Source: an uncultured Verrucomicrobiae bacterium
Lineage (GTDB): Bacteria; Verrucomicrobiota; Verrucomicrobiia; Chthoniobacterales; UBA10450
Reading direction: 5' to 3'
Length of the DNA stretch: 64,000 nucleotides
NCBI GenBank assembly: GCA_963709435.1
Contig: CAVPWK010000010.1
Coordinates: 111,399-175,398, forward strand
The position numbers and the translations under genes are program-made. The notes beneath the pieces are model-generated. The model saw nothing but the letters and a program-made list of their open reading frames with translations, did not search any database and was not told where the DNA came from. Below, piece after piece: positions 1 to 64,000 of this stretch (its first letter is position 1; every line of letters begins with the position of its first letter).

Positions 1-794
1 TGGGCATTCCCATTTTGCGCGGACGGAATCTTACCGAACACGACGTGGGCGAAAATGCCGCCAAGGTTGCAGTTATTAGCGAGACGATGGCGAAAACATT
101 TTGGCCTGGGGAAGACGCGGTCGGCCGGCGCTTCCGCTATTACAACCGCGAAGGATCCTTCGAGGTCATCGGTGTCGCGCGCGATGTCAAAGCGGCGACG
201 CTGGGAGAAACGCCAACCCCGATGCTTTACACTCCGTTTCACGAGGCGCCGGATGGCGGGATCACTGTTTTCGTTCACACTGCCGGCGCGCCCGGACCGA
301 TGGTGCCCGAAGTCCGTCGGATCGTGCGCAATATCGATAACCATATCTCCATCACCTATGAAAAGACCGTGACGCAGCACCTCGCCTTTGCGCTTTGGCC
401 ATCGTGGATGGGCGCGATTTTGCTCGGCAGTTTGGGATTGCTCGCGCTCGTGCTGGCCTCGGTCGGAGTTTACGGAGTGATGGCGTACTCGGTGAGTCAG
501 CGAACACGCGAACTGGGTATTCGCATGGCATTGGGCGCCCAAGGCAGCGAGGTGCTTGGGCTGGTCTTGCGGCAGGGCATGTTGTTGGCGGCAATCGGTT
601 TGGTCATCGGTTTAATTGCGGCTTTTAGTTCGACCCGACTGGCAAGCACCCTTCTTTACGGAGTGAATCCGAGCGATCCGTTGATTTTCAGCGGCGTCAC
701 GGTGTTACTCGGTGCCGCCGCGTTCGCGGCCTGCTATTTCCCGGCGCGTCGCGCCCTCAAAATCGACCCCGTTATCGCTCTTCGCTTTGAATAA
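1..794 (+). CDS. ABC transporter permease, MacB/FtsX-like, C-terminal part (5' end outside window)
   Basis: The frame is open from the window edge (track ORF 15..794). The translation ends with hydrophobic helices (WPSWMGAILLGSLGLLALVLA, GMLLAAIGLVIGLIAAF, LIFSGVTVLLGAAAFAACYF) after a soluble segment, the usual FtsX-domain layout. Confidence 0.7.
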   Translation, partial: GIPILRGRNLTEHDVGENAAKVAVISETMAKTFWPGEDAVGRRFRYYNREGSFEVIGVARDVKAATLGETPTPMLYTPFHEAPDGGITVFVHTAGAPGPMVPEVRRIVRNIDNHISITYEKTVTQHLAFALWPSWMGAILLGSLGLLALVLASVGVYGVMAYSVSQRTRELGIRMALGAQGSEVLGLVLRQGMLLAAIGLVIGLIAAFSSTRLASTLLYGVNPSDPLIFSGVTVLLGAAAFAACYFPARRALKIDPVIALRFE

Positions 795-803
795 TAGCAG
801 TAG

Positions 804-901
804 CACAGGCGTCTCGCCTGTGGGGCCAACGGGCATCTTGCCCGTTGCTCGTAATGGAGGGCGGAGCACTGCAACGCCGGGTTCGCAGAGCTCCTCCCTC
901 C
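804..901. repeat. Cluster of three GC-rich hairpins (REP-like intergenic element)
   Basis: cacaggcg-tct-cgcctgtg (804-822), aacgggca-tct-tgcccgtt (828-846), and ggagggcggagc...gctcctccctcc (856-901), lying between the permease stop and yajQ. Confidence 0.6.
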
Positions 902-1011
902 AATAATTGTGCGATCGTCGGCGTCCTCTGCAAAAAGTCGCTTGGCGAGGATGCGAAGGTGCGGCAGATGCTTAATTCAGAAATCAGCAATCAAAAATCA
1001 GAAATCAAATC

Positions 1012-1497
1012 ATGCCGTCATTCGATATCGTCTCGGAAGTAGACAAACAGGAAATCGACAACGCGCTCAATCAGGCGCGCAAAGAATTAGCCACACGATT
1101 CGATTTCAAAGGTAGTGCAGCAGAGATCATTCATGAGAAAGACAAGATCACTCTCACCGCTGAGGATGCCAATCGCCTCCGTGGGTTGCGCGAAATTGTG
1201 ATAGGCAAGCTGGCAAAACGCAGCGTTGACCTGCGCAACATCGAGCACGCGGAGCCCGATATCTCACCGCTGGGCCACGCGCGTCAGGAACTCAAAATTC
1301 GACAAGGCCTCGAAGGCGAAAAAGCAAAAGAGATTATCAAGGCGATCAAGGAAGCCGGCTTCAAAGTGCAAAGCGCGCTGCAAGACCGCCAAATTCGCGT
1401 CACCGGAAAAAAGAAGGACGAATTACAAAGTGTAATTCAGTTTGTCCGCGGTAAAGATTTCAAAGTCGCAACCAGCTTCAAAAATTTCCGCGACTAA
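1012..1497 (+). CDS. yajQ: YajQ family nucleotide-binding protein (UPF0234)
   Basis: 161 aa. The N-terminus MPSFDIVSEVDKQEIDNALNQARKELATRFDFKGS and the length are typical of YajQ. Confidence 0.9.
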   Translation: MPSFDIVSEVDKQEIDNALNQARKELATRFDFKGSAAEIIHEKDKITLTAEDANRLRGLREIVIGKLAKRSVDLRNIEHAEPDISPLGHARQELKIRQGLEGEKAKEIIKAIKEAGFKVQSALQDRQIRVTGKKKDELQSVIQFVRGKDFKVATSFKNFRD

Positions 1498-1511
1498 TAG
1501 CTGACCAGGCG

Positions 1512-2273
1512 CTACCTGATCCCGGTGTCGAGCCGCCATTTCACTTTGGTCATTTGACCAGCTGCGACGTCGACTCCGAACGGACCGTTTTTCTTCCCCA
1601 TTATCCAAACGCTGTAGTGACCCGGCTTTAACGAGACACGAAACCGGCCCTGATGATCAGTCGTGAAGGATGCAACAGTCTCCTTCTGGTTCTCGACGAT
1701 GAATGTACCATTGTGCAATGGCAACGAATCCTCCCCGCCCGGCACCGGACCGGCCGTAATGACGCCTTCGATGCCGGTGCCGGACTCCACTCCAGCGAGA
1801 TCTGAGATCCTCTTCTCTGCGGTGCGTGACGCGTCTGCCACAGCTCTCGTCCACGGCCCTTTGATAAAAGTAATGTTGTAATGCTCGGCAGAAGGCGGCC
1901 CCGCAGGTGGATCTTTCCCATTATACAACTGCGCCTCGATGGCTAGAGCGTTTCCCGTTCCGATGATCCAGACGTCGTAGAGCATCACCTCTCTGAGTTC
2001 CTTGGACTGCGTTGCCTCGAAACGGAGTCTCACAACGCCATCCCTAACTTCGGACGAAAGCAGACGTCGAACCTGCACCAAATACGAGTCGCCAGTTGCG
2101 TTAATCTCCATATGGAACAGCGTTGGCGAGCGTTGCCCCATGAGAGCCTGCCAAGTCCCGACAAGATCGTTCTTGTCAAGAGACGGGATAGTCTCCTGAT
2201 TGGCAGAGACGGACAGGGAGATAAGGGCATCTCCAAGCATGTTAAACAGTGTTAGCAGCAACTTTTGTCTCAT
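1512..2273 (-). CDS. Secreted hypothetical protein with carboxypeptidase-regulatory-like C-terminal domain
   Basis: Track ORF 1512..2312. The internal Met (MRQKLLLTLFNMLGDALISLSVSA) gives a signal peptide. The C-terminus (GRFRVSLKPGHYSVWI) resembles CarboxypepD_reg folds. Confidence 0.55.
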   Translation of the reverse strand: MRQKLLLTLFNMLGDALISLSVSANQETIPSLDKNDLVGTWQALMGQRSPTLFHMEINATGDSYLVQVRRLLSSEVRDGVVRLRFEATQSKELREVMLYDVWIIGTGNALAIEAQLYNGKDPPAGPPSAEHYNITFIKGPWTRAVADASRTAEKRISDLAGVESGTGIEGVITAGPVPGGEDSLPLHNGTFIVENQKETVASFTTDHQGRFRVSLKPGHYSVWIMGKKNGPFGVDVAAGQMTKVKWRLDTGIR

Positions 2274-2315
2274 ATTAGCTGCCCCCGGGGGCTTGATTCG
2301 GTCTATCGACACATG

Positions 2316-2564
2316 TCACCCGCCCTGCACCGGCGGCATGATGGCGACGGTGTCGCCGTCCTCCAATCCGTGATTGCGATCGACGAATTCGACGCCGATT
2401 CCAAAGAGTATGCTCTTTTCAAAATCCCGCAGCTTCGGATAACTTCTTTTTAAGCGTTCAAAAAGATCATTCACGGTCGCATTCTTCGGCAGGGACAGTT
2501 CGAACGCAGACGCGTCGACGATTTCCTTTACTACGGAATAAAATTCCGCCCGTACTTTTATCAC
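2316..2564 (-). CDS. MoaD/ThiS family sulfur-carrier protein
   Basis: 82 aa ending in GG (AIMPPVQGG), the size and C-terminus of a beta-grasp sulfur carrier. Confidence 0.75.
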   Translation of the reverse strand: MIKVRAEFYSVVKEIVDASAFELSLPKNATVNDLFERLKRSYPKLRDFEKSILFGIGVEFVDRNHGLEDGDTVAIMPPVQGG

Positions 2565-3097
2565 GCCATTAATTCCTTCTTCAAAACGCCGATGCAGGGG
2601 AGATTGCGATAGCCTTCGCCATAATCCAGGCCGTAGCCGACAACAAATTCATCGGCAATGTCGAAGCCGACATAATCTGCTTCAATTGGACACGCTCGCT
2701 CTTTGATTTTCCGCAGCAAAACGCAAACGCGAATACTTTTCGGAGAGGCAGTCTGCAATTTTTCACGGATGGCGTTGATGGTGGTTCCGCTGTCGAGAAT
2801 ATCGTCGAGCAGCAGGATATCGCGACCTGCGAGGTCGGGCTGCGCGATTTGGCGGAAAATGACTTCGCCGCTGGTTTGTAATCCGCCGTGGTAACTGGCC
2901 ACGCTCAGGCAATCGAGCCTCAGCGGCAATGGGATGCGCCGCAACAAATCGGCCATGAACATCAAACTGCCGTTGAGAATCGCGATCACGGTTAGTTCGC
3001 GATCGCGATAGTCTGCGGATATCTGCATGGCGAGTTCGTCGAGTCTGTGCAAGATCGTGGCTTCATCGAATAGCACACGGTCGAGATCGGCCTGCAT
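2561..3097 (-). CDS. hpt: Hypoxanthine phosphoribosyltransferase
   Basis: PRPP-binding loop ILLLDDILDSGTT. Family-typical N-terminus from the internal Met MQADLDRVLFDE (track ORF extends to 3151). Confidence 0.9.
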   Translation of the reverse strand: MQADLDRVLFDEATILHRLDELAMQISADYRDRELTVIAILNGSLMFMADLLRRIPLPLRLDCLSVASYHGGLQTSGEVIFRQIAQPDLAGRDILLLDDILDSGTTINAIREKLQTASPKSIRVCVLLRKIKERACPIEADYVGFDIADEFVVGYGLDYGEGYRNLPCIGVLKKELMA

Positions 3098-3365
3098 GCC
3101 AGAAAGTCTCCGTTGGTTCACGAGCAAAGTCGAGCAAAGGCGTGTGCTCATGACACGCCCCAGGAACCTAACGAAATGACGAATGACGAAGCTTCAAGGG
3201 AGGTTAGGCTTCCAGCCTGACTCGGCCGACAAGCTTCTAGCTTGTCGTGCTAATCGTTGTCGATGGGCGAGATGCCCGTCCTCCGGACAGGCAAGGATGC
3301 CCATCTTCCATCCGGCATTCGGATTTCGTCATTTGCCTGCTCCCGTGTCATGCGAAGATTGGCAC

Positions 3366-3785
3366 GTGCGCGTCCTCACCAAAAACTTTACCATCACCGC
3401 GTCGGGCAAGGGCACTTACGAGATCACCGATAAAATCGAAGCCATCGTACGCGAAAGCGAAGTTGAAAATGGCGTCGTCACGGTTTTTACGCAGCACACC
3501 AGTTGCAGCCTGATCGTGATGGAGAATGCGGATCCGACGGCACGACGCGATCTGGAGGAATTCTTCGATCGGTTGGTCCCGGAGAATGCCGATTATTTCG
3601 AACATGACGCGGAAGGCGCCGATGACATGCCATCGCACATTCGCATGGTCCTAACCCGGACAAGCGAGACTATTCCGATTGTGGATGGACGAATCCAGCT
3701 AGGCACGTGGCAGGGTATCTTCCTTTTCGAGCATCGGCGCGCTTCGCACCGCCGGAAAATTGTGGTGACGGTAATGGGTCAATAG
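3366..3785 (+). CDS. YjbQ-like protein (UPF0047, secondary thiamine-phosphate synthase family)
   Basis: HTSCSLIVMENADP...EGADDMPSHIRMVL...GTWQGIFLFEHR matches the YjbQ pattern. GTG at 3366 gives the family-typical ~139 aa. The upstream part of track ORF 3183.. is repeat DNA. Confidence 0.8.
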   Translation: MRVLTKNFTITASGKGTYEITDKIEAIVRESEVENGVVTVFTQHTSCSLIVMENADPTARRDLEEFFDRLVPENADYFEHDAEGADDMPSHIRMVLTRTSETIPIVDGRIQLGTWQGIFLFEHRRASHRRKIVVTVMGQ

Positions 3786-3790
3786 ACTCG

Positions 3791-3884
3791 GTCATCCCGA
3801 GCGCTAGTCGAGGGATCCCGTTGAGCAGGCTTTAAGGTAACGCTCCGGGATCCCTCGGCTCTGCTTCGCTACGCTCGGGATGAC
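3791..3884. repeat. Inverted-repeat element gtcatcccgagcg...gggatccc / gggatccc...cgctcgggatgac
   Basis: The left arm 3791-3819 and right arm 3847-3884 are reverse complements with a few indels. A half copy lies at 9609-9637. Confidence 0.7.
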
Positions 3885-3887
3885 GAG

Positions 3888-5069
3888 CTACCCGGTATAC
3901 ATCGCATCCACCAGCCGCAGCGATTTCTCGTTAGGCAACACGGATTTCTCCATTTGGTTCATCACATACGCAAAACTGATTTTGTTTTCCGGGTCGGCAA
4001 AGGCATGGCTTCCACCGGCGCCGGGGTGCCCGAAGGCATTTGTGGATGGGCCGAAAATTTTGCGACGCACGCTGGCCGAATCTTTCATGAAACCTGCGGA
4101 AAAAGCAGTCGGGATTTCAAAAACGCGATCGAGTTCGTCGCTGATCGTTGTCGTCATTAGTTTGATGCTATCGTTGCCAAAGAATCTGCGGCCGCCGATT
4201 TCGCCGCCATTCGCGAGCATTGCATAAAATTTTGCCAAAGCCGACGCGCTGCCGATTCCGCCAAACGAAACAAAATCGCACGCCCGATTCGCCGGTTTGT
4301 TCATGTCGCTCACGGCATTTAATCCATAAGGTGATGTAAATGTTTTTCGCTGCAGAGTACCGGGCTTAACCAGGTCGCGATAGAAGTCCGAGCCGGACGG
4401 GCGGTCCGAGCCGGACAAGCGGTATTTCGGCTCCGGCAGGCGGCCAGCCTTCGCCGGGTAAATGGTGGCGCACCTAAAATTCAGTTCTTCAGGCAGACCG
4501 ATCCAGAAATCGAGCGAAAGCGGCTCAGCGAAAATTGTTCGCCAATACTTGGAAATTGAAGTTCCACCAATTCTGCGGGTGAGCTCGTCGATCAGGAATC
4601 CGAAAGTACGCGCATGATACCCATGCGCGCTGCCGGGTGGCCAGAGCGATCCCTGCTTTTCCAGCGCCCGAATAACGGCGGGATAATCAGTGACCTCGGC
4701 CTTTTGATCTAGCGCACAGATGCCGGCAGAATGCGAAAGCAATTGCGCGAGGGTGATATCCATCTTCCCGTTCTGCCCAAATTCCGGCCAGAATTCCGAA
4801 ACGCGCCGTTCGATTTTGATTTTGTTCTCCTGGAGCGCGTGAAGCAAACACGCGCTACCGATTCCTTTGGTTGCCGACCAGACCAGCGCGATCGTGTCGT
4901 CGTTCCAGGGTTGCTCTCGTTTTCGGTCGCGAAATCCCCCGTGCAGATCGAGTATCGGTTCGCCGTTTTGCCAGATGGAGACGGCTGCGCCTAACTCGCC
5001 AAAGCGCGAAAAGTTCTCACGAAAGAGCGGCTCAATTCGTTCGCGCAAAGTCTCCGCATGCAATTTCAC
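3888..5069 (-). CDS. Serine hydrolase, beta-lactamase/transpeptidase-like family
   Basis: 393 aa with an S-x-x-K active-site motif (WSATKG) near the N-terminus and a GTG start. Confidence 0.85.
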   Translation of the reverse strand: MKLHAETLRERIEPLFRENFSRFGELGAAVSIWQNGEPILDLHGGFRDRKREQPWNDDTIALVWSATKGIGSACLLHALQENKIKIERRVSEFWPEFGQNGKMDITLAQLLSHSAGICALDQKAEVTDYPAVIRALEKQGSLWPPGSAHGYHARTFGFLIDELTRRIGGTSISKYWRTIFAEPLSLDFWIGLPEELNFRCATIYPAKAGRLPEPKYRLSGSDRPSGSDFYRDLVKPGTLQRKTFTSPYGLNAVSDMNKPANRACDFVSFGGIGSASALAKFYAMLANGGEIGGRRFFGNDSIKLMTTTISDELDRVFEIPTAFSAGFMKDSASVRRKIFGPSTNAFGHPGAGGSHAFADPENKISFAYVMNQMEKSVLPNEKSLRLVDAMYTG

Positions 5070-5084
5070 ATCGACCCTGTAGCG

Positions 5085-5132
5085 GCAGGCGTGACGCCTG
5101 CAATTTCTTTCCGGGCAGCCGACACGGCTGCC
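5085..5132. repeat. Pair of GC-rich hairpins
   Basis: gcaggcg-tga-cgcctgc (5085-5101) and ggcagcc-gacac-ggctgcc (5114-5132), between two minus-strand genes. Confidence 0.6.
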
Positions 5133-5140
5133 ACCACAGG

Positions 5141-5695
5141 TTACAGAGTCGAATGAAGGGGTTTCAAATCTGGATCGCGCTTCGCAAGGTCGCGAAACGA
5201 CGAATCCATTTTGAAGCTAATCTGCAAATGCACCCGCGCATCTTTCAGGTTGCCGAGCAAAACTTCGTAGCAACCCATGTTGTAGTAGTAAATCGGTTCC
5301 TTCAGCAGCGCCGTCGGTCCTCGTAGCAAAATTTCCTTTGCCTCTTTGGTTTTGCCGATCTGGTGCAAACAAAAACCAGCATGCAGAAATCCGGCGCTGG
5401 CTTGGGGCGCGGCGCGACAAAGCCGGCGGCTAATCGTCAGGGCACGCGTCCACTGCTTTTTCCGCATCAGATGGTGCAGACGCAACTGAAGGACTTCCGG
5501 GCGCCCCTGATGTTCGTCATCGATTACATTCAGTTCCGCGATTGATTCAGTCGTCATGCCGAGTTCGGCATAACCACAAGCTGCGCGGAACTGTCGTTGG
5601 AAGTCTACGTTCACGCCATTGAGCATAAGCATCCCGCTTGCCAAAAAACCGTAATTGCCGTAGCCGCCAAGCCCGCTTGACAATTGAAAAAGCAA
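5141..5695 (-). CDS. TPR-repeat protein
   Basis: 184 aa. Helical repeat pattern with A/Y/G spacing (YYYNMGCYEVLLGNLKDARVHLQ) typical of TPR. The start is uncertain. Confidence 0.55.
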   Translation of the reverse strand: MLFQLSSGLGGYGNYGFLASGMLMLNGVNVDFQRQFRAACGYAELGMTTESIAELNVIDDEHQGRPEVLQLRLHHLMRKKQWTRALTISRRLCRAAPQASAGFLHAGFCLHQIGKTKEAKEILLRGPTALLKEPIYYYNMGCYEVLLGNLKDARVHLQISFKMDSSFRDLAKRDPDLKPLHSTL

Positions 5696-5790
5696 GGGGG
5701 CTGCGTGGTCTCCTATATATAGAGAGCTAACGGAGCGGCCCTTGCAGGAGCTGGTCCCCGCCGAGAAGTCATGCGCGGCTTATCTTCTCT

Positions 5791-5927
5791 GGGGAGCGCA
5801 TGCACCTCGCGTGCGGTCGTTGGCGCCTCGCCAACGACTCTTTTGTTTTAACACAACAGAAGCATTTTGGCCAGGCGCCGAAAGTCCGAGCCGGACTGGC
5901 GTAGCACGCGCGGCGCGTGCGCTCCCC
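5791..5927. repeat. Composite inverted-repeat (MITE-like) element
   Basis: The 24-nt arms ggggagcgcatgcacctcgcgtgc (5791-5814) and gcacgcgcggcgcgtgcgctcccc (5904-5927) are about 20/24 complementary. They enclose a perfect 10-bp-stem hairpin gtcgttggcg-cct-cgccaacgac (5816-5838). Confidence 0.6.
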
Positions 5928-5976
5928 AGAAAAAATCGTAGCGTCGCCTCCCGTTGGTGGCACGCGAGCAACCCAC

Positions 5977-7776
5977 CTAGAGAAGCGCTTCCAATTCGCC
6001 TAGCCGTTTTTCAAATAACGCGATCGTGCGCTGGATCGGCTCAGCGGTGGTCATATCGACCCCGGCATTGCGCAATGTTGCCAGCGGGAACTTCGATCCG
6101 CCCGATTTAAGAAAGCCGAGATAATTTTCAACCGCGTTTGATTCGTGGCTAAGGACGCGCTGAGAGAGAGCCACGGCCGCGGAAAGTCCGGTGGCGTATT
6201 TGTAAACGTAGAAGGCGCTGTAAAAATGCGGAATTCGCAAACATTCGAGCTCCAGCGCGGCGTCGATAACAACGGCATCGCCAAAATAGGCATCGAGTAA
6301 TTTGCGATACTCGCTCTTGAAAACGTCGAGGGTCAAGGCGCCACCGGCTTCTTCGATGGCATGAATCGCTTTCTCGAACTCGGCGAACATGGTTTGGCGA
6401 TAAAGCGTCCCGCGAATGTCATCGATCTGCCGATTGATGATGTAGGCGCGCATTTTCGGATCGCTCGTTTGTTCCAAAAGGAAATGGGTGAGGAGTTCTT
6501 CGTTAAAAGTGCTCGCAACCTCAGCCAGAAAGATCGGGTAATCATAATCCTGAAAGAGCTGCGATCTGGTGGCGAACCAGGAGTGCATCGAGTGCCCGGC
6601 CTCGTGTGCGAGCGTATAAACGTCGGCGAACACGTCCTCCTTGTAATTCATCAGGATATACGGCGGCGCGTGGTAGCTGCTGGAGGAGAAGGCGCCACTG
6701 CGTTTTCCCTTCGTCTCGTAACGATCGCACCAGCGGCCGTGCAAGCCATCGGCCAGCGCACGCGAGTATTCATCGCCGAGCGGCGCAAGCGATGCGATGA
6801 CCTTGTCGATTGCTTCGTCGAAAGTGATGTGGGTTTCGATTTCTTGAACTAACGGGACGTAGGTGTCGTAGGAATGAAGCTCGTCGAGGCCGAGAACCCG
6901 CCGCCTCAGCTGATAATACCGCAGGAGCGCCGGAATGCCTTCGCGCACGGCCTTGATCAGGCCATCGTAAACTGCAACCGGGACATCATCTTTGAACAAC
7001 GATGCTTCCAGCGCGCTGGGAAAGTTTCGGGCGCGCGCGCGAAAGACGTCTGCTTTCACTGAGTACGAGAGATCGGATGCAAGAGTAAACCGATGATCCT
7101 GGAATTCGTCGTAGAATTGCTTGAAAGCGCGCTCTCTCAGCCCGCGATCGCGTTTCAGCAGGAACGAACTGTAGGTGCTTTGCGTGAGCGGTTTCTCCCG
7201 CCCATCGACGTCGACCAGCGCCCCGAATTTCATGTCCACATTAGTCAACTGCGAGAAGGCGTCGTCATAACCATCGAGGGCAGCGGCACCGAGGGCGAGG
7301 AGGCGTTCCTCACGCTCGCTCAAGATATGCGGCCGCATCCGGCGAATTTTGTGGAGCGCAATCTTCCACTCTTTCAAGGCTGGATCGGCGATGAATTGTT
7401 GCCAGCGTCCGTCGTCAATCGCCTGAATTTCCGGCACGACAAAAGCGGAAGCTTCCGCCAATTTCGTCATTAGATTCTGCAACTGTCCAAAACGCGCGAG
7501 ATAATCATTGTTCGCGCTGTCTTCCGCCAGTTGCAGCGAAGCGAAGTGATAAACGCGCTCGATTTTCAAATCGAGCTGCTTTTCAAACTCGAGCACTTCC
7601 GCCAGAGTTTTTGCCGATTCTCCGACACGGCCCTTCCACTCCGAAACATCCGGATAGGTTCGCGTGATCCACTCCACGTCCTCATTCCACTTGCTCGGGT
7701 CGACGAACAAATAGGTCAGGTCCCACTTGTCAGAGTCCGGGATATCAGCGCGTGTTGGTATTTTGTTTTCTTCCAT
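5977..7776 (-). CDS. pepF: Oligoendopeptidase F (M3B metallopeptidase)
   Basis: 599 aa with zinc motif HEAGHSMH. Length and overall pattern match PepF. Confidence 0.9.
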   Translation of the reverse strand: MEENKIPTRADIPDSDKWDLTYLFVDPSKWNEDVEWITRTYPDVSEWKGRVGESAKTLAEVLEFEKQLDLKIERVYHFASLQLAEDSANNDYLARFGQLQNLMTKLAEASAFVVPEIQAIDDGRWQQFIADPALKEWKIALHKIRRMRPHILSEREERLLALGAAALDGYDDAFSQLTNVDMKFGALVDVDGREKPLTQSTYSSFLLKRDRGLRERAFKQFYDEFQDHRFTLASDLSYSVKADVFRARARNFPSALEASLFKDDVPVAVYDGLIKAVREGIPALLRYYQLRRRVLGLDELHSYDTYVPLVQEIETHITFDEAIDKVIASLAPLGDEYSRALADGLHGRWCDRYETKGKRSGAFSSSSYHAPPYILMNYKEDVFADVYTLAHEAGHSMHSWFATRSQLFQDYDYPIFLAEVASTFNEELLTHFLLEQTSDPKMRAYIINRQIDDIRGTLYRQTMFAEFEKAIHAIEEAGGALTLDVFKSEYRKLLDAYFGDAVVIDAALELECLRIPHFYSAFYVYKYATGLSAAVALSQRVLSHESNAVENYLGFLKSGGSKFPLATLRNAGVDMTTAEPIQRTIALFEKRLGELEALL

Positions 7777-7791
7777 AAATACTCCAACGAA

Positions 7792-8577
7792 CTAGCGAAT
7801 GCCGGCTTCGCCTTTCTTGTGAATGGACGGGCCTTTCATGGTGATTTTTTCCGGCGCGTCCTCGATATCGATACGCGGGCAGCGATCGATCCATTTCACG
7901 CCGTCCCCCACGGCCCAGCGCACCGCATTTCGCAGAACGAGCCGGACATTCTTATTATAATAGATTGGATAGGCTTCGTGGCCGGGCCGGAAGTAAAAGA
8001 TTTTGCCGTTGCCGCGTTTCCAGGTGCAACCGGAGCGGAAAACTTCGCCGCCTTCAAACCAGGAAATGAAAACAATCTCCTCTGGTGCCGGCACCGCGAA
8101 TGGTTCGCCGTACATCTCCACATTTTCGATTTCGAAATAACGATCAATCCCACGCGCGATCGGATGCGCCGGGTTGCAGACCCAAAGTCGCTCCTTTTCG
8201 CCTGCCTCGCGCCAAATGATTGAGCAGCTTGTGCCCATCAAGCGCATGAACGGCTTCGAATAGTGCGATGAGTGCAGCGCGATGAATCCCATTCCCTGCC
8301 AAACTCGCGCCAGAACGCGCTCGACTACTTCGTCAGTGACTTTGCCATGGGCAGCGTGTCCCCACCAGACAAGGACATCGGTGCTTTCGAGAATGTCGGC
8401 GGTCAATCCATGTTCCGGATCATGCAGCGTCGCGGTCCGGACTTTGCAATCGCCGTCTTCTGAAATGGCGTCAGCAATGGTGCGGTGCATTCCATTGGGG
8501 TAAATCTCGGCGACAATTGGGTTCTCGCGCTCGTGCACGTTTTCGCCCCAGACCGTAACGCGAATTTGCGCAGTCAT
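7792..8577 (-). CDS. ThuA domain-containing protein
   Basis: 261 aa. The N-terminus IRVTVWGENVHE and the overall pattern are typical of ThuA-like (trehalose utilisation) proteins. Confidence 0.75.
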   Translation of the reverse strand: MTAQIRVTVWGENVHERENPIVAEIYPNGMHRTIADAISEDGDCKVRTATLHDPEHGLTADILESTDVLVWWGHAAHGKVTDEVVERVLARVWQGMGFIALHSSHYSKPFMRLMGTSCSIIWREAGEKERLWVCNPAHPIARGIDRYFEIENVEMYGEPFAVPAPEEIVFISWFEGGEVFRSGCTWKRGNGKIFYFRPGHEAYPIYYNKNVRLVLRNAVRWAVGDGVKWIDRCPRIDIEDAPEKITMKGPSIHKKGEAGIR

Positions 8578-8631
8578 CGCCGCAATACTCGCACAAAGTC
8601 CACAACGGACGCAAAGGGAGACAAATCTTCC

Positions 8632-9309
8632 CTATCGTTGTGATCTTTGCGAACTTCGTGTGAGATTTCCAATTGCGGGATGACACGCGATCTTCTTCAT
8701 CGCCCGAATCAGCAGCTCGCGGCCCGGCGAAATTTTGTGCCAGGGTGATACGCCGCTCGGATGCGGCAATGGGATCAAGTCGAAAGTCACGGCCTCACGG
8801 TTAACGAGAAATGAACGACCAATTACGGCCTCGAGCTTCTCGCAGTCGATAAATTGCATTATGGCTAGCCGGCCAACGGGAATGACAAGACGCGGTCGTA
8901 GAATTTCGAATTCGGCTTCCATCCAACCAGAGCAATTTAGAATTTCATCGCTAGCCGGTAAACGATCGCTTCCGCCACGTGCTTTGCCCGGGAAACAGCG
9001 AATGACTGCGGCAAAATAAATGCGGGCGCGCATTGTCGTTTCGGCAAGTCCACAAAATTCCTCAAACCAGCGAAAGAGAGTTTTCCCGGCGGTATGCGCG
9101 AACGGCCGCTTCAAGGTCGGCTCGCGCACACCAGGCGCCTGGCCGATTATCATCACCTCGCTAACAATCGCGCCGCCGGAGACCGGCGGCGGAATGACCC
9201 GTGGACAACGCCGGCAGCGGCGCAGACGGGCGACATGATTCTGCAATAATGTTCGCCGCTCAGACTTCCGCATTCCGGGGAGGATGCGGTCGGGTTCTGT
9301 GCGGTTCAA
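8632..9309 (-). CDS. Uracil-DNA glycosylase family protein
   Basis: GQAPG motif A and HPSGVSPW motif B. The start may be the internal Met at 9276. Confidence 0.75.
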   Translation of the reverse strand: MNRTEPDRILPGMRKSERRTLLQNHVARLRRCRRCPRVIPPPVSGGAIVSEVMIIGQAPGVREPTLKRPFAHTAGKTLFRWFEEFCGLAETTMRARIYFAAVIRCFPGKARGGSDRLPASDEILNCSGWMEAEFEILRPRLVIPVGRLAIMQFIDCEKLEAVIGRSFLVNREAVTFDLIPLPHPSGVSPWHKISPGRELLIRAMKKIACHPAIGNLTRSSQRSQR

Positions 9310-9316
9310 TCGCCGA

Positions 9317-9529
9317 TTACCTGCGAAAGAGCGAAAAGATCACACTTAGGACGATGCTGATGATGATGCAGGTAACGATTGGGAAATAGAAAGCGCTGTT
9401 TCCTCGTTCGACCCGGATGTCGCCGGGCAAACGTCCCAGCCAGCCCGCACCGATGCCAGTCCAAAGCAGAACGCCAAGAATGACGATAAAGAACCCAATA
9501 ATGGCGAGCAATTTTCCGAACTCAGGCAC
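9317..9529 (-). CDS. DUF2905 family small membrane protein
   Basis: 70 aa with two TM helices and the signature LPGDIRVERGNSAFYFPI. Confidence 0.75.
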   Translation of the reverse strand: MPEFGKLLAIIGFFIVILGVLLWTGIGAGWLGRLPGDIRVERGNSAFYFPIVTCIIISIVLSVIFSLFRR

Positions 9530-9608
9530 AGGTTAATTTCGCATGAAACATCTGGTAGGGCGAGATTCAGTCGAGGTGGCGCGAATCCGTGCTTAATAGT
9601 GACGCGAC

Positions 9609-9637
9609 GGGGATCCCTCGACTCCGCTCGGGATGAC
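9609..9637. repeat. Half copy of the gggatccc...cgctcgggatgac element
   Basis: ggggatccctcgactccgctcgggatgac matches the right arm of the element at 3847-3884. Confidence 0.6.
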
Positions 9638-9694
9638 CTGGTAGGTGTACACAGAAAGTTGCGAATGCGGACGCCGCGATGACATTCAAATGCG

Positions 9695-10660
9695 ATGGCA
9701 GTGCAATTTCGTGATTATTACGAGACGCTCGGCGTGTCGAAGACCGCGAGCGAAGACGAGATCCGGTCTGCCTTTCGTAAACTCGCGCGCAAATACCATC
9801 CGGATGTCGCCAAGGATAAAAAGACAGCGGAGGAAAAATTTAAGCAGATCAATGAAGCTTACGAAGTTCTAGGCGACCCGGAGAAACGCCGAAAATACGA
9901 CCAGTTGGGCGAGCATTGGAATCAGCCTGGCGGCTTTCAGCCACCGCCGCAATGGGGCGCAGGTCAACCGGGCGGCGGAGTCCGCTGGGGTTCCGGAGAA
10001 AATGGCGGCGTCGAGTTTGAATTTGGCGGCACTGGTTTCAGCGATTTCTTTGAAGCCTTTTTCGGTGGCGGTCGCGGCCGCTCGGCCTTCGGGGGATTTG
10101 GTCAACGGGAGACGATGGCGGAACGCGGAAACGATGTCGAAGCCGATATCATGGTGACACTGGAGGAAGCATACCATGGTTCGAAGCGACAGGTTTCGTT
10201 GCGACGCGCTGGTTCGAAGAAAACCGAAACGTATCAGGTAAAAATTCCGCGCGGTGTGCGTGAAGGACAACGCATTCGTCTCGCGGGCCAGGGCGAAGCG
10301 GGCGAGGGCGGCGGGAAAAGCGGGGACTTGTTTTTGCGCGTGCGCCTGGCGCGACATCCGGATTTTTCGGTGGAAGGTAGCGATCTCGTGCACGAGGTGA
10401 AAATCGCGCCGTGGCAGGCGGTGCTGGGCGATCACCTGATTGTGCCTACTTTGGAAGGGCACGCGCGTTTGAAATTGCCGCCGGGGACGCAAGGCGGACA
10501 ACGGTTTCGTTTACGCGAGCGCGGCCTGCCCGGTGTTTCGGGTCAACGCGGCGACTTGTATGTGGTAGTGCAAATTGCGCTCCCAAAAAAATTAACTGAA
10601 CGCGAGAAAGAAATCTGGGAACAGCTCGCGCGGTTGCATGGCAGCGAGACATCCGCTTAA
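9695..10660 (+). CDS. cbpA: J-domain co-chaperone, CbpA-like (no zinc finger)
   Basis: J domain (DYYETLGV...KYHPD), a G/F-rich linker and a DnaJ C-terminal domain. No CxxCxGxG repeats. Confidence 0.8.
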   Translation: MAVQFRDYYETLGVSKTASEDEIRSAFRKLARKYHPDVAKDKKTAEEKFKQINEAYEVLGDPEKRRKYDQLGEHWNQPGGFQPPPQWGAGQPGGGVRWGSGENGGVEFEFGGTGFSDFFEAFFGGGRGRSAFGGFGQRETMAERGNDVEADIMVTLEEAYHGSKRQVSLRRAGSKKTETYQVKIPRGVREGQRIRLAGQGEAGEGGGKSGDLFLRVRLARHPDFSVEGSDLVHEVKIAPWQAVLGDHLIVPTLEGHARLKLPPGTQGGQRFRLRERGLPGVSGQRGDLYVVVQIALPKKLTEREKEIWEQLARLHGSETSA

Positions 10661-10668
10661 ACAGGGCG

Positions 10669-11103
10669 ATGAAAATTTCGCTCGGATCCGATCACGCCGG
10701 TTTCAAATTGAAGGAAAAGGTCAAAGCCTTGCTGGGCGAACTGGGACATGAGGTGAAAGATGTCGGAACTTTTGCAGCGGACCCGCCGGTAGATTATCCA
10801 TTGTTTATTCGGCCGGCAGCGGAAGCAGTCGCGCGAGGCGAGTGCGACCATGGAATCGTTTTCGGCGGCTCGGGGAACGGCGAAGCGATGGTGGCGAACA
10901 AAGTGCATGGCGTGCGTTGCGCGTTGTGCTGGAGTTTGGAAAGCGCGCGACTTTCGCGTCGGCACAACGATGCCAACGTGCTTTCGCTCGGTGAACGATT
11001 GATCGAAGAAGGTCTCGCGCTGGAGATTGTGCGGACGTGGTTGACGACAGACTTCGAAGGCGGACGACACGAGCCGCGCGTTGCGATGCTAAACGCGATG
11101 TGA
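10669..11103 (+). CDS. rpiB: Ribose-5-phosphate isomerase B
   Basis: 144 aa. MKISLGSDHAGFKLKE...GSGNGEAMVANK is typical of RpiB/LacAB. Confidence 0.9.
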   Translation: MKISLGSDHAGFKLKEKVKALLGELGHEVKDVGTFAADPPVDYPLFIRPAAEAVARGECDHGIVFGGSGNGEAMVANKVHGVRCALCWSLESARLSRRHNDANVLSLGERLIEEGLALEIVRTWLTTDFEGGRHEPRVAMLNAM

Positions 11104-11109
11104 TCACCT

Positions 11110-11181
11110 TGTAGCCGCGGTCGACGGCCGCAGCTGAGCGATTGCAATAGCAGGAAACTGCGGCCAGCGACGGCGGCTACA
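11110..11181. terminator. Long hairpin between convergent rpiB and UbiA-family genes (possible bidirectional terminator/REP)
   Basis: The 24-nt arms tgtagccgcggtcgacggccgcag and ctgcggccagcgacggcggctaca are about 21/24 complementary around a ~24-nt loop. There is no clear U-tract. Confidence 0.45.
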
Positions 11182-12067
11182 GTAGCCGATCGGCGCAGAC
11201 GGCTGCGAGAAACACCCCGCTCACGAACGCATTCGAATTGAAGAAGGCGCGGTTGATCGAAATAATATCGTCGAGCGCGCCCGCGCTGCGGTGCTCGTAG
11301 ATGAGCGTCGCTGCGATTGGAACCATCGAGGTGAAGTAAACTGGACCGAGCTTCGCGATTATCCCGAAACCAATCAGTGCCATCAGCATTAAAAGATGGA
11401 GAAATTGCGCAACTCGGAGGGTGGCTGCGAGACCGAGCCGAACGACGAGCGAATGCAAGCCCTCTTGGCGATCGAAATCGTGATCTTGCGTCGCGTAAAT
11501 CAAATCAAACCCGCTAACCCAGCAGACGACGCCGAAGGCAAGAATCAGCGGCGGTAATTGTATCCGACCGGTTTGCGCAATCCAGGCGGCGACCGGCGCA
11601 ATACCAAGCGCGAAGCCGAGAAAGAAATGTGTCGCGTCAGTGAAATGTTTGGTGAGCGAGTAGAGAAAAATGAAACCGAGCGCCACGGGTGAAAGCACGA
11701 AAGTGAGGCGATTGATGTTTGCCGCAAAGAAAACAAACAACGCACTGCTAAGAACGAGCGAAATCAACACCACGGGCTTGGTTGCGAGAAGATGCCGGGT
11801 CGCGGTCCTCGGATTGCGCTGATCGATTTCCCAATCGACCAAACGGTTGAAGAGCATTGCCGCAGTTCGAGCAGTGACCATACATGCCAACACCAAAAGC
11901 AAGATTCTGAGGTCGGGTCGTCCATTCGCCGCTACAACCAGCGCCGCAAGAGCAAAAGGCAGCGCAAAAATCGTGTGGGAAAACCGGATCAGTCGAAGAA
12001 AGCGTGCGAACGCGCTGCCGCGGTTTTGAGCGACTGCGAAATTGTGCAGCACTTCCTGCTCGTTCAT
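11177..12067 (-). CDS. UbiA family polyprenyltransferase (4-hydroxybenzoate polyprenyltransferase-like)
   Basis: 296 aa polytopic protein with the Asp-rich motif NRLVDWEIDQRN. Confidence 0.85.
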   Translation of the reverse strand: MNEQEVLHNFAVAQNRGSAFARFLRLIRFSHTIFALPFALAALVVAANGRPDLRILLLVLACMVTARTAAMLFNRLVDWEIDQRNPRTATRHLLATKPVVLISLVLSSALFVFFAANINRLTFVLSPVALGFIFLYSLTKHFTDATHFFLGFALGIAPVAAWIAQTGRIQLPPLILAFGVVCWVSGFDLIYATQDHDFDRQEGLHSLVVRLGLAATLRVAQFLHLLMLMALIGFGIIAKLGPVYFTSMVPIAATLIYEHRSAGALDDIISINRAFFNSNAFVSGVFLAAVCADRLL

Positions 12068-12651
12068 GAAGGAAGTAATGACGCGAGTCGCTCACGTGCA
12101 CGAGTAACGATGGGATTTCCATGCGCGAAAAAAATGCGATTGAAATCGAGATCGAGAAGGCGGCGCAACGAGCGAGTCATTCGTTTTTGGTTGGTGCAAT
12201 ATTTTTGGGGCAAAAGGTCAAAGCCATGAGGTTCAAAATTGATGAGCGCATCGCCAACGATCAGTGTGCCGCCATCATCCGGATGATAAAGCGCGAACTC
12301 GCCGTCCGCGGCGCCATCGATCTTGATGGCTCGGAATGGTCCGACCTGAAGACCATCGGACAACGCGTGGTTATGGGTTAATTCGCCGTTTAACTCAGAC
12401 GGGGCAAAAATGGAAGCGGAGTGGGAAAAATTCAGTGTGTCGCGCAAATGGTTCGCATTCGTGACAATGATAATGGCGACGCGTCCGAGCGCATCGAGTT
12501 CGGTGCGGTATGGGGCGGGCAAAGCGATGGGGTCGACAACGGTAAGCTCGTTTCTTGCTGAAAGGGCAGTGGAAAAGAGATCCGCCTTGACGGTTGGATC
12601 GTAAGTATACCAGATGGCGAAGGCAGTGGAGACACGGCAAAATTCCATCAC
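12064..12651 (-). CDS. MBL-fold-like hydrolase domain protein (degenerate metal motif)
   Basis: 195 aa whose beta-lactamase-fold-like pattern ends in FFAHG. The canonical HxHxDH is replaced (TNANHLRD), so activity is uncertain. Confidence 0.45.
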   Translation of the reverse strand: MMEFCRVSTAFAIWYTYDPTVKADLFSTALSARNELTVVDPIALPAPYRTELDALGRVAIIIVTNANHLRDTLNFSHSASIFAPSELNGELTHNHALSDGLQVGPFRAIKIDGAADGEFALYHPDDGGTLIVGDALINFEPHGFDLLPQKYCTNQKRMTRSLRRLLDLDFNRIFFAHGNPIVTRARERLASLLPS

Positions 12652-12762
12652 GCAAATACCCAGTGATTAATCACTTACATTTGTGGCTAAACCGAGTTTA
12701 AGAGAACGAACGAGGGGCTCACTGGCACTGTAGCTGCTACGATTTTTATAATTACCTATCTT

Positions 12763-13989
12763 ATGATCACATTCTCCTACCAAGCGCGTGACGCCGCGGG
12801 ACGCATCGTTTCCGGTGTCCAGGAAGCTCTCAACGAAGACAACGCCGTGACCAGTTTGATGAGTCGCGGTCTGATGGTGCTTTCTCTGCAGCGAAAAGCG
12901 ACTGCCAGCCAGTCGCGGCGGCAGTCCACTACCGTGAAAGAGACCGATCTCGTTCTCTTCACCCGGCAGCTCTCGACCATGGTCGAGGCCGGTATTTCCC
13001 TGGTGCAAGCTCTGACCGCCTTGTACGAACAGGCTGATCCAAAACGGCAACGCGCGCTGCGCGCCGTCATTAGCGACATTACCGCACGAGTCCAAGGTGG
13101 AGAAACTTTCAATGAATCGTTAGCCAAGCATCCACGTGTCTTCAATCGGCTTTTTATAAGCATGGTGAAAGCGGGTGAACACGGTGGTTTGCTGGCCGAA
13201 ATTCTTGACCGTCTCGCCGGCTTCCTTGAAGCGAGCGCCCGACTGCGCAAGAAAGTCAAATCGGCGATGACCTATCCGGTCATCGTGGTCTGCATTGCCT
13301 TCGCCATTACCACGTTTCTGATCGTGCGCGTTGTCCCGATCTTCGGGGAAATTTTCGCGGACTTCGGAGCCAAGCTTCCCGCGCCGACTCAATTCCTGAT
13401 TGATGTCAGTGACTTTGTTCGTGGGCAATGGTACTTCCTCATCCTCGGTATTGGCGGTTCGATTTTCGGTGTTCGCACTTTTTTGCGATCGACCCGTGGC
13501 AAACAGCTGTGGGATCGTTGGAAACTCAAGCTCCCGGTTTTCGGCCCGCTTGTTCATAAGATTTGCATGTCTCGCTTTGCCCGTACCTTCGCGCAATTGA
13601 TCCGTAGCGGCGTTCCGATCCTCGAAGTCCTCGACATCGTGGGCGGTTCGTCTGGCAATCACGTTGTCGAAACCAGCATCAAAGAAGTCGGCGCCGACGT
13701 GGAGAAGGGCGACACTCTTTCGGTTGCACTTTCACGGAAGACCATCTTCCCGCCTATGCTCCTGCGCATGGTCGCGGCGGGCGAAGCCACCGGTAAGATC
13801 GACACCATGCTGGAGAAAATGGCCGATTTCTGGGACGAAGAAATTGAAGCGATGCTGGACGCCCTCACTTCGCTGATTGAACCACTTTTGATCGTTTTCC
13901 TCGGCGTAATCGTCGGCGGAATCGTGATCGCGATGTTCCTACCGATCTTCAAGTTGAACGAAGTAGTCTCTCAAAACAAGAGCAACTGA
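12763..13989 (+). CDS. Type II secretion system F / type IV pilus PilC family protein
   Basis: 408 aa with two GspF repeats (FTRQLSTMVEAGISL, FARTFAQLIRSGVPI) and three TM segments. No partner ATPase lies in the window. Confidence 0.9.
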   Translation: MITFSYQARDAAGRIVSGVQEALNEDNAVTSLMSRGLMVLSLQRKATASQSRRQSTTVKETDLVLFTRQLSTMVEAGISLVQALTALYEQADPKRQRALRAVISDITARVQGGETFNESLAKHPRVFNRLFISMVKAGEHGGLLAEILDRLAGFLEASARLRKKVKSAMTYPVIVVCIAFAITTFLIVRVVPIFGEIFADFGAKLPAPTQFLIDVSDFVRGQWYFLILGIGGSIFGVRTFLRSTRGKQLWDRWKLKLPVFGPLVHKICMSRFARTFAQLIRSGVPILEVLDIVGGSSGNHVVETSIKEVGADVEKGDTLSVALSRKTIFPPMLLRMVAAGEATGKIDTMLEKMADFWDEEIEAMLDALTSLIEPLLIVFLGVIVGGIVIAMFLPIFKLNEVVSQNKSN

Positions 13990-14041
13990 GTTTAGTTGTG
14001 TCACAGAGCAATAGCTAAGGAGAAGCTGCTCAAAGACAGGG

Positions 14042-14079
14042 GAGGGGCGGGTCGAAAGGCCCGCCTCTTTCCTTTTTGG
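14042..14079 (+). terminator. Rho-independent terminator after the GspF/PilC gene
   Basis: Stem ggggcggg / cccgcctc around the loop tcgaaagg, followed by tttcctttttgg. Confidence 0.7.
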
Positions 14080-14219
14080 TATATATCGTTATTCCTGCAG
14101 TTGTTCACGCTCCTGATTGGACTCGAAATGTTCGCAGTTTCAGCGGCCAGGTTACCTGGCGTGCATGCTCCCGATCGTGCCAAACGCTCCCTAACTCCTG
14201 CATGAGCGAATCGACTGGG

Positions 14220-14864
14220 TCAAACCCGCGCGACCGCGATAAACTCTTTCGTAGCTGACCACGTCCGAAGATACCCCGTCAGCTGAGCAAGATTCCATTG
14301 CTGGCACATCTCGAACTGATGCGATGCCAGTTCAGCAAATGGAAAGCGGATGCTCTCAAAATTAGTTTCAACCAGATCGCGCTCTGGCGGCCAATAGGGA
14401 CCGGTTGTTTCGCGGTAAAACTTCGAAAGAATTTCGTCGATTTCAGGATTGACGCTTGCGTGTGTGTAAGTCGAGACCGCCAGAATCCCGCTTTCCTTTG
14501 ACACCCGTTTTGCCTCCGTGAAAAACTGATCCATATCGAACCAATGCAACGCCTGGGCGACAAGGATCAGGTCTATTGAATCTGGATCGATTCCACTCGC
14601 TTCCGACGGAGCGACCCGGTAGCTGATGCCCGGGTGACGTTGCGCGCTTTCGATTTGCGGCGCGCTCGCATCCGTCGCGATTACCTTGGCGAAATGCTCA
14701 GCCAGCCCGACTGCCGCCTGCCCGCTCCCAGTCGCGCAATCCCACGCCAGTTCGCGCTCTGGTGAAATTGAAGCGAGATGGTCGAATAGTTTAGGAGGAT
14801 AATTCGGCCGAAACTTTGCGTAATCAGCGGCGTGTCCCGAGAAATGGTCTTTAAATGTGGTCAT
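14220..14864 (-). CDS. Class I SAM-dependent methyltransferase
   Basis: Motif I region AWDCATGSGQAA. The internal Met MTTFKDHF abuts the helicase stop (track ORF to 14885). Confidence 0.8.
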   Translation of the reverse strand: MTTFKDHFSGHAADYAKFRPNYPPKLFDHLASISPERELAWDCATGSGQAAVGLAEHFAKVIATDASAPQIESAQRHPGISYRVAPSEASGIDPDSIDLILVAQALHWFDMDQFFTEAKRVSKESGILAVSTYTHASVNPEIDEILSKFYRETTGPYWPPERDLVETNFESIRFPFAELASHQFEMCQQWNLAQLTGYLRTWSATKEFIAVARV

Positions 14865-17572
14865 TGCGTCGCCAGCTCGGTCCAATTCTCGTTAGGCAAG
14901 GCAACTTGACGGACGCGGGCGTAGAGCTCACGATAAATTCGTTCGACCGCCAGCGCCGGATCCTCCAGCATCATCGTCTCTTTAATTTTGCTGGCGTAAA
15001 TCGGGAAGGAAAATGGCGAGACCGCCGGCAGCTCGCGCAGTTGCCAGTCGAAGTGTTGCACGCGGTCGAGAAAAGCATTGCCTTCTTCAGCATCGAGAAA
15101 AATCTGGCTGGCCTGGCGGTATGCTTCCTCCAGCAGTGGATGATTCGGCTCGTGGGTCTCGAGCACACGAAAAATCGTTTCCGTGCTCCAATGCATTTGT
15201 CTGCGGGCGCGCTTTTGACCTGGGTAATTGCGCGGCACCATCAGTCCGGTTTGAGCGACGCCGCGGAATTGCCACTTTACCAATTCCGATCCGCGCATAG
15301 CCAGCCGCAGATCTTCTTCCGCGCCTTCGCGCTCGAAACAGACCCGCCAATCTTCCAACGTTAATTCCTGGAACCGGCGAAGCGTGAGCAGGAATCCGGA
15401 GTCGTCGAGCGTGACGAGTGCATTACCGCCACTTCGATTCTTCATTCGCCAGGCGACGATGCGGGAAAGCGCGTCGTTGGCACTGCGGCCAATCAGGGCG
15501 TGAAAAAAGTAATGGGAGAAATCTTCGTCACGATACAGTTCAATCAGCATGGAATCGCCGGTCGGCACGTCGGAGATAGCGAGTTGTGTGCGAAATTGTT
15601 CCACCATAGCTTGAGCATTCGCTAACGAGATTTGGTAATGCTCGACCAGCCAATCTACACTCACCGCGTCGTTTGTTTCCTGACGCAAGTGGTCGGCCAA
15701 ATCGGCGCGTAGTTCTCGCACGGCCCGGGCTACTCCCGAGGTCAGGGGCATTTTGGCCGCGTTCCAGCGCGGAATAGTCGGCAATTGGCCGTCCGCCCGT
15801 TCAACAAACGCCTCCTGCACTCCGGTATCGATCAATCGCAGGACCCGGCCGCCGAGCACGAAGAGATCGCCGATTTGCAGGCCCTTGATGAAACCTTCTT
15901 CAACCGAGCCAAGCCGGCGCCGCTTCAACATGACGTCGACAAATCCTTCGGAAACGATCGTCCCGATGTTGATCAGGAATTCGCGCGCCACACGCTTGTT
16001 TGCCAGAGCAACGATTCCATCATCGCCGATGGAGATTTTCCCAAAAACGCCACGATATTGTTGCGCCAGGGCTTCGCCCCCGCCCTCCAGGTATTGCAAC
16101 ACTCGATCGAACTCCTCGTGGCTGAGGTCGTGAAATGGTCGCGCTCGCGTGATCAGGTGATAGATGGAGTCGGCTGACGCCGGCGCCAGCGCGACAATGC
16201 CGACAATATGCTGGGCGACGACATCAAAAGGCTTTTCCAAAATTTTGATCGGATCGAGGGCGCGCTCGCGCACAAGCTTTGCCGTGACCGTCGCTTCCAC
16301 GAGGTCGTTGACGTTGGTGGCGACGAGAATGCCGTGGCTGCTCTTGTTTAGCGAATGCCCTGACCGGCCGATACGCTGGATGGCGCGCGAGACGCCTTTC
16401 GGCGTCGCCACCATGACGACCAGATCGACTGCGCCAATATCAATTCCAAGCTCGAGACTGGTCGAGCAAACGACGGCCCGCAGTTCGCCATTCTTCAAGC
16501 GATCTTCAACCGCGAGGCGAACGCTCCGATCAAGTGAAGCATGGTGAATCTCAATCGCGTCAGCCAGTTCCGGAAGGTGCTCGCGCAATCGCAGTCCGAT
16601 TTGTTCCGCGGCCGATCGGACATTGGTGAAGACAATGACCGACTGGCGCGAGCGAATCAGTTGCGACAACTCCGCATAAAGACGCGTACCGGTGTAGCCG
16701 GATGGTGGATACGGATCGCGCCGGATTGGAGAAAAAACGTCTACGATTTGTTCTTTCTCGATACGCGCTTCGGCGATGCGGCATTTGCGGCCCATGCCGA
16801 CAAGAAATGCGGCGAGCAAGTCAAGCGGCGCAGCCGTAGCGGAGAGGCCGATCCGACAAAGGTTGTTTTTCGGGCTGTAGCCGCTTCGCTGTGCGAAGCG
16901 CGAGACGGATTTGCGCTCCGGACTGGTGCGGCCGACACGGCCGCCGCTACAGATCGCTTCGAGTCGCTCGAGGGAAATGCTCAGGTCCGCGCCGCGTTTG
17001 TTGCCGGCGAAGGAATGTAATTCATCGACGATCACGAACTCCGTCTTGGCGAGATGTTGTGCGTAACTTTCCTGTGCCAGCAAAATGGCGAGCGATTCGG
17101 GCGTCGTGACGAGAAAGGGAGATGGCTGGTTGCGAAATTTGGTGCGCTCGGTCGCCGTGGTATCGCCGGTCCGCAAGTGAATGCGGAGTTCCTTTTCCAG
17201 GCCCATGCCGGCAATAGGTGCGCGCAAGTTTTTCTCGATGTCGTAGGCGAGCGCACGCAGTGGGGAAACATAGATGCAGCGCACGCCCGGCTTCAGACTG
17301 CCGGAGTCAAGTTCTCGGAGAAGCGAATCAAAAACACCGAGGAATCCGGCGAGGGTCTTCCCGCTACCGGTGGGAGAGGTGAGAAGGATCGATTCGCCTT
17401 TTAGGACAGAAGGAACGCAGAGCAACTGCGCGTGGGTGAATGCCGGAAACCTGGCGAAGAACCAATCGCGTAAGCGTGGATGTAGGTGCACCGCCAATGA
17501 TGATTCCTTTTTAACGCGCTTCGGTTGTGTTTTTCCTCCGTTCGGACATCGCAACATCGAATTCGGCCTCAC
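14861..17572 (-). CDS. lhr: Lhr-like DEAD/DEAH-box helicase with DEAD-associated C-terminal domain
   Basis: 903 aa with Walker A TSPTGSGKT and a DELH box (VIVDELHSF), plus helicase C motifs and a long C-terminal extension. The start is uncertain and overlaps the upstream ORF. Confidence 0.8.
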   Translation of the reverse strand: MRPNSMLRCPNGGKTQPKRVKKESSLAVHLHPRLRDWFFARFPAFTHAQLLCVPSVLKGESILLTSPTGSGKTLAGFLGVFDSLLRELDSGSLKPGVRCIYVSPLRALAYDIEKNLRAPIAGMGLEKELRIHLRTGDTTATERTKFRNQPSPFLVTTPESLAILLAQESYAQHLAKTEFVIVDELHSFAGNKRGADLSISLERLEAICSGGRVGRTSPERKSVSRFAQRSGYSPKNNLCRIGLSATAAPLDLLAAFLVGMGRKCRIAEARIEKEQIVDVFSPIRRDPYPPSGYTGTRLYAELSQLIRSRQSVIVFTNVRSAAEQIGLRLREHLPELADAIEIHHASLDRSVRLAVEDRLKNGELRAVVCSTSLELGIDIGAVDLVVMVATPKGVSRAIQRIGRSGHSLNKSSHGILVATNVNDLVEATVTAKLVRERALDPIKILEKPFDVVAQHIVGIVALAPASADSIYHLITRARPFHDLSHEEFDRVLQYLEGGGEALAQQYRGVFGKISIGDDGIVALANKRVAREFLINIGTIVSEGFVDVMLKRRRLGSVEEGFIKGLQIGDLFVLGGRVLRLIDTGVQEAFVERADGQLPTIPRWNAAKMPLTSGVARAVRELRADLADHLRQETNDAVSVDWLVEHYQISLANAQAMVEQFRTQLAISDVPTGDSMLIELYRDEDFSHYFFHALIGRSANDALSRIVAWRMKNRSGGNALVTLDDSGFLLTLRRFQELTLEDWRVCFEREGAEEDLRLAMRGSELVKWQFRGVAQTGLMVPRNYPGQKRARRQMHWSTETIFRVLETHEPNHPLLEEAYRQASQIFLDAEEGNAFLDRVQHFDWQLRELPAVSPFSFPIYASKIKETMMLEDPALAVERIYRELYARVRQVALPNENWTELATQ

Positions 17573-18338
17573 TCGGTGATACTTTCACTTCAAAATCATC
17601 GAATATTGCGTGTCCGTCCTTTGCTTTCCATTGTTGGACATTAGCCTGCGTGTAGATGTTTTTGCCGTCGCTTGTTTGCGTTAGCCTGGAACCATAGGGA
17701 GCAAGCACTACCCGCTTTTCGTTTGCAAAACCGATAAGAGTTCTACTTGTTCCGCCGGCGCCCCATGCCTGCCCTAGCCACACAGCGCCATCTGGTTCAA
17801 CCGTAAGATTGGTGTGTTTGCCTGGGCCTGCGTAGGTGTGGCGCAAACCGTCATAGTCGATGTAACGAATCGAGCTGATCATTGGTTTGCGATCTTCCCG
17901 AAAATATTCAAGCGGCTCCCGTGGCCGATTCACCGCCTCATCGATGAGTGCAAGGTTTGATTCCAGGGTCTGACGAATCTGTTCGTATTCAGCGAGACTA
18001 AATCGGTTTGGACTTACAAAAATTGGCCAGGGATCTTCCGCACGATTGTCTCGGAAATGGTGGAGCTGCTGAGCCGTGGTTGGTGCAAGGTAGAGGCGTG
18101 CCCGGGGTTTCACCTTATCGACCAGGCGAACGTTCTTCCCTTCGATATATCGTAGCTCGAATGTGATATAGGTGGTTTCAAATGTAGCTAAATGATCTTC
18201 GTGGAGGACGAGCCGGCCTGGTCCACACGGCAAATCGAAAACGTCATGCTGGGTCCGTTTGCTACAACCACCCAGGCATAATGCGCTGATCGCGATGGCT
18301 GCCGTTGCTGCGCGCAAACTCACGGGAGCCGCGTGCAT
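17511..18338 (-). CDS. Hypothetical lipoprotein
   Basis: The internal Met gives MHAAPVSLRAATAAIAISALCLGGCS (lipobox LGGC). No family recognised. Confidence 0.55.
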   Translation of the reverse strand: MHAAPVSLRAATAAIAISALCLGGCSKRTQHDVFDLPCGPGRLVLHEDHLATFETTYITFELRYIEGKNVRLVDKVKPRARLYLAPTTAQQLHHFRDNRAEDPWPIFVSPNRFSLAEYEQIRQTLESNLALIDEAVNRPREPLEYFREDRKPMISSIRYIDYDGLRHTYAGPGKHTNLTVEPDGAVWLGQAWGAGGTSRTLIGFANEKRVVLAPYGSRLTQTSDGKNIYTQANVQQWKAKDGHAIFDDFEVKVSPSEAEFDVAMSERRKNTTEAR

Positions 18339-18343
18339 CAAAA

Positions 18344-19588
18344 TTAGCCTTCCGGATTTACCGGAAAATGTTTGTTCTTCAGGTGCTCGGGCACCCGTGC
18401 CGTGTGCTCGGATTCGATCTCTTCGCTGGCCGTGGCTAACGATTCGTATGCTTCGCGGCTCTTTTTCGCCCGGCACATGTAGGCCGTAGCATGGGCAAGC
18501 GGAATGCGCGCTTCCGGCATTCCAACGAATTCAACGGCATGTTGCGTGGCAATCGCAAGCGGAAGGGCCTGCGGATCCGCCAGCCCGACATCTTCACTCG
18601 CAAAAATGACGATGCGGCGCGCGATAAAACGGAAATCTTCGCCGGCGTGCAACATTTTCGCCAGCCAGTAAATCGCGCCTTTGTCGTCCGATGCGCGCAT
18701 ACTCTTAATAAACGCGCTGATGGTGTCGTAATGTGCATCGCCTTTCTTGTCATACACCACCGCTTTGCTTTGAATGCTTTCTTCCGCGACCTGCAGAGTG
18801 AAATGGATCAGCGGTTGGTTGTAGCCGCGGTCATCGTCGGCGGCGGATTGTCCGTGTCCCCCCTGCTTTTTTGTTTGGCCGCGGCCAGCGACCGCGGCTA
18901 GAGGCGGCGTTGTCAGCACCCCGACTTCCAGCGCATTCAAACATTTGCGTGCGTCGCCGTCGCTCAACTTTGCCAGATGTCGCCGCGCGTCAGCGTCCAT
19001 TTTGACGTTATTTTTTCCGAGGCCCCGTTCTGAATCGGCGAGGGCGCGATCAATCAATAGTTCCAGTTGCTCGACCGTGAGTGGTTCGAGTCGGAAAACC
19101 AGCGAACGCGAGACCAACGCGCTGTTAACGTAAAAGTATGGATTGTAAGTAGTGGCCCCGATTAACCGCAGATTTCCACTCTCCACATCGGGCAGAAGGA
19201 TATCCTGCTGCGCTTTATTGAAATGGTGAATCTCATCGATGAATACGATGGTTTTCCGTCCCGCGGTTCGAAGCCGATTGGCCGCCGCGGCAACCACCTT
19301 GCGCATTTCCGCCACGTTACTTTCGACTCCGCTTAAGCGGATGAATTCGGAGTGAGTTATTTCCGCAACCACATACGCCAGAGTGGTTTTGCCGCTTCCC
19401 GGCGGGCCGGATATAATTAAGGACGGCAGGCGATCGGCTTCGATGGCGCGGCGCAAGAGTTTCCCCGGCGCCAGGATATGTTCCTGGCCGACAAACTCCT
19501 CCAGGGTGCGCGGGCGCATTCGCGTGGCCAGAGGGGCAGCTGTGCTAACGCGTTCGAGATTCTCAGTTTCGGCGAACAAGTCATGCAT
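18344..19588 (-). CDS. rarA: Replication-associated recombination protein A (AAA+ ATPase)
   Basis: Walker A GPPGSGKTT, the IFIDEIHHFNKAQQD box and the MgsA C-terminal domain. The start is taken at MHDLFAE (track ORF to 19783). Confidence 0.9.
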   Translation of the reverse strand: MHDLFAETENLERVSTAAPLATRMRPRTLEEFVGQEHILAPGKLLRRAIEADRLPSLIISGPPGSGKTTLAYVVAEITHSEFIRLSGVESNVAEMRKVVAAAANRLRTAGRKTIVFIDEIHHFNKAQQDILLPDVESGNLRLIGATTYNPYFYVNSALVSRSLVFRLEPLTVEQLELLIDRALADSERGLGKNNVKMDADARRHLAKLSDGDARKCLNALEVGVLTTPPLAAVAGRGQTKKQGGHGQSAADDDRGYNQPLIHFTLQVAEESIQSKAVVYDKKGDAHYDTISAFIKSMRASDDKGAIYWLAKMLHAGEDFRFIARRIVIFASEDVGLADPQALPLAIATQHAVEFVGMPEARIPLAHATAYMCRAKKSREAYESLATASEEIESEHTARVPEHLKNKHFPVNPEG

Positions 19589-19691
19589 CTCGATAACGCT
19601 ACGGCGACGGCGGCCTCGACGCATGTGTAAATGTCGACGAACATACAGTGGCATAGCTTGCGCTCTATTTAATCTCACCAAACAGTTTGTA

Positions 19692-20585
19692 ATGCGTCTC
19701 GGGATTTTGATTCTAATTTTAGCGGTTGCGATTAGCGGGAACACACGTGGCGCGGTGACTTTGCCGATGCGCACCGTTTTCAAAGGGCAGGATCGTTTCG
19801 AGCAACTCGTAGTGCGTGCGAAAGCCGGGAACTGGAAAACATTGCCGATCGGGGAACGGACTGCGGCAGTGGGCCAGGCGATGGTAGGAACGCCCTACCG
19901 TTTTTACACGCTCGAAGTCGATGACCGGATTGAGTCGCCCTCGGTCAATTTCACCGGACTCGATTGCTGGACCTTTTTCGAAACCGCTCTCGCCTTCGCA
20001 CGGATGCTGGACGAGCCCGAAACAAATTGGACGCCCGCCCAATTGTTACGCTACATCGAGATGGATCGTTATCGCCACGGGGAATGCACGGGTGAATATC
20101 TTTCTCGCCTCCATTACCTCGAAGATTGGCTTTACGACAATGACCGGCGCGGTCTGGTTGCTGATCTGACGCGCTCGCTTGGTGGTGTCAGCGTGCCGCA
20201 TTCGGCCCGGGAAATGACAAGCGGCTGGCGGCATTATCGCTACCTTGTGCACAATCGCGGCTTGCTTCGACCCCTCGCGGATATGGAAGCGCAAGTTTCT
20301 TCGCGGCCGCTCTACGAAATTCCCACGCGCCGCGTGGCCGCGATCGAATCGCGACTGCGCAGTGGCGACATCATCGGCATTGTCTCGCGCGATGGCCGCC
20401 GCAGTTCACTGCGCTCGACGTCGCACGTCGGCCTGGCATTGCGCACGTCCGATGGAACTCTCCACTTCATGCATGCTTCCGCGCCGCATAACTACGGAAG
20501 AGTGGTGATTGATTCGCGGCTCTCGGATTATCTTTATCGCTACAGTTCCGACACCGGGATCCTGGTGGCGCGTCCGCTGCGCTAG
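19692..20585 (+). CDS. DUF1460 (amidase-like) domain protein, secreted
   Basis: The signal peptide MRLGILILILAVAISG begins at ATG 19692. GTPYRFYTLE...LDCWTFFETALAFAR resembles DUF1460. The upstream part of the track ORF is antisense to rarA. Confidence 0.65.
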   Translation: MRLGILILILAVAISGNTRGAVTLPMRTVFKGQDRFEQLVVRAKAGNWKTLPIGERTAAVGQAMVGTPYRFYTLEVDDRIESPSVNFTGLDCWTFFETALAFARMLDEPETNWTPAQLLRYIEMDRYRHGECTGEYLSRLHYLEDWLYDNDRRGLVADLTRSLGGVSVPHSAREMTSGWRHYRYLVHNRGLLRPLADMEAQVSSRPLYEIPTRRVAAIESRLRSGDIIGIVSRDGRRSSLRSTSHVGLALRTSDGTLHFMHASAPHNYGRVVIDSRLSDYLYRYSSDTGILVARPLR

Positions 20586-20597
20586 CGCCAGATTCGC

Positions 20598-20909
20598 CTA
20601 ATCCTCTTTCCGGTCGCGAAATTCGATCAGTAATTTCTCCAGACGCGCAATCGCGGCCTCGGCGTCGGCGCCGCGTGCTTCCAGCATGGCGCTGGCGCCC
20701 TTGTCGAGATTGGCGCGGAGCACATCGATCAGGCTGGCGGCTGAAAATCGTTGCTTGTCTTTAATCAAAGTGATTTCGGAGCGGAACCTGTTGGCGACGC
20801 GGACAAACTCCGCTGCCGGCCGGGCATGAAGCCCAAGCTCGTTTTGCACCGTGATCTGACGCGAGACCACGATCAATTTGTCGGCGGGATGGGATCGTCG
20901 CAGGATCAT
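20598..20909 (-). CDS. ptsH: HPr family phosphocarrier protein
   Basis: GLHARPAAEF active-site His region, with a short N-terminal extension. Confidence 0.85.
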   Translation of the reverse strand: MILRRSHPADKLIVVSRQITVQNELGLHARPAAEFVRVANRFRSEITLIKDKQRFSAASLIDVLRANLDKGASAMLEARGADAEAAIARLEKLLIEFRDRKED

Positions 20910-21670
20910 GGGTTTGTACCCCAGCGGCGGTGAAGGAAACGTTCCACCGGGGAAAAGAGAATTTTGTCGGCCAGCAGCCCGATGACAACAATCACCAGCA
21001 TGATGCCAATGACCTGGTCCATGGCACTCAACTCGCGGCCGTAATGAAGCAATTGTCCGAGTCCAAATCCCGTTAGAATGGTTACGAAAATCTCGGCCGC
21101 CATCAGTGACCGCCAGGCGAAGGCCCAGCCCTGTTTCATTCCGCTAACGATAAATGGGAGCGCCGCCGGCAGTATGACCTTGAGCCAGATGTGCAAACGC
21201 TTTGATCCCATGGTCAGAGCGGCCCGCGGGTAAATCGGCGGGACATGGCGCACCCCCGTATCAGTGGCGATCACGACAGACCAGAGGGTGCCCATGACGA
21301 CGACAAAAAGCATGGCGGCTTCGGTTTGGCCGAACCACAAGAGGGCAAGCGGGACCCAGCACACGCTGGGCAAAGTTTGCAGGCCGAGCGCCAGGGTTCC
21401 GATGGTATCGTGAAAAACTTTCCAGCGCGCGGTTAGCAACCCGAGCGGCAATCCCCCAATGAGCCCGATAACATAACCAATGAGCAACCGGCGCATGGTT
21501 ATCACGGTAGCGCTTAGCAGAGTGCCATCCGCGGCCGTTGTTTTCAGATACTCCGCCACCTGCTGCGGGGCCGGCAACAAGACCGGCGACCAGATTTTCG
21601 CGCGAAAAGCCCAGTCCCAAAGGGCAATCAGGATGGCGAAAAAAAGAAAGGCCAGGAGGAATCGTTTCAT
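20906..21670 (-). CDS. ABC transporter permease (nitrate/sulfonate/taurine type)
   Basis: 254 aa, six TM segments, BPD_transp_1-like EAA region. The stop overlaps neighbouring genes (operon). Confidence 0.85.
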   Translation of the reverse strand: MKRFLLAFLFFAILIALWDWAFRAKIWSPVLLPAPQQVAEYLKTTAADGTLLSATVITMRRLLIGYVIGLIGGLPLGLLTARWKVFHDTIGTLALGLQTLPSVCWVPLALLWFGQTEAAMLFVVVMGTLWSVVIATDTGVRHVPPIYPRAALTMGSKRLHIWLKVILPAALPFIVSGMKQGWAFAWRSLMAAEIFVTILTGFGLGQLLHYGRELSAMDQVIGIMLVIVVIGLLADKILFSPVERFLHRRWGTNP

Positions 21671-22497
21671 TTCGCTGTTCCAACCTCGGATTGGGCACCG
21701 CTCTTGAGTGCGTGGGTAATTCGGCTGGCGTAGCTCGCGAGTTCGACGCTGTTAAGGTCGCGTGGGCGTGGCAGATCAATGATGAATTCCTCCTGCACCC
21801 GTCCCGGATGCGGAGAAAAAAGCAGGACCCGATCGCCCAGACAGACCGCTTCGCGGACGTTGTGGGTGACAAAGACAATGGTTTTGCGACGCGATTTCCA
21901 AATGCGCTGGAGATCTCCATACAGTTGCTCCCGGGTGAGAGCGTCGAGGGCGGCGAAGGGCTCATCCATCAGGAGGACACGCGGATTGGGGGCGAGGGCG
22001 CGGGCCAGGGCCACGCGTTGTTTCATTCCGCCCGAGAGTTCGTGGATGTTTGCGCGTTCAAATCTCGTTAGATCGACGAGCTCGAGGTAATACTTTGCCA
22101 CATCACGACGATCCTTTTTGGTGAGGTTGGGTTTTAGTTTTAGTGGGAAAAGGACATTGCCAAGGACATCGAGCCAGGGAAACAGGGCCGGTTCCTGAAA
22201 CATGACCAGGCGTTCGCGTCCCGGGCCGGTCACCGGCTTACCGTCGGCCAATACCGTTCCACTGTCTGGTTTCTCCAGACCAGCGATGATGTTAAGCAAG
22301 GTGGATTTTCCACAACCGCTCGCACCGACAATGCAAACGAATTCCGCCTCGGCTACATTCAGGCTTACCTTATCCAGGGCAAGCACGGTTCCGGCTCGAC
22401 TGCGAAAGCTTTTGGATACCTTCTCAATCGAAAGCTTGCTTGGGGAAACGAGCGCTAGCTCTTCACTGACCGAGCCGGTTTTGTGGCCGAACCTCAC
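21667..22497 (-). CDS. ABC transporter ATP-binding protein (nitrate/sulfonate/taurine type)
   Basis: Walker A GASGCGKST, signature LSGGMKQRVALARAL, Walker B LLMDEPF. Confidence 0.9.
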   Translation of the reverse strand: MRFGHKTGSVSEELALVSPSKLSIEKVSKSFRSRAGTVLALDKVSLNVAEAEFVCIVGASGCGKSTLLNIIAGLEKPDSGTVLADGKPVTGPGRERLVMFQEPALFPWLDVLGNVLFPLKLKPNLTKKDRRDVAKYYLELVDLTRFERANIHELSGGMKQRVALARALAPNPRVLLMDEPFAALDALTREQLYGDLQRIWKSRRKTIVFVTHNVREAVCLGDRVLLFSPHPGRVQEEFIIDLPRPRDLNSVELASYASRITHALKSGAQSEVGTAK

Positions 22498-23463
22498 AGA
22501 GTTTCCATCAGCTTTGAAGTATCGGTGTTACCCTTGAGAAAGCCGGCGTCCTTTCCATCCTGCACTGCCTTCTTGATTAGCTCAGCCGGCACCGCGGTTG
22601 TGAACTTAATTCGTTTCCATGCCTGTGCAACTGCCTCTGGTGCGAAAGTCGTCTTGGTTTCTTCCTTCAGTTCGTCAATCAGCAGTTTTTGCGCTTCGTC
22701 CGGATGTTGCTGCATCCAGTCTGTTAACTCGGCGTTCGCGGCCCCAATCTTCTTCACCAGATCGCGTTGACTACTAAGGAATTTGTTAGACGAGACCAGC
22801 CAGGTCGTAATGATGTCCTTGTCTTCGAGGAAGACTCGCGCCTTCGCCTCCCGCTCCAAACGCGTCACCCATGGCTCAACTGTCCAGACCGCGTCCACAC
22901 CGCCATTCTGCAGCAACGCGAGTTGATCGGGGTTATTCGTTGGCAGGACAATGACGTCACCACCAGTTTGAGTAACTTTGAATCCCTGGGCCTTCAGCCA
23001 CGCCCGGCAGGAAATGTCCTGAGTATTGCCAAGCTGTGGAGTGGCGATTTTTTTCCCGCGAAAATCAGCCGCCGTTTTAATTGGCGAATCCGCTTTAACC
23101 ACCAGGGCGGCGCCCGCATTGGCTGCTCCGCCAATCGACGCGTACTTCCTCGCCGTTGGATTTGAAGTGCGCGTTGAGCGCCGGGCCCTGGCCGACATAA
23201 GTCAGATCAAGCGACCCGGCAAACATCGCTTCCATTGCCGATGGTCCGGCATTGTAGGTAAACCACTGAATTTCCACATTCGGGCCGAGCCGCTGCTCGA
23301 ACCAGCCTTTGCCCTGCCGGGAAAGAGCATGAGCGATCACGCCCTGCGCGTGGGTGATATTTGGAAAATGACCGAAGCGAATAACGACCTTGTCTTGTGA
23401 CATACCAGTCTGCGCAAAAAGGCAGATCACGCTGGTTAACAATAGTACGAGTTTTGTTTTCAT
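22494..23463 (-). pseudogene. Sulfonate/NMT1-type ABC substrate-binding protein, frameshifted
   Basis: The N-terminal part with signal peptide (track ORF 23095..23463) and the C-terminal part (22494..23198) are in different frames. They join at ...NGEEVRV / IGGAANAGAAL near 23137. Confidence 0.75.
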
Positions 23464-23571
23464 ATTTTTGAATGGCTGAAGGTTGTCATGTGTTGTCGAA
23501 ACGTGCCCGGTCTAATGTCGGCGCATCCCGACTTAGCAACCGGAAAACCAAAATTAAAGCTTCCGTGAATA

Positions 23572-24990
23572 CTAGAACATCAGCTGTAGACGTACAAGGA
23601 CCTCGTCGAACTGATCCTCGCCCAACTGCGGATGCGCTTGCCGGAAATCCGACCAGGTATGAACGTAATTCGCCATTAGCTTGATATCGTCGCCGTGGAT
23701 GTAGTAGTTGAGACCGCCGGTAATTGAGTGAATACCGTCGTCGCCTTTTTGCCCTGGATTTAGTTGCTCCCATCTGACGACGGCTTGAAGCTTCTTCGGG
23801 ATCAGGTAGTAAGCTCCCGTTACATAGAAACCGGTTGTGGTAAAGTCGGCGAACCCTGGAGCGACGCCGTTTACGGTGCGGCCGTTGACGTATTCTTCGA
23901 GATATTCACCGATTAGATCAAATGGGCCAAGTTTAAGCGCTGCATCCAGGCCCCACGCCGTTCTTTCATCAGCGCCCGGCAGGACAAAGGGCGAAAGGGA
24001 CCCATCAGAGTTGACCAACAGGTTCAATGTTTGAGAGATATTCGTTCCCTTATCATCGCGACTGTTTAGCACGTCAGCGCCAAGCTTGAGACTCGAATCC
24101 TGACCGAAGATTTTGCCTTTGAACGGCATCAACTCCAGCCGGCCTACGTACATAAAATTATTATTGTCGTTAACGCTTACATTACGTCCGTTTCCGTTGA
24201 AGATGCCGGCGTAATAGGTCAGCAAATCCTTTTGCGCAGGCCAGATGTTGGTAAATGGCTTTCCCCAAATCTGAGCACCGACCTGTCGGTCGGGAGTGAT
24301 CGCGCCGGTAGGAAGACTGCGCTCGATAAGCAATAGGGTAGTATCCGGTGTGAGCTGCTCCAAGCCGTAGGGCGCTTTCCACTGGCCAACCTTGATCTGT
24401 GCTTCCGGAAACTGATGCCAGTTAACGAAGATGTCTGTAGCTTCGAATGCGGTGCGATTGGAGCTAAGGCCATCGCTGGTCTCAAAGTCCCCTTCGATTT
24501 TGAAGTCGAAGTTCTCGGCGAAGTCACCGGTCAGATTGATTCGCGCGCGGCGCAGGCGAAAGCGGTCTTTCAACGCAGTCTGACCAAAGCGTCCCTCGAA
24601 AGCGGAGACATCTCCATCTTCGAGATTCATCTGAATGAATCCACCCAGGACGAGTTTAAATTCCGTCCCGCGCGGCGTGACGTAAATCTGGGGTTTCTCC
24701 TCTACGGCTACGTTTTTTTCAACGTACGTTTTCCCATCGTATGTCACCACCGTTTTCGTTTTGCCCGGCACGCCCGCGACGGCAGTAGTACCTTGTTTCT
24801 TCAAACTATTGACTTCTTTTTCCAACTCGGCGTTCCGTTTTTGCAATTGCTCGACTGCCCGCTCCAACTTCTGCAGTCGGTCAGACTCGGAATTGCCGCC
24901 AGAAGTCTGCGCTCGCAGCGGTTGAGCCATCAGTAACAACAGCGGCACGGTGATGCCCATCCGAACTAATGACGATTTGTTCAAAAGCAT
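23572..24990 (-). CDS. Phosphate-selective porin O/P family outer-membrane porin
   Basis: Signal peptide, N-terminal coiled coil, GQWKAPYGLEQL...IERS pattern, and a C-terminal aromatic residue (LQLMF). Confidence 0.8.
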   Translation of the reverse strand: MLLNKSSLVRMGITVPLLLLMAQPLRAQTSGGNSESDRLQKLERAVEQLQKRNAELEKEVNSLKKQGTTAVAGVPGKTKTVVTYDGKTYVEKNVAVEEKPQIYVTPRGTEFKLVLGGFIQMNLEDGDVSAFEGRFGQTALKDRFRLRRARINLTGDFAENFDFKIEGDFETSDGLSSNRTAFEATDIFVNWHQFPEAQIKVGQWKAPYGLEQLTPDTTLLLIERSLPTGAITPDRQVGAQIWGKPFTNIWPAQKDLLTYYAGIFNGNGRNVSVNDNNNFMYVGRLELMPFKGKIFGQDSSLKLGADVLNSRDDKGTNISQTLNLLVNSDGSLSPFVLPGADERTAWGLDAALKLGPFDLIGEYLEEYVNGRTVNGVAPGFADFTTTGFYVTGAYYLIPKKLQAVVRWEQLNPGQKGDDGIHSITGGLNYYIHGDDIKLMANYVHTWSDFRQAHPQLGEDQFDEVLVRLQLMF

Positions 24991-25255
24991 TTGTTTCTCC
25001 TTGATAATTTTGCTCGCTCGGAAAGAACCTCCGGGAGTCCGGTCGGTCTATTCCCCTTGATCTAATCCGCCAGTGGTCTGGTTGGTAAATTTTTAGGTAT
25101 CTAGTTCGTCCTTTGCACTTTGCAATCGCGTCTTCTCCGTCCGCTCTATCTGAGTCACCCTCGAGTCGTGAACGACAATTTGGACGACGCCGAAGCGGAG
25201 GGACTGCACATTCTGGCGGACCAGTTCGAGCCAGTCAGAGGATAGTTGTTGGTTG

Positions 25256-25816
25256 TCAGGCGGCACGCGTTTGCCTTTCCTTTACGGGTTTCGCAGGGTT
25301 CAAACGGGGGGCGGGTAGCTCGTTCAAGACCGAACCGAGATTGAATGCGCGCGAGATAAATGGCGGCGATATTTTATCGCGCCGCATCTTGCGCAGAGTG
25401 ATCTCGACAATGTCTTCGAGACTATAACGATCTAGAATTTTGATAATGGCGGTGCGGACATCGAGCATGAGCATGCGTAAACCGCAGTGATCTTCATCGG
25501 GACAAGTGCAGCGCTCGTAGGCCGTCTCGCTGACGCAGTTAATCGGGGCCAGCGGTCCATCAATCAATCGAATGACTGAGCCAAATTTTATCTTGTTCAT
25601 TGGTCTGGCCAGAGAATAACCGCCAAGTTTCCCGCGTTTGCTCGCGACAAAACCGGCTGCTTTTAACTGAGTAAAAATTTGTTCAAGAAATTTGATCGGT
25701 AGTTTTTCTTTTGCCGCCAACTCGCTGATCTGGAGGATGGGCCGTCCGAGCTCGGCGGCGATTCCGAGGTCAATGAGAGCGCGCAATGCATATTCGCCAC
25801 GTTTGGAAAGCTTCAT
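25256..25816 (-). CDS. Rrf2 family transcriptional regulator with Cys-rich C-terminal half
   Basis: MKLSKRGEYALRALIDLG wHTH N-terminus and a Cys cluster CVSETAYERCTCPDEDHC. The start is the internal Met. Confidence 0.85.
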   Translation of the reverse strand: MKLSKRGEYALRALIDLGIAAELGRPILQISELAAKEKLPIKFLEQIFTQLKAAGFVASKRGKLGGYSLARPMNKIKFGSVIRLIDGPLAPINCVSETAYERCTCPDEDHCGLRMLMLDVRTAIIKILDRYSLEDIVEITLRKMRRDKISPPFISRAFNLGSVLNELPAPRLNPAKPVKERQTRAA

Positions 25817-25883
25817 GCCAACCGATACCGGTCGGGCTGCAAGCAGCAAGTATGATGCGCAATTGGCATGATTCGGAGAAAAG

Positions 25884-26156
25884 TCACGCTCTTACCGGAC
25901 GGCGTGCATCGGGAAAAAGCCAGGTCATCAACGTTTTTCTTCCCGCGCGCAGGAGTGCCCGCCCTGTTGTTATTCGCCGCCGCTCGCGAATAAGGCAAAA
26001 CCCTCTCTCATTTTCAAGGCCGACTGGGGCATTGCGGGCCGCCTGGGTCAGGGCAGCCGTTAAAACTAAGGCGCTAAGGACGATCTTCGCCGGTAGGCTG
26101 GGGAGCACTCCGGCTGCAACCACGCTGCTGATTATCAATAATAGAAACGTTTTCAT
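25884..26156 (-). CDS. Small hydrophobic peptide, paralogue 1 of 3
   Basis: MKTFLLLIISSVVAAGVLPSLPAKIVLSALVLTAALTQAARNAPVGLENERGF..., preceded by AGGAGG. The length of the C-terminal tail is uncertain. Confidence 0.55.
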   Translation of the reverse strand: MKTFLLLIISSVVAAGVLPSLPAKIVLSALVLTAALTQAARNAPVGLENERGFCLIRERRRITTGRALLRAGRKTLMTWLFPDARRPVRA

Positions 26157-26191
26157 CATCTTCCCTCCTGATTGTGTAACCGCTTCCTCTC

Positions 26192-26244
26192 TCATGTATA
26201 CCGGCACGGTAGGAATTAAATGTCTATCCGTCAAGTAGGAATTT
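26192..26244 (-). promoter_or_regulatory. Conserved 53-nt upstream block of peptide paralogue 1
   Basis: Nearly identical to 26761-26813. Read on the minus strand it is aaattcctacTTGACGgatagacatttaattccTACCGTgccggtatacatga. Confidence 0.45.
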
Positions 26245-26330
26245 TAAATATTTCTTCGGTTCCTGGAGCGCTCTCGGACGCCCGACAAAGCAGTGTCAGC
26301 GGGGCGGATTGAGTCGCGTCCGCTGGCGCT

Positions 26331-26513
26331 TCAAGCTACCATCGTAAGCGAATGAAAACCGCGCTCGTCCTGGCAGCCGATGGGTGCGCGGCCAGCCGCG
26401 TGGGTCAGGGCCGCCAGTAAGACAAAGGCGCTAAGGATGATTTTGGCCGGTAGACTGGGTAACACGCCGGCGATGACTGTGCTGCTGAGTGCCAATAACA
26501 GAATCGTTTTCAT
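26331..26513 (-). CDS. Small hydrophobic peptide, paralogue 2 of 3
   Basis: 60 aa: MKTILLLALSSTVIAGVLPSLPAKIILSAFVLLAALTHAAGRAPIGCQDERGFHSLTMVA. GGAGG lies upstream. Confidence 0.6.
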   Translation of the reverse strand: MKTILLLALSSTVIAGVLPSLPAKIILSAFVLLAALTHAAGRAPIGCQDERGFHSLTMVA

Positions 26514-26551
26514 AATTCTTCCTCCGGTAACGGTTTCTTCGGTTTAGAAAT

Positions 26552-26725
26552 CTACTGCTCAAACAGGAATTTTGACTTCCTTTTGCGGTTCTTGCTGAGG
26601 TGGCGACCTCCTTCGATCAGGGCGGCCAGTAAGACGAAGGCGATAAGGATAATCTTAGCCGGTAGGCTTGGAAGCATTCCGGCCGCAATCACTGTGCTCA
26701 CTGCCAATAAGAGAAACATTTTCAT
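26552..26725 (-). CDS. Small hydrophobic peptide, paralogue 3 of 3 (divergent C-terminus)
   Basis: MKMFLLLAVSTVIAAGMLPSLPAKIILIAFVLLAALIEGGRHLSKNRKRKSKFLFEQ. GAGGAG lies upstream. Confidence 0.55.
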   Translation of the reverse strand: MKMFLLLAVSTVIAAGMLPSLPAKIILIAFVLLAALIEGGRHLSKNRKRKSKFLFEQ

Positions 26726-26760
26726 GGTTTGATCTCCTCGTGGAATATCGACTCTTTCTG

Positions 26761-26813
26761 TCATGTATACGGCCACGGTAGGGATTAAATGTCTACGGGT
26801 CAAGTAGGAATTT
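26761..26813 (-). promoter_or_regulatory. Conserved 53-nt upstream block of peptide paralogue 3
   Basis: Nearly identical to 26192-26244, with the same TTGAC(C)-17 nt-TACCGT arrangement. Confidence 0.45.
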
Positions 26814-26866
26814 GAAGTTTTTTTTGGGTCTCGCTAGACCCTGGCAATTCCCGGTCGGGCGACGGT

Positions 26867-27676
26867 CTACGAGATTTCGTAGCCGAACCGCGGATTGAGC
26901 CCGGCACAGATCTGCGTCGCGTAGCTCTGGTCCTGGGCGAAAAGATATTCGCGGAAACCACCCACTTTCCCCTGCCGGACTTTGAAGGTATCCGGATCTT
27001 CGCGATCCCGCGGTTGCAGAATTTTCGAGCCGAACTCGCCTGCTGCTTCCAGCTTTTGCATATTTCGAAAATCGGAAAAGTCGAGCGCCGGACCAAACAC
27101 CGCATCGTCGATCTCTCTCTCGCCGATTGCGCGAAGCAATTCATGAAACGCTCGGGGCGGGTCGGCGCGCAGCTCTTCGTAGCGGACAATCGAAAAATCT
27201 GAGCGGTCGCCAAATTCCTCCAACCAGCCGTTCATTACCTCTACCATCGCCGCGATTCCGAAACGCGGATGCCGCAACAGATCACCGATTGCCAGCTCTT
27301 TAATCTCGCCCGGCGTTGCGGGATTGCGTCGTGTCAGTTGCATGAAATAGGAGACGAATGCATCCCGCGGATCGCGCGCCAACAGCACGATCGGCGCTTG
27401 GCGAAGAGATCGGAGGGGAATCAGATATTTTCCCCGCAACCGATCCCAAGCATTGCCTTTCGTCCGGTCCTCGAAGCGGTCATGCGAATAAACAATCCGG
27501 GGAACTCCGGCCTCGCCACGGTCGGTAAAATCGAGCGAGAATTGTTTTCCTTTCTTGTAGGCAAAATAGGCATTGAGAAACGTGCGGGCCCAAGTCCGTC
27601 CGCTTTTGGGAATGGAAATGACAATGGCGTCTGCGCCAGAAAGCTCGCGGGCGCGGCTGCTGAAATTCCATCGCAT
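26867..27676 (-). CDS. Sulfotransferase family protein
   Basis: 269 aa with 5'-PSB-like IPKSGRTW and 3'-PB-like LARDPRDAFVS motifs. No signal peptide. Confidence 0.8.
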   Translation of the reverse strand: MRWNFSSRARELSGADAIVISIPKSGRTWARTFLNAYFAYKKGKQFSLDFTDRGEAGVPRIVYSHDRFEDRTKGNAWDRLRGKYLIPLRSLRQAPIVLLARDPRDAFVSYFMQLTRRNPATPGEIKELAIGDLLRHPRFGIAAMVEVMNGWLEEFGDRSDFSIVRYEELRADPPRAFHELLRAIGEREIDDAVFGPALDFSDFRNMQKLEAAGEFGSKILQPRDREDPDTFKVRQGKVGGFREYLFAQDQSYATQICAGLNPRFGYEIS

Positions 27677-28134
27677 GGCACGATCAACCTATTCGCGTAG
27701 CGGTAGTGGTCGAACGAATGGAAACAGCAACTGAAAGTTGTCGAATTCAGCTAGTCGCGGAACGCCCTGGTTCTTCATTTGCTGGACTGCCGCGCCGTAG
27801 TTTTTGGAGCGCCGAGGAAAAATGCAAGAGGTCAGCCCCGTTCACTTCGTTACGGCCTGGCAGTCTTCGCTCCAAGGAATGAGAAATTACAGATGCTTTT
27901 TTATAAGAGCCACGATAGTGCCGGTGGAGTCGGTCAGGAAGATTACGTGCGCACCCGTATAGAAGCGGGTCGGATCCCGCTCACTCTGCAAAATATAAAC
28001 CTAAGTGAAAGTCATCGATTGTGTGGTTGGCGTGCCGAGCCGTAGCTTGCAACAAAAGTTCACCACCGTTGACAGAGTCCGCCTTCGCCAAGGCTTCGGC
28101 GCTGGAGGCGAGGGGAGTTGAACCCCTGTTCTAA

Positions 28135-28452
28135 ATTTCGCCCTCTGAATAGGCCGCGTCATGCACACGCCCGCTGGACAATCCGAAGAGTTTTTCTTGC
28201 GCATGTGGCGGCCCAGTACCGATGGTAGTGTTCGACATCTGGAGGGGGGAGATGACTGGACTCGAACTACAAGAACAACTTCGCGAGGATTCGCCGCACA
28301 CGCGCGTGCTCGTTATGACCGGACAAGTCGACCCCGGCGCTACGAACAGGGCCTTGAATGCAGGCGCCATCGCATTTTTCACCAAGCCTTTTGATGACAA
28401 CCAATTCCTTGGCGCAGTGCGTGGCGCGCTGGCAATGCACCCGATTGAATGA
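28135..28452 (+). pseudogene. Response-regulator receiver domain lacking its N-terminal acidic pocket (truncated REC)
   Basis: The frame opens only at 28135. PLDNPKSFSCACGGPVPMVVFDIW...FFTKPFDDNQFLGAVRGAL aligns with residues ~35-125 of the REC protein at 31053-31442. Confidence 0.55.
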
Positions 28453-31056
28453 GCGAGCGAGATAACATCGACATGAAATTGGGCGAACATCGAGAAGCCG
28501 CTGACCCATCTCGTGAAGAGCAGCTCAGTCTGCTCCTAACAATCACGATGGACGTGGCCGCTGCCAGCGATCTCGCGTCTGCCCTGGACGTGGTGCTGCG
28601 GCGCGTTTGCGAGAAGACGGGCTGGGTCCTCGGACAGGCTTGGGTGCCGAATCAGGACGGAACGGTTCTTGAGTGCGGACCGGTGTGTTTTTGCAGCGGT
28701 GAAGGCGGCCTGACGAAGTTCCGAGTCGCCTCTGAGGGATCTCATTTCAGACCGGGGGTGGGTCTTCCCGGACGCGTCTGGGAATTGAAGCGGCCAGCGT
28801 GGATCGAGGATGTTACGCAGGACCCGAATTTTCCGAGAACTAAAGCAGCCGCGAAAGTGGGGCTAAAGGCGGCCGTCGGCATTCCTATTCTGTCCGGCGA
28901 TGAGGTCATCGCGGTGATCGAGTTTTTCGTGCAAGAGTCGCGGGCCAAGAACGAGCGCTTGGTGAAGGTGATCGCGGCCGTCGCCGCCCAGTTGGGTCTG
29001 GTCATGGAGCGAAAACGCGCCGAAGAAAAACTCTCGAGCACCAACGAAATCCTCCAGTCCATCCTATCCAGCATGGGCGACGCCGTCATCGTCGCGGACA
29101 AAGAAGGTAAATTTCTTGCCTTTAATCCCGCGGCGGAACGCATGTTTGGTAAAGGCGCGGCCCAAACAGCGTCAAGCGAGTGGTCGCATCGGTACGGTCT
29201 CTATCTACCGGACAGGGTCACTCCTTTTCCGCCGGATCAATTGCCGCTGACCCGATCGATTCGCGGCGAGGAGGTAAACAATGTTGAGATATTCGTCCGG
29301 CACGACAAGGCGCCTCAGGGACTTTGGACACGGATCAATGGCCGTCCATTGCGAGGTCCCAACGGCGAGCTGTCGGGTGGTGTCATCGTTTGCCGCGACA
29401 TTACCGAAATCAAAAAGGAAGAGTTTTTCCTTTTCGATCAAAGCCGGGTTCTGGAAATGATCGCAGCCAACGCCTCGCTTGCCGAGGTTCTCACGAGCCT
29501 TGTTCTTCTCATGGAAGGGCAAGCCAACGGACTGCGTTGTTCCATCCTGCTCTTAAACCGCGACGGGAAGCATGTGCGGCACGGCGCGGCGCCAAATTTA
29601 CCGGAGGCTTATGTCAAGGCTGTCGATGGCGCGCCGATTGGACCGCGGAATGGCTCCTGCGGAACGGCCATGTACTTGCGCAAGCCGGTCGTGGTCAAGG
29701 ATGTGCTGACCGATCCGCTCTGGGCCGACTATCGAAAACTGGCGGAGATCTGCGGTCTGCGCGCCTGCTGGTCGACTCCGATTCTTTCGCCGCACGGCGA
29801 TGTGTTGGGTTCGTTTGCGATGTATCGCCAGGAAAACGCGCGGTCCACAGCCCGAGGAACTGCGCCTGACCCAGATCGCAACCCACATTGCCGGGATCGC
29901 GATCGAGCGCCAACTGGCGCAGGAGACGTTGCGCGAGCGCGAGGCTCGGATCAATCTCGCGGCGGAATCGGCTGATCTCGCGTTTTGGGTCATTTATCCG
30001 GAGCAAAACACTGCCTGGATGAGCGACAAGGGCCGCAAGATGTATGGCTTCGATTCGAAGCTGCCATTAACGCGCGACTTGATCTGCGGGCGCGTGCATC
30101 CTGATGAAAGAGCCGCGGTGCACGCGGCTTTCGATCGCGCATGTGCTTCACACGGGCTCTTCGAGTCTGAGCATCGACTCGTTCTGCCTTACGGCAAAAC
30201 GCGCTGGGTCATCGTGCGTGGAAGGTGTTTAGAGGACGAGCACGGAAGTCTTTTGGAACTCATCGGTGTGACAATTGATGTCAGCGCGCAAAAGCAGTCC
30301 GACCTTCAGTTGCAAATACAACGCGAGGAGATGTCGCATTTGAACCGTGTGGCGTTGATGGGGGAAATGACCGCTTCTGTCGCGCATGAATTGAATCAGC
30401 CGCTCACCGCCATCGCTAACAATGCCTCGGCGGCGCGACGTTTTCTCGAGCGCGGCAACATCGACCCTGTTCTGCTGCAACAATTGCTGCAAGACATGGT
30501 GGCCGACAGTCAGCGCGCCGGCGAAGTCATTCGCGGGATTCGTGCGCTGGTGCGGAAAGATAAGACGGTTGTCCGGAGCGCGCTCAATCTCAACGCCGTC
30601 ATCGCGGATACGCTGCGGTTGGTTAGTTCCGACATCGTGCTGCGTGAAAGCGTGGTCACCACCGAAATGGATCACAGTCTTCCACAGGTGGAAGCGGTGC
30701 CGGTCCAGATTCAGCAGGTCCTGCTTAACCTGATCATGAACGCGCTCGACGCGGTCGAATCGCGTCCGCCGGCCGAGCGCCGCATCCTTATTAGTACACG
30801 TTCACTGAACGGCGAGAGCGCGGAAGTCAGCGTCCGCGATTTCGGCACCGGCCTGCCAAAGGATCGCCCCGACAAAGTGTTCGATCATTTCTTTTCCACC
30901 AAGCAGACCGGAATGGGCATGGGCTTGACCATTGTACGTTCCATCATTGAAACACATGGGGGTAAGATCAGCGCGGAAAACGCTCCCGACCGCGGCGCGC
31001 GTTTCTTCTTCCATCTGCCCGCGGCGCGCGGCGATTCGAAAAGCCAGGCGGCATGA
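28449..31056 (+). pseudogene. GAF-PAS-GAF-PAS sensor histidine kinase, one frameshift
   Basis: Track ORFs 28449..29975 and 29800..31056 join at ...GSFAMYRQE / (K)TRGPQPEELRL, with the shift in the aaaa run at 29833-29836. H-box SVAHELNQPL, plus N and G boxes in the second part. Confidence 0.8.
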
Positions 31057-31442
31057 ATACTTCCAGCGAATCGGCTGAAGTCTGTTTGGTCGACGACGAT
31101 TCATCCGTCCTCCGCTCGATGCAGTATTTGCTCGCCTCGGATGGCATAGCGGTGCGCGCCTTTAATAAACCGGAAGAATTTCTCGCCCATGCCGCGATGC
31201 ATCCTGTGTCCGTGGTGGTGACCGACATCTGGATGGAAGGGGTGACCGGTCTGGAAATTCTCGCGCGAATGTGTGCGCTGTCGCCGCGACCACGTGTGAT
31301 TGTGATTACTGCGCGCGATGACCTGGCCGCGCGGGCCACTGCCATGGCGATCGGCCCGGTGGCATTTTTCATCAAACCGTTTGACGACGAAAAATTTCTT
31401 GCAGCAGTTCGCGACGCGCTTGCTCAAGCGGAAAAGGCATAG
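31053..31442 (+). CDS. Single-domain response regulator (REC only)
   Basis: 129 aa with LVDDD, TDIWMEG (phospho-Asp) and FIKPF. The ATGA start overlaps the kinase stop. Confidence 0.85.
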   Translation: MNTSSESAEVCLVDDDSSVLRSMQYLLASDGIAVRAFNKPEEFLAHAAMHPVSVVVTDIWMEGVTGLEILARMCALSPRPRVIVITARDDLAARATAMAIGPVAFFIKPFDDEKFLAAVRDALAQAEKA

Positions 31443-31446
31443 TGAT

Positions 31447-31464
31447 AAGACCAAGGTCCAATAT
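31447..31464 (+). promoter_or_regulatory. GGACC-N2-GGTCC quasi-palindrome + TATA-like tail, copy 1
   Basis: aagaccaaggtccaatat, about 218 nt upstream of and co-oriented with the HAD-like gene (31682). Confidence 0.5.
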
Positions 31465-31681
31465 TGTACTGGTGCACGTTTCCGTAGTCTGAAGGTGATG
31501 CTCGTGACGCTCGCTTCCCGAGTTCTGTTGAGTGCCGACTGTCAGCGTGATAAACAGTTCACCATCGAGCAACCTATCGCGGAAGACTGCTACATGGCTG
31601 CTGAGATGGAAGGGGAGGCTGCGCTAGGTTGGTACGGCGGAATCGGCCTGAGACACATTTGGTAGTAGCCGATCAGACGAA

Positions 31682-32657
31682 ATGAGATGTATTCTCGTCG
31701 TTCTGCTGCTTGCGGCACCGGTTTACGCGCAGAACCCACTTCCTTCCTGGAACGATACCGCGCCGAAGAAAGCGATCGTCGCCTTCGTCGAGAAGGTGAC
31801 CAAGGAAGGCTCACCGGATTTCGTGCCCGTCCCCGAACGCATTGCCACTTTCGACAACGACGGGACACTCTGGTGCGAACAGCCAATTTATTTTCAATTC
31901 GTCTTCGCGATTGATCGAGTAAAGGCGCTCGCCCCCCAACATCCCGAATGGAAAAAGCAGCAGCCGTTCGCGGCTGTGCTGTCGGGTGACAAAGAAGCGC
32001 TACTCGCTTCAGGTCAAAAGGGCCTCATGCAGATCATGGCAGTGAGCCATAGCGGCATGAGCGACCGAGGAATTTGCCAGAATCGTCGGTCAATGGTTCG
32101 CGACTGTCCGGCATCCGCGTTTCAACCGCCCCTACATGGATTTGGTTTATCAACCGATGCTGGAACTTCTGGCCTATCTGCGCGCTAACGGTTTCAAGAC
32201 CTTTATCGTCTCGGGCGGGGGCGTCGAGTTCATGCGCGTCTTCACCGACAAGACCTACGGCATTCCGCCAGAGCAAATAGTGGGCTCCTCGGCCGTCACT
32301 AAATATCAGTTCACCCCAAACGGAAAGCCTGAGCTTCTGCGCGAGGCGAAGGTTCTATTCATTGATGATGGACCGGGCAAAGCGGAAGGGATCAACACCT
32401 TCATCGGTCGTCGTCCCATCATGGCTTTTGGCAACTCCGATGGTGACCAGCAGATGCTCGAATGGACAACGGCAGGGAACGGCGCGCGCTTCGCGTTGAT
32501 TGTTCATCACGACGACGCCGAGCGTGAATGGGCCTACGACCGCAAGAGTCACATCGGTCGGCTCGACAAGGCGTGGGATGAAGCGATCGCCAAAGGTTGG
32601 ACGGTCGTAAGCATGAAGGAAGATTGGAAGACGATTTTCCCGACAACGGCGCAGTAG
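31682..32657 (+). pseudogene. Secreted HAD-superfamily hydrolase, frameshifted
   Basis: Signal peptide plus a DxDxT motif (FDNDGTLW) in ORF 31682..32188. The rest (FIVSGGGVEF...GNSDGD) is in ORF 32136..32657. The shift lies near 32060. Confidence 0.7.
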
Positions 32658-32680
32658 CTAACGCGCACCGGCCCCCTCGC

Positions 32681-33433
32681 ATGTTCGATTTTGCAGGAAA
32701 AGTTGCCCTTGTTACCGGCGGCAGCAATGGCATTGGCCGCGCCACTGCGATTCTGTTTGCACGAAGCGGGGCAAAAGTTGTCATTGGCGACATCGATCCC
32801 GCTGGTCAGGAAACCGCTGAGCTAATTACGAGGGAGCGGGGTGAAGCTCTCTTTGTGCAGACCGACGTCCGAGAAACTAACGAGGTACAGCATCTTGTCG
32901 CAACTGCAATCGAGACATACGGAGGACTGCACTGTGCATTTAACAACGCCGGAGTTCTGCCTCCTACCGGTTTGCTCGCCGATACCGACGACGCGACCTT
33001 CGACCAGGTACTCGCCGTGGACCTCAAGGGAGTGTTCCTCTCGATGAAGTACGAGATCCAGCAGATGCTGAAAGGTGGCGGTGGCGCGATCGTCAACAAC
33101 GCTTCGATTGCCGGGATGATTGCTGATCCGGGCATCAGCGCCTATGTGGCGGCCAAGCATGGCGTCATTGGATTGTCGAAAGCTGCAGCCATTGAATATG
33201 CAAGTCAGGGGATTCGCATCAATGCCATCGCGCCGGGACTGGTTGAAACAGCGATGACGAAGCATTGGTTCGACGATCCGAATATTCGCAGGCATTTTTT
33301 GGCTAATTCGCCCATTGGCCGAGTCGCCCAACCAGAAGAGATGGCTGGCATGGTGCTCTTTCTCTGCTCCGACTTCGCCTCATTTGCTGCTGGACAAACT
33401 TTTGTAATCGACGGCGGCTACACCGCTCATTGA
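32681..33433 (+). CDS. SDR family oxidoreductase
   Basis: TGGSNGIG cofactor motif, NNAS, and YVAAK catalytic Tyr/Lys. The start is at MFDFAGKVALV. Confidence 0.9.
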   Translation: MFDFAGKVALVTGGSNGIGRATAILFARSGAKVVIGDIDPAGQETAELITRERGEALFVQTDVRETNEVQHLVATAIETYGGLHCAFNNAGVLPPTGLLADTDDATFDQVLAVDLKGVFLSMKYEIQQMLKGGGGAIVNNASIAGMIADPGISAYVAAKHGVIGLSKAAAIEYASQGIRINAIAPGLVETAMTKHWFDDPNIRRHFLANSPIGRVAQPEEMAGMVLFLCSDFASFAAGQTFVIDGGYTAH

Positions 33434-33516
33434 GCAGAGCGAAACTGCACATTCTATGCTGGAGATTCTTGGACGCCTGATCTGACATTTGTGTTCTGAC
33501 CTTCGTCCTACTGCCG

Positions 33517-33536
33517 ATAGGACCAAGGTCCGATAG
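33517..33536 (+). promoter_or_regulatory. GGACC-N2-GGTCC quasi-palindrome, copy 2
   Basis: ataggaccaaggtccgatag, about 32-42 nt upstream of the arylsulfatase start region. Confidence 0.5.
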
Positions 33537-33567
33537 TCTGGGCCTTCCATTTTCGAATGGTACGAGA

Positions 33568-34877
33568 ATGCACGATCATGAAAACGAAACTATCTTTGCA
33601 GCGGAACCTCGCGCTGTTGCGTCTTCACCGCTAGCGCACAATCTCCAGCCGCCATCGGCCGGAAAGAAACCCAACATCCTCGTCATCATGGGTGACGACA
33701 TCGGGTGGTTCAACCCGAGCTGCTACAACAGTGGCATCATGGGTTACCAAACGCCCAACATCGACCGCATCGCCAAAGAAGGCGCGCGGTTTACCGATTG
33801 GTATGGGCAGCAGAGCTGCACGGCGGGACGCGCGGCGTTCATCACCGGGCAATCGCCCATCCGCACTGGTCTGACGAAGGTCGGCCTGCCGGGCGCGGAC
33901 ATCGGCCTGCAAGCGAAGATCCGAGCGTCGCCGATTTCATGAAGAACCTCGGCTACGCGACCGGGCAGTTCGGTAAGAACCACCTGGGAGACCTGAACAA
34001 GTTCCTGCCCGACGGTCCACGGCTTCGACGAGTTCTTCGGCAATCTCTATCACCTCAACGCTGAGGAAGAGCCGGAGAATCCCGACTATCCGAAGGCACC
34101 CGAGTTCAGGAAGAAGTTCGGCCCGCGCGGGGTCATGCACTGCTGGGCCACCGACGCCGACGACGCCACCGTTGATCCGCAGTTCGGCAAAGTCGGCAAG
34201 CAGAAGATCGAGAACACCGGCCCGCTGACCGTCGAGCGAATGAAAACCATCGACGACGAGTTCACGGACGCCGCATGGCGTGGATGGACAAGCAGGCCAA
34301 GGCCAACAAGCCGTTCTTCTGCTACTACAACTCCACCCGCATGCACGTCTTTACGCACCTCAAGAAAGAGAGCGAAGGCAAGACGGGCCTGGGCCTTTAT
34401 CCCGACGGCATGGTCGAACACGACGGCCACGTCGGGCAGCTACTCAAGAAACTCGACGACCTCGGCATCGCGGACAACACCATCGTCGTCTACACCACCG
34501 ACAACGGCGCCGAAGTCATGACCTGGCCCGATGGCGGCACCACGCCGTTCAAGGCGAGAAGGCCACCAACTGGGAAGGCGCCTTCCGCGTGCCGACGCTC
34601 ATCCGCTGGCCCGGCGTGATCAAACCCGGCCAGGTGATCAACGACATCTGTGCCCACGAGGACTTGATCCCCACCTTCGCCGCCGCCGCGGGCGAGCCGG
34701 ACCTCGTCGCCAAGGTGACGAAGGGCTATCAAGCCAACGGCAAGACCTTCAAGGTTCACCTCGATGGCTACAACCTCATGCCGTTCCTCAAGGGCGATGT
34801 AAAGAATCGCCGCGCAAGGAGTTCATCTACTGGTCCGACGACGGCGACCTGATGGCCATCCGCTACGAGCAGTGGAA
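33568..34877 (+). pseudogene. Arylsulfatase, at least 5 frameshifts and 3'-truncated
   Basis: Sulfatase signature [12 protein letters not shown] plus [10 protein letters not shown]. The reading frame hops near 33912, 34010, 34272, 34552 and 34803 (track ORFs 33568, 33705, 34135, 34275, 34280, 34531). It ends abruptly after ...IRYEQWK. Confidence 0.8.
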
Positions 34878-35960
34878 ATCCGCTTGCCGGCGGTCAACGC
34901 CGAACTGATGTTCCAAGCGATGCATGACGCCAAAGCTGACTTCAACCAGGTCGTCTATCGGTCGCGGCCGGTTAGCTGGAAGAACCAGACGCTTACTCCT
35001 AATCCCGACACGATTTATCTCATGCCCTTCTACAACACCAAAGACGCGGGACCGATGGTGCTGGAGATTCCGCCGGCCGGCGAGGAAGAATCGATCACCG
35101 GCAGCGTTGACGAAGCCTGGCAGACAGCGATCGAAGATGTAGGACCGGCAGGAGTAGATAAGGGTAAAGGCGGTAAGTATCTCGATCCTGCCGCCAGGCT
35201 ACAAGTAGTCGGTGCCGGAAGGCTACATCGCCATGCCATCAGGGACCTATACTGGCTTACGCGTTGCTGCGCTCGAATCTTAAGAGCGCCAGCGAAGCCG
35301 AGGTCGCCAAAGCCGTGGCCTACGGCAAGCGCATCAAGTTCTACCCGCTTTCGCAAGCGGCCAATCCTCGGCCGACAAAGTTCGTCGATGCGATCGACAT
35401 CGTGTTCGACAGCACGATTCCATACGACTCGCGCTTCTTTCAAGACGCTCGACCGCGTGGTGCAAAGAGAGCCATGGATACGAAAGAGATAGAGTCATGA
35501 TCGATCAGCTCGAAACGATCGGCATCGAGAAAGGGCAAACCATTCAATCCATGATGCTAACACCCAGAAGATTCTAAGCGATGCCGCGCGCGAAGCGCAT
35601 GACTGGATGGATCTGAAGTATCAAAGACAACACTTCGCGACGCCTTATAACGAAGGCAAGCCACTGGGCGTTGCCAGCGGTGTCAGATGTTGCTCGAAGG
35701 TCTGCAGACGAATTTCGCCAAAGCGACACTTATCCGGTCGATGGCCGCGGCGTCGGATATTCTCTGGGTTACTTTAGCGCGAAGCATTTGGGCACAGGCC
35801 AATTCTACCTCATGACCATTGTGGACAAGGCCGGTCAGTCGTTCGATGGCGCTAAAACCTATCGCCTGAACGTGCCTGCGAACGCGCCAATCACGCTCTA
35901 TTGGTCGGCGACGGCTCATCCGCATGCGAAACCACCGCTCAGAAGGAAGTACATGCACTT
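34878..35960 (+). pseudogene. DUF1254/DUF1214 family gene remnant (5'-truncated, frameshifted)
   Basis: NPDTIYLMPFYNTKDAGPMVLEIP (DUF1254-like) and TYRLNVPANAPITLYWSAT (DUF1214-like) are spread over at least 3 frames. There is no N-terminus, and the remnant is fused to the sulfatase remnant. Boundaries are approximate. Confidence 0.55.
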
Positions 35961-35989
35961 GTTAGGCATTGCGCATGCCGCGATGATCT

Positions 35990-36991
35990 CACGCGCAATC
36001 ACCTTCGCCATCCGCGACAGGCGCCATTCCGGTCACGGTCGATAACTTCATCCGGGCCGAGTCGGATCTCTATTTCAGCGCGGTCGCTTGAAGGAACGGC
36101 TTCGGCAAGTTCGAGCACCATCGCGAACTGGCGCCGATCGACGCCCAGCGCGTTCATCGGCAAAACCGCGATACGCTTTATTCGGTCGGCGTCTTCGATC
36201 TCGATGCCGGCCCGGTAACGGTCACGCTACCCGACGCCGGCAAGCGCTTCATGTCGATGATGGTGATCGATGAGGATCAATACGCTTACACAGTTGTCTA
36301 TGGCAAGGGCAGCTACACTTTCGATAGAGGAAAGGTCGGCACGCGTTACGCGCTGTCGGCGATCCGCACCCTGGTCGATCCGAACGATCCAAAGGACCTC
36401 GAGCAAGCGCACGCGCTACAGGACGCGATCAAGGTCGAGCAGCCTGGTGGTCCGGGGAAATTCGAGGTGCCGAATTGGGATCAGGCGAGCCGGAAGAAAA
36501 TGCGCGAGGCGCTGACCGTGCTAGGCGATCGCCGTTGACTGACACGGTGCCTCCGGCCCCAAGGATCAGGTCGATCCGATCAGGCACTTGATCGGCACCG
36601 CGACGGGCTGGGGCGCAATCCGACAAGGACGCAATTTATCTGAACGTCACTCCGCCAAGAACGACGGGAAGACCACCTACAAGCTCAAGGTCAAAGACGT
36701 GCCCGTCGACGGCTTCTGGTCGATCAGCCTCTACAACGCCGAGGGCTACTCTCGTGAAGAACGACTCAGAACGCTTACTCGTTCAATAACATCACGGCAA
36801 AGAAAAACGACGATGGTTCGGTCACGATTCAGTTCGGCGGTGCGACCCGCCTTCGCTAGGCTCGGCGCGACGGCAAAACTACCTAACTGTCTGCCGATTA
36901 TGCCTGGCTGGAATTACACGGTGCGTCTCTATCGCCCGCGGAAAGAAATTCTCGATGGAACCTGGAAGTTTCCGAGGCGCAGCCGCAATGA
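35990..36991 (+). pseudogene. Second DUF1254/DUF1214 family gene, frameshifted
   Basis: VTVDNFIRAESDLYF, NRDTLYSVGVFDLDAGPVTVTLPDAGKRFMSMMVIDEDQY (ORF 36251..36538) and VPVDGFWSISLYNAEGY (ORF 36588..) lie in different frames. Boundaries are approximate. Confidence 0.55.
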
Positions 36992-37031
36992 ATGCTTCAC
37001 ACTCTGCCTAACGAAAACAGAAAATATTGTG

Positions 37032-37455
37032 ATGAAACTTCCTCCTGATATCCAGTTTCACGAAGACATTCGTCTGCTCGTCTATCGGCCGCGCGGTTCG
37101 TTGAACCGAGGCGTCGGTTAACAAAATCATTAGAGTCATTGGAGAACTCGAGGCCAAGTTAAAGGAACCTTTCAACCGGTTCTTCGATACGTTGGGGCAC
37201 GATGACGTGGAGCTGAACTTCAGATACGTCATTCACGTTTCTCTCTATCGCCGTCTTACCTACGTGAAGTGGCCGCCGATCAAGTCTGCGATTCTTGCGA
37301 CCGATTCCACCATCATTCATTACGCCAAGCTGCACGCCTTACTGACTCAAGGTTCGGCCATCAACGTCCGCATTTTCCAAGATCGACAGGAAGCGGCGCA
37401 ATGGCTCGGCGTGCCGATCGCACTGTTAATGCCGGATGCCGCCGAAACATCCTGA
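37032..37455 (+). pseudogene. Small conserved-looking hypothetical protein, one frameshift
   Basis: MKLPPDIQFHEDIRLLVYRPRGSLN (tail of ORF 36588..37121) continues as EASVNKIIRVIGELEAKLKEPFNRFFDTLGHDDVELNF... in the frame of ORF 37192..37455. The shift lies near 37106. Confidence 0.45.
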
Positions 37456-37681
37456 GCAAATCACGGCAACCATGAAGAGAAATCCGCGATGAAAACCAGG
37501 CCGCTGGGGCTAATCGGGGTAAGGCTCTTGAATTCGGCGCAACTGCCAGTGGTCTGCAGGAGTTTGCACGTTTCCTTCCGAACATGAGCACGCAGATAGT
37601 GGTCACGGAGATGCAAGGCGTCTTAACAAGGAGTGGACTAATGTCAACGGGGCGGGACTCTGATAGAAAACCAGGCTAGGC

Positions 37682-39136
37682 ATGACTGAATACTCGTTCT
37701 TCTCCACGCTGGGAGCTCTCCTGCTTTTCCTGGTCCACGTCGCGGTAATCGCGCGGGTGATCTTGCGGCCGCACCGGGAGCCTGCTTCGCGGATTGCCTG
37801 GATCGTGATGATCATCGCTTTACCCGTCGTGGGTATGGTCTCTTATCTTCTCCTCGGTGAGACGAATATTGGGCGTCGTCGCGTGCGCCGCATGCGTGAA
37901 ATGCTGGCCGGTATGCCGAGTGTCGCCGACGCGCCTGGAGCGGATGCGCCAGCTCTGCAGGCGGAAATTCCGGAACGTTACAGCCACCTGTTCCGGGTGG
38001 GGCATTCGGTGAATGGTTTCGAACCCGTGGGTGGTAACCACGGACGATTGCTGCCGGATTCCAATGCCAGCATTGAGTCGCTGGTCTCGGACATCGATGC
38101 CGCGAAGGATCACGTGCACCTGATCTTTTATATTTGGCTGCCGGATAACAACGGTCTCAAGGTGGTCGAAGCACTGAAGCGGGCTGCGGCGCGCAAAGTC
38201 ACCTGCCGGGTCATGGCCGACGGCCTCGGTTCCCGGATCATGATCGACTCCGAGCATTGGAAAGGGATGCACGATGCTCGGGTGCATGTCGCCACCGCCC
38301 TGCCGATCGGCAATCTGCTGCTGCGGCCGTTGCTAGGTCGCATCGACCTTCGCAACCATCGGAAGATTGTAGTTATCGACGATTGGATCACCTATTGCGG
38401 GAGCCAGAACTGCGCGGATCCGGAGTTTCTCATCAAGGCAAAGTATGCGCCATGGGTCGATGCGTTGATGCGTTTCGAAGGCCCGATCGCCCGGCAGAAC
38501 CAGTATCTATTTGCCAGCGACTGGATGGCGCACGTGGACGAAGACATTCGCGAACTCCTGCAGCGCCCGCTGCCTCCCGGCGAACCGGGCTTTGCCGCGC
38601 AGGTGATCGGCACGGGACCGACGGTGCGCAATTCCGCCATGCCCGAGGTGTTCGAGACGCTGATGTATGCGGCCCGTCATGAGCTCTTCATCACAACGCC
38701 TTATTACGTGCCCGACGAAGCGATGCAGATCGCGCTCTGCGCAAGCGCTTATCGTGGTGTCGAGACGACCATCATCTTTCCGGCGCGCAACGACTCCTTC
38801 ATCGTGCAGGCGGCCAGTCGCAGTTATTACGCTGACTTGCTGGCGGCCGGGGTTCGCATTTTTGAATTCGAAGGCGGGCTCCTTCACACCAAGTCTCTCA
38901 CGCTGGATGGCGAGATCACCCTGATCGGGTCCGCCAACATGGACAGACGCAGTTTTGACTTGAACTACGAGAACAACATCCTGTTCTACGATTCCGCCCT
39001 CACCGCCGAAATGCGCCGCAGTCAGGAGGCATATCTGGCCCAATCGCACGAGGTCACCGCCGAGATGGTCGCCCAGTGGCCAATCACGCGCCGACTTTGG
39101 AATAATGCCATCGCGATGCTCGGTCCGGTATTGTGA
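37682..39136 (+). CDS. cls: Cardiolipin synthase (PLD superfamily)
   Basis: 484 aa with two N-terminal TM helices and two HKD motifs (NHRKIVVIDD, LHTKSLTLDGEITLIGSANMD). Confidence 0.9.
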   Translation: MTEYSFFSTLGALLLFLVHVAVIARVILRPHREPASRIAWIVMIIALPVVGMVSYLLLGETNIGRRRVRRMREMLAGMPSVADAPGADAPALQAEIPERYSHLFRVGHSVNGFEPVGGNHGRLLPDSNASIESLVSDIDAAKDHVHLIFYIWLPDNNGLKVVEALKRAAARKVTCRVMADGLGSRIMIDSEHWKGMHDARVHVATALPIGNLLLRPLLGRIDLRNHRKIVVIDDWITYCGSQNCADPEFLIKAKYAPWVDALMRFEGPIARQNQYLFASDWMAHVDEDIRELLQRPLPPGEPGFAAQVIGTGPTVRNSAMPEVFETLMYAARHELFITTPYYVPDEAMQIALCASAYRGVETTIIFPARNDSFIVQAASRSYYADLLAAGVRIFEFEGGLLHTKSLTLDGEITLIGSANMDRRSFDLNYENNILFYDSALTAEMRRSQEAYLAQSHEVTAEMVAQWPITRRLWNNAIAMLGPVL

Positions 39137-39184
39137 GCTGACGCGATCTGCGGGAGCAGCCGTCCATTACGATCGCTTGTCGAC

Positions 39185-39205
39185 ATTGGACCAAGTCCTG
39201 ACATT
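39185..39205 (+). promoter_or_regulatory. GGACC-N2-GGTCC quasi-palindrome, copy 3 (1-nt deletion)
   Basis: cattggaccaagtcctgacatt. Its tail supplies the stop codon that opens the RND fragment frame. Confidence 0.45.
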
Positions 39206-39207
39206 AG

Positions 39208-39513
39208 GCGCTGGAGGGCGCGCGACTACGTCTGCGTCCGATCCTGATGACTTCGTTCGCCTTCATTTTCGGCTTTCTGCCGCTCTGGTTCGCCAGTGGC
39301 TCCGGCGCCGTAGCGCGTCGCGTCCTCGGATCGACCGTCATCGGAGGAATGATCCGCCGTCTCAGCCATCGCCATCTTCCTCATCCCCCCAGCTTTTACG
39401 TGATCGAGCGACTCTTCGCCGGCCGGCAGTCCGCGGAAAAACCGGAAGAAAAGCCGCCCGCGACCAAACCGCCGACCCTTGGTCTCGTAAGCCTAACGGG
39501 GCTTGATAATTAG
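39208..39513 (+). pseudogene. RND efflux permease, C-terminal fragment only
   Basis: ALEGARLRLRPILMTSFAFIFGFLPLWFASGSGAVARRVLGSTVIGGM matches the last TM region of AcrB-type pumps. There is a further frameshift before PSFYVIERLF. The roughly 1000 upstream codons are absent. Confidence 0.7.
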
Positions 39514-39572
39514 CGCGGCAACCAGCCCCCGCTAAAGCTCAACCGGTGCCACCAGTCGCAGCTGTCTACAAT

Positions 39573-39590
39573 TACCTATATATATAGGTA
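39573..39590. repeat. Perfect 18-bp palindrome tacctatatatataggta
   Basis: Read directly from the sequence. It contains a (TA) run and lies between two gene fragments. Confidence 0.8.
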
Positions 39591-39735
39591 CTAAATTTCT
39601 TGTAGCCGGGATCGGTGGTCCCGGCGCTACCTCACGTCCCCACCACCAATCCGCAATACTAGAATCTGAACAGAAGGTAACGAAGAGAACAAAGTTTTCT
39701 TCCGGAAGGCGTTGCCTCGCTGTAAGGCGGCATGC

Positions 39736-39921
39736 TCATAGGTTATCGATGCGCATCAAGGCATCGGCGAGCGCTTCGGGACTGCTGACGTGCGGGCAAT
39801 GTCCGCCGGGTAGCTCAATCGGTTCTACTCCGAGTAACTCTAGAGCGGCTTTGTGTTGCCACTCTGTCGGCATCGGACCAACGTCCCATATACGGCTCCT
39901 GCCGAGGGACGAAACTGTCAA
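39736..39921 (-). pseudogene. Alpha/beta hydrolase, C-terminal fragment
   Basis: Only ~60 aa remain, with the catalytic-His region LPGGHCPHVSSPEALADAL. No N-terminal domain is present. Confidence 0.5.
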
Positions 39922-39923
39922 GC

Positions 39924-40313
39924 ATGAAGAGAATGATTTATCTCAGCAGTAGCCTGATTGTTATGGCACTCAGTGTCGCCATCTTTTCAGGATGTGGGAC
40001 GACTGGTAGCAGCTCGACCACCACCACCGCTACGACTGTGAATGCTAATTCCGGTAGTTTGGTCGTCAATCGAGCCGCAAATATGGGAAGCGCACTGTTC
40101 CTCCATGTATCGATTGATGGTAAAAGAGTTTCGACGCTTAGCCCCGGTCAACATTACAGCGGATCCTTGTCAGCGGGTCCGCACGTCGTGTCCGTGATTC
40201 TGGAACCGAACGGGCTGAATCTCCCCCCCACTAAAAAGAAGATCACGGTTCAGTCGGGCCAGACCTACACATTCACCGCGTCGTGGCAGGGAGAGACCCT
40301 GCTTTTGCTCTGA
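39924..40313 (+). CDS. Hypothetical lipoprotein (DUF2846-like?)
   Basis: Lipobox AIFSGCG, a Thr/Ser-rich linker and a single beta-rich domain (GPHVVSVILEP). Confidence 0.6.
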   Translation: MKRMIYLSSSLIVMALSVAIFSGCGTTGSSSTTTTATTVNANSGSLVVNRAANMGSALFLHVSIDGKRVSTLSPGQHYSGSLSAGPHVVSVILEPNGLNLPPTKKKITVQSGQTYTFTASWQGETLLLL

Positions 40314-40328
40314 TCGAGCGTCGCCTTC

Positions 40329-40637
40329 ATGGCGAATTTTATTGGGCGATTCGCGTTTGGAAAATTTCAGCCCTACGCCGGCGTCGGCATTTACTTTGCC
40401 GAATCCGCGGGGCTCGACTTCACCGGCGCAAATGGACGCTTCAGCACCAGCGGAAGCGCAAGTCATTCGGACCTCGCCCGGCAGGTCATCGCAGGCGCGG
40501 ACTACTATTGGATGCCTAAGTTCAGTACATTTATCGAATACCATTACCTTAATTATACCAGCACCCAGATCGATACGCGTCAAAGCCGCGATTTGGGCCA
40601 GCATTTAGTTGGCGCTGGTGTGAGGTTCCATTTTTAG
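40329..40637 (+). pseudogene. Outer-membrane beta-barrel protein, C-terminal fragment
   Basis: Alternating beta-strand pattern ending in GAGVRFHF. No signal peptide. It is in the same frame as the preceding lipoprotein ORF, separated by one TGA. Confidence 0.45.
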
Positions 40638-40912
40638 GCGACAGAAACCTTTCGCGTGCGAGGCAGGCGCGCGCAGACTGGAGCGGTCGCGAAAATAGCA
40701 GCGGAAGCACTGGCGATGCTTGTCTTCCAAACTGTCGTCAAAGCGGGTTTCGTTGTGTCTTTCTCCAAGGACAATGGCTTAGCCGTTTCAAACTGTCGCA
40801 GGCGTGCAGACGAATCGGGCAAAAGAATACAAAAAAAGGGCTGTTCTAGCTGGCGGCGACGTGATATTTGCTGGTGGCCTGTGCCGAGCAAGCTATAAAA
40901 CCGTTCACCGTT

Positions 40913-41851
40913 ATGAATCAATCCACTTTGATCAAATGGATCGTTAGTCGATTCTTAATCGCGACGACGTTTCTCTCCGCACCAGCGCTCCTCGCTGCAC
41001 CCGAGACACTCGATGACCCGAAAGACTCGAAATCGATCCCTCCGGCAGAAATAAAACCGTGGTGCGAACCCCCTCCGCCGATCGAAATTCGGATTGGTAT
41101 TCCCGGGTGGATTTCGGGTGTGTCCGGCGATAGTGGAGTGAAGGGAGTCGTCAGCAACATAGACGTCGGCTTCGAAGAGTTGTTCGATCATCTGACTCAC
41201 GTCCCCCTTGCGCTGTCGCTGGACATTCGCTATCGGCGGTGGGAATTCTTCGGAGATGGTGAGTACATAGAGTTAGGTTCTTCTGCTGCGCTGCCTGGTT
41301 TGCTCTTTACCAACGCCAATATCCACCTCAAATTTGGGTGGGCAGAAGGATTTGTTGGTTATCGATTGATCAATTGCGATAAGGCCACTCTCTCAATTTT
41401 TGCCGGCGCGCGCTACACCTATATGGGAGGCGACCTAAGCATTTTCGATAACGGCGATGCGCGTCTGGTCATCCTGCGACAACTACTGGGAATCCGCAAG
41501 AAATTGGACTTCTCGAATTCGACCGGTTGGGTCGATCCCGTGCTCGGCGCGCGCGGGAAAGTGAAGATCTGGAAGGCGACATCGCTTTACGCGCAAGGTG
41601 ATGTCGGTGGATTTGAGGCCAACTCCGGCTCGGCGTTTGAGGTGGAGCGCCAGGGACGGACGCTCGTGAAAAAGCCGATAGATAGTTCTGATTGGAGCTA
41701 CCAGATACAGGGCGGCCTCGAGTTTCAAGTGAGCCGGTGGTTCTGGGCGCAGGTCGGGTGGCGCTACCTGAAGTACGATTACGTCTCCGGAGGCTTCACT
41801 GATAAGACCGCGTTGAACGGCCCCTTCGTCCAGGGCGGAGTGAATTTTTAA
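40913..41851 (+). CDS. Outer-membrane beta-barrel protein (family not recognised)
   Basis: Signal peptide from the internal Met MNQSTLIKWIVSRFLIATTFLSAPALLAAP, alternating strands, and a C-terminal GGVNF. Confidence 0.6.
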   Translation: MNQSTLIKWIVSRFLIATTFLSAPALLAAPETLDDPKDSKSIPPAEIKPWCEPPPPIEIRIGIPGWISGVSGDSGVKGVVSNIDVGFEELFDHLTHVPLALSLDIRYRRWEFFGDGEYIELGSSAALPGLLFTNANIHLKFGWAEGFVGYRLINCDKATLSIFAGARYTYMGGDLSIFDNGDARLVILRQLLGIRKKLDFSNSTGWVDPVLGARGKVKIWKATSLYAQGDVGGFEANSGSAFEVERQGRTLVKKPIDSSDWSYQIQGGLEFQVSRWFWAQVGWRYLKYDYVSGGFTDKTALNGPFVQGGVNF

Positions 41852-42013
41852 CTAACGAGAACTCTCCTGTCCCGCCGGGAATACCGTGCCGTAACCAGGT
41901 CCAGCAATTTCTTCACGGTCATCGGACAGTCCATTCAACGGGGTCATCCAGATTTCCCCTGGGCCGATGCGCAACGCGTTAGCTCATCTCGGGCGCTGAC
42001 TGCCGCCGGCAAC

Positions 42014-42033
42014 ATTGGACCAAGGTCCAATAT
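42014..42033 (+). promoter_or_regulatory. GGACC-N2-GGTCC quasi-palindrome, copy 4 (best copy)
   Basis: attggaccaaggtccaatat has 8-nt arms that are perfectly complementary. It lies 38 nt upstream of ATG 42071. Confidence 0.55.
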
Positions 42034-42070
42034 GCTAAAGCGGTCAGCCATCCCATTTGTCGGTGTGAAA

Positions 42071-42580
42071 ATGATGGACTGTCCGGGGTTGGAGAAGTCG
42101 GTCATTAATCGTGAGCCGATTCAGCTGATCGACGTTCGGTCAAAGAATGAATTTGCTGCGATACACATCCGGGGGGCACGATCGCTTCCTTTTGCCGAGC
42201 TGGCAGCGCCCCATATCTTTCGAAGACTGCGTCCAACAAAGCTACCGATTTGTGTCGTTTCTGCGGAAGGGGATGCCCAGGCTAGCCTTGCCGCCGGGAT
42301 GTTGAGATCGGCCGGATGTGTCAATGCCGTTCCCTTAGCCGGCGGAATGAAGGATTGGGTTGCCCGCGGTTTTCCCGTGCACCGCCAGAGAGTCTCGCCA
42401 AAGGTCCGGGCTTATTCCGCACGTGCGGCGTTGTCTGTGCTGGCAGCGGGCGCAGCCGCTGCGTTCCATGAGGTCATGGTTGCCGCTCTCTTGCTCGCCA
42501 TCGCCGGGATCCTGCTCCTGAAAGTGAAGTCTTCCCGGCAAAAACGAAAGCGGGAAAGCGCTGCGTTAGGACGTAAATAA
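42071..42580 (+). CDS. Rhodanese-like domain protein with C-terminal membrane anchor
   Basis: IQLIDVRSKNEFAAIHIRGARSLP plus a CVVSAEG active-site-loop position and a C-terminal TM helix. The track ATG at 42032 lies inside the upstream motif, so Met 42071 is preferred. Confidence 0.7.
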   Translation: MMDCPGLEKSVINREPIQLIDVRSKNEFAAIHIRGARSLPFAELAAPHIFRRLRPTKLPICVVSAEGDAQASLAAGMLRSAGCVNAVPLAGGMKDWVARGFPVHRQRVSPKVRAYSARAALSVLAAGAAAAFHEVMVAALLLAIAGILLLKVKSSRQKRKRESAALGRK

Positions 42581-42618
42581 CGCAGAGGTTCGTTAGCCGC
42601 ATCGACCTCAGCCACCTG

Positions 42619-42646
42619 CATCGGACCAAAGTCTTACGTCCAATAT
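42619..42646 (+). promoter_or_regulatory. GGACC-N2-GGTCC quasi-palindrome, copy 5 (internal insertion)
   Basis: catcggaccaaagtcttacgtccaatat, 62 nt upstream of ATG 42708. Confidence 0.45.
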
Positions 42647-42707
42647 CGCGAGTGGGCGATAGCGTTGAGGAGTTGGATTGCGATTAATCCAAAACCTCTT
42701 TTACACC

Positions 42708-44920
42708 ATGAACCCAAAATTCCTCTTTCGATCGGCCGTGATTTTGTGCGCGGCCTTCTCCCTAACGACCGTCTCGTCATCGGCCGCACCGAACCCCGAT
42801 CGCGACGTTTTTTCGGCCAGACGCACGTGCATACGAGCTGGTCGCTGGACGCCTACGTCATCGGCAACACGGTGACCGGGCCGGAAGAGTGCTATCAATA
42901 TGCGCTCGGTAAACCGATCAAACATCCCGCCGGCTATGAGGTGAAGATCACGCGGCCGCTCGACTTTCAGGGCGTGACCGATCACTCCGAGTACGCGGGC
43001 ATGATGAGATTGGCGAACGACCCCAGTTCCCCCATTAGCAAGCTGCCGATCGCAGAGAAACTCAAGGTTCGCAGCCAGGCTGACTCGATGAAAGTCTTCC
43101 AATTCTTGATCGGGAGCCTTGCCCGGAACGAGCCGATCAAGGAATTGGATGATCCGGAAGTGGCCGGCACGGTTTGGAAAAATAATGTCGCCATTGCGGA
43201 TAAGTATTACCAGCCGGGCAAGTTTACGACGTTCGCGGCCTACGAATGGACCTCGGCGCCGCAGAGCCGGAACATGCACCGCAACGTCTTCTTCCGGGAT
43301 ACAAAGCATGTGCCCGCAGCGCCGTTTACGGCGATTGATTCGTATCATCCCGAGGATCTCTGGGCCTGGATGGATGGGCAGCGCAAAGCAGGTAATGAGG
43401 TGCTGTGCATTTCGCACAATGCGAACCTGAGCGACGGCATCATGTTCCCGACCGAGGTGGATAACAAGGGCCGTCCGATTGACGCCGCCTGGGCGCAAGA
43501 GCGGTTGGATAATGAACCGCTTACCGAAATCCATCAACTCAAGGGCACGTCGGAGACCCACCCGTTACTTTCGCCTAACGACGAGTTTGCGAATTACGAG
43601 ATCATGAGCTTTCTCATCGGCGTTGCCAACAGCACCTCCAAACTCAATGGCAGCTATGCCCGTGAGGCTTACCAGAATGGGCTGGCGATGCAGGACACGC
43701 GCGGCTACAACCCATATAAGTTCGGCATTGTCGCCGCGAGCGATTCGCATAACACGGCCGCCGCTTATTCCCAATCCAATTACTTTGGCGGCCACTCCTT
43801 TTTGGACGCCACGCCCAAAGCCCGACTCTCGGGCACGGTGGAGGCGGGCATGGATATCTTGAAGCTGAGCACCTCCGGTCTGGCTGGTGTCTGGGCGGAA
43901 GAAAATACGCGCGAGTCGATTTTCGACGCGATGAAGCGGAAGGAAACGTTCGGCACCAGCGGCGTTCACATCAAAGTGCGCATGTTCGGGGGATGGAACA
44001 TGGATTCTGCCATGATGAAGGACAAGGATTGGGTGAAGAAAGCCTACGCCTCAGGCGTTCCGATGGGCGGAGATCTGCCGGCTAACGAAGGTGGCAAGGC
44101 TCCGTCGTTCGCGGTATGGGCGGTGAAAGACCCAGATGATGGTAACCTTGACCGCATTCAGATTATCAAAGGTTGGACACAAAGCGGACAGAATTTCGAG
44201 AAGGTTTACGACGTGGCTTGGTCCGGTCAGCGCAAGCCTGATCCGGCCACCGGCAAAGTGCCCGCGGTCGGCAGCACAGTGGATGTTACGAAAGCTACTT
44301 ACACAAACTCCATCGGGGCCGCGGAATTAAAGGCGGTTTGGACGGATCCGGAGTTCGATCCGAGCCAGCACGCCTTCTACTACACTCGTGTTTTGCAGAT
44401 TCCGACTCCGCGTTGGAGCACCTACGACGCAGTTAAGCTTCACGTCCCGCCACCGGCGGGAGTCGATGCTAGCGTGCAGGAACGCGCGTGGACTTCGCCG
44501 ATTTGGTTCACACCCACGGCCGAGGCGGCGAAGGGAGCAAAACACGGTACGACTGTGGCAGACCTCAAAGATAAAGGTGCCACTGCTCTTGGTGATACGG
44601 AGTTGAAAGCACTCGTGGTAGGCAAGACACTCAAAGTACGCAACGCCGTTACCGGTCAGCAATTTGAGATCACCTATGGGACCGACGGCCAGCGCATAAT
44701 AAACAGCGTGGACGGAAAGCCGCCGTCCGGGGGAGAGATGTTCAGCGTGATGCACGGTGGCCAAGCCCAGCAATACCAAATCAAGGACGGCCACATTGTT
44801 ACTACCATAGGAGGCACGCCGTTTGAAGTTGCTGTTTATAAAGTCGGCGACAAGTACCTGGCGGCGCGCAGCAATGAATTCGGCTTCGCCAATTACGAGA
44901 TCGAAGCAGGCACCGAGTAG
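42708..44920 (+). CDS. DUF3604 domain protein (PHP-like metallo-hydrolase fold), signal peptide out of frame with the body
   Basis: FGQTHVHTSWSLDAY...SDSHN is DUF3604-like (track ORF 42665..44920). The signal peptide MNPKFLFRSAVILCAAFSLTTVSS is in track ORF 42678..42875. The two frames meet in a T6 run at 42808-42813. Confidence 0.75.
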
Positions 44921-44929
44921 GCGCACTGA

Positions 44930-45877
44930 ATGAACGAGCCCGACGCTAGCTTCGCTTCGCAGCAGCCTTCGCGACTCAAGCGGTGGATGCGCGAACCGTT
45001 GCTCCATTTTCTCCTCATCGGTGTCACGCTCTTTGGCATCTACCATTGGCTTAATCCCACTTCGCTCAATACGGATACTTCGCGCCGGATCGAACTCACC
45101 AATGACGACATTCGGCAGCTTGAGATAAGCTGGGCGGCGCAGTGGCAGCGCCCTCCCACTCCGGACGAAATGCGCAATCTGGTCGAGGACAAGGTGCGCG
45201 AAGAAATTCTTTATCGCGAAGGCCTGGCGCTCGGTCTTGATCGAGGCGACACGATCGTGAAGCGCCGTTTAGCCCAGAAGATGGATTTTCTAGCCGACGA
45301 TGTGTCGGCTTTGCGCGATCCGTCGCTCGAGGAACTGAAGGCATGGTACGCGAAAAACGAATCTCAGTTCGCGCTGCCTGCGCGAGTTACTTTCCGCCAT
45401 CTTTACTTCTCGCCGGACAAGCGTGGTGCGGCGGCGCGTGATGCCGCAGTGAAGGCACTGGAACAGGTTGGCCAGAGTGGCGATACGACGCAGACGGCGC
45501 GCTTGGGCGATCAATTCATGTTTCAAGATTACTACGCCGATCGGACCACCGAGCAGGTGGCAAACGTGATGGGCAGCAAGTTTGCCCAGGCGCTGCTTCA
45601 ATTAAAGCCCGGTGTATGGAGCGGGCCGGTGGAGTCCGGCTTCGGCTGGCACCTGGTCTGGGTGGACTCGATTACGCCAAGCCGCGTTCCTGAATTTGAC
45701 GAAGTCGACCTGGCTGACATCAAAACGCAATGGCTTTCTGCGCAACGCGCCGAAACAAAGCGCGAACTCTTCACCGCGATGAGAGCGCACTACGAAATTG
45801 TTTTGCCCAAGCCTTTTTCGACACCATCGGGTCCAGGCGTCGCCGCGGCGGCGCCAGCTCCGGACGACTCCAGGTAA
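44930..45877 (+). CDS. PpiC/parvulin-type peptidyl-prolyl isomerase domain protein, membrane anchored
   Basis: N-terminal TM helix (LLHFLLIGVTLFGIY) and a C-terminal rotamase-like region (GVWSGPVESGFGWHLVWV). Confidence 0.7.
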   Translation: MNEPDASFASQQPSRLKRWMREPLLHFLLIGVTLFGIYHWLNPTSLNTDTSRRIELTNDDIRQLEISWAAQWQRPPTPDEMRNLVEDKVREEILYREGLALGLDRGDTIVKRRLAQKMDFLADDVSALRDPSLEELKAWYAKNESQFALPARVTFRHLYFSPDKRGAAARDAAVKALEQVGQSGDTTQTARLGDQFMFQDYYADRTTEQVANVMGSKFAQALLQLKPGVWSGPVESGFGWHLVWVDSITPSRVPEFDEVDLADIKTQWLSAQRAETKRELFTAMRAHYEIVLPKPFSTPSGPGVAAAAPAPDDSR

Positions 45878-46872
45878 TTGATGAGTCGCCTTGGGCAGCT
45901 TTTCATTCTGTCGTCGTCGTCGGCTTTCGTTCAGGTGGCGCAGGCACACGAATCTCGCCCGGCTTATCTTGAAATTAACGAGACAATGCCCGGACGCTAC
46001 GATGTCCTCTGGCGCACGCCGCTCAACGCCGGCATGCCTCTCCCAATTGTTCTGAAATTCCCGGATGGCGTCGACAATGTGAGGGAACCGGCTACGCGCG
46101 AATTACCCGACTCACTCGTCGAGCGCCGCATCGATTAAAGTAACCGACAGCCTGGCGGGAAAGCGGATCGATTTTGTCGGCCTTCAAGCAACGATCACCG
46201 ATGTTCTCGTCCGCGTGAAGACGCTGGATGGTCAGGAATCGACCACGCTGGTTCACCCGTCGCAGCCATGGTTTGAGTTGAGCACCGCGCTCACGAAGAT
46301 CCTCGTTGCGGGCGCGTACCGCGCCTTGGCATCGAACACATTTGGAGCGGAGTTGACCATCTGCTGTTTATCCTGGCCTGATGATTCTGGTAAAAGGCAC
46401 GCGCCGTCTTGTAGCTACCGTGACTGCCTTTACCGTCGCACACAGCATCACGCTCGCGGGCGCGACGCTGGGTTTCGTGCACGTGCCACAACAGCCGGTC
46501 GAGGCCTGTATCGCTCTGAGCATCGTTTTTGTCGCCAGCGAGATCTTCGCACGCGCGAGAAGGGCAGGGTTGGACATGACCGCGCACGCGCCGTGGATTG
46601 TCGCGTTCACCTTTGGCCTGCTACACGGATTCGGTTTCGCCGGCGCGTTTAATGCAGTCGGCCTGCCTCAGAACGCAATTCCAGTGGCCTTGTTGTTTTT
46701 CAATGTTGGCGTCGAGATCGGACAGATTGCTTTCATTACCGTTGTTCTAGGTGTCATAGCACTCGTTAGGCGAATCCCGCTGCGTCCGCCGCGATGGACC
46801 GAGCTGATTCCGCCGTACGCGATTGGCTCTGTCGCGATGTTCTGGGTAGTCCAGCGGGTGGCGGCGTTCTAA
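45878..46872 (+). pseudogene. HupE/UreJ family membrane protein, at least 3 frame disruptions
   Basis: Signal peptide and AHESRPAYLEI in ORF 45878..46138. GIEHIWSGVDHLLFILA is in a third frame. LMILVKG...FGLLHGFGFAG is in ORF 46381..46872. Breaks lie near 46135, 46300-46340 and 46377. Confidence 0.75.
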
Positions 46873-46874
46873 GG

Positions 46875-47048
46875 ATAGACGACAAAGAAGACCAACCGCC
46901 GTTCCGTTTCACCGGCAAGCTCGACAAGCTGACTATCAAGCTGAAACCGCAAAAGATGAGTGCCGAGGGTCAAAAGGCGAAGGGCGACGCGGCCGGTCCG
47001 TCCCAACGAGCCGACTCGCGGTGCTTCGTTAGCCCTGCTGCGGCTTAA
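46875..47048 (+). pseudogene. Arylsulfatase C-terminal fragment
   Basis: DDKEDQPPFRFTGKLDKLTIKLKPQKMSAEGQKA parallels DDRDYQVPFAFTGKIVKLNIKIDRPKLSAADIKL at the 3' end of the sulfatase at 63.8-64.0 kb. Confidence 0.55.
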
Positions 47049-47058
47049 AGCCGGCGGC

Positions 47059-47078
47059 ATTAGACCAAAGTCCTATAT
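47059..47078 (+). promoter_or_regulatory. GGACC-N2-GGTCC quasi-palindrome, copy 6
   Basis: attagaccaaagtcctatat, about 70 nt upstream of Met 47149. Confidence 0.5.
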
Positions 47079-47148
47079 CCACTAACGAGGGGTATTACGT
47101 ATCTTTGCATGTATTGCTATTAAAATGCGCATTGGCCAAGATCGCCCT

Positions 47149-47511
47149 ATGAAAACCACTTGCGGCCGACAGTGGCTGTTTGTCGCTACTGCCCTGGCAC
47201 TCAGCGGCGTGCGGGCAACGGCGGACGATGCTAATGTCAGCGAGCCGCTGATTCAGGCACGGTTTGATCAATTGATTCCCACATCGTATCCCACACTAAG
47301 ACCAAGCTTCGAGCGACTCATCCAAACTACTCTGCCGTTGACTGATCCAGGCATCGCACGAGTTCCGATCACAGAAAATTTGGTTCATCCGCTGGATCAA
47401 CAACTATTGATTGTAAATGAAGGATGGGGGCAGTTACCTGCAATCAGACCGAAGACCCAAACGCCAGCTAGTCGCCATGCCCCGGCGCGAAGTGGCGGCA
47501 AGGCGCGATGA
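47149..47511 (+). CDS. Secreted hypothetical protein
   Basis: The internal Met gives the signal peptide MKTTCGRQWLFVATALALSGVRA. No family recognised. Confidence 0.45.
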   Translation: MKTTCGRQWLFVATALALSGVRATADDANVSEPLIQARFDQLIPTSYPTLRPSFERLIQTTLPLTDPGIARVPITENLVHPLDQQLLIVNEGWGQLPAIRPKTQTPASRHAPARSGGKAR

Positions 47512-47577
47512 TTGTGATTTATCGATCGGGTTACTAATTTAGCCGTAAATGACTTTCACCAGACCATGGTTGCAGCA

Positions 47578-47597
47578 ATACGACTTAGGTCTCTAGC
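47578..47597 (+). promoter_or_regulatory. Quasi-palindrome, copy 7 (GAC-TTAG-GTC variant)
   Basis: atacgacttaggtctctagc, about 27 nt upstream of ATG 47624. Confidence 0.4.
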
Positions 47598-47623
47598 GTG
47601 AACAGGTGCAGCATTGTTCGGTC

Positions 47624-47995
47624 ATGAGAAAACTCTTCACACTCCTAACATCCACCGTCTGTCTCCTGGCATTTCTAATCCTCGTCCCCGCCGCACCGGC
47701 CCAGAATCCGGCTGCGGAAGAGAAAGTCATCGCTTTGGCGCAACAGCTAAAGCTCACGCCGCAGCAAGAAGTCGAGGTGCTTCCGATCCTCAAGGCAGAA
47801 GCTCCCAAATTCGAGGCGATCAAAAATGATCCCTCGCTTTCCGGCATGCAGAAAATGGAGGGACTCAGGGCCATCCATAGCGAAAACGCACCGCAGTTGC
47901 AGAAAATTCTAACCCCTGCGCAATACCAGGAGTTGCAGACCATCCGCCAGGACGCCATCAAGAAGGCAATTGAAGCAAAGCGCGCCGACGGTTAA
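47624..47995 (+). CDS. Periplasmic LTXXQ-motif protein (Spy/CpxP-like)
   Basis: Signal peptide MRKLFTLLTSTVCLLAFLILVPAAPA and two LTXXQ motifs (LKLTPQQ, ILTPAQYQ). Confidence 0.6.
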   Translation: MRKLFTLLTSTVCLLAFLILVPAAPAQNPAAEEKVIALAQQLKLTPQQEVEVLPILKAEAPKFEAIKNDPSLSGMQKMEGLRAIHSENAPQLQKILTPAQYQELQTIRQDAIKKAIEAKRADG

Positions 47996-48039
47996 TCCCC
48001 CGGCTCCGCCGCGAAGACCAGGCCGTTGCGGCGCAGACA

Positions 48040-48460
48040 CATCTCACCGGAGCAGGTGCAGTTGGACCCGAAGTTCGCTCTTGCCTGGGGCCTCCTGTCA
48101 TACGTAGATGCGCGCGGCTACCGCTCGACGAGTCTTCAATCAACAGTCGCTTTGCTAAACGAAGCGGAACAGGCTGCCGACACTGCCTCACTCTTCAACC
48201 CACCCTGGGCGAGGCGCTGCATGCCAAGGGCTATTACTACTACGCCTGCTTGAAAGATTACGACACCGTTGTCCGTGATTTTGAGCAGGCGCGTCCGTTC
48301 CTGCCTAACTGCAGCCTGAGTCCGGCCTCGCTCGCTTAGGTCGCACGCCAGCGAGCCCAGTTGGAGCAGAGCGAGATCTACTTTAAAGAAGCCGAGCGGC
48401 TCGATCCGCGCAGCACTGATTTACTCTTTCAACACGCCGTCTCCCTGTTCACTGACATCG
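48040..48460 (+). pseudogene. TPR-region gene fragment, multiple frames and stops
   Basis: LDPKFALAWGLLSYVDARGY, GEALHAKGYYYYACLKDYDT(A)VRDFEQARPFLPN and EQSEIYFKEAERLDPRSTDLLFQHAVS are found in different frames, with no N- or C-terminal domains. Boundaries are approximate. Confidence 0.4.
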
Positions 48461-48504
48461 TCGGCCATTCGAAGCGTTCGATCAGCGCCTTCTGTTCAAA
48501 ATCA

Positions 48505-48720
48505 TCAATCAGGAAGCGGCGACGACACGGTGTAAACTCCATTCGCGCCGTAGGCCGGGGCGAACCCGTTATTGCCACGCAAATAATAAGTCGTGCCCTG
48601 AACAGTGGGGGTGATGCAACCGGCTGGCAGATCTGTCACTATCTGTCCGATAGAATAATTAGCCGTTGTCACAACTGCCTTGGTGGTCGTGGCGGGTTGA
48701 TTTGTCGTGGCTGTCGCACC
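48505..48720 (-). pseudogene. Remnant of a minus-strand gene (C-terminal ~70 codons)
   Basis: The tail ...YSIGQIVTDLPAGCITPTVQGTTYYLRGNNGFAPAYGANGVYTVSSP looks coding. The 5' part of track ORF 48505..48816 is just the antisense of the promoter/signal-peptide module of the next gene. Confidence 0.3.
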
Positions 48721-48726
48721 GGCTGG

Positions 48727-48747
48727 ATTAGACCAAAGTCCTATACT
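48727..48747 (+). promoter_or_regulatory. GGACC-N2-GGTCC quasi-palindrome, copy 8
   Basis: attagaccaaagtcctatact, 60 nt upstream of ATG 48807. Confidence 0.5.
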
Positions 48748-48806
48748 CGTTGTCGGGATCAGTCCGTAGCGTTGGAGTTTAGATTCCCAATAAATCCCTC
48801 TACACG

Positions 48807-49805
48807 ATGAACCCAAATTTTCTCAAGCAATGCGCTGCGATTCTGTGCGCGGCTTTCACCCTAACGACTGCCTCGTTGTTCGCGGAAACTTTTACCGAAG
48901 GCAAACAGGTGCCGCCCACCACCCAGAAACTGGGCGTGGGCAATTTCGTCTGGGAGCCGGAGCGCTCACCGGGCGGCCCTGTCCTGATTGTCGTGAGCGT
49001 ACCGGAACAGGTTGCCTATGTTTATCGCAACGGTATCCGGATCGCGCGCACCAGCGTAAGCACTGGTCGCCCCGGACATCCCACCCCGACCGGCGTATTC
49101 GATATTCTGGAAAAGGAAAAAGATCACGTCTCAACGATCTACAAAGGCGCCGAGATGCCGTGGATGGAGCGACTAACCTGGACGGGGATTGCCATGCACG
49201 CGGGTGATCTGCCTGGTTATCCGGATTCGCACGGCTGCGTGCGGCTTCCGTTGGAATTTTCCAAGCTGCTCTACACCGTGACGACGAAAGGCGGGACCGT
49301 CATCATCGCTAACGAGCACTCCGCGCCGCGCGAAACAGTCCACCCGGGAATGCTCTTTTCGCAGACCACGCCGCCGGCGACCGACGCAGGGCTGGCGCCG
49401 GGTCAATTCACCTGGACACCGGAGAAATCAGGCAGCGGACCCGTGACGATCCTTGTCTCGGAACCGGACAAAGTGGTTTACGTCTATCGCAACGGCGTCG
49501 AAATCGGACGCTCGACGATCCGAAGTGTCGGGATCAAAGGCTTGCACATCTTTAGCGCCCTCGATGGCAGGGACGAACAGGGCCGTTCGAAATGGATTCG
49601 TGTGGATGGCAAACCAGCCGCGAACGATCCAAACATTGCCGACATGGCGCAGAAATCCGGCATCGACCAACAATTTATTGTTGGAGTGCGCTCGGTCGTC
49701 ATTCCCGGCACAACCCTCGTCTTCACCGATCAACCAGTGGGTCCTAAGACGCAAAGCGCGCCGGGTTTCAAAATCCTCCGCCCCGGCGAGGTAACCCAAG
49801 GTTAA
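48807..49805 (+). CDS. L,D-transpeptidase (YkuD domain), secreted
   Basis: Signal peptide, then TGRPGHPTPTGVF...GIAMHAGDLPGYPDSHGCVRLP (catalytic His/Cys). A second degenerate YkuD-like repeat lies in the C-terminal half. Confidence 0.85.
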   Translation: MNPNFLKQCAAILCAAFTLTTASLFAETFTEGKQVPPTTQKLGVGNFVWEPERSPGGPVLIVVSVPEQVAYVYRNGIRIARTSVSTGRPGHPTPTGVFDILEKEKDHVSTIYKGAEMPWMERLTWTGIAMHAGDLPGYPDSHGCVRLPLEFSKLLYTVTTKGGTVIIANEHSAPRETVHPGMLFSQTTPPATDAGLAPGQFTWTPEKSGSGPVTILVSEPDKVVYVYRNGVEIGRSTIRSVGIKGLHIFSALDGRDEQGRSKWIRVDGKPAANDPNIADMAQKSGIDQQFIVGVRSVVIPGTTLVFTDQPVGPKTQSAPGFKILRPGEVTQG

Positions 49806-49892
49806 AGTTCAACCAGGGAAATTATGTCTTATAGAGTGTTGTCGGTGAAGCGTAGAGAATTTTGATAGCGGTGAGGTTCGCATATGACTGTT

Positions 49893-50639
49893 TTAGGGCG
49901 TCGGGACCGCGATGCTCGGAGCTTGCGTTGCTGGCAGAATGACAATGGCCAGGCGGCCATCGGTTCGCCACGGATCGCCGCCTCCGTTTCGACCCTCTAA
50001 TTGAGTGTGAAATTTATCGAGCCAGTCGACCTGCGCTGCAGTCGCTTTGGTTAAATCGGCAACGAGCAAATTCCTCTCGGCGTCAACATCCGGTGAAATG
50101 TGATGCGTCACCTGGCCGGTGGTACGACTGAGCTCGACCCTGATGTCGTAGGCCGCCGAACCAATCCAGGCCGGACGATCATCGTACGTCTTGGCCATTT
50201 GCCAGAAGCGCACGTGATGGCGCTCCTTCGGACTGTTCCCGACGGGCTTTTCAAATGCCAGATCTTCTTTCCTTCCGAAAAGATAAAGATTACTGACGGG
50301 AGCCTGGTCATCCGGTTTTCGCAAAACCGTATCCACGACGATTCGAACGCTGCTCCGGAAAGTCAGAGCATCGGCGGGATCCCACTTCGCGGCGATCATC
50401 GCGTGGATGACTTCCTCTTTTGTTCCGACGAGGGCGATATTGAGCGGATCGCCGGGAATCCCGCTGGCCGTGTGCGTCACCCGCGGGCTGTCATCGAAAA
50501 CGGCATGTCGCATTTCGTGATGCTTCCAGAGCCGTGGAAGAATCACGTACGCGACCAGGAAATAGGCTAAGGCCGCGCCGAGCGCGATTCGCGCCCAGTT
50601 CGGGAACGCCCTCTGCTTTTCTGGATTGGCTTCAGGCAC
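49893..50639 (-). CDS. LssY-like C-terminal domain protein, membrane anchored
   Basis: N-terminal TM helix, PLNIALVGTKEEVIHAMIAAKWDPAD and RHHVRFW resemble the LssY_C family. GTG start. Confidence 0.65.
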   Translation of the reverse strand: MPEANPEKQRAFPNWARIALGAALAYFLVAYVILPRLWKHHEMRHAVFDDSPRVTHTASGIPGDPLNIALVGTKEEVIHAMIAAKWDPADALTFRSSVRIVVDTVLRKPDDQAPVSNLYLFGRKEDLAFEKPVGNSPKERHHVRFWQMAKTYDDRPAWIGSAAYDIRVELSRTTGQVTHHISPDVDAERNLLVADLTKATAAQVDWLDKFHTQLEGRNGGGDPWRTDGRLAIVILPATQAPSIAVPTP

Positions 50640-50671
50640 GGCTCGCTTAGCAAACCACGTTCGCGGCCAAA

Positions 50672-50692
50672 GATTGGTACGACTTTGGTCTC
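50672..50692 (-). promoter_or_regulatory. Quasi-palindrome, copy 9 (minus strand)
   Basis: The minus-strand reading is gagaccaaagtcgtaccaatc, about 33 nt upstream of the minus-strand start at 50639. Confidence 0.45.
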
Positions 50693-50872
50693 ACCGGGAC
50701 GCCTTCCGGCCAATGGGGCCTTCAATTCTCCGGGTCGGGAGCTTTGGTTTAGAGCGCAAAGTGTGAGTCAGACTAGCCGGTCGATTAAATTGGGATTGAT
50801 TGCTGTAGGCGGGACTTCGTCTGTCAAGCGCAGACGCAAGCCGACCGGATTGAGGCAAGCGCGCTCACGCGG

Positions 50873-50892
50873 CTACGACCAAAGGCTTATTG
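50873..50892 (+). promoter_or_regulatory. Quasi-palindrome, copy 10 (weaker)
   Basis: ctacgaccaaaggcttattg, 92 nt upstream of ATG 50984. It faces away from copy 9 in the same divergent spacer. Confidence 0.4.
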
Positions 50893-50983
50893 CCGAAGCG
50901 TTTTGTATTGAAAGAATCTCCTAGCGAAATCACCAGCAACTATTAATCTCAGCCTGCAAAAACCTTTTAAAAGCGTTCAAACT

Positions 50984-51433
50984 ATGAAAACCAACTTCGT
51001 CAATTTCACCTTCGCGAGTCTCACATTCCTCCTGATTGCCGGATGCGCATCAGAGACCAAAGCCCCGAGTACGCCACCCTCGGCCACTGTCACCATTCAC
51101 GAGTGGTCGGCTGCCTATTACGCTCAGGCTGAAGCCGGAAAGGGCACTCTGTATTACAACGGTGGGCTGCATCGTTTCACCATCTCTGGTGGGGGCCTTG
51201 GCGGCTCGGGCGCTCAAAAGGTCAATGCCACCGGCAAGGTCTATAATCTAAACAGGCTCTCCGATTTCTCCGGAACTTACCATGGCGTCAGTAACGGACT
51301 CACACTGATCGAGGGGCACATGCATGCGAAGCTGACGAATCAGAATGGCGTGGTCATGTATATCGCCGGCCAGACTGAAGGCCTGGCTTCCTCCCTTGGA
51401 GCGCAAGCATTTTCGGTTCAGTTAACCCATTGA
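50984..51433 (+). CDS. Hypothetical lipoprotein (possibly DUF1134-like)
   Basis: Lipobox LLIAGCA. The Gly-rich beta pattern GGGLGGSGAQKVNATGKVYNLNRLSDFSGTY supports only a tentative family assignment. Confidence 0.6.
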   Translation: MKTNFVNFTFASLTFLLIAGCASETKAPSTPPSATVTIHEWSAAYYAQAEAGKGTLYYNGGLHRFTISGGGLGGSGAQKVNATGKVYNLNRLSDFSGTYHGVSNGLTLIEGHMHAKLTNQNGVVMYIAGQTEGLASSLGAQAFSVQLTH

Positions 51434-51475
51434 CGAAGGAAACAGCCAAACTTTCGCGTTGTTATCAAGCGAAAC

Positions 51476-51493
51476 CAGTGCCTTAGTCTGGCC
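51476..51493 (+). promoter_or_regulatory. Quasi-palindrome, copy 11 (weak)
   Basis: cagtgccttagtctggcc shares the CCTTAGTC core with the copies at 55427 and 57746. It lies 60 nt upstream of ATG 51553. Confidence 0.3.
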
Positions 51494-51552
51494 AGTGCTG
51501 GCTTGATGCCTGGTCTGGAGGGAATCTGGTTTTGGTAAGTAACCCCTAAAGA

Positions 51553-52386
51553 ATGCTGGAACATCTTTTTTGCCCTAATCGCCATCTTGGATGGGTGCGA
51601 CGCCCGATCGCGACAGTCGCCGTCATTGCCCTTTTAAGTGTGTTGTCCGCGGCAGCATTCGCCGCTAACCCCGCGGAAGAGATGGCCAAGTCGGGAGCCA
51701 CTGGAGGCATCGATCCCAAGGGCAATTCGTGGGTGTCGATCCAGCAAAGTCTTCAACAGTTCGGACATCCGGAATTCATACTGCGGCTGTTCCTCAGCCT
51801 AAGTCTGGCAGTGGGCTGTGCGTACGCAATCGCGTGGCATCCGCGGCGGGCGTCGCTTGCCGATCCGCTTGCCGATCTTGAGGAACGCAAGGCGCTCATC
51901 CTCCTTGGTGTTGTCGGGGCGATTGTCGCTGAACTGAGCGGGACCAGCCAGACGCTCGCCTTTGTCATTTTCGGCATCGGCGCGCTATTGCGATTTCGGA
52001 CCGTGCTCGATAATCCGAAACTTACCGGGAAAGCAATCATGGTCGTGGTCATCGGACTCGCTTGCGGCATGGGATCGTGGGCGATGGCCGTGTTTGTTAC
52101 CCTCTTCGGTTGGCTACTCGTCTACTGGCTCGATTCGCACTCGAGCTGCCGGGTCAGAATTCGACTCGACGACCAGGAGGATCCGAAACCGATCTTTGGC
52201 ATGGTGCAATCGTTGCTCGTGTCCCACAAGTGTCGCCTTCAGAGTTCAGCGCTCTACGAAGACAAGGGACAGATGGTGTTCCTTCTCTACATCCCGACGG
52301 GAGTAGATCCAAGACAGCTGGAGGCAGAGGTGCGATCGAGGCTGCGAAAGAACCGCGTTTCCAAGATCACTGTTGACGTGGTGTAG
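51553..52386 (+). CDS. Polytopic membrane protein, DUF4956-like
   Basis: GIGALLRFRTVLDNPKLTGKAIMVVVIGLACGMG resembles the DUF4956 core. Family assignment is tentative. Confidence 0.5.
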   Translation: MLEHLFCPNRHLGWVRRPIATVAVIALLSVLSAAAFAANPAEEMAKSGATGGIDPKGNSWVSIQQSLQQFGHPEFILRLFLSLSLAVGCAYAIAWHPRRASLADPLADLEERKALILLGVVGAIVAELSGTSQTLAFVIFGIGALLRFRTVLDNPKLTGKAIMVVVIGLACGMGSWAMAVFVTLFGWLLVYWLDSHSSCRVRIRLDDQEDPKPIFGMVQSLLVSHKCRLQSSALYEDKGQMVFLLYIPTGVDPRQLEAEVRSRLRKNRVSKITVDVV

Positions 52387-52419
52387 GAGCACCTGATTCA
52401 TGTAGGGAATTCTTACGCT

Positions 52420-53105
52420 GAGCGCCAAGGGCGCTCTGTTATGTCAGCCTGGGGCAGCGCTCCAGGAATCCGATTATCCCCAAGATAACCAAGCGCTGAA
52501 AGCGCGTCTCAATCCAGCGTGGCTTCTCAATCCCAGACATATCGCTCGTCGAAATCAACGCCGTGCCTGCGAAGCAACTCGCGGTATTCCTCCTGAAAGA
52601 TGCGAGTGCGATGGTGTTCTTGTTGCGTGTCAACGTATTCCAGTACGGCCTCGAGCTGACTCGGGCTCACCGAAAACGCGCCATACCCACGCTGCCAGAA
52701 AAAGCTGCGATAGCGAGCATCAAGTGTTTTGATCCATTTCGAGGATACCTTCTTTATCTGCTCGATCAATTGAGCTTGGGAAACGGTTCGCGGCAGCGTC
52801 GTGACAATGTGAACATGATCAGCGACGCCGCCAACGCGCACCACTTCGGTACCGAGGTCGCGGCAGACTGTCGCCAAGTAAGCATGCATCCGTGGCCGTA
52901 CGTCTAAACCAAGCCAAGGCTCGCGATCTTTCGTGCTAAAGATGATGTGAACGATGACCTTACTTAGCGATTGAGGCATAGCATCAATAATGGAATGGAA
53001 TGACTCGGAAGTGAATCGCGCTTTCAGCGCTGGCGCTTTTCTTTGGGTCCCATGAATCCTGGGGCGCTGCCCCAGGCTCGCGTTGAATTGCGCGCCTTTG
53101 GCGCT
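52420..53105. mobile_element. REPtron: RAYT gene flanked by mirrored triple hairpin repeats
   Basis: Left flank hairpins are A 52420-52436 (gagcgccaagggcgctc), B 52448-52466 (cctggggcagcgctccagg) and C 52492-52506 (agcgctgaaagcgcg). The right flank carries their reverse complements in mirrored order: C' 53017-53031, B' 53058-53076, A' 53092-53105. Confidence 0.75.
52527..52979 (-). CDS. REP-associated tyrosine transposase (IS200/IS605-like Y1 transposase)
   Basis: HUH motif (ADHVHIVTT) and a catalytic-Tyr region (LEYVDTQQEHH). About 150 aa from the internal Met MPQSLSKVIVHIIFSTKDR. The upstream part of the track ORF is repeat DNA. Confidence 0.85.
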   Translation of the reverse strand: MPQSLSKVIVHIIFSTKDREPWLGLDVRPRMHAYLATVCRDLGTEVVRVGGVADHVHIVTTLPRTVSQAQLIEQIKKVSSKWIKTLDARYRSFFWQRGYGAFSVSPSQLEAVLEYVDTQQEHHRTRIFQEEYRELLRRHGVDFDERYVWD

Positions 53106-53188
53106 AAGCACGTACAAGAGACCCTCTGCTGATTTGTCAGCAACGTGCGTGTTGACATTCCCCGCACGCGCCTGATCTATTCACTGCT

Positions 53189-53830
53189 GTGAAGGGCGCC
53201 CTATTCCCCGCTGTGTTGGTGGCCTTTGTTATTGGCCCAGCGTTCGCAAAATCCGTGACAGCGGGTGAAGTGACTTTCGTGTCGCCTTGTGAGTGTCAGG
53301 GCCAAAAGGACGGTACTCGCTGGCCGGTCAAAACCGATCCGTCGCCTGTGCCTTTGGACAAGTCGACCATTCAATCAGTGACACCATCGCAGATCTACCG
53401 GTGGAAAGGACCAGGGCCCGATGTGCCTTTGACGCCCAAGACGGATACGAGAATCGCAGCTGAACAAAAATGGTATAACCTCACTGGCCGCCTCGACAGC
53501 GTAAAAGTTGAAGACGATGGTGACATTACGCTTGTGCTCAAAGACGCCGAAGGCAAGAAAACGGGAAGTGTTGGTGCCGAAATTCCCGTCGGCTCCACAT
53601 GGTGTGAGCTTCGGCAGACTGTTTTCGCTTGGACAACCCAGAGCTTTCCTTTCAGTTTCAAGGAATCCCAAAGGCTCGAAATGCGCGAGACGCATATAAT
53701 CACGGTCACAGGCCGGGCCTTTTTCGATGTCGATCACGCGCCTGCGGATCATTCAAACCGACGAACTACACCAAAGAAATTCGCAGTTTGGGAAATTCAT
53801 CCCGTGATGGCGCTGCACGTTGATCAATAG
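53189..53830 (+). CDS. Secreted hypothetical protein
   Basis: GTG start and a signal peptide. The DGDITLVLKD ... FFDVDH ... WEIHPV pattern recurs in uncharacterised proteins. No function known to me. Confidence 0.55.
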   Translation: MKGALFPAVLVAFVIGPAFAKSVTAGEVTFVSPCECQGQKDGTRWPVKTDPSPVPLDKSTIQSVTPSQIYRWKGPGPDVPLTPKTDTRIAAEQKWYNLTGRLDSVKVEDDGDITLVLKDAEGKKTGSVGAEIPVGSTWCELRQTVFAWTTQSFPFSFKESQRLEMRETHIITVTGRAFFDVDHAPADHSNRRTTPKKFAVWEIHPVMALHVDQ

Positions 53831-54064
53831 CTCGGCCGCACGCCGTCGGCGCCCAGCTATTGTCCCGGACTGCCAATGCAGTAGCATCTCCGCATTGAAA
53901 GCGGGAAAGGGGCCAGCATTGACGAGAAGTATTGCCTTAAAGTCCTACAGCCATCCCCAACATCTGCTTGTGAGAAAGAGCGCATTTGGCGCTAAACGTA
54001 AAAAATTCCCTCTATCGGATCCTCGCTAACGCGCACATTGACATTCATCCCACGCACAACAACG

Positions 54065-54655
54065 ATGACGTTCATGCATCGGCGTCTCTTCATCGCGATC
54101 TTTTTTGCGTATGCGCTGGTATTCGTAGCGCATGCACAAGATGGACCAAAAAATTCTGTCGTGCTGATAATTCGTCATGCGGAAGACGCCGATAGCGGCG
54201 ACGGTATCTCGCCCCTGGGCCAGGAGCGGGCCGAAGCATACAAGAATTACTTCCGAGAATTCACTTTGGATTCCAAGCGGCTGGAACCCGAAGCTATCTT
54301 CGCTGCTAAGGACTCAAAACAAAGCCATCGCCCTCGTCTAACGGTCGAACCGTTCGCAAAAGCGGCAAAATTGCCAATCGATACCCGCTTTGGCAACAGT
54401 CAATCCGTTGAACTGGCCGCTGACTTGCGCGCAAACCACCAGGGGAAAGTGATTCTCATCTGCTGGCGTCACAGATATATACCGGCTCTGATGCGTGCGC
54501 TCGGCGCAAAGCCAGAAGACTTTCTGCCGAATGGTAGATGGCCAGGTTCGGTCTCCAATTGGGTTATCTTGCTCAGCTATGATCAAGACGGACGATTGAT
54601 TCCGTCGAGCTCGAAAAGGATCGACGAACATTTAATACCGGGCGACTCTCAGTAG
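54065..54655 (+). CDS. Histidine phosphatase family protein, secreted
   Basis: Signal peptide from the internal Met MTFMHRRLFIAIFFAYALVFVAHA, an RHAE catalytic motif (VLIIRHAED) and a later CWRH. Confidence 0.7.
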   Translation: MTFMHRRLFIAIFFAYALVFVAHAQDGPKNSVVLIIRHAEDADSGDGISPLGQERAEAYKNYFREFTLDSKRLEPEAIFAAKDSKQSHRPRLTVEPFAKAAKLPIDTRFGNSQSVELAADLRANHQGKVILICWRHRYIPALMRALGAKPEDFLPNGRWPGSVSNWVILLSYDQDGRLIPSSSKRIDEHLIPGDSQ

Positions 54656-54681
54656 TCAGGTGTGATTTCCGTGAAACTAGG

Positions 54682-55377
54682 TTGGCTATGCTAGAGTCGG
54701 TTGGACCGATAGGCTACGTAATTAGAACACTGAACCAAGTGCGCGAGAAAGGCCGTTCTTCTCAGTCCCGTTTTGAAGCGATTGAAATTATCGAGGCGGT
54801 GATCCTCGCCCTGGTCGCCGTGGCTACGGCATGGAGCGGCTATCAGGCAGCAGAGTGGGCGGGAAAGCGTGCAGAGCAATACGCCGAGGCGACTCGGCTC
54901 CGCGTCACTGCTGAAGGGCTGGTCACCCTGGCAGGACAGGAGCGGATCTACGACAGCGACACGTTCAATAGTTGGCTCGCCGCCAAGCTCAATGGTAAAG
55001 AAGAGGCCGCGGAGTTCTTTGAGCGGCGCTTTCGTGACGAATACCGCCCCGCATTCGCAGCCTGGTTGCGTGCCGATCCTTTCAAGAACGCGCAAGCGCC
55101 TCCGGGCCCAATCTTCATGCCCGAGTACCACAACGCCAAGCACGAGCAGTTCCTTAGTTTGAATAAGCAAGCTGCGGAGATAGCCGACCGAGGCACAAAA
55201 TCCGGAGAAACTGGAGACGAATACGTACGCATCACGGTTCTCCTGGCTACCGTGCTTTTAATCACGGCGATTGGACAGCGCTTTAGTTTCAAGGCTGTGC
55301 GGATCGCTTTTATGATTCTTGCCTGCCTGTTGCTGTGCTTGCCTCTGTTGCAATTGCTTACGCTGCCCCGCATCTGA
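54682..55377 (+). CDS. Membrane protein with N- and C-terminal TM helices (DUF4337-like topology)
   Basis: TTG start, TM helices IIEAVILALVAVATAW and ITVLLATVLLITAIG, and a helical middle region. The family label is tentative. Confidence 0.5.
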   Translation: MAMLESVGPIGYVIRTLNQVREKGRSSQSRFEAIEIIEAVILALVAVATAWSGYQAAEWAGKRAEQYAEATRLRVTAEGLVTLAGQERIYDSDTFNSWLAAKLNGKEEAAEFFERRFRDEYRPAFAAWLRADPFKNAQAPPGPIFMPEYHNAKHEQFLSLNKQAAEIADRGTKSGETGDEYVRITVLLATVLLITAIGQRFSFKAVRIAFMILACLLLCLPLLQLLTLPRI

Positions 55378-55426
55378 ATCGTAAATCGATTGCATAGCCG
55401 CTCAAGTCCGTCCGGTAGGACGGCCA

Positions 55427-55447
55427 CATAAGACCTTAGTCCTATGG
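55427..55447 (+). promoter_or_regulatory. Quasi-palindrome, copy 12 (GACC-TTAG-TCC variant)
   Basis: cataagaccttagtcctatgg, 79 nt upstream of ATG 55526. Confidence 0.45.
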
Positions 55448-55525
55448 CTCCCGAGTCCAGGACACGGCAGCATTCCTGAACGGGATTGAGGCTTTATCCA
55501 AACTACTGAACTGCATCGGTTTTCC

Positions 55526-56158
55526 ATGGTTCAACTGCTGCTCGCTCTCGCGCTGCTCCTCTTCTGCGCGCCTTTTGTCGAAGAAATCAAAGGCGGAGAT
55601 TTCATTGTCTCGCTCCTGCTTTCTCTGGTGTTGATCTCCGCCGTCCTTGCCGTCGCCGGTCGTCGCAGCACGCTAATTATCGCGCTCTTGCTGGCGATCC
55701 CAGCGCTCGTGGGCCGGTGGATAAATTATTTCCGGCCGGAGTTGGTTCCCCCTGCCGTATTTCTTACCGCAGGACTCGCCTTGATTGCTTTCGCAGTGGC
55801 GAATTTGCTCCGCTTCGTTTTGCGTGCCCCTTCGGTAAACACCGACGTACTTTGCGCAAGCATTTCAGCTTATCTGATGCTCGGTTTGTTGTGGACGTTA
55901 GCTTACTGGCTCGTGGATCAGTTGAATCAGGAAGCCTTCACCTTCAACACGACCAACGGAACGAAAGAGACGATGGCAGGTTTCAACGCCTTCTACTTCA
56001 GCTTCATCACGCTGAGCACGGTCGGCTATGGCGATATCATCCCGGTTTCGAAAGTCGCCCGTATGCTTGCGGCAACAGAAGCCATGACCGGGGTGCTCTA
56101 TGTCGCGGTCCTGATTGCGCGGTTGGTCGGCCTTTATTCAGCTCCAAAATCTCAATGA
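55526..56158 (+). CDS. Potassium channel family protein (two-TM pore type with extra N-terminal helices)
   Basis: The selectivity filter TVGYGD lies in FITLSTVGYGDIIP. Confidence 0.85.
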   Translation: MVQLLLALALLLFCAPFVEEIKGGDFIVSLLLSLVLISAVLAVAGRRSTLIIALLLAIPALVGRWINYFRPELVPPAVFLTAGLALIAFAVANLLRFVLRAPSVNTDVLCASISAYLMLGLLWTLAYWLVDQLNQEAFTFNTTNGTKETMAGFNAFYFSFITLSTVGYGDIIPVSKVARMLAATEAMTGVLYVAVLIARLVGLYSAPKSQ

Positions 56159-56230
56159 TTCCTACGCTTGTCCTTTAGGATTCCTGATTTCAGTGGTTAA
56201 CTACTCCGGGGAATGCTTGTCCCGGTTTAG

Positions 56231-57650
56231 CTACCGCAGATCGGGGGCCTTCGGTGCGACCCTTGGCTTGGGTTGAATTACCAGGCCGCCCGGGCCCAGC
56301 GGGAATTCCATGCGAAACAGCGCGCCGAACATGGCGATGGAGTTATCGCTCCACAATCCTCCATGCCCCCAAATAATGTCCTTGGGCACGCGCACGATCC
56401 AATAGGGCACGCGGGCGTTGCCGCTATACTCAAATTTCCATTTCCGCCAGACTTCTTTTCCAGTCGGTGGATGGACATCACCGGGAGTGTATTCGCCATT
56501 GTGACAAAAGCTGTTTCTCATGGCCGTCGTTATGCTCGCTCGTATAAAATGAAAAATCGGGATGGTTTTGCTTGATATTGGCTTCGAAAGCCCTGTTCTC
56601 AGTCGCGCGCAGACCTGACGGCGGGCTGGTTTCTCCGAGCGAAACGACATGGTAATTGATGAGGTAATGATTGTTGCCCGGCGTATGGGTATAAAATTCG
56701 TTTTCCGAAACCTTTTCGCCGTGGTGACCGGGCACCGGCACCTTTTGCCAATGAAAATGAAGGGCGGCCACATCGATGACTCCTTGGCCGATGGGAAAGA
56801 TCTGTCCGGTGGCCGAATCATTCTCAGATTGGAGAAGGACCAGGGCCGGGCGGTTTTCGCTAACGGCGGCTGTGTCTTCGCCCAGGTTACCACGGCTGAC
56901 GTAGGCGCGCTTCTGCGGGTCGTACTTATATAGATAGTCGAACTCCGACATCAGCTGCCGGGTGGTGATGGAACTATCGGCTGAGTTAAAGGCCACAGCC
57001 ATGTCCCAGGCGCTGGAGCTGCGGCCGCCTTCGCCATTGGCGCCGAGGATCGAGTGAGAGATCGTGTTCCCAAGCACCAAAGCGCCGAATGAATGTCCGA
57101 GTAGAACGGTGTGATGGTAGTCTTTGCCGGGTTCACGGGCTGCGACGGCGAGTTCTTCGATGCTTGCCAGGCAACTGTTCGCCCCGGCGATCCCTCCGCC
57201 AGCGGACTTGCGGCTCCAGAACGTCAGGAAATTCAGTCCTGGCACGGTAAGATCTTTTCCACGCCAGCCGATGTAAACGCCAATGACATTGATCTTTCGT
57301 CCCGTGAATTCGGGAAAACTGGAAACCATGTCGAGAAAATGCTCGAACCGGCAGACGTCGGCTGAAGTGGCATTGTTTTGCCAGCCATGAATGTAAACGA
57401 AAAGCAGAGGACGTTTTGCTTCATGGATGGCCTCAAGAGCCGCTTTTCGTTGTGAATTATCCAGAGGCGATCCCTGATCGCCAAACTCGATGAAGGCTAA
57501 TTTGTAGCGCCCATCGGCAGGCCCGCGGACCGAGTTGTTAGGATTAGCGGCGGTGTTGGCGTGATACGGCCCATAAGATGCGCACGAAACCAACAGCATC
57601 GCCAAAGCAAGTCTGGCGATGCTCGAAGATCGCGCGCTAAGGTTTCGCAT
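56231..57650 (-). pseudogene. Alpha/beta hydrolase lipoprotein, C-terminal part in another frame
   Basis: Lipobox MLLVSCAS from the internal Met MRNLSAR and the nucleophile elbow GHSFG are in ORF 56478..57878. The coding-looking tail (GNARVPYWIVRVPKDIIWGHGGLWSDNS) is in ORF 56231..56893. The shift lies somewhere in 56480-56600. Confidence 0.6.
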
Positions 57651-57745
57651 TCGCGTGTGTGCTCGAATTTTTCGCCCCCGGCAGTTCCTTATGAAAGCTG
57701 CTCCGGGAACGCAAGCGTAAATATTGGCGTCGGGGTCGGGAAACC

Positions 57746-57768
57746 AACTGGACCTTAGTCTTATATAC
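57746..57768 (+). promoter_or_regulatory. Quasi-palindrome, copy 13
   Basis: aactggaccttagtcttatatac sits in the divergent spacer, 156 nt upstream of ATG 57924. Confidence 0.45.
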
Positions 57769-57923
57769 GGGCGCAGGCGAGCGCTACAGATTCCTGCTTC
57801 AACCGCCGCAAATGAACTGTTGCGACAATCCAGCAAAGCTCGCACGTCACCGCACCAACCAACAAAATATGAGGTCAAGGCGGTTCATTGGGGCGACCCG
57901 CATTTCTTCTAAGAGTGAGTCGC

Positions 57924-58118
57924 ATGAAAGTCTTTTCCAAACTTAAGGAAGAGTTTTTCAAGATACTCCCGCCATCATTTGGCCACTTCTGGGCCATCCA
58001 GATCATTCTATTCGTGCTCATTGCCATCTATTGCACGATACATGAATTGGCGCGCGTCATCGGAAAAGAAAAAATACTTCGAATATTTTTCGGGCCTATG
58101 CCCGCCCCGCAAGTGTGA
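57924..58118 (+). CDS. Small membrane protein (64 aa)
   Basis: MKVFSKLKEEFFKILPPSFGHFWAIQIILFVLIAIYCTIHEL has one TM helix. The local region is AT-richer than its surroundings. Confidence 0.4.
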   Translation: MKVFSKLKEEFFKILPPSFGHFWAIQIILFVLIAIYCTIHELARVIGKEKILRIFFGPMPAPQV

Positions 58119-58260
58119 CGGTGGAGACCCAGCCAACACGCTGCTCATCTAAAGCGATTTATTAGCTAACAAGGAGTGGAAGCGAGGCGGTTTTCTAAAT
58201 TTTCCTGATCATTAGCAGTGCGATTTGAACCGATCGCGTTTCGTCACGGCGGGATATGTT

Positions 58261-58281
58261 CTACGACTAAGGTCCCATATT
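58261..58281 (+). promoter_or_regulatory. Quasi-palindrome, copy 14
   Basis: ctacgactaaggtcccatatt, 146 nt upstream of ATG 58427. Confidence 0.45.
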
Positions 58282-58426
58282 CAGGCCTCCGGTTACTCGC
58301 AGACATTATCGCTCTTCCATTATTCACCGTTCGGGTACTCGCGTGGACTTGGAAGGACAACAACATTCAATCCGGGTCCATGAGACCACTTCGCAAACAA
58401 CCTCAACCAAACAAGCAATAAACAAC

Positions 58427-58858
58427 ATGAAACAGATACGAATCTTACTCAAGACCAGCACCGCCATAGCGCTGCTGGCACTCATGGTTGGTTGCGCCTC
58501 GACGCAGACCGCCGTGGAAAACAAAGAGAGCATGCTGGTCGCCGCTGGCTTCAAAACAATCACGCCTAAGAATGCTACGCAGCAGCAAAAGCTCCAACAG
58601 CTTCCGCCGGGCAAGATAGCGATGATCCAGAAAAATGGGAAAACGCTCTACGTATTTCCAGATGCCGCCCACAACCAGGCTTACGTCGGCGGCCCGCACC
58701 AGTATCAGGCTTACCAACAGGCGCGCCTCGCTAACCATCTCGCGCAGGAGAATCTCGAAAGCGCTGAGATGTACCAGGACGCAAGCATGAACTGGGGCGC
58801 CTGGGGTGGTTGGGGAGTGGGCTGGGGAGGAATGGGAGGCGGAAGGTGGTGGTATTAA
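58427..58858 (+). CDS. Lipoprotein with Gly/Trp-rich C-terminal tail
   Basis: Lipobox ALMVGCAS. The tail is NWGAWGGWGVGWGGMGGGRWWY. Confidence 0.6.
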   Translation: MKQIRILLKTSTAIALLALMVGCASTQTAVENKESMLVAAGFKTITPKNATQQQKLQQLPPGKIAMIQKNGKTLYVFPDAAHNQAYVGGPHQYQAYQQARLANHLAQENLESAEMYQDASMNWGAWGGWGVGWGGMGGGRWWY

Positions 58859-58992
58859 GCCGGCTTGCGAACCTAAAACAATTAAGCCGACCTAATAAGT
58901 TACCAAGGCAACGGCTGCGATAACAAGTCTACGGATTTTCCTCAGAAGCTTCCCATCACTTCGAAAGCACCGTCTCGAAGCTAGGGAGTGCC

Positions 58993-59014
58993 CTTAGGAC
59001 TAAGGTCCAATAAG
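58993..59014 (+). promoter_or_regulatory. Quasi-palindrome, copy 15
   Basis: cttaggactaaggtccaataag, 142 nt upstream of GTG 59156. Confidence 0.5.
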
Positions 59015-59088
59015 GCGCAATTCTTAGCACGTCGATACTCGCTGCGGATTCCCCCGGACGCCGGGCGAATCGCGCCGCGCGGTAACAC

Positions 59089-59102
59089 TATATATATATA
59101 GT
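59089..59102. repeat. (TA)n palindrome ctatatatatatag
   Basis: Read directly from the sequence and followed by tatatgtatagagag. It shares TATAGAGAG with 5717-5726. Confidence 0.8.
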
Positions 59103-59155
59103 ATATGTATAGAGAGATGGCGAGAGATTCGACGATATGACGTCTCAATCTGAGA

Positions 59156-61242
59156 GTGATCTTCCGCTCGAGGTTGGGCATGTGCTTGTTCATTGACATT
59201 GTCGGTTATTCCAAACTGTTGATCGACGAGCAGAAGGAACGGTTAAGACAACTCACCGATCTCGTGCTGGCGACCCCCCAGGTCCGTGAGGCGCAGAATG
59301 AGGATCTTGTCCGGCTGCCGACGGGCGATGGCATGGCGCTGGTTTTTTGGAACAGTTTGGAAGAACCGGCCCAGTGTGCGCTGGAGATGGCGCGAGCACT
59401 AAAGCCATATCCGCAGATTCAGGTCCGAATGGGAATCCATAGCGGCCCCGTGAGCAAAATCACCGACCTGAACGGCCACACCAATATCGCCGGAGCAGGC
59501 ATCAACCTGGCCCAGCGGGTGATGGATTGTGGCGATGCGGGTCACATCCTTCTCTCACGGCATGTGGTGGACGATCTCGCACAATATCGCCACTGGTCGG
59601 CGAACCTTCACGATCTGGGTGAGTGCGAAGTAAAACACGGGCTCAAATTGTCGCTGACGAATTTGTTCGGAGATGATTTTGGAAACCCAACCGTGCCGGC
59701 AAAGCTTGCCAGTGCGACCGCGCGACGTAAGGCGACCAGGCGATTGCAGATTGGAATAACCAGCGCTGCCGTTCTCGCTCTCGCCGCGGCGATATTTTTC
59801 TTTCGCTCAAGGGCCACGCATTCTTCCGCACCAATCCCGCCAAAATCCATTGCCGTGCTCCCTTTCGACAATCTCAGTCACGATCCCGAGAACGCCTATT
59901 TCAGCGACGGCATTCAGGACGAAATTCTGACCCGGCTGGCCAAGATCGCGGAGCTGAAAGTAATCTCACGCACCTCCACCGAACGGTTCAAGAGCGCGCC
60001 CGGCGATCTGCGTGAGATCGCCCAAAAACTTGGCGTGGCAAATATCCTGGAAGGCAGCGTGCAAAAGCCCAGCGACCAGGTGCGAGTCAATGTGCAGTTG
60101 ATCCATGCCGCCAGCGACACGCACATATGGGCCGAAACGTACGATCGGAAATTGACCGATGTCTTTGCGGTGGAAAGCGACATTGCGAAGAGCGTTACCG
60201 AAAAGCTCCAAGCTAAACTGACTGATTCGGCCGAACATGTGCTGGCATCGCGGCCTACGGAAAATCCGGAAGCCCATCAGCTCTATTTGAAAGGGCGTTA
60301 CTTCTGGAATAAACGCACCACTGACAATCTGAAAACGGCGATCGACTTCTTTGAGCAGGCGATCGCGAAAGATCCAGCCTACGCAGTCGCCTATTCCGGA
60401 TTGGCGGACGCTCATGCGGTCTTGCCCTACTATGCCGCTACTTCTCCAAAAGATGACGCTGGAAAAGCTCTGGCCGCAGCCGGCAAGGCGGTGAAGCTCG
60501 ATGACAGTCTCGCCGAAGCACACACATCTCTGGCCAATGCCCTCGTTTTAAATCTCCAGTTCTCCGATGCAATTCCGGAATTTCAACGAGCGATTGAACT
60601 CAACCCTAACTATGCCACGGCGCATCACTGGTACGGAGAATTGCTTCAAAATGAGGGACGCATTGACGAAGCGCTGGCTGAACTCCGGCGCGCGCACGAA
60701 CTTGATCCGCTATCGCTGGTGATTAATTCGGTGCTCGGTTCGACGTTGATCGTCGCGGGGCAGGACGATGCGGCAATCGATCAATTGCAAAAAACAATCG
60801 CGATGGATCCGAACTTCGATCTGGCTCACTGGTTTTTGGGCCAGGCCTACGAAGACAAGGGCCGAGCTGGCCGAAGCGATCCAGGAATATGAGAAGGCCA
60901 TGCAGCTGAATTCCGATCCCACTGTCCTGGCTTCGCTCGCCCGGGCGCATGCGCTGGCCGGGGACAAGGAAATTGCCGCGCAAGATGCTCGCCGACCTAA
61001 CGAATCAATCGAAGCAACATTACGTTCCGGCGTATCCGCTTGCGGTGGTCCACCTGGCCCTGGGGAATAAGGATGAGGCGCTGCGATTGCTGGAGAAAAG
61101 CTACGACGATCTCGCGCCTTTCGACACCGGCGTCTTCGGCAGTATCAAGATCGACCGAAGACTCGACGGGTTGCGCGGCGACCCGCGTTTCGACGCACTG
61201 GCCCGGAAGGTGATGAGCGGGTCCGTCGCTGAAACGCGCTGA
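59156..61242 (+). pseudogene. Adenylate/guanylate cyclase domain - TM - TolB-like - TPR protein, two frameshifts near the 3' end
   Basis: Class III cyclase-like N-terminus (LFIDIVGYSKL...GIHSGPV) and TPR repeats. The frames join at ...AYEDKG / ELAEAIQEYEKAM (near 60860) and ...GDKEIA / RKMLADLTNQSKQHYVPAY (near 60978). Confidence 0.75.
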
Positions 61243-61330
61243 ATCCGGTCGCAGCCTCATCGCTGTTAGGGCTTGTCCACCTTCGCGCCCAAGTCTGGCC
61301 GTAGGATCCAGGACCTGTAGGACCTAGGGC

Positions 61331-61353
61331 GTAGGCCAATGGTCCAATAGAAT
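61331..61353 (+). promoter_or_regulatory. Quasi-palindrome, copy 16
   Basis: gtaggccaatggtccaatagaat, about 31 nt upstream of the TTG 61384 ORF start. Confidence 0.45.
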
Positions 61354-61383
61354 TTCGCCAAAGACTCAGAAAAACTTTAGGTC

Positions 61384-64000
61384 TTGAACCCAACCATTTA
61401 CGGGATGGTCGCAAACCTCTCTGCGATCAAATCCTGGCGGTTCCGTTTTCGAATCGCTCTCGACACACGCAAAATCAACCGCACCATTCTTTTGGGCGCA
61501 GGACTTCTCGCCATTAGCTGCGTTGCGGCATCCGCCCAGCAAACGACCGGCGTGCCGGGCTCGCCCGACGCCACAACGACGATCAATGGTAAGCAACTGC
61601 CGCCGCCCGACCCGAAGTTCGGCGGCGTAATCAAAGAAAACGCCCTGCAATCGAAAGCCTGGTGGGCGCCTCGCGTGGTGCCGCCCAAGGGCGCGCCTAA
61701 CATCCTTCTCATCATGACCGACGATGTCGGGTTCGGCGCACCAAGCACATTCGGGGGTGTCATCCCCACGCCGTCGCTTGACCGCATCGCGCAAGCCGGA
61801 CTGCGCTACACGCAGTTCCACTCGACGTCGCTCTGCTCACCGACACGGGCAGCACTCATAACCGGCCGCAATCATCACGCCGTTGGTTTTGGCGTCGTTT
61901 CAGAAATCGCGACGGGTTTCCCGGGTTACAACAGCATCATCCCAAAAGATGCGGCGAGCATCGGGGAGATCCTCAAGGAGAATGGCTACGCAACTTCGTG
62001 GTTCGGCAAGAACCACAACACGCCCTCCTTCGTCAGCCAGCCAGGCCGGACCATTTGATCAATGGCCGATCGGCATGGGCTTTGAATACTTCTACGGGTT
62101 TGTCGGTGGCGACACCAGCCAGTGGCAGCCGAACCTATTCCGCAACACCACCGCGATCTATCCCTATCTCAACAATCCCAAATGGAATTTGACCACCGCC
62201 ATGGCTGACGATGCCATCGCCTGGATGAACCAACTCAACTCAATCGACCCAAGCAAGCCCTTCCTCGTCTACTACGTTCCCGGCGGCACGCATGCACCGC
62301 ACCATCCGACGCCGGAGTGGATTGAGAAGATCAGCGACATGCACTTGTTCGACAAAGGCTGGAACGCGCTGCGCGAGCAGATTTTCGCCAACCAGAAGAA
62401 GCTCGGCGTCATCCCGCAAGATGCGCAGTTAACGGCGTGGCCGGATGGGCAGCCCGAGTTTGGCGGTGCCAAGCTGGCGAAGTGGGAGACGCTGTCGGAC
62501 GACGAGAAGAAGATGTTCATCCGGCAGGCAGACGTTTACGCGGCTTATCTCGCCTACACCGATCACGAGATTGGCCGGGTCATTCAGGCCGTCGAGGACA
62601 TGGGCAAGCTCGACAACACGCTGATCATTTACATCAGCGGCGACAATGGCGCGAGTGCTGAAGGTACGCTTCTCGGCACCCCGAATGAAATCGCTTCGTT
62701 CAATGGCGTAGATGTTCCCGTCGCCGATCAGCTAAAGAATTTTTATGACGCTTTGGGGCAGCGCTGAAACGTTCCCGCATTTTGCGGTTCCGTGGGTCAT
62801 GGGCGCTCGACACTCCCTTTAAATGGCAGCAAGCAGGTCGCCTCACATTTTGGCGGCACACGCCAGGGCATGGCAATTTCCTGGCCCGGCCACATCAAGG
62901 AACTTGGCGGCATTCGCCCGCAGTTCCATCATGTGATCGACATCGTGCCGACACTCCTCGAAGCCACCGGCATCCGCGCACCCGAAATGGTCGATGGCAT
63001 CAAGCAGAAGCCGATTGAAGGCGTGAGCATGGCCTACACATTCGACGCGGCAGGCGCCAACAAACCGTCCACGCACAAGACCCAGTATTTCGAGATGGTG
63101 GGGAGTGCACGCGATTTATCACGACGGCTGGGTGGCTGCTACGACCCCGGTGCACTCCGCCATGGGTAGCTCGGCGGCCCGGCCATGACGGACCCGGCCA
63201 ATGGATTTAAATGGGAACTCTACAACATCACCAAGGATTGGACAGAGAACAACAACCTCGCCGCGAGTAACCCGCAGAAACTGAAAGAGATGCAGGATCT
63301 GTTCTGGGTGGAAGCCCGCAAGTATCAGGTGCTGCCGTTAGACGCCTCTAAGTTTACGCGTTTCGTAGCGCCGCGGCCGAGCCTCGCGGCGGGCCGGACG
63401 GAGTTCAACTACACCACACCCGTGACCGGCATCCCGTTGGGCGATGCTCCCAACCTTCTCAACACGTCCTACACCATAACCGCTGACATTGAGGTTCCGG
63501 CGGGAGGTGCCGAAGGCATGCTCCTGACTCAGGGCGGACGGTTTGGGGGTTGGGGCTTCTATCTCGTGAAAGGGAAGCCGGTCTTCACCTGGAATTTGCT
63601 CGATCTAAAACGCGTCCGCTGGGAAGGTCCGGAGCAACTCGCCCCCGGCAAGCACACCTTGGTGTTTGATTTCAAATACGACGGCCTCGGTGCCGGCACG
63701 CTTGCCTTCAACAACCTGAGCGGCATCGCGCGGGGCGGCACGGGTGTGCTCAAGGTTGACGGCAAAGAAGTCGCTTCCCAGAAATTGGAGCGAACAATTC
63801 CATTCCTCCTTCAATGGGACGAGACATTCGACATCGGGTCTGACACCGGCACGGGTGTTGACGACCGCGACTACCAGGTGCCGTTCGCTTTCACCGGCAA
63901 GATCGTGAAGCTCAACATCAAGATTGATCGCCCGAAGTTGTCGGCGGCAGACATCAAGCTTCTGGAAACGGAAAGCCAACGGAACAACCGCAAAAGCGAG
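61384..64000 (+). pseudogene. Large arylsulfatase, at least 6 frameshifts (3' end beyond window)
   Basis: LLIMTDDVGFGAPSTFGG and the signature CSPTRAALITGRNHH. Frames change near 62030, 62750, 62800, 62835, 63105 and 63170 (track ORFs 61384, 61883, 62782, 62792, then an unlisted open frame from 63185 to the window end). Confidence 0.8.

Follow-up and report, generated by a model that had tools for sequence, protein, structure and literature searches.

Organisation of the locus

The window, i.e. the whole 64-kb stretch of DNA that was analysed, contains a palindromic box repeated far above chance between 31.4 and 61.4 kb, a part in which 33 of the 37 genes lie on the + strand, and upstream of the first copy a set of signalling genes (Table 1). 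The kinase gene of this set and the gene for a receiver-only response regulator (28449–31442) abut the first box. The kinase gene is read as two ORFs that overlap, the frame changing near position 29830, and its orthologues (87–98% identity) carry the JGI label 'LuxR family, sensor kinase FixL'. Genes downstream of the boxes encode mostly exported or envelope proteins, in agreement with the original prediction.

Table 1. Signalling genes and copies of the box in the window. Promoter scores are given for the gene side versus the mirror side unless stated; positions of start codons are relative to the predicted transcription start.
Position	Strand	Feature	PWM (bits)	Context	-10 box and promoter score	Start codon
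28222–28452	+	Receiver gene, 5' end truncated		Intact in relatives
28449–31056	+	FixL-like GAF-PAS-GAF-PAS histidine kinase		Pfam; best NCBIfam match FixL
31053–31442	+	Receiver-only response regulator, 129 aa		Pfam Response_reg
31444–31463	+	Box, GATAAGACCAAGGTCCAATA	26.2	Begins 2 nt past stop codon of receiver gene	TAGTCT at 31485–31490; 4.8 vs -1.6
33516–33535	+	Box	24.6	Upstream of sulfatase fragment at 33568		ATG at -2
39184–39203	+	Degenerate copy, centre one base short (GGACC-A-AGTCC)	10.2	Upstream of AcrB C-terminal stub	Poor
39871–39890	+	Box, CATCGGACCAACGTCCCATA	18.1	Upstream of ORF 39924–40313		ATG at -1
42013–42032	+	Best copy, CATTGGACCAAGGTCCAATA	26.5	Upstream of rhodanese gene
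42619–42638	+	Box	21.3	Upstream of DUF3604-PPIase-HupE operon	TAGCGT at canonical spacing; 4.7 vs -6.2
47058–47077	+	Box	26.5	Upstream of ORF 47125–47511		ATG 13 nt downstream
47577–47596	+	Weaker copy, AATACGACTTAGGTCTCTAG	14.6	Adjoins ORF 47606–47995	No good -10 box; -6.1
48726–48745	+	Box	25.9	Upstream of L,D-transpeptidase (YkuD) gene	TAGCGT
50676–50695	-	Box	15.9	Faces LssY_C gene 49893–50639 (- strand)	Weak	GTG at +2
50872–50891	+	Weak copy	12.8	Upstream of lipoprotein gene 50984–51433
55427–55446	+	Box	26.7	Upstream of ion-channel gene 55526–56158	3.0 vs -2.0
57746–57765		Box, direction ambiguous	20.8	Spacer between genes 56478–57650 (-) and 58343 (+)	4.4 on + side, up to 2.6 on - side
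58260–58279	+	Box	20.0	Upstream of ORF 58343–58858	3.3 vs -9.0
58993–59012	+	Box	23.9	Upstream of TPR/cyclase gene 59156–60892	GATACT
61330–61349	+	Weak copy	13.7	Upstream of split sulfatase gene		TTG at predicted start
61316–61335		Second weak match	13.6	Overlaps 61330 copy

The palindromic box

A search for GACYWWRGTC revealed 12 copies in the window, all within 31.4–59 kb, and RGACYWWRGTCY matched nine times where 0.08 matches are expected. A scan with a symmetrised PWM, counting sites from 10 bits up, found 17 sites where 1.2 per 64 kb would be expected; every one of them is intergenic (P ~1e-10 given 26% intergenic DNA) and falls in 31.4–61.4 kb, with no site of 10 bits or more in 1–31.4 kb. 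The original prediction had listed 16 copies and no full copy in the first 31.4 kb. The repeats do lie where it had placed them and the first part of the window is indeed empty, the half-site-like matches at 8584 and 23501 scoring below 8 bits, but the copy proposed at 51476–51493 is unsupported (also below 8 bits) and the one at 39871–39890 had been overlooked. The copies at 39184, 50872 and 61330 are weak (10–14 bits).

The box is a full 18–20-bp palindrome, ATWRGACY-WW-RGTCYNAT, with the 20-bp consensus T-ATTGGACC-AA-GGTCCAAT-A, and a weak -35 hexamer begins within it, at its last two bases. Since the element is the full palindrome, the TATA-like tail earlier taken as a separate part is mostly its outer arm, together with the start of this hexamer. 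Likewise, a cCGGC-like block thought to precede the tail amounts to no more than C-richness of the flank (no position exceeding 0.15 bit in 125 public-genome instances), and the internal insertion proposed for the copy at 42619 does not exist, the spacing of this site to its -10 box being the same as in the others.

A palindrome of this size might also function as a DNA or RNA hairpin, be it a REP-like element tied to the IS200-like (Y1) transposase at 52527–53117, a terminator or a cassette recombination site. The best copy is able to fold (-7.2 kcal/mol), and the gene content between boxes varies among close relatives, with promoter and 5' modules common to different genes; the promoter and 5' coding module at 48726 has 94% identity to positions 7416–7576 of the related locus L001, where it stands before a different gene. 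However, the folding energies of most copies (-0.9 to -5 kcal/mol) do not improve on those of shuffled sequence, and the two arms change independently of each other, with no compensatory changes. None of the copies is followed by a T-run or overlapped by a terminator-like site, and neither the convergent spacers nor the repeats flanking the transposase contain the box, which is conserved across phyla, unlike genome-specific REPs. Because nothing beyond ~20 bp is conserved there are no attC-like core sites either. A hairpin function is considered extremely improbable, and the dismissal of a terminator or REP role in the original prediction is supported.

Promoter geometry

Instead of the non-canonical promoter first suggested, each unit combines a box of the activator type with a predicted promoter of the sigma-70 type. 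Across the 125 public-genome instances a TAnnnT -10 box (T41 in 85, A42 in 88 and T46 in 72) is situated exactly 17 nt past a consistently poor -35, counted after T18-A19-K20-M21-C22, followed by purines at positions 54–55, and the promoter score is +4.5 as compared to -4.0 on the mirror side. The window copies hold this spacing, with -10 boxes such as TAGTCT, TAGCGT (twice), CAGCAT, CAGATT and GATACT, and most score higher on the gene side, while the -10 boxes of 47577, 50676, 50872 and 58993 are unconvincing. As the geometry is fixed each copy has a direction. This cannot be read from the palindrome itself but is set by the one-sided -10 box, by which most copies face + strand genes and 50676 a - strand gene, as proposed, leaving 57746 ambiguous. 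As predicted, the boxes constitute a cis-regulatory element that is shared by co-oriented genes and stands upstream of them, in register.

The 17-nt register places the palindrome centre near -43.5, i.e. about 43.5 bp upstream of a putative transcription start that depends on the predicted -10 box. Class-II-type activators recruit RNA polymerase from about this position and a poor -35 is typical of activator-dependent promoters, which points to activation rather than repression. At five units in the window and at three in the foreign locus L137 the start codon is no more than 2 nt away from the predicted start; at 33516 the mRNA looks leaderless, since the ATG is located at the predicted start.

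Palindromic operators overlapping the -35 can also repress, and the box could be the operator of a repressor encoded elsewhere, e.g. the Rrf2 protein (25256–25849), whose gene adjoins sulfonate or nitrate-type transport genes, some box targets being sulfatases and a rhodanese. The Rrf2 protein, an unrelated DNA-binding regulator, also qualifies the earlier statement that no such protein able to read the box is visible in the window. There is no box near the Rrf2 gene or anywhere else in 1–31.4 kb, the gene clusters that recur in the foreign loci include no Rrf2-type family, and the poor -35 also speaks against repression, making this explanation very unlikely.

Distribution of the box and its linkage to a response regulator

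A scan of public genomes, one per species, with the pattern ATWRGACCAARGTCCNATA returned 125 unique instances, in more than 119 loci, with the same consensus as in the window. The free positions of the pattern are non-random, with T at position 3 in 100, G at 4 in 106 and A at 16 in 102 of the 125, which marks most matches as genuine sites of a single 20-bp palindrome; T immediately precedes the pattern in 66. The same box, geometry and target families are found in Desulfobacterota, Acidobacteriota, Burkholderiales, Methylomirabilota, Binatia, Verrucomicrobiota and others, showing that the regulon is not merely local, as had been supposed. In distant genomes the box precedes genes for sulfatase, PLD, DUF3604/PPIase/HupE and the lipoprotein family of 50984–51433 (the latter in six foreign loci). 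Conservation before orthologues, proposed earlier as a check, was seen for DUF3604 in L001, L002, L137 and L138, and the box of the rhodanese gene is kept in the relatives L001 and L143. L137 also has boxes before DUF1254/DUF1214, DUF2092, DUF2490 and a DUF3302-RND efflux operon, and harbours seven boxes in 22 kb.

A FixJ/StyR-like response regulator with a LuxR-type helix-turn-helix is encoded within 8 kb in 26 of 119 foreign loci (22%), and in at least 14 of the 26 the box lies 25–240 nt past the regulator gene in the same direction. In 10 foreign loci the gene that directly follows the box encodes a receiver-only regulator. The solved structures closest to the family representative, from L055, are StyR (1yio, E 4.7e-57) and FixJ (5xso). 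In close relatives a LuxR-type regulator gene lies just upstream of the kinase module; L142 and L143, with kinases 88–98% identical, have the order kinase, RR-GerE, box, receiver, kinase, receiver, so that the intact counterpart of the receiver gene at 28222 is preceded by a box, with the RR-GerE gene further upstream. The RR-GerE protein of L142 shares 52% identity and the recognition helix EKTIKVHR with a deltaproteobacterium regulator. The window keeps only the kinase and receiver (28.4–31.4 kb), its homology to L143 starting at 28375, and no LuxR-type helix-turn-helix gene was found in it; the regulator is therefore encoded elsewhere or lost in this strain. The original statement that no regulator is visible is literally true for the helix-turn-helix partner only, the FixL-like kinase and receiver being present.

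The main rival is a CRP/FNR-family site, at which an HcpR or Dnr relative with changed specificity would serve as class II activator. The type-2 HcpR box predicted in the delta-proteobacteria Desulfuromonas and Desulfotalea, ATTTGACCNNGGTCAAAT, differs from the box at only two positions and agrees at 16 of 18 (PMC545781), and many foreign matches are from Desulfobacterota. A 5-4-5 reading of the palindrome, TGGAC-N4-GTCCA, and a position near -42 suit the family. CRP/FNR proteins act from a similar position, and global regulators need not adjoin their own targets. Nevertheless, the 12 strong window copies all lack the T that defines the HcpR half-site TTTGAC; at position 4 and at its mirror the box has G/A (C in three copies), never T. 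The box centre is also situated ~2 bp upstream of the classical -41.5 position. No targets of the hcp or frdX type are present, and a CRP/FNR-like gene occurs in only one of the 119 foreign loci and not in the window, as compared to 26 loci with a FixJ-like regulator in a fixed arrangement. A CRP/FNR site is consequently held to be unlikely.

It is instead probable that the box copies are binding sites of a FixJ/StyR-type response regulator activating separate promoters, and the best reading of the regulon is an activator-dependent set of secreted and envelope proteins. The predicted binding protein, a dimer of the FixJ/StyR subfamily (NarL/LuxR-type helix-turn-helix), would dock on each 20-bp palindrome and, phosphorylated by a PAS/GAF FixL-like kinase, switch on many separate promoters through class-II-type recruitment of RNA polymerase, several of them giving leaderless or very short-leader mRNAs. 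Putative targets include sulfatases, DUF3604-PPIase-HupE, rhodanese, YkuD, LssY_C, the ion channel and small lipoproteins, and the receiver-only regulator genes would be targets as well, probably providing feedback. No description of this box, its regulator and the target gene families was found.

Comparison with known systems

The Dev box of Mycobacterium tuberculosis, TTSGGGACTWWAGTCCCSAA, is a 20-bp palindrome in which a dimer of the NarL-family regulator DosR/DevR reads G4G5G6A7C8T9 per half (PMC3177182). The box matches it in register at G5-G6-A7-C8 and at the W10-W11 centre, GACT..AGTC is seen in several window copies, and DosR/DevR also activates many promoters of one stress regulon. 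DevR promoters require at least two tandem boxes (PMC3177182) while most promoters here have a single one. Moreover, the outer positions are ATT instead of TTS-G, the regulon content is unrelated, and the box-linked regulator is far nearer to StyR and FixJ (DevR, E 4.6e-13).

The structure closest to the box-linked regulator is that of StyR, a FixJ-subfamily regulator which in the StyS/StyR system of Pseudomonas (compare TodS/TodT) activates PstyA from the site STY2. The STY2 and Tod boxes (ATAAACC-AT-GGTTTAT) have the central ACC-WW-GGT in common with the box. Dimers of phosphorylated StyR occupy inverted-repeat sites, which the promoter figure of that paper shows by inverted arrows, and activate from the high-affinity site STY2, ~ -40 from the start (PMC2442086). 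The box differs in being 18–20 bp long with GG instead of AA at the outer half-site positions, and in occurring singly at many promoters, whereas StyR serves a single catabolic operon that has three sites and uses IHF. The genes targeted here code for secreted or envelope proteins of unknown function, and receiver-only regulators belong to the module.

FixL and FixJ of rhizobia and Caulobacter are the best NCBIfam matches of kinase and regulator, in line with the JGI label, although the scores are under the equivalog cut-offs (FixJ 218.7 vs 255, FixL 210.7 vs 850). The sensors here contain GAF/PAS or MASE1 domains and no demonstrated haem-PAS sensor, fixK and nif targets are absent, and the receiver-only genes are direct box targets. 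In the FixLJ-FixT system the feedback inhibitor FixT, a small receiver-like protein, acts back on the kinase, and the box-driven receiver-only genes would be analogous to it.

Sequence and distribution of the box

The core of the box, RGACYWWRGTCY, has nine matches in the window where shuffled sequences predict 0.08, and a looser form, GACYWWRGTC, occurs in 12 copies, every one between 31.4 and 59 kb. When these 12 copies were aligned the full palindrome ATWRGACY-WW-RGTCYNAT appeared, flanked on one side by a weak additional AT, and together with 125 foreign instances (among the matches listed from public genomes) the window copies give a 20-bp palindromic consensus, T-ATTGGACC-AA-GGTCCAAT-A. 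The box is an inverted-repeat site within the 16–20 bp that fit a dimer, and its two arms degenerate independently of each other in the window copies and the foreign instances. With a symmetrised position weight matrix (PWM) 17 sites in the window scored 10 bits or more, 1.2 being expected; every one of them is intergenic (P ~1e-10, given 26% non-coding DNA in the half of the window that carries them) and none lies in 1–31.4 kb. The copies are situated only upstream of genes, and nearly all promoters carry a single box. The box is a real, statistically robust cis-element.

The original prediction listed 16 co-oriented copies of GGACC-N2-GGTCC with a TATA-like tail. Fifteen of them were recovered by the PWM, three only weakly (39184, 50872 and 61330; copies are named by their first coordinate), and 51476 was not, while a good copy at 39871–39890 had been missed. 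The insertion described in copy 42619 was a misreading, as this site runs from 42619 to 42638 with normal spacing to its -10 box, and the "tail" proved in the alignment of the 12 copies to be mainly the outer palindrome arm and not a separate part.

Several other functions were considered for the repeats. A hairpin or a terminator (a terminator or REP role had been doubted from the start) was rejected because folding is weak, arm variation is uncompensated, T-runs are lacking and the position relative to genes is wrong; no terminator-like site overlapping a box was found in the window. REP/RAYT elements were rejected on the same weak folding, on the location of the copies and on sequence conservation across phyla, and the repeats flanking the Y1 transposase are different sequences from the box. 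The transposase gene itself, IS200-like, is accompanied by an inverted repeat without a box (table). An integron attC site (57–141-bp palindrome with RYYYAAC/GTTRRRY cores) does not agree with a MAFFT alignment of 190-bp flanks, which showed no conservation beyond ~20 bp, and no integrase was seen among the ORFs scanned, a set with only part of those in 1–20 kb. A promoter for a T7-like single-subunit RNA polymerase, considered for copies ending in TATA, was dismissed since the 903-aa ORF is an Lhr helicase and the DNA an ordinary chromosome. Rfam returned no family matches in the window.

Promoter geometry and predicted transcription starts

Among the 125 foreign instances in the matches listed, a -10 box was identified at motif positions 41–46 (T 85/125, A 88/125, final T 72/125). 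The weak -35 that precedes it by 17 nt consists of T18-A19-K-M-C, and positions 54–55 show an excess of purines. Because the -10 box keeps a fixed spacing, the palindrome centre is predicted at about -43.5, which computationally corresponds to an activating-type site ~40–44 bp upstream of the predicted start and overlapping the weak -35. The mean promoter score was +4.5 on the side of the -10 box and -4.0 on the mirror side, where no -10 signal was seen. Most window copies score better on the gene side, and the spacing is kept, e.g. by TAGTCT at 31485, TAGCGT after both 42619 and 48726, and by CAGCAT, CAGATT and GATACT. The co-orientation of the copies with their genes, already noted in the original prediction, is explained by this spacing. 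A consensus promoter scan detected no strong -35/-10 pair at any box, in line with activator-dependent promoters.

In five window units (33516, 39871, 42013, 61330 and, on the minus strand, 50676) the start codon lies at most 2 nt from the predicted start, and it does so too in several units of L137, a locus from another genome. This suggests that the mRNAs of such units are leaderless, and the start-codon positions lend independent support to the predicted transcription start.

The box in other genomes

A scan with ATWRGACCAARGTCCNATA, using one genome per species, returned more than 119 loci. The foreign sites were judged by non-random free positions, the raw count not being comparable with the ~140 chance matches. 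Among the matches listed these positions are clearly biased (T3 100/125, G4 106/125, A16 102/125, and a T before the pattern in 66/125), and the foreign matches therefore represent one conserved 20-bp palindrome and not chance. The loci listed are rich in Desulfobacterota, Binatia, Methylomirabilota, Rokubacteria, Acidobacteriota, Paraburkholderia/Caballeronia, Verrucomicrobiota, Gemmataceae and Gemmatimonadota. A scan of viral contigs was uninformative, giving 12 single matches of which five are one repeated phage sequence. Related viral contigs (L006, L009, L013, L014 and L015) share an identical 60-nt stretch with ATTAGACCAAGGTCCCATA in A+T-rich surroundings, which probably has nothing to do with the bacterial box.

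In distant genomes the box is followed by a sulfatase, the lipoprotein family of 50984 and PLD. Proteins with DUF3300, DUF2950, DUF2092 and Lnb_N, and Ysc84-like proteins, recur in box loci, DUF3300 and DUF2950 without being shown downstream of the box. Conservation ahead of orthologues, a point raised with the original prediction, was seen for DUF3604 in L001 (a relative), L002, L137 and L138, while L139 and L140 lack the box there. The locus L137, with a DUF3604 protein 73% identical, holds seven boxes in 22 kb, each 32–182 nt ahead of a + strand gene; a receiver-only gene precedes the first of them, and DUF3604/PPIase/HupE and DUF1254/DUF1214 are among the genes targeted. A full-text search of the searchable literature found no description of the box, returning only HcpR and Thermus NsrR boxes, and nothing relevant on the co-occurring DUF families together.

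The predicted HcpR box, ATTTGACCNNGGTCAAAT, differs from the box at two positions (PMC545781), and a CRP/FNR-type, HcpR-like site was therefore weighed as an alternative. However, the 12 strong window copies all lack the T that is diagnostic of the TTGAC/TTGAT half-sites (5-4-5), and the foreign search pattern excluded a T at this position yet returned a coherent family. A tblastn search with the CRP and FNR proteins of E. coli, limited in sensitivity, found a CRP/FNR-like gene in one of the 119 loci listed and none in the window. The predicted centre of the box, -43.5 give or take 1, may be compared with the -41.5 of CRP/FNR-type sites.

Gene setting and candidate regulator

The window is bacterial chromosome of 55.8% G+C, with RarA homologues 85–88% identical and labelled Verrucomicrobia MAGs. 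Its left half holds mostly housekeeping genes on the minus strand, while from 31.4 kb onward the + strand carries 33 of the 37 genes called there. The products of this part are sulfatases, rhodanese, a DUF3604-PPIase-HupE operon, DUF1254/DUF1214, PLD, outer-membrane proteins, YkuD, LssY_C, an ion channel, a TPR-cyclase and small signal-peptide proteins. Many genes are split or truncated (table): two sulfatases are in two and three pieces and DUF1254/DUF1214 in four, and an AcrB C-terminal stub is also present. The frame of the kinase gene changes near 29830, and the gene is split at the same place in the relative L143. The split genes reflect either real decay or long-read indel error.

Features of the window (positions in nt)
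Feature	Position	Remark
Lhr helicase, 903-aa ORF	14861-17572	
Rrf2-family regulator, phosphate-selective-type porin, NMT1-type ABC transporter operon	20906-25849	Rrf2 gene 25256-25849 (minus), adjoining the others
Three direct repeats, ~210 bp, 76-79% identical	26038-26829	Between Rrf2 and sulfotransferase genes; short ORFs only
Receiver gene without 5' part	28193-28452	Compared with L143 6959-7354 and L142 9553-9969
FixL-like GAF/PAS histidine kinase	28449-31056	Directly before first box
Receiver-only response regulator	31053-31442	Directly before first box
Split/truncated genes	28449-31056; 33568-34852; 34872-37121; 39247-39513; 61384-63169	
Common promoter and 5' coding (signal-peptide) segments	42702-42777 / 48801-48876	79% identical
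Segment shared with L001 7416-7576	48716-48876	94% identical
IS200-like Y1 transposase gene	52527-53117 (minus)	~90-bp inverted repeat, 52417-52506 / 53017-53109

When the ORFs of the 119 loci among the matches listed were clustered, response regulators and kinases formed the largest family (43 loci). A FixJ-like LuxR-HTH regulator occurs in 26 of these 119 loci, and in at least 14 of the 26 the box is located 25–240 nt after its gene in the same direction; in the foreign loci among the matches listed a receiver-only regulator gene directly follows 10 boxes. The solved structures closest to the box-linked regulator are StyR (1yio, E 4.7e-57) and FixJ (5xso, E 1.6e-41), and in NCBIfam the models matching best are FixJ and FixL, each under its cut-off. 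In L142, a relative of the window organism, the gene order is kinase, FixJ/StyR-like regulator (RR-GerE), box, receiver, kinase, receiver, and in L143 it is MASE1 kinase, RR-GerE, box, rhodanese, box, receiver, box, receiver-kinase-receiver. The L142 regulator has 52% identity to a deltaproteobacterial one and the same recognition helix. The box is best explained as that of a predicted, uncharacterised FixJ/StyR-like response regulator, built into σ70-type promoters.

The window contains kinase and receiver-only genes but no helix-turn-helix partner. Homology to L143 (95.5% identical) starts only at 28375, inside the receiver gene, and the regulator gene is therefore absent from its usual place. 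The upstream MASE1 kinase, RR-GerE gene and three boxes of the relatives are missing from the window, and the regulator gene may have been lost or moved in this strain. The Rrf2 regulator was rejected as reader of the box, no sites being found near its gene; the Rrf2/porin/ABC transporter stretch may form a unit of its own, related to sulfur or iron and lacking the box.

Possible modular spread and significance

Promoter and 5' coding segments are common to different genes in the window, and one segment shared with L001 heads YkuD in the window and a DUF3604 paralogue in L001 (table). In L001 the rhodanese and DUF3604 genes are also separated by 7.8 kb of additional box-headed genes. A wider reading, which we consider improbable, is that the box marks a horizontally spreading kit of a FixJ-like two-component system and many self-contained units of box, promoter and (leaderless) secreted-protein gene. 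As modules, such units would be acquired or lost, duplicated and exchanged among strains and phyla, recombination acting on the conserved promoter and 5' coding segments; the window itself would be a single flexible island of them, its regulator gene possibly lost from the usual place and part of its regulon decaying.

If the assignment of the box is true, a large set of secreted and envelope proteins, widespread across phylogeny, is under the control of a single uncharacterised FixJ-like two-component system, and most of these proteins come from families whose function is unknown (DUF3604, DUF1254/DUF1214, DUF2092, LssY_C and small lipoproteins). The interest lies in the conservation across phyla and in the joining of many such families to one signalling system, tying them to a common physiological signal. 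The box would offer a sequence handle for regulon prediction in any genome and a way into the activator-dependent, often leaderless promoters of poorly studied phyla such as Verrucomicrobiota, and it could aid annotation, since the true start codon would be at the predicted transcription start in several units.

Comparison with known response regulator sites

The promoter PstyA is activated by StyR-P from a site at ~-40 (PMC2442086). DosR/DevR was rejected as the system behind the box: the GGGACT half-site is not matched, position 4 being T/A and not G and position 3 T/A (C in one copy) and not S; single boxes are found at nearly all window promoters in place of two or more in tandem; and the regulator is not orthologous, DevR (3c3w) reaching E 4.6e-13, far behind StyR and FixJ. 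In DevR promoters two boxes are the minimum (PMC3177182). The box and the Dev box have in common GGAC-N4-GTCC in the same 20-bp register and a WW centre (PMC3177182), but differ in the outer positions, in single-box use and in regulator family.
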